Under the pieces are notes generated by a model. It worked only from the letters and a program-made list of their open reading frames with translations, was not told the origin of the DNA and did not search any database. From the IMG/VR virus record IMGVR_UViG_3300009376_000004: a DNA stretch of 20,000 nucleotides, one strand, 5' to 3'. This DNA comes from an uncultured virus (IMG/VR IMGVR_UViG_3300009376_000004). Lineage: Duplodnaviria; Heunggongvirae; Uroviricota; Caudoviricetes. The first letter of the stretch is position 1; every line of letters begins with the position of its first letter. Of this stretch, positions 1 through 20,000 are shown in pieces. The position numbers and the translations under genes were made by a program.

Positions 1-2009
1 GCACAGGTTTAGCTAGACAAGATCAAGATGTTCATATACCTATGAAGTCGGATTGGGATGAATGTAGATGGTGTAACGGAACAGGAGAAATTTCAACAGA
101 ATCAAAAGCAAGTGAAGATTGGCAACAGCATTTGCCAAAAGGTATGACAATAAGAGGTTATGAATGTCCTATCTGTTTCATGTCTATCAAATTTGAAAAG
201 GAATTTGGTGGAACGGGGAAAAATCTATACAATCACTTGTTAGAAAAACATGGTGTAGATGATTCTGAAGCAAAAGATATGGTACAAACAGCAAAGTCAA
301 ACGTTGAAGATTATGAAAAAGTATTCAAAGATTATGAATCGCCTTACACAGAATCAAAAGCAAATGAATATCTTCTTGACAAAGTATGTCCTAAATGTGG
401 TAGTGAGATAGGGGACGCAGAGGACGAGTTTGAAAATTCCTATTCTATAACCTGTCCTTTATGTAAGGAAACCATTAATCGTGATGATTATGATTTTACT
501 GCTTCGCCTGAATGGAAATTAGAGGGGGAATCAAAAGCAAATGAAGCATATCCAGATGCAGTTTGGGAAGAATGGTGGAATACAGATCAAACAGAAAAAT
601 CAGATTGGTTGAATTTTGCATTTGATAAAGGTATTTCGGATGAGATAGCCGAAGGAGCATGGGAACATTATATGGGAACTGAAGCAGATAGTAAATCTAA
701 TCAGAATATTAAAAATCTAAAACTTCGTAATCAAAAAAGACAATGGGGAAGACGAGGTGAAGCACTTCAAGATACAGAATATCCTAACCCAAAATATCAT
801 GGTAAATCACTAGAAGAATTATTAAAAATTAAAGATGAGTATTTTGGAGATGTTGGTAACTTAGATTTAGGAGATGATCCAGATATGTCAGATTATCACG
901 ATCTCATGTGGGAGATAGGTGTCTTACAAGGACTATATGGTCATGCTCATAAAACAGATGAAGGTCTAGGCGATTTTTTTAAAAAACTTTCAGGTAGAGG
1001 AGATAAAACTTGGGGTAGTGATCCTATAACTCATGGGGACTTTGAAGTAATGTGGAATAATGCAGGTGTTCAGCAAAGAATAAAATGGTTAGAAGATGTT
1101 CAGGGTAGTGCTGACGGATTACAAAATGAAGCATATGATAAATTGCCACAATGGATTCAGGTACAGTTATTTTATCATATAGGAGATCTTGATAAACATG
1201 AGGATTTACTTGAAACACCAACCATTAGTCTTGAATCATATGACTATTATTATCCAAAGAAAAATAAACCAAGAACGAAATACAGTGTTAATAAAGCCCA
1301 TAAAATTCGTAAGGGAACAGGCGAATTAACAAAAGATAATTTATTGAAACATATAAAGTCCGAAGGTACTTATGATCCAGAATCAAATAATAATTATAAT
1401 ACTTCTTCATCAATAAGAAATAAAACAGATCAATATCTACAAGAGTTAGAAAGTGAGGGTTGGATTGAACAGAAGATGCAGAGTAACAAATTGGTTTGGG
1501 TTCCTACTAGACATGGTAGTGGTAGGGTAGGAACAGTAGAAGCATGGGAACCAGAAGATAGAGGTGGAAATAATCCGGGTATGACGAATGAGATGATGTT
1601 AGAATATGCAAAACATATTTGGGACGTTGATGAAAGTTCAAAAGAACAAAGGATAAAACTTTTGGAGGATTTGGGTAATGCAGGTATAGGAAAAACTCTT
1701 GTTATGCTTTCCATGATGGACTTTAATTCACTAGGACAAAAAATTCAACAAGATTTGGCAAATGCTTTGGAAATGGATTTAGCGATGGATGAAAGAGATT
1801 TTGCTAAGAAAATTCAGGGTATAGAGGGCGGAAATGGATCAGGTAAGAGATATCATCAACAATGGATGAATGATGCAGACAAGATTGATTCGATAAAGTC
1901 CGAAGATATGACAAAAGATAAATTTCTGAAAAGAGCAAAGGCAATCGAGATAGAATATACTGACGAAGATCAATATAGGCGAATGTTTGAGCAGTTAAAA
2001 GATGATTAA
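1..2009 (+). CDS. Large modular protein (5'-truncated) with ESKA(N/S)E repeats, several Zn fingers, helical repeats and a wHTH-like module
   Basis: Frame 3 is open from position 3 (TGLARQDQDVHIP before the Met at 42), so the true start probably lies upstream. Contains CxxCxGxG, C2H2 (CPIC..HLLEKH) and CPKC..CPLC ribbon motifs, and ESKA(N/S)E three times. Confidence 0.85.
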   Translation, partial: TGLARQDQDVHIPMKSDWDECRWCNGTGEISTESKASEDWQQHLPKGMTIRGYECPICFMSIKFEKEFGGTGKNLYNHLLEKHGVDDSEAKDMVQTAKSNVEDYEKVFKDYESPYTESKANEYLLDKVCPKCGSEIGDAEDEFENSYSITCPLCKETINRDDYDFTASPEWKLEGESKANEAYPDAVWEEWWNTDQTEKSDWLNFAFDKGISDEIAEGAWEHYMGTEADSKSNQNIKNLKLRNQKRQWGRRGEALQDTEYPNPKYHGKSLEELLKIKDEYFGDVGNLDLGDDPDMSDYHDLMWEIGVLQGLYGHAHKTDEGLGDFFKKLSGRGDKTWGSDPITHGDFEVMWNNAGVQQRIKWLEDVQGSADGLQNEAYDKLPQWIQVQLFYHIGDLDKHEDLLETPTISLESYDYYYPKKNKPRTKYSVNKAHKIRKGTGELTKDNLLKHIKSEGTYDPESNNNYNTSSSIRNKTDQYLQELESEGWIEQKMQSNKLVWVPTRHGSGRVGTVEAWEPEDRGGNNPGMTNEMMLEYAKHIWDVDESSKEQRIKLLEDLGNAGIGKTLVMLSMMDFNSLGQKIQQDLANALEMDLAMDERDFAKKIQGIEGGNGSGKRYHQQWMNDADKIDSIKSEDMTKDKFLKRAKAIEIEYTDEDQYRRMFEQLKDD

Positions 2010-2019
2010 TTTTTAAGTA
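2010..2019 (+). promoter_or_regulatory. Archaeal TATA-like box upstream of the resolvase
   Basis: TTTTTAAGTA begins 29 nt before the TTG start at 2039; no SD visible. Confidence 0.5.
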
Positions 2020-2038
2020 AGCATGACAACTAGAATTA

Positions 2039-2476
2039 TTGCCAAACCGAAATAAGATAAAGGGAACAAATTTCGAGTATGAATGGATGTATTACTTGTT
2101 ATATCATCACTTTGACAATGTGAGAAGTTATGCAAGTAAGGGTGTTGCAGATGTAAGAAGTGTTCCACCAAAATGGGCTAAATCAACAATAGCGTTAGCA
2201 AGTCAATGTAAGAATACGAAGAAAAATGATTACATTGATCCAGCAGAAAGGAGAAGATTGGAAGCATATTCAAAAAAATACTCTTACTTGGTCGTAGAAC
2301 CATTTAAGATGAATAGAACTTGTTATGTCAAATTAGAACCTTGGAAACTAGACGGTAAAATAATGACACCAGAGCAGTTTTTGAAGAAATATTACGGAAT
2401 ATTTGCAGATACATGGAAAAGGCAAAGAACGAATTGGAAACATGGTGTTAAGCGACAACCTATTAATAGAGTATAA
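2039..2476 (+). CDS. hjc: Archaeal-type Holliday junction resolvase (Hjc-like PD-(D/E)xK nuclease)
   Basis: N..KG..FE.E, VRSYASKGVAD and QCK motifs match the Hjc pattern; TTG start. Confidence 0.75.
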   Translation: MPNRNKIKGTNFEYEWMYYLLYHHFDNVRSYASKGVADVRSVPPKWAKSTIALASQCKNTKKNDYIDPAERRRLEAYSKKYSYLVVEPFKMNRTCYVKLEPWKLDGKIMTPEQFLKKYYGIFADTWKRQRTNWKHGVKRQPINRV

Positions 2477-2502
2477 TTCTTTATTTATATAGAAATAGAT
2501 AT

Positions 2503-2535
2503 CTTTATATACTATTATGAGAGATAAGAATATGA
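2503..2535 (+). promoter_or_regulatory. TATA box plus 18-nt conserved element overlapping the start codon (copy 1)
   Basis: CTTTATATA at 2503 and TGAGAGATAAGAATATGA at 2518-2535; the same arrangement recurs at 12309-12341. Confidence 0.7.
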
Positions 2536-2708
2536 AGAATATTATAATTACTTATTGTGATATGTGTTCTCAACGAATCGTGAAAAATGGCGTTTATGAG
2601 ATAACAAAAATGCCCTTTAGCGTGAGAGGAGCAAAGAATGGATCAAAGGGTTTGATCTGTCGAAAGTGTTTCCAAGAAGTTGAACAAGTCATAGGTAAGA
2701 GGAGATAA
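2532..2708 (+). CDS. Small Zn-finger protein (CDMC..CRKC)
   Basis: Two CxxC pairs; ATG 2532 preferred over 2517 from TATA spacing and the duplicated cassette. Confidence 0.75.
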   Translation: MKNIIITYCDMCSQRIVKNGVYEITKMPFSVRGAKNGSKGLICRKCFQEVEQVIGKRR

Positions 2709-2710
2709 AA

Positions 2711-2917
2711 ATGGGAAAAACATATAGAAGGCATTATTGGGACTTTGATGAAAAATTAATTGCAGATGGCGTAAAATACGGACATGATTCAAAAAAAATA
2801 TGTGCATGGTGTCGTAGCAATAGATTAAACAAGAGAAATATCGAATTAGCAAAATTTGGTGGTGGTTCCGTAAGAGGAAATGCCGAGAAAGTAGTATTAC
2901 AAAAGGTGTATGGATAA
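2711..2917 (+). CDS. Hypothetical protein (H..CxxC)
   Basis: SD-like GGAGA upstream; TAATG coupling to the next gene. Confidence 0.7.
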   Translation: MGKTYRRHYWDFDEKLIADGVKYGHDSKKICAWCRSNRLNKRNIELAKFGGGSVRGNAEKVVLQKVYG

Positions 2918-3102
2918 TGAAAGATAATGAAATAGGAGTAATCGAGGACGTTTGTGGTCAATTAAATGATGTAGAGGGCGAATGGCAGAAACTCGTAGAA
3001 GAATGTATTGGCAGATTATTAAAGTTGATTGAAAAACCAAAGGATCGTGAATCAATAATTCGTAATATCACAAAACATATTCATACAGAGGCGAGGGGAT
3101 AA
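2917..3102 (+). CDS. Hypothetical protein
   Basis: Coupled 61-aa ORF in a gene run. Confidence 0.7.
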   Translation: MKDNEIGVIEDVCGQLNDVEGEWQKLVEECIGRLLKLIEKPKDRESIIRNITKHIHTEARG

Positions 3103-3106
3103 AAGA

Positions 3107-3241
3107 ATGAATCATAAACTTCTAGATATAGGTGATATTAATTATATCCTAAGGAAGCATTCAGATAGTATTCCAGAAGATGTAGTTAGAGATATTTATT
3201 TTAAATTATTAGAATATGTTCCGGTGGAGGAATTAGAATGA
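3107..3241 (+). CDS. Hypothetical 44-aa protein (not in ORF track)
   Basis: MNHKLLDIGDINYILRKHSDSIPEDVVRDIYFKLLEYVPVEELE; fills the gap, GAGGGG upstream, ATGA overlap with the next gene. Confidence 0.7.
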   Translation: MNHKLLDIGDINYILRKHSDSIPEDVVRDIYFKLLEYVPVEELE

Positions 3242-3906
3242 CTAAGAAAATAAAGATAACTAATCCAGATGATTTTTCGGTGTTTATTGATAATAAAGGT
3301 AATCAGGTTAATGATATAACAGAAAGTTCAAAGCAAGTAGGATATTGTTGCATTCCAAAAATGAGAGAACAATCTCCTGAATTTGACAAGAAGTTATGGA
3401 ATGAGTTAATCAGAATTGGAAAGGACGTGGAGAAAGATAGCGAACCAGATTTTGGTATTCTTGATCTTCCATTAGAATATGAAGTAGATGGTAAGAAAAA
3501 ATCAAAGTTGGACTTTGAAGATACCATGCCAGATAGATCTAGAATTAAAGTAAGACCTAATCCAATGATTGAAGTTTTTATTAATACGCTGAAACATTAT
3601 GGCATTGATGAAAGTCAGGTAAGGCAGATAAAAGAAGATATGTATATTGCAAGATATAGGTTATGGGATTTATTGGGAATGTATTATACAGGAGCTTTAT
3701 GGGGTGCAAAAGGTCAAATATTTGATTGTATAGAAAAGATGGTAAAATTATATATTGAGATGAAAGATGTAGGTGGATTCTTTTGGTTTTTGAGAGGACA
3801 TGACTTAGATGTCGAGGAACCAAAGCATTGTGATGATTGTATTAAATCGTATAAAGATTGGGTTGCAGAAATACCAAAAGGGAGGACAATGAATGATTAT
3901 GTATAA
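3238..3906 (+). CDS. Hypothetical protein with Cys/His motifs
   Basis: 222-aa ORF, GGAGG SD, HCDDC near the C-terminus. Confidence 0.8.
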   Translation: MTKKIKITNPDDFSVFIDNKGNQVNDITESSKQVGYCCIPKMREQSPEFDKKLWNELIRIGKDVEKDSEPDFGILDLPLEYEVDGKKKSKLDFEDTMPDRSRIKVRPNPMIEVFINTLKHYGIDESQVRQIKEDMYIARYRLWDLLGMYYTGALWGAKGQIFDCIEKMVKLYIEMKDVGGFFWFLRGHDLDVEEPKHCDDCIKSYKDWVAEIPKGRTMNDYV

Positions 3907-4351
3907 AGAAACATTAAAAATAAAAAATAAGAAATTGATTCCTAATTCATTTTACAGAACGTGGAAAATGTATGATGGCATTGAAAAGGGAGTGCGAATG
4001 AGAGAGATGACAAGACATGAATTAGCGAGGGAGGTTTTATTTAGAATGGTAGATAAGTTATCTCCAAAAGATAGACTTGATATTTTTAAAGATTTGACAA
4101 GTGTGTGGAGAAAATTGAATGATGTTTCAATTAACAACGCAGATAATTGGACTGATGAACAGCTTGCGATTGCAGAAATAATAGGAGTTTATTGTCATAT
4201 GTGTGGATATAATTGCAGACATGTAACAGATGAGGAACATGGTGAGGACTTTATGATTTGTAATAATGCCGATACACCAGCAGATAAATGTGAGCATTAT
4301 GGAATGGAAACAGAAGGTCTATCGTATTTTTTTAAGGAGATGAAAGAGTAG
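3893..4351 (+). CDS. Hypothetical protein with a C-terminal Zn-binding region
   Basis: CHMCGYNCRH..C..CEH; GGAGG SD. Confidence 0.8.
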   Translation: MIMYKETLKIKNKKLIPNSFYRTWKMYDGIEKGVRMREMTRHELAREVLFRMVDKLSPKDRLDIFKDLTSVWRKLNDVSINNADNWTDEQLAIAEIIGVYCHMCGYNCRHVTDEEHGEDFMICNNADTPADKCEHYGMETEGLSYFFKEMKE

Positions 4352-4438
4352 ATGTTCAAGTATTGTAAAAAATGTGTAGGTATTAGACAATTTTTGGGCG
4401 ATCCAAGAAAATGTGATGTATGTGGAGATGAAGGCTAA
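4352..4438 (+). CDS. 28-aa Zn-ribbon microprotein (not in ORF track)
   Basis: MFKYCKKCVGIRQFLGDPRKCDVCGDEG; abuts the previous stop and has a TAATG overlap with the next gene. Confidence 0.7.
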   Translation: MFKYCKKCVGIRQFLGDPRKCDVCGDEG

Positions 4439-5052
4439 TGGGTACTGATATTTATTTAAAATGGGATAAGATGAGTAAGAAAGATCGTGATGATCAGATT
4501 ACAGGTTGGAGAATTGATAAAGGAAATACAGGTTATCTAAGAGCAAGTATTGGAATGATACAAGAGAATGAATTTTTACGAAAGGTATTTCCAAAATGGG
4601 TTTGGCAACCTAATAATCCGAAATGTATTACTTGTGATGGTCAGGGAATATCAAAGGACTTTGATCAAAAGAGAGAATGGGATGACGAAAGAAATTGGTG
4701 TAGTGATTGTAAAGGTACTTGTGTAAAAGATGGATTAGACGGAGCAAGATTTGAATTTAATGACGAGTTTATGAAAAAATTAAGCATTTGGTCAAGATTA
4801 TATCTAGGTCACGCAATAATGGGAACGCCTATTGAAAGTTTGGATAGTGAAGAACAGAAAAGAGCAAATGGTATGATGAATACAGTTATGAAAGCAATAG
4901 GTGGTGGCATGGATAAGATAGAAGTATCAGAAGTAGGAGATGGTGATATATTTTGGAAGGCAGAATTTATTACAAATGTATTTCAATTTTGTAGATTAGG
5001 TTATGAGAAGGAGAAAGAGGGATTAAATCCGAGGGTGTATATATCATGGTAG
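4438..5052 (+). CDS. Viral hypothetical protein with an inserted DnaJ-type CxxCxGxG Zn finger
   Basis: CITCDGQG..CSDCKGTC; N-terminal MGTDIYL resembles a common phage family. Confidence 0.8.
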   Translation: MGTDIYLKWDKMSKKDRDDQITGWRIDKGNTGYLRASIGMIQENEFLRKVFPKWVWQPNNPKCITCDGQGISKDFDQKREWDDERNWCSDCKGTCVKDGLDGARFEFNDEFMKKLSIWSRLYLGHAIMGTPIESLDSEEQKRANGMMNTVMKAIGGGMDKIEVSEVGDGDIFWKAEFITNVFQFCRLGYEKEKEGLNPRVYISW

Positions 5053-5621
5053 AGGGAGATAAAGCATTCAAAGATTTTCCATTGGAACGTTGTTGGAAAT
5101 GCAAAAAGGAAACGAGAATTTTATTTCCTTTCAGAGCAATAGACATAGACAAAAGACCAAAGGGTATGAGTGTGAATGAATATCTAGGTAAAATGAAAAC
5201 CGAAGGTGGCGATATGGTTAAACTTTGTATAAGATGTAATCCGATCACAGTAAATTTAGGACTATTAACGGAGGATAGTATTATGAATATGACCGAAGAG
5301 CAAAAAGCAGGTATGATAAATTATACTCCACAGATAGCACATCTTAATATGAAGAAAGTATCGGATGTATCTTTTGATCTTGGTAATGGTATTCGAGATA
5401 TACCCAAAGGAGCAAGAGTTTCAGGGACGGAAGTATTAGCAAGTGCAAAGGCTATGGGACATAAAGTACGAGCAAGAGTGAAGATCGGTGGTAGAGAGAA
5501 AATAGTAACAGGTAGAAATAAAAAGGATTTACTTCGTCAGATAGAAATTGCAGGAGCAAAATTTATGATGTGGGAAAAAATGTTCGCACCATTAAAAAGA
5601 GAGGGGGTAAAATATGACTAG
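5046..5621 (+). CDS. Hypothetical protein with N-terminal Zn ribbon
   Basis: CWKC..CIRC; overlaps both neighbours. Confidence 0.8.
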   Translation: MVEGDKAFKDFPLERCWKCKKETRILFPFRAIDIDKRPKGMSVNEYLGKMKTEGGDMVKLCIRCNPITVNLGLLTEDSIMNMTEEQKAGMINYTPQIAHLNMKKVSDVSFDLGNGIRDIPKGARVSGTEVLASAKAMGHKVRARVKIGGREKIVTGRNKKDLLRQIEIAGAKFMMWEKMFAPLKREGVKYD

Positions 5622-5985
5622 AAAGATAACTTGTGTTAGCTGTAATCACAAATTTGTTAAGAGTAAGAAGGGTGGTCTTATGGAAATGTTTCATGATATG
5701 AAATATTGTTTAATATGTGTCAGATATGATTATTGGTATCATGAATCACTGAGAAAGAAATTCATTAAGATAAGAAAACATAAAGGAGTTGAATATTTGA
5801 CCATAACAAAAGCAGGAATTTTAGATGGAATCAAAGAAGGTCAAGGGATAAAAATGACTGATAAAGAGATACAAGATGTCGTGGATAAGCAGAAAAATCC
5901 AAAGATAACAGTTAAGGACTTTAAGAAAAATTATGTCGAGCATATATATGCAAAAATGAAAGAGGAAGAAAAAATTGAAATGTAA
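5614..5985 (+). CDS. Hypothetical protein with N-terminal Zn finger
   Basis: CVSC..CLIC; GAGGGGG SD. Confidence 0.8.
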   Translation: MTRKITCVSCNHKFVKSKKGGLMEMFHDMKYCLICVRYDYWYHESLRKKFIKIRKHKGVEYLTITKAGILDGIKEGQGIKMTDKEIQDVVDKQKNPKITVKDFKKNYVEHIYAKMKEEEKIEM

Positions 5986-6106
5986 AAATTGTAATCATCA
6001 TAAATATGAACATACAGGCACATTTGGTTTTGTAAAACAAGAAGATCTATGTCCATGTTGTAATCTTCATAAGGACTTTGAAAAATTAAAGGTGTTGAAA
6101 AAATGA
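5975..6106 (+). CDS. 43-aa Cys/His-rich microprotein (not in ORF track)
   Basis: TTG start; KCKNCNHHKYEH..CPCCNLH; fills the gap. Confidence 0.65.
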   Translation: MKCKNCNHHKYEHTGTFGFVKQEDLCPCCNLHKDFEKLKVLKK

Positions 6107-6121
6107 AAGAGGTAAAAAAAT

Positions 6122-6286
6122 ATGACTAAATGTTTCATAAAACAATGTGATGGTAAAGCAAAATATACGATTAAAGATGCAGAACAATATCCAAAAAAGT
6201 ATAATGGTAAGAAAATATGTGAAGATTGTAATAGAGCAAGAACTTTATTAAAGGTTGAACCAGAGGAGGATAAAGATGGTTTGTAA
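6122..6286 (+). CDS. 54-aa Zn-finger microprotein (not in ORF track)
   Basis: MTKCFIKQC..ICEDC; GAGGT SD upstream. Confidence 0.7.
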   Translation: MTKCFIKQCDGKAKYTIKDAEQYPKKYNGKKICEDCNRARTLLKVEPEEDKDGL

Positions 6287-6488
6287 TAATCAATGTAAAT
6301 TATTTAAATCGAAAAGACCAGTAGGTGGTCAGCGATATAATGATGGTCAGAAAAGATGTTCAGTATGTATTGAATGGATAAGGTGGGATGGTAAATATTG
6401 TCCATGTTGTGGTTACATTCTTAGATGTCATCCAAGAAAACCAAGAGGTAAGATGGTGTTAAAACCAATGGAGGTTAGATATAGATGA
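6276..6488 (+). CDS. Cys-rich protein resembling a Nitrososphaeria conserved hypothetical family
   Basis: C...C...K..RP.G.QRY..GQKRC..C...I.WDG..CPCCGY.LR..PR pattern recalled from Nitrosopumilus proteins; ATG 6276 follows GGAGG. Confidence 0.75.
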   Translation: MVCNNQCKLFKSKRPVGGQRYNDGQKRCSVCIEWIRWDGKYCPCCGYILRCHPRKPRGKMVLKPMEVRYR

Positions 6489-7057
6489 GTGATATCGCAA
6501 TAATGATTGGAGTAAGTGGATCAGGCAAGTCATATAAAGCCAAAGAAGTGCAGAGGAGAGCATTAGAATTGGGAGTAAATGAACCTACTGTAATATGTTC
6601 GACAGATAAATTCATTGAACGAGAAGCCAAAGAAAAAGGAATTACCTATCAAGAATGTATGAATATGATTCAAGAGGAAAAAAGATTCGGAGAAATAACA
6701 GGAAAATTCTATGATGAAATAGAAGAATGTATTAGAAACGATGTTAATATGGTAATTGATAGAACAAATCTGACAAAGGGTGGTAGGATAGCATTGATAA
6801 CTAAACTTAACGAAATACATAAAAAGTATGGTAAAACCATGCAAAGTATGGCTATGTGTCTTAGCGTTAAGAGAGAATTAATAAATATGAGATTAAAGGA
6901 AAGAGAGGATCGAGGAGAAAAGAAAATGGATCCTAAAATTATAGATCAACAAATTCAACGATTAGAATTACCGACAAAAGATGAAGGCTTTGATCGAGTT
7001 AGCGTTGCAGGGGACTTTGATGAAAAGACCGGATTATACAAGGAGGTGAAAGCATAA
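6485..7057 (+). CDS. P-loop kinase, AAA_33 / polynucleotide kinase-like
   Basis: Walker A GVSGSGKS, CSTD, VIDRTNL, RLKER lid and LELPTKDEGFD. Confidence 0.85.
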   Translation: MSDIAIMIGVSGSGKSYKAKEVQRRALELGVNEPTVICSTDKFIEREAKEKGITYQECMNMIQEEKRFGEITGKFYDEIEECIRNDVNMVIDRTNLTKGGRIALITKLNEIHKKYGKTMQSMAMCLSVKRELINMRLKEREDRGEKKMDPKIIDQQIQRLELPTKDEGFDRVSVAGDFDEKTGLYKEVKA

Positions 7058-7059
7058 AA

Positions 7060-7209
7060 ATGAATGGAAGTATATGGCAATGTTCTGTGTGTGAAGCACA
7101 ATTACCAGATGACGAATACATTGAAACACGAAAAAAGAAACATCTGTTAATGCACAATAATAAAGGAACAATGTCAAAAGAACAAACATTTTCCCTAAAG
7201 GTGAAATAA
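7060..7209 (+). CDS. 49-aa C2H2 Zn-finger microprotein (not in ORF track)
   Basis: WQCSVC..KKHLLMH; GGAGGTGA SD upstream. Confidence 0.7.
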   Translation: MNGSIWQCSVCEAQLPDDEYIETRKKKHLLMHNNKGTMSKEQTFSLKVK

Positions 7210-7404
7210 TTGAATGATAAAATACTAGATGGTATCTTATTGTTAGATCAAAAGAGGTGTCCAGAATGTGATTCTCCATTAAGTTTTTGGTCAATGCCAG
7301 ATTATGATGACGATCTTAATCTACAAGGTAGAATAAGACGATGGTGGCACTTTGAACATAATAAAGAAAGTAATTGTCCGAGAATGTGGGATCATGCCAA
7401 CTGA
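7210..7404 (+). CDS. Small Zn-binding protein (CPEC..H..C)
   Basis: TTG start after GGTGA; CPECDSPL..HFEH..CP. Confidence 0.7.
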   Translation: MNDKILDGILLLDQKRCPECDSPLSFWSMPDYDDDLNLQGRIRRWWHFEHNKESNCPRMWDHAN

Positions 7405-7534
7405 AAAGAAATTTTGTAATATTTGTTTAGTAGTAGGAAAGAAATTATATGAGGTAGAAAGATTAGATCTATGTTATAAATGCAAGGCAAGAGTTAAAGC
7501 AGGATTAAGATCTAAAACTTATCACAACAAGTAG
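7394..7534 (+). CDS. Small Zn-finger protein (CNIC..CYKC)
   Basis: ATG 7394 overlaps the previous gene; two CxxC pairs. Confidence 0.65.
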   Translation: MPTEKKFCNICLVVGKKLYEVERLDLCYKCKARVKAGLRSKTYHNK

Positions 7535-7771
7535 TCATTTATACATATTAGTATCGTCAGGTTTTTGTTTTGTATCTGACCAATATGTTAAGTAAGCCTT
7601 TAATTTTTCCTCATCAAATTTATTTTTTAATAACATCATTACAATTTCTATTTCTGTAAAGCTTGGTTTCTCTTTATTCAAAGCATCAATAAATGCAGAA
7701 TCAACTGCTGTGTAAATATCATCTATTTTTTTTGAATATGGTAATTCTTCGTCAGGTTTATCTTCACTCAT
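7535..7771 (-). CDS. Hypothetical acidic protein
   Basis: MSEDKP start coupled (TAATG) to the matrixin stop; convergent with the + strand run. Confidence 0.7.
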   Translation of the reverse strand: MSEDKPDEELPYSKKIDDIYTAVDSAFIDALNKEKPSFTEIEIVMMLLKNKFDEEKLKAYLTYWSDTKQKPDDTNMYK

Positions 7772-8580
7772 TAGCATATCCTACTATTACCACAGTCGAT
7801 CTCTAAGCATTGAATATCACATTGTCTAGGAATATACTTCGGAGTAGGGAATCCGAATCCATCATCTCCATAAATTCTAATCATCATTTTAAGATCGAGG
7901 TCGGTTACTTCTTTAACTTCTCCCTCAAATACATCAATGGATCCATACATGATTGGTGAGTAATCACATTCTACTTCTCTACAATCAGAAGCAACATAAT
8001 AATGCTCTAAACCAAATCCATGTCCTAACTCATGCAGGACGATATTACGAAGATCATTTTCAGGAATTTCTTTCCATTCTGTTTTCACACCTATTTCAGC
8101 TTCATTGATATTTTCTCCTAAACTGATTGATACTTTACGTTCTACTGTATTCATATCAACTTCAACCCAATAATAATATCTTACACTAGATGAAAAATCA
8201 AATCCTGTTCTACCAACAGATTCATCCTCAACACCATAAGGATAGTTAATGAATATTGTGCAATCTGGATAATCTGAAACATCGGCAATTCCATGTTGTG
8301 ACCAATCATATTCAGTAGTGGTCATATTCCAATTACCACCTGTTGCATTGACCAATTTAGTTTGCCATTCATTTATTGCTGAATGAGTAACCTTAGAGAG
8401 AATATCTATCCGAGGTTCTACTTCTGGATCAGGGTACATTATACAAATTGATGGATTGGTCTTATGATAAACACCTATTGTTCTGAAATAATCTCCATAG
8501 GCATTACTGATAAACCCAGCAAATGCTATTCCTACTATTAACCAAACAATAATCCAAAGTATCACTACTTTCATAGACAA
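7771..8580 (-). CDS. Secreted or membrane-anchored matrixin-like (M10/metzincin) zinc metalloprotease
   Basis: Hydrophobic N-terminal signal; HELGHGFGLEH zinc motif; SPIMY Met-turn. Confidence 0.85.
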   Translation of the reverse strand: MSMKVVILWIIVWLIVGIAFAGFISNAYGDYFRTIGVYHKTNPSICIMYPDPEVEPRIDILSKVTHSAINEWQTKLVNATGGNWNMTTTEYDWSQHGIADVSDYPDCTIFINYPYGVEDESVGRTGFDFSSSVRYYYWVEVDMNTVERKVSISLGENINEAEIGVKTEWKEIPENDLRNIVLHELGHGFGLEHYYVASDCREVECDYSPIMYGSIDVFEGEVKEVTDLDLKMMIRIYGDDGFGFPTPKYIPRQCDIQCLEIDCGNSRIC

Positions 8581-8656
8581 ATTCAGGTTTTCTGACTTAT
8601 TAGCATATTATGATATTTTGTTAAATACTAATAAGTAACAATAACAAATCTATGAT

Positions 8657-8773
8657 ATGACGGATATTAAGATTGTAGAGGGTGGAGTTTGTGACACTTG
8701 CGGAAAAGCATTTACCAATGATGAAAAAGGAGCTATGGTCTGTGAATGTCCTGAAGAAGTAGATGTAGCATGA
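8657..8773 (+). CDS. 38-aa Cys microprotein (not in ORF track)
   Basis: MTDIKIVEGGVCDTCGKAFTNDEKGAMVCECPEEVDVA; ATGA overlap with the next gene. Confidence 0.65.
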   Translation: MTDIKIVEGGVCDTCGKAFTNDEKGAMVCECPEEVDVA

Positions 8774-8967
8774 ACTACGAAAAGATGGGAATTTGTGTAA
8801 CAATAGCAGTAGTGGCTTGTTTATGTGGATTTGCAGGAATAGCTTCAAGTGGTATTGATATAGGCACAGATGAAGTAAGACTACCAAATTTCACATCATC
8901 AACTAGCACAGCACATGGTAATGGATATTACGAATGGTGTTATCAATTTGAACGAGATTGTAAATGA
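8770..8967 (+). CDS. Small membrane-anchored protein
   Basis: N-terminal hydrophobic helix; C-terminal YYEWC..C. Confidence 0.7.
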   Translation: MNYEKMGICVTIAVVACLCGFAGIASSGIDIGTDEVRLPNFTSSTSTAHGNGYYEWCYQFERDCK

Positions 8968-9083
8968 CCAATTTTGGTTGTACAACTTGTTGGAAAATCA
9001 AAGATGATAAGGAAATAAAATGGTGGGAAGATAAGCCTACCTGTGAACATTGTTATAATAAATATATTAAATATTCTAAGTAG
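8964..9083 (+). CDS. 39-aa Zn-finger microprotein (not in ORF track)
   Basis: MTNFGCTTCW..PTCEHCY; ATGA overlap. Confidence 0.65.
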   Translation: MTNFGCTTCWKIKDDKEIKWWEDKPTCEHCYNKYIKYSK

Positions 9084-9213
9084 GAAAATCTTCAATATTC
9101 CAAGATAGTCCTCTTTCGTCTAAAATCTTTGTAATATATTTTAACTTAGAATCAAGCATAACTGTCTGCAATTCAACGTCCTTATCATTCTTCCACCTTA
9201 AAATTTTGAACAT
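9076..9213 (-). CDS. 45-aa hypothetical protein (not in ORF track)
   Basis: MFKILRWKNDKDVELQTVMLDSKLKYITKILDERGLSWNIEDFPT; minus-strand CTTTATAT box starts 31 nt upstream. Confidence 0.6.
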   Translation of the reverse strand: MFKILRWKNDKDVELQTVMLDSKLKYITKILDERGLSWNIEDFPT

Positions 9214-9298
9214 AGAGGTAGTATTATCTGCTGTGAATATAAAGATAAGATGGGATTATTTTATTCTTATAAGGAAGTTAATACAATTCTAAACTTAT

Positions 9299-9535
9299 AT
9301 GACAGACCCAAATAAATTTTGGATTACCAATCCTAAGTATAATATTATAATCGCTAATAAAGGAGCAGAGGAGAGTATCTATCGAGATCCAAGAGTAGAA
9401 CATATTCAGACAGGGGAGATGAAGTGTAAGCAGAAAGGTTGCTCAAAAATGCCTCAAACAGTTTGTGAAGATTGCGTAGAATATGTATGTGAAGAACATT
9501 TACATAGACACCCTGACTGTGCAAATGGCAGATAA
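9299..9535 (+). CDS. B-box/AN1-like Zn-finger protein
   Basis: C....C.......CEDC....CEEH...H pattern; CTTATAAG 33 nt upstream. Confidence 0.7.
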   Translation: MTDPNKFWITNPKYNIIIANKGAEESIYRDPRVEHIQTGEMKCKQKGCSKMPQTVCEDCVEYVCEEHLHRHPDCANGR

Positions 9536-9653
9536 GGATCCAAAATGGACAGGTAAGGAATGCCCTATTTGTTGGGACGATAAATTCTTTCCACCACTTC
9601 ATAAGAGTTATAAGTATGTGTGTAAATGTTCATGTCATAAAAATCGTGAGTAA
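9525..9653 (+). CDS. 42-aa CxxC..CxCxCH microprotein (not in ORF track)
   Basis: MADKDPKWTGKECPICWDDKFFPPLHKSYKYVCKCSCHKNRE. Confidence 0.7.
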   Translation: MADKDPKWTGKECPICWDDKFFPPLHKSYKYVCKCSCHKNRE

Positions 9654-9661
9654 TCCGTAAT

Positions 9662-9671
9662 CTTTATTTAA
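9662..9671 (+). promoter_or_regulatory. TATA-like box for the peptidase/phosphoesterase operon
   Basis: CTTTATTTAA begins 31 nt upstream of GTG 9693. Confidence 0.55.
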
Positions 9672-9692
9672 TATAGGGTTTGGGTTCAAACA

Positions 9693-10130
9693 GTGAAAGA
9701 TATGCCGATAAGACAATTTGATGACTTGGATAGAGAATTGATAGATTGTCTAGTTAGGATATTAGCTACGTTGCTTGGTATTAAGGAATCTATAACAGTA
9801 GCCGATAAGAAACAAATGCTATCACTCTACTATATACATTTACCTAAAAGTGAATTGCGAAAAGAGAGTGCTGACTTGGATTACATATACGGATCAGCAT
9901 ATCCAGAGGATAGGGTAATCTATCTGAATCCGAGATTATTGAAAAGAAGTTATCAAGCACTAATAGAAACAATTATCCATGAATTGCTTCATGTCAAATA
10001 TCCAAAGGCAAAAGAAGCAAAAATACAACGGTTAGAACACCAGATGACGGGAAGATATGATTATACAATTACGTCAAAAAAGAAAGGACAGCAAGGAGGA
10101 CACTTCCGAGTTTGTAAGGTGATAAAGTAA
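9693..10130 (+). CDS. Zincin-like metallopeptidase (SprT/YgjP-like HExxH)
   Basis: YGSAY..IYLNPRLL..TIIHELLH. Confidence 0.75.
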   Translation: MKDMPIRQFDDLDRELIDCLVRILATLLGIKESITVADKKQMLSLYYIHLPKSELRKESADLDYIYGSAYPEDRVIYLNPRLLKRSYQALIETIIHELLHVKYPKAKEAKIQRLEHQMTGRYDYTITSKKKGQQGGHFRVCKVIK

Positions 10131-11033
10131 ATGGGTTTTAGTGCTAAAGATCGAGAAAGAATATTAAGATATTTAATTGCAAAGAGTTTAACAGTAGATG
10201 GTGCTATCAAGATTCTTGGAAGAGCATCATCAAGTGTATCTGTATTATTTGGTAGCGACTTTCATGTAGGAAGTATCTATTCACTTTGTAGTCCTGATCC
10301 AGTAAGGGAAGATGGATTACCTATAAAACAAACTATACAGCAGAAGGCATTATGGGGTATCTTTGAAAAGGTAATTGATAGAATCACAAAGAAACCAAAA
10401 GTGTTTGTAGTAAATGGAGAACCTATTGATGGTGGTAATCGAAGAAGTCTTGGTAGAGGTTGTTGGACAACACACTTAGGAGATCAGATTGATGACTTTT
10501 GTAAAATTATAAAACATATTCCTTATGATCATTTACTTATGACGAGAGGATCACCTTATCATGTAGATTTGGATGGTACAAACTTTGAAGAAATAACAGC
10601 GAAGCAACTTAACGCAGATCATTACAGAGCATTTGGTGGAAGTGGTAAAACAGATTATCAAGTTAATTTTGAAATCAATGGAAAGATATTCAATGCAACA
10701 CACCATGTAGGATTTGCAAGATGGTGGCAGTATAGACCAACAGCATTAGCACAGGAAATGGTCAAGATGCACTTTGATCATTCAAAGAGAAAATTCCATA
10801 CAGATGTCATGGTAAGAAGCCACGTTCATTATTATTGTCAAGTTAAATTTTTGAACACATTATCATTCACGACACCAGCTTGGAAATTACCAGATCCATT
10901 CATGTATAAATCAGGATTACCAATGATGCCAGATCTTGGTATGGTTGAAGCCATTGTCGAGAGTAATGGTGATATTGAGATAAATCCAATAGTTGAGGAT
11001 ATAGACATAGAACCAATGGTGAAGCATTACTAA
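10131..11033 (+). CDS. Calcineurin-like metallophosphoesterase
   Basis: SDFHVG, NGEPIDG, RGSPYH, THH and RSHVH motifs. Confidence 0.85.
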   Translation: MGFSAKDRERILRYLIAKSLTVDGAIKILGRASSSVSVLFGSDFHVGSIYSLCSPDPVREDGLPIKQTIQQKALWGIFEKVIDRITKKPKVFVVNGEPIDGGNRRSLGRGCWTTHLGDQIDDFCKIIKHIPYDHLLMTRGSPYHVDLDGTNFEEITAKQLNADHYRAFGGSGKTDYQVNFEINGKIFNATHHVGFARWWQYRPTALAQEMVKMHFDHSKRKFHTDVMVRSHVHYYCQVKFLNTLSFTTPAWKLPDPFMYKSGLPMMPDLGMVEAIVESNGDIEINPIVEDIDIEPMVKHY

Positions 11034-11314
11034 TGACCATAAAGATCAAGATGGAGATTCCAAGTTGGGCGGAAGAAAATCTAAAGTCCAACTCAATGCC
11101 TACTATTAGAGATCATGTAAAAGCATTGATCAAAGAATTACCAAAAGGTTATGAATTTCCTGTAATAGTAATACATAAACAGATGATAAAAAAGAAAGGT
11201 TATGCTGATCTTAATTCAAGAAGAACGAGAGAGGCAATACAAATACTCCGAGAGAATGACTTCATAAAAGAAGTTGCATGGAGAAATAGAGTGAAATATT
11301 TTACGAGGTGTTAA
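11033..11314 (+). CDS. Probable winged-helix DNA-binding protein
   Basis: Basic 93 aa; RRTREAIQILRENDFIKEV..YF wing pattern. Confidence 0.6.
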   Translation: MTIKIKMEIPSWAEENLKSNSMPTIRDHVKALIKELPKGYEFPVIVIHKQMIKKKGYADLNSRRTREAIQILRENDFIKEVAWRNRVKYFTRC

Positions 11315-11315
11315 T

Positions 11316-11489
11316 ATGTCACAAGAAATAAGATTAACGGAGAAAGATTATATGCAAATACTCACTTGGTTTGAATTGGCATTTGCGAAAGAGGGAAAAA
11401 TTCAAACTCCACAAGATGATCTTACCATGAAGAAAATATCTGCTATGGCACAAGCCCAACAAGAAGAACAAGAGATGTTTAGAAAATGA
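11316..11489 (+). CDS. 57-aa hypothetical protein (not in ORF track)
   Basis: MSQEIRLTEKDYMQILTWFELAFAK..; GAGGTG SD. Confidence 0.75.
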   Translation: MSQEIRLTEKDYMQILTWFELAFAKEGKIQTPQDDLTMKKISAMAQAQQEEQEMFRK

Positions 11490-11608
11490 TTTGGGTAGAT
11501 GATAAAACAGGAGCAGTTAATATGGATCAAGAAGAATATGATGGTATAACAAAGAAGATTAAAGAACTCGAACAAAGGGTAATAGAATTGGAGAGAAAAC
11601 ATGGTTGA
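11486..11608 (+). CDS. 40-aa coiled-coil microprotein (not in ORF track)
   Basis: ITKKIKELEQRVIELERK; overlaps both neighbours. Confidence 0.65.
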   Translation: MIWVDDKTGAVNMDQEEYDGITKKIKELEQRVIELERKHG

Positions 11609-12003
11609 TGATTTTACCTTTTACTCCATTCTTTGTGTTTGCTATTTTGTTGGTGGTCTTACTATCGGCTATATCTTTAGCCAATGGCGTAATAAGAAAG
11701 AAAGTAGAACGGGAACAGGTAGATGGGATTGGAGTAATAGAAAATACTATGGCAGTGGTGACCAATGAAAATATGTCATTAGATTCAAGAAAGAAGTCAA
11801 TTAGTGAAACAATAATTGATATAGTTATAGGATTCTTATTATTCTTACCAGTTAATTTCTTTGTATTACCACTATTTGTTGATCAGATAGCAGAGCAAAA
11901 CATTATCGGAATATTATTTTTATCCTCAATTTATACATCAATAGCATTAGTAAGAAAGTATATGTTAAGACGATGGTTTGAGAACATGAGAAAAAAGATT
12001 TAA
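11605..12003 (+). CDS. Membrane protein; C-terminal half resembles a widespread phage two-helix membrane family
   Basis: Three hydrophobic segments; SRKKSISETI..GF..P.F..SIALVRKY.LRRWF. Confidence 0.75.
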   Translation: MMILPFTPFFVFAILLVVLLSAISLANGVIRKKVEREQVDGIGVIENTMAVVTNENMSLDSRKKSISETIIDIVIGFLLFLPVNFFVLPLFVDQIAEQNIIGILFLSSIYTSIALVRKYMLRRWFENMRKKI

Positions 12004-12028
12004 ACAACATATTCATAGCAACTTTACG

Positions 12029-12304
12029 TTGAACCCAAGTTTTAGGTACTGGCAAGGCTTTTGGAATTGGTATGATAGACATATTACAGAATCACTATTT
12101 CTAACAGCTGTCATTATCTATATTCAGATACCTCACATGATTTGGAATGCTGATTTGTATTTGGAAATGGGTATGATAAGTAGAGTGAATCCTATATTGG
12201 ACTTTATGCTATATGGTGTGGATTTGATTGAAGTGTTTCCAATGATCAATATAGGAATGTTGATTTATTCAAGAATTAGAAGAAATAGTGTTAATAAATC
12301 TTAA
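12029..12304 (+). CDS. Membrane protein resembling a Nitrososphaeria conserved hypothetical
   Basis: FWNWYDRH.TESL..QIPHM..LDFMLYGVDLIE; TTTAAA about 30 nt upstream of the TTG start. Confidence 0.7.
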   Translation: MNPSFRYWQGFWNWYDRHITESLFLTAVIIYIQIPHMIWNADLYLEMGMISRVNPILDFMLYGVDLIEVFPMINIGMLIYSRIRRNSVNKS

Positions 12305-12308
12305 TAAA

Positions 12309-12341
12309 CTTTATTAATGATGCTGAGAGATAAGAATATGA
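12309..12341 (+). promoter_or_regulatory. TATA box plus 18-nt conserved element (copy 2)
   Basis: CTTTATTAA at 12309 and TGAGAGATAAGAATATGA at 12324-12341; same 15-nt offset as copy 1. Confidence 0.7.
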
Positions 12342-12436
12342 TGAAAATGAGATGTAGTTTCTGTGCAACACAATTTTGTAGTACAGATACTTGTAAATGC
12401 AGATGTCATAAATCAACGTGGGTAAGATATGAATAG
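12338..12436 (+). CDS. 32-aa CxxC..CxCxCH microprotein (not in ORF track)
   Basis: MMKMRCSFCATQFCSTDTCKCRCHKSTWVRYE, directly after the promoter cassette. Confidence 0.65.
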   Translation: MMKMRCSFCATQFCSTDTCKCRCHKSTWVRYE

Positions 12437-13133
12437 ATATTTTGGAGAAAACCATGTAGATGAAAAAAATGTGTCAAATAAGGCACTTACATCATGTATT
12501 GAAAGAAATAAAAAAATAGCGAAAAGGACAATTGCATTCTTTACAAAGCAACCTGATCCTTATAAAAAATGGCTTAATGGAAAGATGGAGCAGTTTAGAG
12601 ATATTGACAGAAAGTTATCATATAAAGTGGCAAATATGTTTGAGTGTGAGATCAAAGAATGTCATAATAATACGATAAAAATATTAGCAAAGACAGATGA
12701 GTTCAAGTTTTACATGGGATGGTATTTGGCAAAAGGTCTTGGAATGGCAGAACATTCATGGTTTATTTCAAAAGGCGGAAATGTAATAGATCCAACATTG
12801 GCAGTTCCGAGTAAGGCATCATTGAAGAAAGATGGAACAGTTGAATATCAACTGAAAGGACTTAAACCAAAGGATTCGTTGATATATCAAGCACAGGGAT
12901 CATTATATTCAGGGGTAGAAATTCCAAGAGAATTGATGGCAAAAATCTTTGCGAGAAAGTTATATCTACAAAATAAGCATGGTGTATTCCAACATAGATG
13001 GCTACAAGAGTATTATCTGATTAGTGAATTGGGATTATCTGTGGAAGAAGCAGTTTTCCATACAGGTGAGGGAATAGAAGGTAAAGATAAGTTCCAAGAG
13101 GACTTTGAGAGGATAGTAAATGACAAGACATAA
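12429..13133 (+). CDS. Hypothetical protein with a possible transglutaminase/papain-like Cys-His-Asp triad
   Basis: KECHNN..GW..EHSW..VIDPT..YSGVEIP. Confidence 0.6.
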   Translation: MNRYFGENHVDEKNVSNKALTSCIERNKKIAKRTIAFFTKQPDPYKKWLNGKMEQFRDIDRKLSYKVANMFECEIKECHNNTIKILAKTDEFKFYMGWYLAKGLGMAEHSWFISKGGNVIDPTLAVPSKASLKKDGTVEYQLKGLKPKDSLIYQAQGSLYSGVEIPRELMAKIFARKLYLQNKHGVFQHRWLQEYYLISELGLSVEEAVFHTGEGIEGKDKFQEDFERIVNDKT

Positions 13134-13488
13134 CTGTTCATTCTGTGGCTTATATTTTTACAGTAAATATAGGCTATCTAGTCATGAGTTATTCTTTCAT
13201 GGAAAATATATTTCTGAACAAACGACCATTGGTGAATTACGTCATTTATCATGGGAAAATCAAGATATGATTATGGTCGAACATCGTAAATTGACAAATG
13301 CACTCAAAAGACAGGAAAATAGAGTGAAACATATCAAAGAAACTAAGAAATTTAGAGATAAGCGTAATCGTAGATGGGCGGAATATAGGGAGGTATTACA
13401 ATTTGAATTGAGAAAGCAAGATGCGATGAAAAGGTCATTAAAACTATTCGAGAAGGAAGCCAGAGCAAAGGGGGTAGAAGTTGGTTAA
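13120..13488 (+). CDS. C2H2 Zn finger plus coiled-coil protein
   Basis: CSFCG..F..L.SHELFFH; basic helical tail. Confidence 0.75.
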   Translation: MTRHNCSFCGLYFYSKYRLSSHELFFHGKYISEQTTIGELRHLSWENQDMIMVEHRKLTNALKRQENRVKHIKETKKFRDKRNRRWAEYREVLQFELRKQDAMKRSLKLFEKEARAKGVEVG

Positions 13489-13729
13489 ACCACATTCATA
13501 CTCAATATCGGATAATAATGCTAAATTCTTAAAGTCCTTAGCAAAGGAACAGGGTAGAAGTGTGTCAAATACTCTTGATAGAATACTAGACCAAATTAGA
13601 GATTCAGGGAGAGATAAGCATGGACGTAAGAATTTTGTAACCTTAAATGGACTATCACCAATCTGTCAGCATGAATCAATAGATCCTAAGGACAATATGT
13701 GTAGAGATTGCTATCAAATAATTAATTAA
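13481..13729 (+). CDS. Ribbon-helix-helix (CopG-like) regulator with a C-terminal Cys/His motif
   Basis: HSYSISD..FLKSLAKEQGRSVSNTLDRIL; CQH..CRDC. Confidence 0.7.
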   Translation: MVKPHSYSISDNNAKFLKSLAKEQGRSVSNTLDRILDQIRDSGRDKHGRKNFVTLNGLSPICQHESIDPKDNMCRDCYQIIN

Positions 13730-13747
13730 AATTAATTAATAGATTTG
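13715..13747. repeat. AT-rich interrupted palindrome
   Basis: ATTAATTAA (13721-13729) / TTAATTAAT (13732-13740), flanked by CAAAT and ATTTG. Confidence 0.55.
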
Positions 13748-13847
13748 AGCATATTCTGAACATTCTACTTAAATAATGAATGAAACTTGTTTTATTAACT
13801 GTTGGTCAAAATTTAATACTAAAATATGCTAGTATCATCAATAAATC

Positions 13848-14132
13848 ATGCTTGAAATGTTAGCTGAAAACTCACTCGTAGTGATAGTTACATTAGTAAT
13901 TACAAGTGCCTTCGGTGGTTTAACTGCTTATTTTAGGCAAAGAACGAGCTGTCTAAGAAAGATAGCAGATGAAGTGAGTGATCTTCAAAAGAGGTCTTAT
14001 AGAATTGAAAAGGCTATAATCATTCTAGCCAAACTACAAGAAGATGTAGTTCAAAGAAGTCATCCAGAATTAAAGACCGAATGGGAAGAAATAGTCAAAG
14101 AATTGTTAAGTGGTAATGGAAATGGTAGATAG
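13848..14132 (+). CDS. Single-TM plus coiled-coil membrane protein (possible lysis accessory)
   Basis: N-terminal TM followed by a heptad-like helix. Confidence 0.7.
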   Translation: MLEMLAENSLVVIVTLVITSAFGGLTAYFRQRTSCLRKIADEVSDLQKRSYRIEKAIIILAKLQEDVVQRSHPELKTEWEEIVKELLSGNGNGR

Positions 14133-14211
14133 TTATTGTGTAAAATGTGGTCATTATGGGGAATGCTCATATATACGAGAAGTGGATTGCGAATGTGATT
14201 GCCATGAATAA
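14122..14211 (+). CDS. 29-aa CxxCGH..DCxCxCH microprotein (not in ORF track)
   Basis: MVDSYCVKCGHYGECSYIREVDCECDCHE. Confidence 0.7.
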   Translation: MVDSYCVKCGHYGECSYIREVDCECDCHE

Positions 14212-14314
14212 TACCGAATTGAGATATAACAGATATTGCAAGGAATTAGAAGAATTGAATAAGAAAGTAAGACGAAAACTAAAACAGATTAATGAGGTGG
14301 AAAAAAAGTTATGA
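14204..14314 (+). CDS. 36-aa coiled-coil microprotein (not in ORF track)
   Basis: MNNTELRYNRYCKELEELNKKVRRKLKQINEVEKKL; overlaps both neighbours. Confidence 0.6.
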   Translation: MNNTELRYNRYCKELEELNKKVRRKLKQINEVEKKL

Positions 14315-14415
14315 GTAGAGGTTGCTGTTTAATATGTGGTCACTGTTCAGATGAAGTCATTGCAGAGATGATGGATTGTAAGTGCAAATGTCATGGTGGA
14401 ATATACTTGAATTGA
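14311..14415 (+). CDS. 34-aa CxxCGH..DCxCxCH microprotein (not in ORF track)
   Basis: MSRGCCLICGHCSDEVIAEMMDCKCKCHGGIYLN; GAGGTGG SD. Confidence 0.75.
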   Translation: MSRGCCLICGHCSDEVIAEMMDCKCKCHGGIYLN

Positions 14416-14498
14416 CTAAAGGTGGTTATATGTGTTTTAGATGTGGTCATTATGAAGCAGAAGATACTGATGATTGTGCCTGTAAGTGTCATGGCTAA
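14412..14498 (+). CDS. 28-aa CxxCGH..DCxCxCH microprotein (not in ORF track)
   Basis: (M)TKGGYMCFRCGHYEAEDTDDCACKCHG; start is TTG 14412 or ATG 14430. Confidence 0.7.
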   Translation: MTKGGYMCFRCGHYEAEDTDDCACKCHG

Positions 14499-14551
14499 CT
14501 TAAATACTCTCTTAAATCCTTAAATATATCACGATTCTATGACCTTTTGAT

Positions 14552-14806
14552 ATGGAAACATTAGTGCTAGTAGCAGTAGCATCAGTCATCGGAGCTGGAC
14601 TAAATACCCTAAGAGGATATTTACATAGTAAAGAACCATATAGTGCAAAGAAATTAGCAGGAGCAACAATTATCGCTTCTATGACAGCTTTAGCATTATC
14701 ATCAACAATAGTAGTTGATGGACTAACCGAAGCAGGAGTAATCTCTATTGGTTTGGTAACTGGTTTCGCCGCAGATTATGCTATTACTAAATCGAAAAAG
14801 GATTAG
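14552..14806 (+). CDS. Small 3-TM membrane protein, holin-like
   Basis: 84 aa, three hydrophobic helices, basic C-terminal tail TKSKKD; CTTAAATA 33 nt upstream. Confidence 0.65.
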   Translation: METLVLVAVASVIGAGLNTLRGYLHSKEPYSAKKLAGATIIASMTALALSSTIVVDGLTEAGVISIGLVTGFAADYAITKSKKD

Positions 14807-14841
14807 AATATACTTAAAATGCAGATATACTTGCATAAAGT

Positions 14842-15567
14842 ATGGTAAAGAGGAAACCAAATTGTGTTATAAGGGACACTTTCTTTAAGGAAACCTTACA
14901 TCACGATATTCCCTATTTTTCAGAAATGGAGATAGAAGAATGGAAACACAAATGGACACCGAAGAAAGTAAGGCGTAAAAAATTTGGTTATGTTACTTAC
15001 AAACTTATATCCGAATCTCGTAGTTTTCCTGATTCAAGTTTTGAACATAAGGCATTAACAATAGCATTAAGACAATGGGGTTTGAGAACAAAAGATATTA
15101 GATTCAAAAGAGTAAAGGGTAAAGCAGATCTAGTTGTAAAATTCGCAACAAGAGAGGAAGATAAATATTTTAAAGATAAACCATCAGTTCTAGCATATGC
15201 GTATTTCCCAAATGGTGGTGAGATAGGAGGAGATATGACATTCAATGATTCAATATGGTGGTCAAAAGATGGAGCATCAAGAAATGCACATGAGTTAATG
15301 CCAGAACAATATCCATCGAATACAAAGACGAGATTAAAGACATACAATCTAGTCCATGTAATGCTACATGAAGCTGGTCATGCGTTAGGATTGAAACATC
15401 ATCCTAGTTGTAAGAAATGTATTATGTACCCATATTATAGCGGAAAGGTTTTATTGCATGAGCATGATGTTCTACGAATACAAACATTCTATGGTAAAAG
15501 GTCTATTAGTAAGCAGGTTATTGATTATTTTAGACGAAGAATGATGAGAAAGTGGTCTAATGCCTAG
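14842..15567 (+). CDS. Matrixin (M10A/MMP-like) zinc metalloprotease without a signal peptide
   Basis: VLAYAYFP, GGDMTFND..W, NLVHVMLHEAGHALGLKH and CIMYPYY Met-turn. Confidence 0.9.
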   Translation: MVKRKPNCVIRDTFFKETLHHDIPYFSEMEIEEWKHKWTPKKVRRKKFGYVTYKLISESRSFPDSSFEHKALTIALRQWGLRTKDIRFKRVKGKADLVVKFATREEDKYFKDKPSVLAYAYFPNGGEIGGDMTFNDSIWWSKDGASRNAHELMPEQYPSNTKTRLKTYNLVHVMLHEAGHALGLKHHPSCKKCIMYPYYSGKVLLHEHDVLRIQTFYGKRSISKQVIDYFRRRMMRKWSNA

Positions 15568-15853
15568 TAGAAGAAAAGATAAATTTGGTGAATATCATGG
15601 AAAGCACAAATACATTAGTGCTAACTTTCAAAGAGATTGGACAGCAAAAGACGGAACAATAGAAGTTAAATCACAAGTAGAGATAGAACAAGGAAATAAG
15701 GTAGAAGTGGAAACACAGATAGATCTTAAAGAACTCATGGATGATAATATGAAAGAAAAACGTAGAGAGTTAATCAAAGAGAACCATCCAGATCGTGGTG
15801 GTACAGAAGAAAAACTAAAGAAAGTCTTAGATGAGTATGGCGAAAAGAGTTAG
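15560..15853 (+). CDS. Protein with a C-terminal partial J-domain (HPD)
   Basis: RRELIKENHPDRGGTEEKLKKVLDEY. Confidence 0.65.
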   Translation: MPSRRKDKFGEYHGKHKYISANFQRDWTAKDGTIEVKSQVEIEQGNKVEVETQIDLKELMDDNMKEKRRELIKENHPDRGGTEEKLKKVLDEYGEKS

Positions 15854-15924
15854 TATATTAATATTGAAATGCTTTACTTAAATACTCAAAATATATTTAA
15901 TAACACCTTAATCTAACTACTGTC

Positions 15925-16236
15925 ATGCCGGGAAGAGGAAGACATTGGAAAGTAGGAGGACTAAAAGATTCAACAGTTACATCAGCAGACATTGTAGATG
16001 CAACAATAGTTTCAGCAGATATTAAAATTGCTGTAAGCGATATACAAACTGGTAATGGATCAGCACAAGCATTTGCTCATGGATTAGGAGTAGCACCAAC
16101 AAAAGTTATTTGTTGTGTATATCAAGATGCTAACGAATCAACACCAACAACTGTTACAGAAGGTTCAATTACTGCAAACAATGTAAGTCATACAGTCACA
16201 AGCGGAGCAAAATACAAGGTATTGGTGATAGCTTAG
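15925..16236 (+). CDS. Putative virion structural/fibre-associated protein
   Basis: Ser/Thr/Ala/Val-rich; VTSADIVDATIVSADI repeat; AHGLGVAPTKV. Confidence 0.6.
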   Translation: MPGRGRHWKVGGLKDSTVTSADIVDATIVSADIKIAVSDIQTGNGSAQAFAHGLGVAPTKVICCVYQDANESTPTTVTEGSITANNVSHTVTSGAKYKVLVIA

Positions 16237-16794
16237 ATGATTTTTTTAACAGAATCAGATAGCAATCAGATGCCAAAAGATATTGATCCAAATAATAACA
16301 TTTGTGCAGTATTAAAGAATGAGATTACAGGAGAGAAAAGATGGTGGTTTGGATCAAACATTGTAACCAATGATGGAGATATTTATTATGCTAAAAAGAG
16401 TGCGGCAACACCGGGAATTGCCACAAACGAAAATTTTGTACAAGGAAGAGCTGAATTAAGAACAGGAACAGTAACACCAGCAAAAACTGATACTTATCAA
16501 CAAGTAACAACACCTGTAACAGCTTCAAGAAAAACAATAGAATCAAACTATCCTAAAACAGATGATAGTGATACAGATAATTCAGGTAGAGGAGCTGACG
16601 CAGTTTCTTACAAATATTATTGGAATACTTCAGCATTTAATGCAACAGGTATTCTAGGTGGTTGTATTCATGACAATGCATCACCCGGAAATTCTACTAA
16701 ACTTTTAACTCATTGGACTTTTGCGGCTTCATTCAGTAAGACAGCAAATGATACCTTAACACTATTCGTCAATCATACGATGAACGGTGTCTAG
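16237..16794 (+). CDS. Putative tail/baseplate structural protein
   Basis: NIVTNDG near the N-terminus and KTANDTLTL at the C-terminus, typical of tail-associated beta proteins. Confidence 0.6.
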   Translation: MIFLTESDSNQMPKDIDPNNNICAVLKNEITGEKRWWFGSNIVTNDGDIYYAKKSAATPGIATNENFVQGRAELRTGTVTPAKTDTYQQVTTPVTASRKTIESNYPKTDDSDTDNSGRGADAVSYKYYWNTSAFNATGILGGCIHDNASPGNSTKLLTHWTFAASFSKTANDTLTLFVNHTMNGV

Positions 16795-16799
16795 TCCGA

Positions 16800-16961
16800 T
16801 TGTCTAAACCAATAACAATGTCTGGTATTTTCAGAATATTAGAAAGAATTGGTATGGGATTTCCTAAAGGTAAATCAGGTCTTAATGATAAAGTAAGATT
16901 CGAGGAAAAAATTAGTATTATCTTAAAGTCCGAAGATGGAAAGATCAAGGAGAAACAATAA
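16800..16961 (+). CDS. 53-aa hypothetical protein (not in ORF track)
   Basis: (M)SKPITMSGIFRILERIG..KSEDGKIKEKQ; TAATG overlap with the fibre gene. Confidence 0.6.
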   Translation: MSKPITMSGIFRILERIGMGFPKGKSGLNDKVRFEEKISIILKSEDGKIKEKQ

Positions 16962-19090
16962 TGGCACGAAAAGGTTATGGTAGAGCAGATTCATTAGTTT
17001 CAATAGGAACATATCCTGACGATGGTAGTTCACCAGTTGGAACAGATGAATGGAATAAGAATCCAAAGACCGATGGAATTTTTGGATTTGCTAAATCAAC
17101 AGCAGGGATATCATCAAACGGAATTACTGTAACAGATTCATATGTTGAAGTAACCGATGCTGGAACAATTCATAAGATATTATCACAAACAACAGCGTTA
17201 TCAACAACCTATTATGGAAGCGGAACTGATGGAGCTAGCACTTCAATAAAATCATTCGCAGAGGGAGATTTAATTTATGTAATCAAAGCAAATGGAGTGG
17301 GAACAGTAACATTAAATCATCAACAATCAGGTGTGACAGAAGGTAAGATAAACACATTATCAGGAGGAAATATAACACTAGATGAAAACGTTCCTAAAAT
17401 ATTCATGTGTAGAAATAAAGATCAAGCAGGTAATCTAGAATGGTTTGAATATGGTGGTGGTGTGGTAACAACGCCTACTGATATTACAGTAGCAGATACA
17501 ACCGACACTACTTGTTTCCCAGCTTTATTTGAATCGGCAACAGGCGATTTGGAACCAAAGACAGATGCAGGTATAACGTATAATGCAGGAACAGGAGTTT
17601 TAACTGCAACAGGATTTGCAGGACCATTGACAGGTAATGTAACAGGTAATGCAAGTGGAAGTTCAGGAAGTTGTACAGGTAATTCAGCGACAACAACAGC
17701 TTTAGCAAATGCTAGAACAATAGGAGGAACATCTTTTGATGGAACAGCTAATATTGCAGTAGCACTATCAGCAACAGCAACTGCATTGGCAACAGCAAGA
17801 ACTATTGGTGGTGTATCTTTTGACGGAACAGCAAATATTAACTTGCCGGGAGTAAATGCTTCAGGCACACAAGATACAAGTGGAACGTCAGCAGTAGCAA
17901 CAACAGTTACAATATCAGATAATGAATCAACGAATGAAAGTAATCTATTGACATTTACATCAGGTGGAGCTTCAACAGGAAATATAGCATTAGAATCCGA
18001 TGGTGATTTGAATTATAATCCATCAACAGGTCAATTAGCTTCAACAAAAGTTTATGGTCTATCAGAATTAAGAACAGGTGGAAACTTAGTCTTAGGTGGA
18101 GATCTAGATGCAACGACAAGTGCAACAGATGTAGATTTAATAGATAATAATGCAAGTGCATTAAGTTTTGATTCAGCAGGTAAAGCTGGAATATTGCAAT
18201 TAGTCACAACTGACGGAAGTGAAAAAGTAACCATGTCAGGTGATCTAGAAATTACAGGTGGTTTAACAGTAAGTGGAACAACAACCACAATAAACTCTAC
18301 AACTTTAACAGTTGATGATAAGAATATAGAATTAGCATCAACAGGAAGTCCATCAGATGCAGGAGCTAACTTGGGTGGAATTACATTAAGGGGAGATACA
18401 GACAAGACAATAATTTGGGATAATGCAAATGATAATTGGACTTCTAATCAAGATTGGAATATAGCATCAGGTAAAGTATTCAGAATAAACAATGCAAATA
18501 CATTAAGTGCAACAGCATTGGGAAGTGCAGTAGTAGGATCAAGTCTTACATCAGTAGGAACTATTGCAACAGGAGTTTGGAATGGAACAGCAGTAGCAGA
18601 TTCTTATATAGCTAGTGCTTCAACATGGAATGCTAAATTAGCAACAACCTTAACATCAGCACAATTATTTGTTGGAAATGGATCAAACGTTGCAACAGGT
18701 GTAGCTATGTCAGGTGATATTGCTATTAGTAATGCAGGTGCAACTACAATTCAAGCAGGTGCAGTAGATATTGCAATGCTTTCAGCAACAGGCACAGCAA
18801 GTTCATCAACATATCTTAGAGGAGATAACAGTTGGCAAGCTATATCAAGTGGATTCACAGCAACAGCAGATGATGACTTGGACTTTGTTGGAGATTATGA
18901 TATTGAAGATTTACAAAGAATTTGTTTTGAAGTACAAAGCACTGGATATACACTAAACGCAACTCATAATGAAAATAGAACAGGTGAAAGTCAAATGTTC
19001 GTAAGAACTATTGATTCTAATAACGAAGGACTTTTCATTAGATTAAAAAAGAATGGATCGAGTAACTACGAAGAAATTCAGATAGCATAG
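16961..19090 (+). CDS. Tail fibre-like virion protein
   Basis: 709 aa, G/T/A/S-rich; ARTIGG.SFDGTANI twice; GDLEITGGLTVSGTTTTINSTTLTVDDKNIEL and SSLTSVGT modules. Confidence 0.8.
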   Translation: MARKGYGRADSLVSIGTYPDDGSSPVGTDEWNKNPKTDGIFGFAKSTAGISSNGITVTDSYVEVTDAGTIHKILSQTTALSTTYYGSGTDGASTSIKSFAEGDLIYVIKANGVGTVTLNHQQSGVTEGKINTLSGGNITLDENVPKIFMCRNKDQAGNLEWFEYGGGVVTTPTDITVADTTDTTCFPALFESATGDLEPKTDAGITYNAGTGVLTATGFAGPLTGNVTGNASGSSGSCTGNSATTTALANARTIGGTSFDGTANIAVALSATATALATARTIGGVSFDGTANINLPGVNASGTQDTSGTSAVATTVTISDNESTNESNLLTFTSGGASTGNIALESDGDLNYNPSTGQLASTKVYGLSELRTGGNLVLGGDLDATTSATDVDLIDNNASALSFDSAGKAGILQLVTTDGSEKVTMSGDLEITGGLTVSGTTTTINSTTLTVDDKNIELASTGSPSDAGANLGGITLRGDTDKTIIWDNANDNWTSNQDWNIASGKVFRINNANTLSATALGSAVVGSSLTSVGTIATGVWNGTAVADSYIASASTWNAKLATTLTSAQLFVGNGSNVATGVAMSGDIAISNAGATTIQAGAVDIAMLSATGTASSSTYLRGDNSWQAISSGFTATADDDLDFVGDYDIEDLQRICFEVQSTGYTLNATHNENRTGESQMFVRTIDSNNEGLFIRLKKNGSSNYEEIQIA
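17711..17839 (+). repeat. Tail-fibre peptide repeat, 28-aa period
   Basis: ARTIGGTSFDGTANI (17711-17755) and ARTIGGVSFDGTANI (17795-17839), synonymously diverged. Confidence 0.85.
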
Positions 19091-19098
19091 GTATTCCT

Positions 19099-20000
19099 AT
19101 GGCAATAACATATCTTTCAGGAGAGAGAATACAAGGAAGTAGCACAACAAAAACTCATACAACATTGACATTTAATAGTAATGGAACATTCACACCATCA
19201 GCAGGAATATCTGTAAATTATGTAGTGGTTGGTGGTGGGGGTGGTGGTGCAAGAGATGCATATTCTGGTCAAAGAGGATCTGGTGGTGGTGGTGCAGGTG
19301 CATATAGAGAATCAGGTGTAACATCAAGCGATACAGCATTTACATCATCTAATACTGCATATACAATAACTGTAGGTACAGGTGGTACAGGTGGTGGTGC
19401 AAGTCCAGACACAAGTGAAGCATCTGTTGCAGGTGGTAATGGTAATAATTCATCAATATCAGGTTCAGGTTTAACAACTATCACAAGTAATGGTGGTGGA
19501 GGAGGTGGAGGTCATAGCACTTCATCTAATTACGCAGGTAACGCCAATGGTAATGCTTCTGGTGGAGGTGGAAGTAATGGATTATCAGGTGGTTCTGGTG
19601 GAACATATGGTAATAATGGTGGTTCAGGTGGTGGAACACCATACTCAGGTGGTGGTGGTGGTGGATCTAATTCAACAGGTTCTAATGGTTCAGGTGGTAA
19701 CGGTGGTAACGGTGGTTCTGGTAAAACACCCTCAACAACATATTTTTCATCTTCGGCATTAGCAGGTGGTGGAGGTGGAAATGGAGGAACATCAACAGGA
19801 ACAGGTCAAGCAGGTGGTGGTAGTGGCAGTCAATCAGGATCAGCAAATGCAGGTACTGCCAACACAGGTGGTGGTGGTGGTGGAAGTAGAGGTTTTCAAG
19901 CAGGAGCTGGTGGTTCTGGTGTAGTAATAATAAGTGTTCCAATAGGATCAAGTTATTCAACAACAGGAAGTCCAACAGTTGGTGAAGCAGGTTCACAAGA
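19099..20000 (+). CDS. Glycine-rich virion/fibre protein (3'-truncated, not in ORF track)
   Basis: MAITYLSGERIQG..TFNSNGTFTP..VNYVVVGGGGGG..YTITVG..ANTGGGGGG..GGSGVVII; open to the window end. Confidence 0.85.
   Translation, partial: MAITYLSGERIQGSSTTKTHTTLTFNSNGTFTPSAGISVNYVVVGGGGGGARDAYSGQRGSGGGGAGAYRESGVTSSDTAFTSSNTAYTITVGTGGTGGGASPDTSEASVAGGNGNNSSISGSGLTTITSNGGGGGGGHSTSSNYAGNANGNASGGGGSNGLSGGSGGTYGNNGGSGGGTPYSGGGGGGSNSTGSNGSGGNGGNGGSGKTPSTTYFSSSALAGGGGGNGGTSTGTGQAGGGSGSQSGSANAGTANTGGGGGGSRGFQAGAGGSGVVIISVPIGSSYSTTGSPTVGEAGSQ

Follow-up and report, generated by a model that had tools for sequence, protein, structure and literature searches.

The stretch of DNA analysed here (the window; 20,000 nucleotides) is, judging by shared genes, that of a Marthavirus-like tailed virus. 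It resembles the Marthavirus-like viruses of Nitrososphaeria described in PMC7678222, in that its closest complete relative, G412, has 18 of the 40 window genes in common. G412 also encodes radA, CobS/CobT-like genes and a Cas4-like nuclease. The virus probably infects Ca. Nitrosopelagicus, marine ammonia-oxidising archaea, a host assigned by gene likeness. One host-like gene used for this assignment (12029..12304, +) has its best genome matches in Ca. Nitrosopelagicus (74-80%).

The octamer GGACTTTR occurs 17 times in the window, 12 times on the + strand and 5 times on the − strand (all five TAAAGTCC), with every coordinate and strand as in the original prediction. All 17 sites were indeed found in coding sequence, + sites encoding x-Asp-Phe and − sites x-Lys-Ser. 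ORF 42-2009 carries GGACTTTG at 1037..1044 (+; Gly-Asp-Phe), GGACTTTA at 1354..1361 (−; Ile-Lys-Ser on the + strand, with the Ser codon AGT in the related locus L111) and GGACTTTA at 1718..1725 (+; Met-Asp-Phe). The GGACTTTA site at 1894..1901 (−; Ile-Lys-Ser) is retained in L111, where protein identity is 33%. Trp-Asp-Phe is encoded by GGACTTTG at 2740..2747 (+; ORF 2711-2917). Retention in the relative L085 was observed for GGACTTTG at 3510..3517 (+; Leu-Asp-Phe), GGACTTTA at 4246..4253 (+; Glu-Asp-Phe, at 57% protein identity), GGACTTTG at 4656..4663 (+; Lys-Asp-Phe) and GGACTTTG at 7012..7019 (+; Gly-Asp-Phe, in the AAA_33/polynucleotide-kinase-like ORF 6485-7057). The strain of runs X5/X6 no longer has the site at 3510: two letters, 3513 and 3514, differ there, replacing Phe by Leu, and this double change avoids creating GGACC. 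Lys-Asp-Phe is also encoded by GGACTTTA at 5916..5923 (+; ORF 5614-5985) and by GGACTTTG at 6073..6080 (+), the latter in a short ORF of 43 codons called by hand (5975-6106).

Leu-Lys-Ser is encoded at three GGACTTTA sites on the − strand: 11082..11089 (ORF 11033-11314; retained in L121 and L081), 13530..13537 (RHH-like ORF 13481-13729; retained in L085, L121 and L082) and 16924..16931 (ORF 16800-16961; retained in L085 and L111). GGACTTTG at 13100..13107 (+; Glu-Asp-Phe) is retained in L121, and L085 reads GGAGTTTG there; GGACTTTG at 18880..18887 (+; Leu-Asp-Phe) lies in the tail-fibre-like ORF 16961-19090. At GGACTTTA 12199..12206 (+) the protein reads LDFML, as in L082. Other relatives have LDFFL (12 cases) or LDW (2 cases); the word was therefore completed by a change of amino acid. 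Inspection by eye showed neither a hairpin nor further consensus in the flanks of the sites. The exception noted near 1794 is real: the double neighbour AGATTTTG, off at positions 1 and 4, stands unfilled at 1796..1803 (+), and another at 3447..3454 (+) is identical in L085.

Dinucleotide shuffles gave 0.90 ± 0.97 sites, bearing out the expectation of about one, and reached 17 in 0 of 200 cases. Synonymous-codon shuffles gave a mean of 1.11 and a maximum of 5 (n = 1000) against the 17 real sites; the gene list behind them held one mis-framed ORF (19100-19999), which carries no site. GGACTTT was the top dispersed 7-mer of the window (17 versus 1.8, protein repeats damped), and GGACTTTR has a density of 0.85 per kb. 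The background excess in related viral and host loci was only 1.46-fold (397 versus 273; 450 loci), far below 17-fold. The excess is not a consensus artefact, as contigs of runs X2 and X3 differ from the window by 0 letters over 16 of the 17 sites, site 18880 not being among the matches listed. Note that these are independent assemblies, yet both come from the study to which the possible source run of the window belongs, so they do not amount to an independent study. Rare codons are used on both strands as proposed, although the original list omitted ATG and TGG before GAC (two + sites).

GGACTTTR is common to close relatives of the window virus. L085 retains 6 of 9 alignable sites, compared with 30% background 8-mer identity, and L111 retains 2 of 4 compared with 14% (small numbers in both). 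Moreover, L111 has 5 sites that the window lacks, whereas its expected total is 0.64. G412 does not carry the enrichment (4 sites in 77.9 kb), and none of the 45 host-genus genomes was enriched (14-60 sites per 0.4-1.3 Mb). The word is thus confined to one virus lineage. Four things place the effect on DNA rather than protein, as originally proposed: the excess outlasts codon shuffling, both strands employ rare codons, relatives retain sites and hosts lack the excess. That it amounts to selection is in doubt, for reasons of frame and neighbour words given below. Searches via RadA, resolvase, other alignments, 401 family genomes or 45 genus genomes found no lineage contigs beyond the window region, and single-protein scans with two window proteins gave no matches. 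The family and genus search did find a more distantly related tail contig, G303:C100, whose 14.5 kb carry no site.

The word might be a by-product of restriction-site avoidance and Asp-Phe codon-pair habits, the rest being a lucky extreme among many windows. Nine C-rich words are almost wholly missing from the window, which together with the background excess fits this account, as does L445, whose 5 sites in 5.6 kb were put down to apparent chance, given 459 sequences (outside the overlap, the other 9.8 kb of L444 carry no site). However, G001, G003, L086 and L118 show much of the same avoidance without GGACTTTR, a neutral model with forbidden words fits 59 log-units worse, and the unshared sites of L111 stand against it. 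We regard this explanation as largely refuted and very improbable. As a separate observation, the avoidance of many restriction-type words in these viruses has a counterpart in the hosts, which carry restriction-modification islands with a patchy distribution.

Chi, KOPS and DNA uptake sequences are dispersed, asymmetric short words inside genes, and the original prediction likened GGACTTTR to them. Unlike these, GGACTTTR is non-polar, absent from the host and frame-restricted. Strand polarity in the window (12:5, counted without reference to an origin) is not significant (p = 0.14), independent sites pooled over the window, L111, L085 and L083 divide 14:10 by strand, and spacing is random, with a gap of 4.07 kb. 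The likeness to Chi and KOPS is thus not supported, nor is that to uptake sequences, given the host genomes. A polar recombination or translocation signal used with viral RadA would draw on the RadA and Cas4-like nuclease of G412 and on the lean in the window, but it leaves the frame restriction unexplained, and we give it next to no credence.

A new feature observed here is the restriction of the word to frames in which positions 1 and 4 are silent. In the two of six frames with silent word positions 1, 4 and 7, 17 of 30 chances in the window were filled, compared with 0 of 11 in the other frames; for L111 the figures were 5 of 20 and 2 of 13. This difference was absent in 13 control sequences (p = 0.17). 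By sites, 26 of 44 fell in the two frames in controls, compared with 17 of 17 in the window. The states GC/AC/GT/AT at positions 1 and 4 (de-duplicated) numbered 22/0/0/8, against 24/68/34/100 in controls, so that intermediates relative to double neighbours stood at 0:8 versus 102:100 (p = 0.007). Over 65.9 kb of the lineage, with expectations from control density, GGACTTTR itself reached 34 versus 4.1, and the single-transition neighbours AGACTTTR (1 versus 10.7) and GGATTTTR (2 versus 7.0) were emptied. The double neighbour AGATTTTR was intact (15 versus 15.7), and GAACTTTR was unchanged (6 versus 6.7). An unbiased scan of C-versus-T contexts returned AAAGTC[C] (40:3) and GGA[C]TTT (40:13) as the top contexts of their lengths. 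Missing neighbours judged from shuffles alone were discarded as not diagnostic, because equilibrium selection lowers neighbours too; the double-neighbour and frame tests were used instead.

Frame restriction and neighbour emptying point to a mutational drive that acts at specific positions. Selection on the word would be expected to fill every frame that the protein permits; because only two of six frames are filled and only two neighbours emptied, selection is doubted. These results suggest that the word was written by sequence-specific repair at two cytosines more than kept as a signal. We put the chance of a repair ratchet resembling Vsr (very-short-patch) repair, with some exits blocked by restriction sites, at slightly short of even. 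T-to-C conversion would target C4 on the top strand and, on the bottom strand, the C that pairs with G1 (GGACTTTR/YAAAGTCC). A Vsr-type endonuclease would act in this context on T:G mismatches, arising from replication errors or from heteroduplex between co-infecting strains, and nick the strand that carries T; short-patch repair would then restore C, and a cytosine methyltransferase partner would probably mark the two Cs. Sites one transition off would be converted to GGACTTTR. Completed sites would persist partly since C at positions 3, 5 or 6 creates GGCC, GGACC or GACTC, which these viruses avoid nearly totally; the double loss at site 3510 fits such blocked exits. On this mechanism GGACTTTR would require no function of its own. 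Against it, what completed site 12199 was a change at position 8, which is not one of the ratchet positions.

Alternatively, GGACTTTR could be a cis-signal under selection, recognised by a viral protein particular to the lineage, with selection short of equilibrium and sites one transition away filled first. The reader would most plausibly be a primase-polymerase using it as a start, or an internally packaged protein that binds DNA, the product of 42-2009 being a candidate. Both strands are used, sites are retained in relatives, and amino-acid changes complete sites (LDFFL to LDFML; NDKILD to NDKVLD in L111). Prim-Pol is encoded by other viruses of these hosts (G006, L006 and G410), which have CCGG-containing words of their own, and the NrS-1 primase site is 8 bases long by the account in PMC8718748. 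However, 7 single neighbours that are silently off at position 2, 3 or 6 stay unfilled, and the frames concerned have only 3 filled sites; under the best selection fit the probability of at most 3 there is 0.002. Unfilled silent single neighbours include GGACTATA at 930..937 (+; position 6), GTACTTTA at 5462..5469 (−; position 2), GAACTTTA at 6240..6247 (+; position 2, a transition) and TGACTTTG at 292..299 (−; position 1, a transversion). The undiminished AGATTTTR and the random spacing with its 4.07 kb gap also speak against a signal, and no primase or polymerase was found in the window or in the 72 Pfam-scanned proteins of G412 (117 called). No evidence was found tying the wHTH, RHH or zinc-finger proteins of the window to reading of GGACTTTR. 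Of the functions originally suggested, a primase or binding site is still a credible, if minority, possibility.

Codon Markov models were fitted to 68 chances in the pooled sequences. The neutral model gave lnL −243, and whole-word selection gave −198 at equilibrium and −192.5 out of equilibrium, where zero intermediates still occur in 10.6% of simulations. A model with weak retention in which transitions at positions 1 and 4 are raised about 50-fold gave −184.6. This T-to-C drive at two staggered cytosines thus beats whole-word selection by 7.8 units (0 of 400 bootstraps). The best model is improved by weak retention that covers every position, which speaks in turn for a signal. With position 2 included, the fit is 6 units poorer; allowing any change at positions 1 and 4 fits equally well (−183.7), so specificity for T:G mismatches is only presumed. 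The pair (1,4), picked after data inspection, was the best among all 28 pairs and was matched in 0 of 400 simulations under selection. In separate fits the advantage over non-equilibrium selection was +0.5 for the window, −0.2 for L085 and +6.1 for L111, L083 and L082 together. It stems mostly from the relatives and is weak in the window alone, where a selected signal fits equally well.

The window-only best fit has suppressed loss at positions 1, 4 and 7 and no boosted gain. This would suit a methyltransferase or other base modification that marks and protects both cytosines without any Vsr, through resistance to C-to-T change or by making the marked strand the repair template. Elhai's HIP ratchet predicts saturation near one site per kb, as set out in PMC4390886, and the window density comes close to it; related viruses carry Dcm, Dam, Mom and TET/JBP genes. 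However, the pooled fits favour boosted gain, and by rough arithmetic a C-to-T block alone yields ~3- to 9-fold occupancy, compared with about 70- to 300-fold fitted. Elhai's model, as presented there, deals with palindromes and MutSL repair, and no modifying gene was found in the recovered sequence of the lineage. We consider protection by modification unlikely.

The ratchet calls for an enzyme. The window yielded neither a methyltransferase nor a Vsr-like gene, and no enzyme specific for GGACTTTR was found. Because the hosts lack the footprint, the enzyme may be virus-encoded, in the part of the genome outside the recovered sequence. Vsr next to a C5 methyltransferase was present in 3 of 45 host genomes. 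A Vsr-fold nuclease of G412, itself without the enrichment, aligned with 1cw0 (Z 9.5, rmsd 3.5, 107 aligned), but RAP domains scored above Vsr and Bax1 tied. Foldseek with this nuclease did not list Vsr, a sequence search of solved structures gave no match, and profile comparison with host Vsr was weak (probability 17.6). For ORF 5046-5621, the ESM Atlas returned nothing above 0.86. It is a tentative and rather doubtful extension that the lineage encodes its own mismatch-repair system, specific for an asymmetric 8-base site in which two staggered cytosines are the targets, and driving gene conversion. If true, gene conversion in replication and recombination would be strong enough for a 17-fold rewriting of the genome that extends to amino-acid changes, and a very-short-patch-type system in an archaeal virus would have its specificity legible from frame and neighbour statistics alone.

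The proposal that Vsr converts CTWGG reportedly goes back to Bhagwat and McClelland in 1992. In E. coli the footprint is a 26% excess of the palindrome CCWGG, with Vsr turning CTWGG into CCWGG as the proposed cause in 10.1101/070839. The likeness lies in T-to-C conversion of near-sites at two cytosines on opposite strands: here too the word is enriched, its T-for-C neighbours are depleted, and drive is confined to one target cytosine per strand, weakly so in the window alone. In contrast, GGACTTTR is an asymmetric 8-mer, enriched 17-fold rather than 1.26-fold, in a virus rather than a host, with an enzyme that is only hypothetical. ScmA/VsrA of Caulobacter offers another 8-base cytosine-methylation motif, YGCCGGCR, with an unlinked DUF559 Vsr-like nuclease; this motif is palindromic and chromosomal and its enzymes are known, although VsrA activity is itself described as predicted (PMC12907096). 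HIP1 (GCGATCGC) and alternate HIPs of cyanobacteria likewise occur about once per kb within genes, with rare codons, conserved sites and a proposed methylation-linked ratchet (PMC4390886, PMC5861425). GGACTTTR differs in being viral, non-periodic at this scale, distinct from its own reverse complement and limited to two of six frames. Its sites are conserved beyond codon background in L085 and L111 (small numbers); Xu et al., in the account of PMC5861425, take such conservation as a sign of selection, so their reading counts against the ratchet. Prim-Pol sites (NrS-1 TTTGGTTA/GTG) are short asymmetric words usable on either strand (PMC8718748), but a selected site should be frame-independent.

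Over-represented genome words are usually taken as selected signals, and function versus repair ratchet is still argued for HIP1. Which frames fill and which neighbours empty is a simple test separating the two, and here it favours the ratchet. If the ratchet is correct, viruses of the chief ammonia oxidisers in the ocean should have an undescribed pair of cytosine-marking and repair enzymes that target an asymmetric 8-base site, and two bases are singled out for long-read checks. If instead the word is a selected signal, it is the site of an undescribed viral DNA reader. Our literature search, which lay mostly outside subscription papers and so leaves absence from print unproven, found no paper with GGACTTTR or YAAAGTCC.

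A scan of other viral loci for the two-cytosine signature found no dispersed case as strong. A GGACYWW family common to the window and G002 was rejected: G002 has AGGWCCA as its main word, shows no emptying of neighbours and carries GGACTTTR sites in five frames. The apparent words TATTCCA (G412) and TCAAGTG (G004) vanished once repeats were damped. Among relaxed words, the counts of GCACTTTR were mostly repeated orthologous sites, and GGTCTTTR was weakly raised (5 sites, p = 0.008 before correction for 16 tests).

GGACTTTR occurs 17 times in the window, at every position listed in the original prediction. Codon-preserving shuffles of synonymous codons gave a mean of 1.11 copies and a maximum of 5 (n = 1000), and dinucleotide shuffles a mean of 0.90, with none of 200 reaching 17. 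The contigs of sequencing runs X2 and X3, from the study that also includes the possible source run of the window, show 0 letter differences from it across 16 of the 17 sites, and the word is thus not a consensus artefact. The prediction had likened the word to Chi, KOPS or uptake sequences. Its polarity (12:5) is not significant (p = 0.14) and its spacing is random (CV 0.98, biggest gap 4070); a Chi/KOPS-type signal fails its tests and is scarcely credible.

The word was counted in 459 sequences, comprising the window and 458 partly redundant loci. Nine reached p < 0.001: the window, its relatives L111 (7 in 18.9 kb) and L085 (7 in 14.9 kb), locus L121 (3 in 2.8 kb), four copies of genome G002, and L445. 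The remaining 450 together hold 397 copies against 273 expected. G412, the closest complete relative, has 4 in 77.9 kb, and all 45 host-genus genomes carry 14-60 sites per 0.4-1.3 Mb, versus 850 per Mb in the window. The enrichment is real and confined to the lineage. L085 keeps 6 of 9 alignable window sites (background 30%) and L111 keeps 2 of 4 (background 14%), while five of the seven L111 sites are its own. Site 3510 is lost in the strain of runs X5/X6 (among the 40 of 792 differences listed), and amino-acid changes completed two word sites.

L445, an unrelated RadA-bearing virus, has five GGACTTTG in 5.6 kb (198-4373), judged to be chance. The excess of GGTGGTGG at 19099-20000 of the window is due to a glycine-rich tail protein and is not a dispersed signal. 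The main word of G002 is a different one, AGGWCCA (30 vs 3.0), also abundant in locus L101 (11 vs 1.2); both carry related C5 methyltransferases (L126 12227-13216 and L101 12499-13497; 43%), and most other sequences avoid the site.

We enumerated all chances for the word, that is, every place where silent changes alone could give it. The window fills 12 of 14 chances at x-Asp-Phe and 5 of 16 at x-Lys-Ser, but 0 of 11 in the remaining four frames. Only in the two filled frames do word positions 1, 4 and 7 fall on third codon positions. In L111, 5 of 20 chances are filled in these frames versus 2 of 13 elsewhere. Controls showed no frame difference (24/696 vs 17/308; p = 0.17 relative to codon expectation). 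Selection on the entire word would not be expected to give such frame dependence at equilibrium.

Where the other six letters are fixed and both changes silent, positions 1 and 4 in the lineage read GC 22, AC 0, GT 0 and AT 8 times, compared with GC 24, AC 68, GT 34 and AT 100 in 16 control sequences (p = 0.007 for the absence of the AC and GT intermediates). Genome-level counts from five partly orthologous lineage sequences likewise show the single-transition neighbours to be scarce (AGACTTTR 1 vs 10.7, GGATTTTR 2 vs 7.0), whereas levels are normal for AGATTTTR, the double neighbour (15 vs 15.7), and for GAACTTTR, a transition at position 2 (6 vs 6.7). Seven silent single neighbours remain at positions 2, 3 and 6, and one, a transversion, at positions 1 and 4. 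Each of these last two positions is a G:C pair, the two cytosines being on opposite strands. In the reading that we tentatively prefer, T would be turned into C at both, only if the remaining letters of the word are in place, by a putative T:G nickase with a putative partner methyltransferase. Vsr acts likewise at Dcm sites, T to C (PMC12907096; 10.1101/070839). Selection of the word as a primase or binding site, a possible but more doubtful explanation, would account for its retention and for the amino-acid-changing gains, and CCGG-containing words occur in three related Prim-Pol viruses; the frame and neighbour rules, however, are poorly explained by it.

Simple codon models (proteins fixed; a single transition ratio, set in turn to 2, 4 and 10) were fitted to 68 de-duplicated chances from the window, L111, L083 and L082, excluding the largely orthologous L085. 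The neutral model gave −243.3 and whole-word selection −198.0 at equilibrium or −192.5 out of equilibrium. A model combining weak retention (S ~1.5) with a ~50-fold boost of transitions at positions 1 and 4 gave −184.6. Removing either position cost ~20 units, and adding position 2, 3 or 6 cost 3.5 to 5.4. The pair (1,4) ranked top among 28 pairs, with a margin reached in 0 of 400 simulations under selection. Three points weigh on the other side: the positions were chosen after the data were seen; in separate fits the margin was +0.5 for the window, −0.2 for L085 and +6.1 for L111, L083 and L082 combined; and transition-only boosting (−184.6) was no better than boosting of any change (−183.7).

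Many C-rich words are almost totally avoided in the window (GGCC 0 vs 5.2, CCWGG 0 vs 7.1, GASTC 0 vs 13.8, GAGAC 0 vs 12.9; GCGC, CAGCC and GCWGC 0 each; CTSAG 2 vs 11; GGWCC 1 vs 3.9). The avoidance points to heavy restriction pressure. A change to C at word position 3, 5 or 6 creates avoided sites, a second cause for the persistence of the word; at the lost site 3510, positions 4 and 5 were altered together, so no GGACC was made. That the word is itself a by-product of avoidance is very unlikely, as this explanation fails its tests. Near-total avoidance, in virus-specific sets, is also seen in L085, L111, G001-G003, G412 and L309-L370, and is lacking in host loci. CCSGG is kept or raised in the window (5 sites vs 1.3), G006, L006, G410, G005 and L101, most related viruses having none; the signal is strongest in the Prim-Pol carriers G006 (CCGG 157 vs 34) and G410.

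Candidate parts for the preferred T-to-C conversion exist among hosts and relatives. C5 methyltransferases were found in 10 and Vsr in 3 of the 45 host-genus genomes, most of them partial, and each Vsr lies close to a methyltransferase, in restriction-modification islands at L477 4452-10584, L479 6557-8804 and L480 136-2640. The L477 island pairs a C5 with an amino-methyltransferase, an arrangement used by asymmetric-site systems. A 139-residue protein of G412 has DUF559 look-alikes (0.96) and a Vsr/RAP fold (Vsr Z 9.5, rmsd 3.5, 107 aligned; RAP 11.0; Bax1 9.5); because such proteins also occur in viruses without the word, its presence indicates no more than the availability of this part. Base-modification protection or Elhai's ratchet, near kin of the conversion, is improbable. 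The closest known system in working is the E. coli VSP footprint (+26%; 10.1101/070839); GGACTTTR, in contrast, is far stronger, asymmetric and viral, and its membership in VSP systems is putative. HIP1 is alike in density but is palindromic and occurs in all frames (PMC5861425, PMC4390886), which is not the case for GGACTTTR. A literature search found no published mention of GGACTTTR.

The window belongs to a tailed virus, with matches to tail-fibre and virion proteins at 16961-19090; it also encodes two zincin proteases and one kinase-like ATPase. The gene at 12029-12304 matches Ca. Nitrosopelagicus best (74-80%), making this the likely host; resemblance to host genomes reaches 80%. Zincin proteases and small genes at 7535-8580 (−), 12029-12304 and 14842-15567 recur in many of the viruses that infect these hosts. 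The genome of G412 (77.9 kb, terminal repeats) has 18 of 40 window genes in common, and its genes include RadA, CobS/CobT-like, Cas4-like and TET/JBP; typical Marthavirus genes include radA and cobS, according to PMC7678222. A Pfam scan of 72 of the 117 G412 ORFs revealed no primase, polymerase or methyltransferase. Clustered ParB-like, TET/JBP oxygenase and P-loop kinase genes (G412 L301 8671-11842) form a possible DNA hypermodification module. The gene at 12429-13133 of the window, without a family hit, is present in word-bearing relatives and was not found in G412. Visual inspection suggests Cys, His and Asp motifs like those of transglutaminase-fold proteins. Long acidic zinc-finger proteins with repeated ESKA-x-E motifs are encoded at window 42-2009 (3 motifs), L111 1-2424 (7) and G412 1140-7829 (6, three ORFs), and may be protease-processed internal head polyproteins. 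Two stretches are missing from the X5/X6 strain, one of 177 bases between two ESKA-x-E repeats (349 to 527) and one of 297 bases (1525 to 1823).

Follow-up and report, generated by a model that had tools for sequence, protein, structure and literature searches.

A conserved gene module pairing a probable holin with a signal-less matrixin in tailed viruses of Nitrososphaeria

Introduction

The lysis by tailed viruses of archaea that are covered by an S-layer only is presented as an open question in the available text of two reviews (PMC4456609, PMC10791045). A combination of holins and S-layer proteases was hypothesised in 2015, when no such enzyme was known according to the accessible part of that article (PMC4456609), and a preprint reports, in its available portion, that no S-layer-degrading protease had been found so far (bioRxiv 2022.10.18.512658). 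Archaeal virus holins are described as elusive and uncharacterised in the accessible sections of PMC10791045, and those predicted in other archaeal viruses have no protease partner in the available portions of three reports (PMC11706807, PMC12596118, PMC11705971).

The locus described here resembles the holin-endolysin cassettes of phages, in that a gene for a small, three-helix membrane protein with a charged tail (TM84) adjoins the gene of a signal-less hydrolase, a matrixin, in a late region. The comparison is with the superfamily III holins (P1 LydA, PF16083), the lambda S-type families being PF05106 and PF04550. It departs from the phage cassettes in that the cargo is an MMP-type protease rather than a peptidoglycan hydrolase, the host is without murein, and no spanins are expected. 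By analogy, the module would work like a holin-endolysin cassette, but it is not a strict member because the matrixin is not muralytic.

Several archaeal virus systems offer partial likenesses. Among these are the peptidases PeiW, PeiP and PeiR of methanogen viruses, which belong to another peptidase class than the matrixin. These are likewise virus peptidases that serve exit from an archaeal cell, but their substrate is pseudomurein, which only some methanogens possess, and their holins have not been identified according to the accessible text of PMC10791045. Other tailed archaeal viruses are predicted to pair a small membrane protein with a hydrolase, as in the Vyasavirus holins encoded beside an amidase (PMC11706807, available part), or encode a glycosyl hydrolase with a membrane protein, as in ORF26/27 of HRTV-Dl1 (bioRxiv 2022.10.18.512658, available part); in both cases, the hosts and enzymes are different, and neither enzyme is described as a protease in those parts. 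Finally, the PVAP pyramids of SIRV2 and STIV show that a small virus membrane protein can open an S-layer-covered cell, but PVAP acts as one protein that keeps the S-layer out by mechanical means, with no enzyme, according to the accessible text (PMC4456609).

As for the enzyme, the matrixin shares its catalytic fold, three-His zinc motif and Met-turn with MMP-7 and MMP-3 (MEROPS M10A) and the bacterial karilysin and mirolysin, and the latency of mirolysin involves a short pro-segment with one Cys (PMC8259862, available part); the leader of the matrixin likewise carries a single Cys. It differs from the MMPs in being without a signal peptide, PRCG motif, helical prodomain or hemopexin domain, and in possessing an extra basic C-terminal helix. 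The MMPs that DNA viruses of insects encode (granulo-, asco-, irido- and entomopoxviruses) differ in their eukaryotic hosts, their 13–23% identity and the lack of a holin partner.

No description of the TM84-matrixin pair was found in the freely accessible literature, which for bioRxiv preprints means the main text. The main text of a 2025 AOA virome preprint makes no mention of a holin, peptidase, metalloprotease or S-layer; that of PMC6563490 contains no holin or lysis, and its four supplements contain no matrixin, holin, M10 or metalloprotease. The original prediction had taken the lysis route to be undescribed. This holds for the candidate gene pair, which is new, but not for the idea of a holin acting with an S-layer protease, which is the 2015 hypothesis noted above (PMC4456609, accessible part).

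Gene Order in the Window

The window, by which is meant the whole stretch of 20,000 nucleotides that was analysed (IMG/VR record IMGVR_UViG_3300009376_000004), is part of an AT-rich virus genome (31–43% GC) and carries tail-fibre-like genes at its right end, beginning 1.4 kb downstream of the matrixin gene. An ORF check agreed with the original prediction on the coordinates of TM94 (13848..14132), TM84 (14552..14806) and the matrixin (14842..15567), all on the + strand, as are the other features of the cassette given below. It likewise upheld the central observation that an 84-aa, three-helix, basic-tailed protein adjoins a signal-less matrixin, with the matrixin start codon lying 35 bases past the TM84 stop. 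A TM/coiled-coil gene does lie nearby, and the cassette does precede the tail genes, as had been claimed, but three Cys-rich mini-ORFs and a coiled ORF separate TM94 from TM84.

At the place of the first of these mini-ORFs (14122..14211; CxxCGH...CxCxCH), similar mini-ORFs occur in three related loci, L200, L008 and L015; the second lies at 14311..14415 and the third at 14430..14498. The short coiled-coil ORF (14147..14314) encodes 55 aa as called, with a true start that is probably later; in L200, a similar ORF of 47 aa is found upstream of TM94. This locus is the closest relative with long flanks, its protease being 73% identical to the window matrixin, and it carries the gene for the terminase large subunit just upstream of the corresponding TM94, TM84 and protease genes.

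A TATA-like element (14812..14820), 30 bases 5′ of the matrixin start, is a possible promoter of its own. The gap before the protease is often 35–45 bases and contains a TATA-like word, and the protease may therefore be transcribed on its own. The word also stands in front of TM94, of TM84 and of the structural gene that follows, although its count in the window is not significant (5 matches versus 2.4 expected, with 20 of 200 shuffles reaching 5). A sigma-70 promoter scan is uninformative for archaea. Adjacency of TM84 and the protease is not an assembly artefact, since a contig of another public run spans both genes, with 47 differences in 1,342 bases. RNA runs, in which 6–8% of the words were present, yielded short contig pieces on TM84 in two runs and on the protease in none, and are uninformative for expression.

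The Small Membrane Proteins

The AlphaFold2 model of TM84 (mean pLDDT 87.5) contains helices at residues 3–24, 32–50 and 60–83, and the protein ends in KSKKD, such basic tails being kept across a family with 245 close homologs. Searches of Pfam and PHROGs returned no holin match above cut-off for TM84. The original prediction that this protein is holin-like is nevertheless favoured by three weak and partly dependent lines, all pointing to the same superfamily. Foldseek comparison with BFVD gave 50 listed matches, 20 of which are named holin or LydA, one ‘membrane protein’, and 29 unnamed or uncharacterised; the best among those listed had a TM-score of 0.84 and an rmsd of 1.8 Å over 81 columns, while the best E among them was 0.1, none being significant alone (E 0.001) and the names being automatic. 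In the ESM Atlas, the nearest named clusters are Phage_holin_3 families, at 0.81 versus the tool’s mark of 0.9, and hence a lead only. Finally, a profile search produced 114 remote homologs, and among the 95 scanned, two matched PF16083 (20–21 bits versus a cut-off of 28.4) and one matched a PHROG holin. A fold search of the PDB returned generic helical bundles only (Z up to 7.4, with unrelated proteins at Z 5–7). Because the three weak lines share an annotation source and three-helix bundles are common, the wording adopted here is that TM84 is, on model-based grounds, a probable holin of superfamily III with a LydA-type fold; holin activity itself is judged quite likely. A reading of TM84 as a spindle-virus capsid protein was rejected because it has three helices and sits among HK97-type head genes.

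TM94 is a 94-aa, single-pass protein in which one N-terminal hydrophobic segment is followed by a charged, helical and predicted-cytoplasmic tail. It has a weak match to a PHROG holin (E 0.039), 49 homologous ORFs within the fetched loci, and 30% identity over 82 aa to the gene that heads the cassette of a provirus described below (G122). It is a candidate second holin, antiholin or accessory protein.

The Matrixin

The 241-aa product of the matrixin gene is a zinc protease of the M10A, MMP-like type without a signal peptide. It belongs to Pfam Peptidase_M10 (PF00413; E 1.5e-25, 90 bits versus a cut-off of 24), and its nearest solved structures by sequence are MMP-7 and MMP-3 (~E 1e-15), the same two enzymes that were returned by a Foldseek search of its model (pLDDT 86.6; E 1e-12 to MMP-7). 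Its best viral fold matches in BFVD are the MMPs of insect DNA viruses. A database search gathered 121 relatives at 35–97% identity. The HExxHxxGxxH motif, Met-turn and MMP catalytic fold are all present, and the zinc motif H176-E177-H180-H186 (15367..15399) and the Met-turn M195 are invariant in 51 aligned relatives. Thus, the catalytic site is intact and, judged from its sequence, so is the enzyme. Three His residues of MMP-7, the ligands of its structural zinc, align to Glu, Tyr and Thr in the matrixin, which accordingly has no counterpart of that second zinc site; two of the three are retained in the clade of L195 and L062. A CxxC lies near the Met-turn.

An N-terminal hydrophobic stretch was found in none of 86 distinct family members (first 45 residues, by a hydropathy proxy rather than a signal-peptide predictor), and Pfam and PHROGs revealed no wall-binding or muralytic domain. 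No longer, fused forms of the protease of 518–2000 aa were found at E 1e-20, which is weak evidence, as the sole fusion found (451 aa) falls below that range. Neither the matrixin nor TM84 was matched in INPHARED phage records, and a single-sequence scan of viral contigs gave no match, relatives being found with alignments.

The original prediction had likened the N-terminal KPNCV of the protease to the PRCG cysteine switch, and PRCGxPD is the form that this switch takes in the prodomain of MMPs. What stands of the comparison is the lone Cys; the likeness to PRCG is superficial and not conserved. A survey of 188 sequences (120 proteins from databases plus 68 copies from loci, with some redundancy), reduced to 169 after 13 that missed the search pattern and 6 with too short an N-terminus were excluded, found that 164 of the 169 have a Cys 13–42 residues N-terminal to the point where the catalytic domain starts. 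The PRCGxPD motif is not kept among these relatives; the surroundings of the Cys (Cys8 of the window matrixin, 14863..14865) vary, and what is kept is the Cys and two mostly aliphatic residues after it. The leader is acidic (median charge −3) and, with pLDDT <50 over most of residues 1–28, disordered in the model, which does not place it relative to the zinc; prediction of a complex of the pro-segment (residues 1–30), the catalytic domain and zinc scored 0.02 and was given no weight either way. An acidic, disordered leader with a single conserved Cys has the look of a cysteine switch, and its sequence pattern makes latency through Cys8 likely. Formation of a disulfide between Cys8 and the CxxC is improbable, since the leader Cys is the protein’s only Cys in 43 relatives.

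A basic amphipathic helix ends all family members (residues 224–238 in the window matrixin, 15511..15555) and is a candidate membrane- or S-layer-binding element. Across 171 C-terminal tails, the median length is 22 aa, the net charge +6 and the hydrophobic moment 0.73, with a helix in the model. The mature protease is itself strongly basic, with a median charge of +5.3 per 100 aa (n=79), versus −2.0 for unrelated matrixins (n=100) and −1.3 for other viral proteins (n=242). According to the accessible part of PMC11153153, the S-layer of N. maritimus is strongly acidic, above all at the end nearest the membrane, and glycosylated on its outer face, with SlaB or its last domain as the probable anchor. 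Circumstantially, an acidic inner S-layer fits a basic enzyme that comes from inside.

Small Membrane Genes Beside the Protease

Linkage was assessed in loci from IMG/VR, metagenomes and genomes, of which 125 family loci were kept (some contigs twice), with a fusion (L197) and two cellular copies (L166 and L167) left out of the count. Grouping at 60% identity gave 19 protease groups, 18 of them with upstream DNA; being related, the groups do not count as independent samples, and hydropathy alone was used to call membrane segments. The gene immediately upstream of the protease is a small membrane gene in 11 of the 18 groups (7/11 when grouped at 50% identity and 23/32 at 70%), and the gene immediately downstream is one in 1 of 19. 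By comparison, small membrane genes lie upstream of other genes in these loci at a frequency of 4.7%, and 7 of 81 unrelated matrixins have one upstream; the adjacency is thus more frequent than chance would give. A metagenome scan placed 3 of 79 loci in the family, and the unrelated matrixins that dominated it served as control. Most groups without a direct upstream membrane gene have one or two genes inserted, and a window of ≤1.3 kb upstream or ≤0.8 kb downstream captures a small membrane gene in 16/18 groups versus a background of 15%.

The partners differ by lineage and include TM84, two-helix proteins of 53–62 aa, proteins of 70, 98, 101 and 105 aa, and TM94, with the partner type changing across the protease tree. 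A neighbour whose kind is kept while its family is swapped is typical of holin-endolysin cassettes. The alternative upstream membrane proteins had no significant Pfam or PHROG match, their holin hits (E 0.007–0.4) being at noise level, and no relation of the 56-aa partner to TM84 was detected by hhalign (0.5%), so that a derivation of this partner by shortening of TM84 is not supported. Altogether, a functional coupling of holin and protease seems moderately likely.

Viewed from the side of TM84, the association is looser. Among 155 TM84 loci found, the next gene in the 80 closest is a prohead protease in 75 and a matrixin in 3. In the 29 loci with enough flank, the matrixin is adjacent in 3, on the opposite strand at a distance of about 5 kb in 6, and absent from 20; another single-pass protein is encoded in front of the six distant copies. 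The most numerous group among the TM84-bearing viruses, which may resemble the Marthaviruses, has TM84 between the portal and prohead protease genes, often without a matrixin. For example, two virus records of 91% and 95% completeness possess TM84 and no member of the matrixin family; both carry a signal-bearing zincin related to that at positions 7771–8580 of the window. In 69 of 74 loci, TM84 directly follows another small membrane gene, and this, together with the 20/29 loci that lack the matrixin, suggests that the core of the module is TM84 plus a second small membrane protein, to which the protease looks like an optional but strongly attached partner. The linkage in relatives that the original prediction had called for is therefore present (11/18 groups versus 4.7%), but the pairing is not an obligate one. 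One lineage has the protease right next to a tail-fibre gene, while a TM84-like gene ends the tail block many kilobases away, and in three loci (L031, L032 and L034), the protease gene overlaps the stop of the tail-fibre gene.

A second, signal-bearing zincin often adjoins the cassette.

Hosts and Proviruses

Searches of genomes with TM84 gave four matches, one being a contig of a MAG labelled Ca. Nitrosopelagicus and three being contigs in bacterial bins, which are probably stray viral contigs. Among 401 genomes of the class Nitrososphaeria, seven carried the protease family at E 1e-10 and seven a TM84-like gene. In one of these genomes (G230), the gene immediately before the protease, amid head- and tail-like genes, is TM84-like; in another (G168), it is a TM94 homolog that comes after tail-like genes. 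The provirus of G122, which has all three genes of the cassette, lies in a 776-kb chromosomal contig of the same class and begins with terminase, portal and head genes, TM94, and a TM84 with a coiled extension, followed by a divergent matrixin with an N-terminal Cys and then by neck and tail genes, including the tape measure. This provirus was found with the TM84 profile alone, and since its protease had been missed by the protease search, the TM84-led discovery amounts to a prediction borne out.

Such cassette copies in proviruses support the host class Nitrososphaeria that had originally been proposed; the assignment is well supported for the family, and the host of this particular virus is presumably of the same class. 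In a few host genomes, stand-alone TM84-like genes or matrixins occur in non-viral parts, and one host matrixin copy is fused behind four membrane segments, with the Cys leader kept.

A Proposed Exit Route and Its Alternatives

The gene module is real, conserved and previously undescribed, and holin-type lysis with an MMP-type cargo is a plausible account of it. In the late phase of infection, TM84 would gather in the membrane and open lesions, with TM94 aiding or curbing it. The matrixin, made without a signal peptide, would wait in the cytoplasm, latent through its N-terminal Cys on the catalytic zinc, until it could pass through these lesions and become activated, whether by loss or oxidation of the Cys leader or by loss of the pro-segment. 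Working from within, it would then cut the protein of the S-layer or the anchor that ties it to the membrane, whereupon the lattice would collapse and the tailed virions exit. The protease would act as an enhancer and would not be essential in every lineage. For the whole of this holin-gated chain, the chances seem evenly balanced, and the candidacy of the S-layer or its anchor as the protease substrate is a toss-up as well. The most general form of the proposal, namely a two-component exit system in AOA tailed viruses, in which an interchangeable holin frees an MMP-type protease held latent by a Cys, the protease then digesting the S-layer or its anchor and being the first S-layer-degrading viral enzyme identified, is tentative and falls slightly short of even.

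It is conceivable, if rather unlikely, that TM84 (with TM94) lyses the cell alone, and that the matrixin is an inside, membrane-associated accessory that times or assists lysis, acting for instance on the holin, its inhibitor or host membrane-scaffold proteins. TM84 is indeed common without the protease, and 69/74 loci have the second small membrane gene upstream of it; moreover, the basic amphipathic tail could bind the inner face of the membrane, and the four membrane segments of the fused host copy would tether the protease there. However, both a latency switch and the marked basicity of the mature domain are in keeping with release to a different compartment, and a partner that is swapped among unrelated families suits a non-specific pore better than a specific substrate. 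The position of the matrixin among head and tail genes, together with its overlap of the tail-fibre stop in L031, L032 and L034, could instead point to a virion protein that cuts the S-layer at entry or processes structural proteins, the membrane genes being mere late-operon neighbours; packaging would also need no signal peptide. Such a role is unlikely, as a small membrane gene lies upstream of the protease far more often than of other late genes, these viruses encode a separate S78 prohead protease, and in other lineages the matrixin gene is found outside the structural operon or on the reverse strand.

Copies that persist in decayed proviruses and in a cellular context, and the signal-bearing zincin often found beside the cassette, could reflect a non-lytic function, whereby the holin-like protein secretes the protease for receptor shaving or S-layer remodelling (superinfection exclusion or service to the lysogen). 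This is distinctly unlikely given the late, structural-gene position of the module in intact-looking proviruses and viral contigs. Finally, the patchy distribution of the protease and its own TATA-like element would suit an accessory gene hitchhiking at an insertion hot spot near small membrane genes, with no functional link to them; a linkage that extends across protease lineages of 30–50% identity and unrelated partners, and that has a direction (11/18 versus 1/19), makes this very unlikely. The holin-gated release of a latent matrixin remains the preferred reading.

Significance

The locus names both candidate parts of an exit by holin and S-layer protease, and these are kept, and swappable, across virus lineages and proviruses. 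As the S-layer of N. maritimus can be isolated (PMC11153153, available part), each step is testable with purified proteins. The hosts are major marine nitrifiers, and the module thus bears on how viruses kill them. If the proposed route is true, the matrixin would be a minimal, signal-less MMP with a latency switch of its own, and the module would represent the protein-wall counterpart of the phage endolysin.

Variants of the matrixin and TM84 in other genomes

The two central components of the cassette, the signal-less matrixin and the probable holin TM84, also occur in other arrangements. In genome record G230, the matrixin domain is part of a natural fusion (locus L197, 7097-8452): it follows the Cys leader, which is itself preceded by four membrane-spanning segments and a linker made of repeats. 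The fused gene adjoins a staphylococcal-nuclease-like gene. TM84-like genes are also found as stand-alone genes of 103-110 aa in the non-viral surroundings of four Nitrososphaeria-class genomes (loci L354, L355, L358, and L360), and these are possibly domesticated holins. Other TM84-like proteins, namely the product of L356:1486-2025 and proteins P0304, P0306, P0308, and P0328, possess a 90-aa coiled C-terminal extension. Finally, two different matrixins, each with a different partner, occur on one 42.5-kb viral record (L184 and L186 of G025), which may be a chimeric contig.

Additional ORFs of the window

Between TM94, the first membrane-protein gene of the cassette, and TM84 lie three tandem plus-strand ORFs of 22-34 aa (14122-14498) with the pattern CxxCGH...CxCxCH, and one to four copies of such Cys-rich mini-ORFs occupy the equivalent place in L008, L015, and L200. 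It is possible that they encode zinc-binding micro-proteins. A window-matching contig from sequencing run X10 has a loose 19-base end at 14290, which resembles a template-switching adapter.

Overlapping the protease stop is a plus-strand ORF of 97 aa (15560-15853), conserved 3′ of the protease in L008, L015, and L200, whose C-terminal part contains an HPD motif reminiscent of a J-domain fragment. Farther upstream, the plus strand encodes a single-pass protein of 65 aa (8770-8967) that has two Cys residues near its C terminus. By eye, it resembles the family whose genes immediately precede the protease in the group where TM84 lies elsewhere. The window begins with a 5′-open, plus-strand ORF of 668 aa (3-2009) built from short modules in which zinc-finger-like motifs occur and "KANE"-like words recur; no family match to it was found in Pfam or PHROGs.

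Other metalloproteases

Encoded on the minus strand (7771-8580) is a second zincin of ~267 aa, whose N terminus carries a hydrophobic signal. In other lineages, its homologs are frequently immediate neighbors of the cassette (L042, L050, L057-L063, and L301-L323). Both near-complete virus genomes (91% and 95% completeness) that possess TM84 and lack the matrixin family also contain a homolog. This zincin is a possible exported counterpart or receptor-shaving enzyme. Genes for SprT-like proteins and for mini-zincins of 75-90 aa (HExxH) are represented on the plus strand at 9693-10130 and in L177, L180, L289, L302, L309, and L312. Such genes are common among viruses related to the window, and their frequency indicates that viruses of this type carry several types of metalloprotease.
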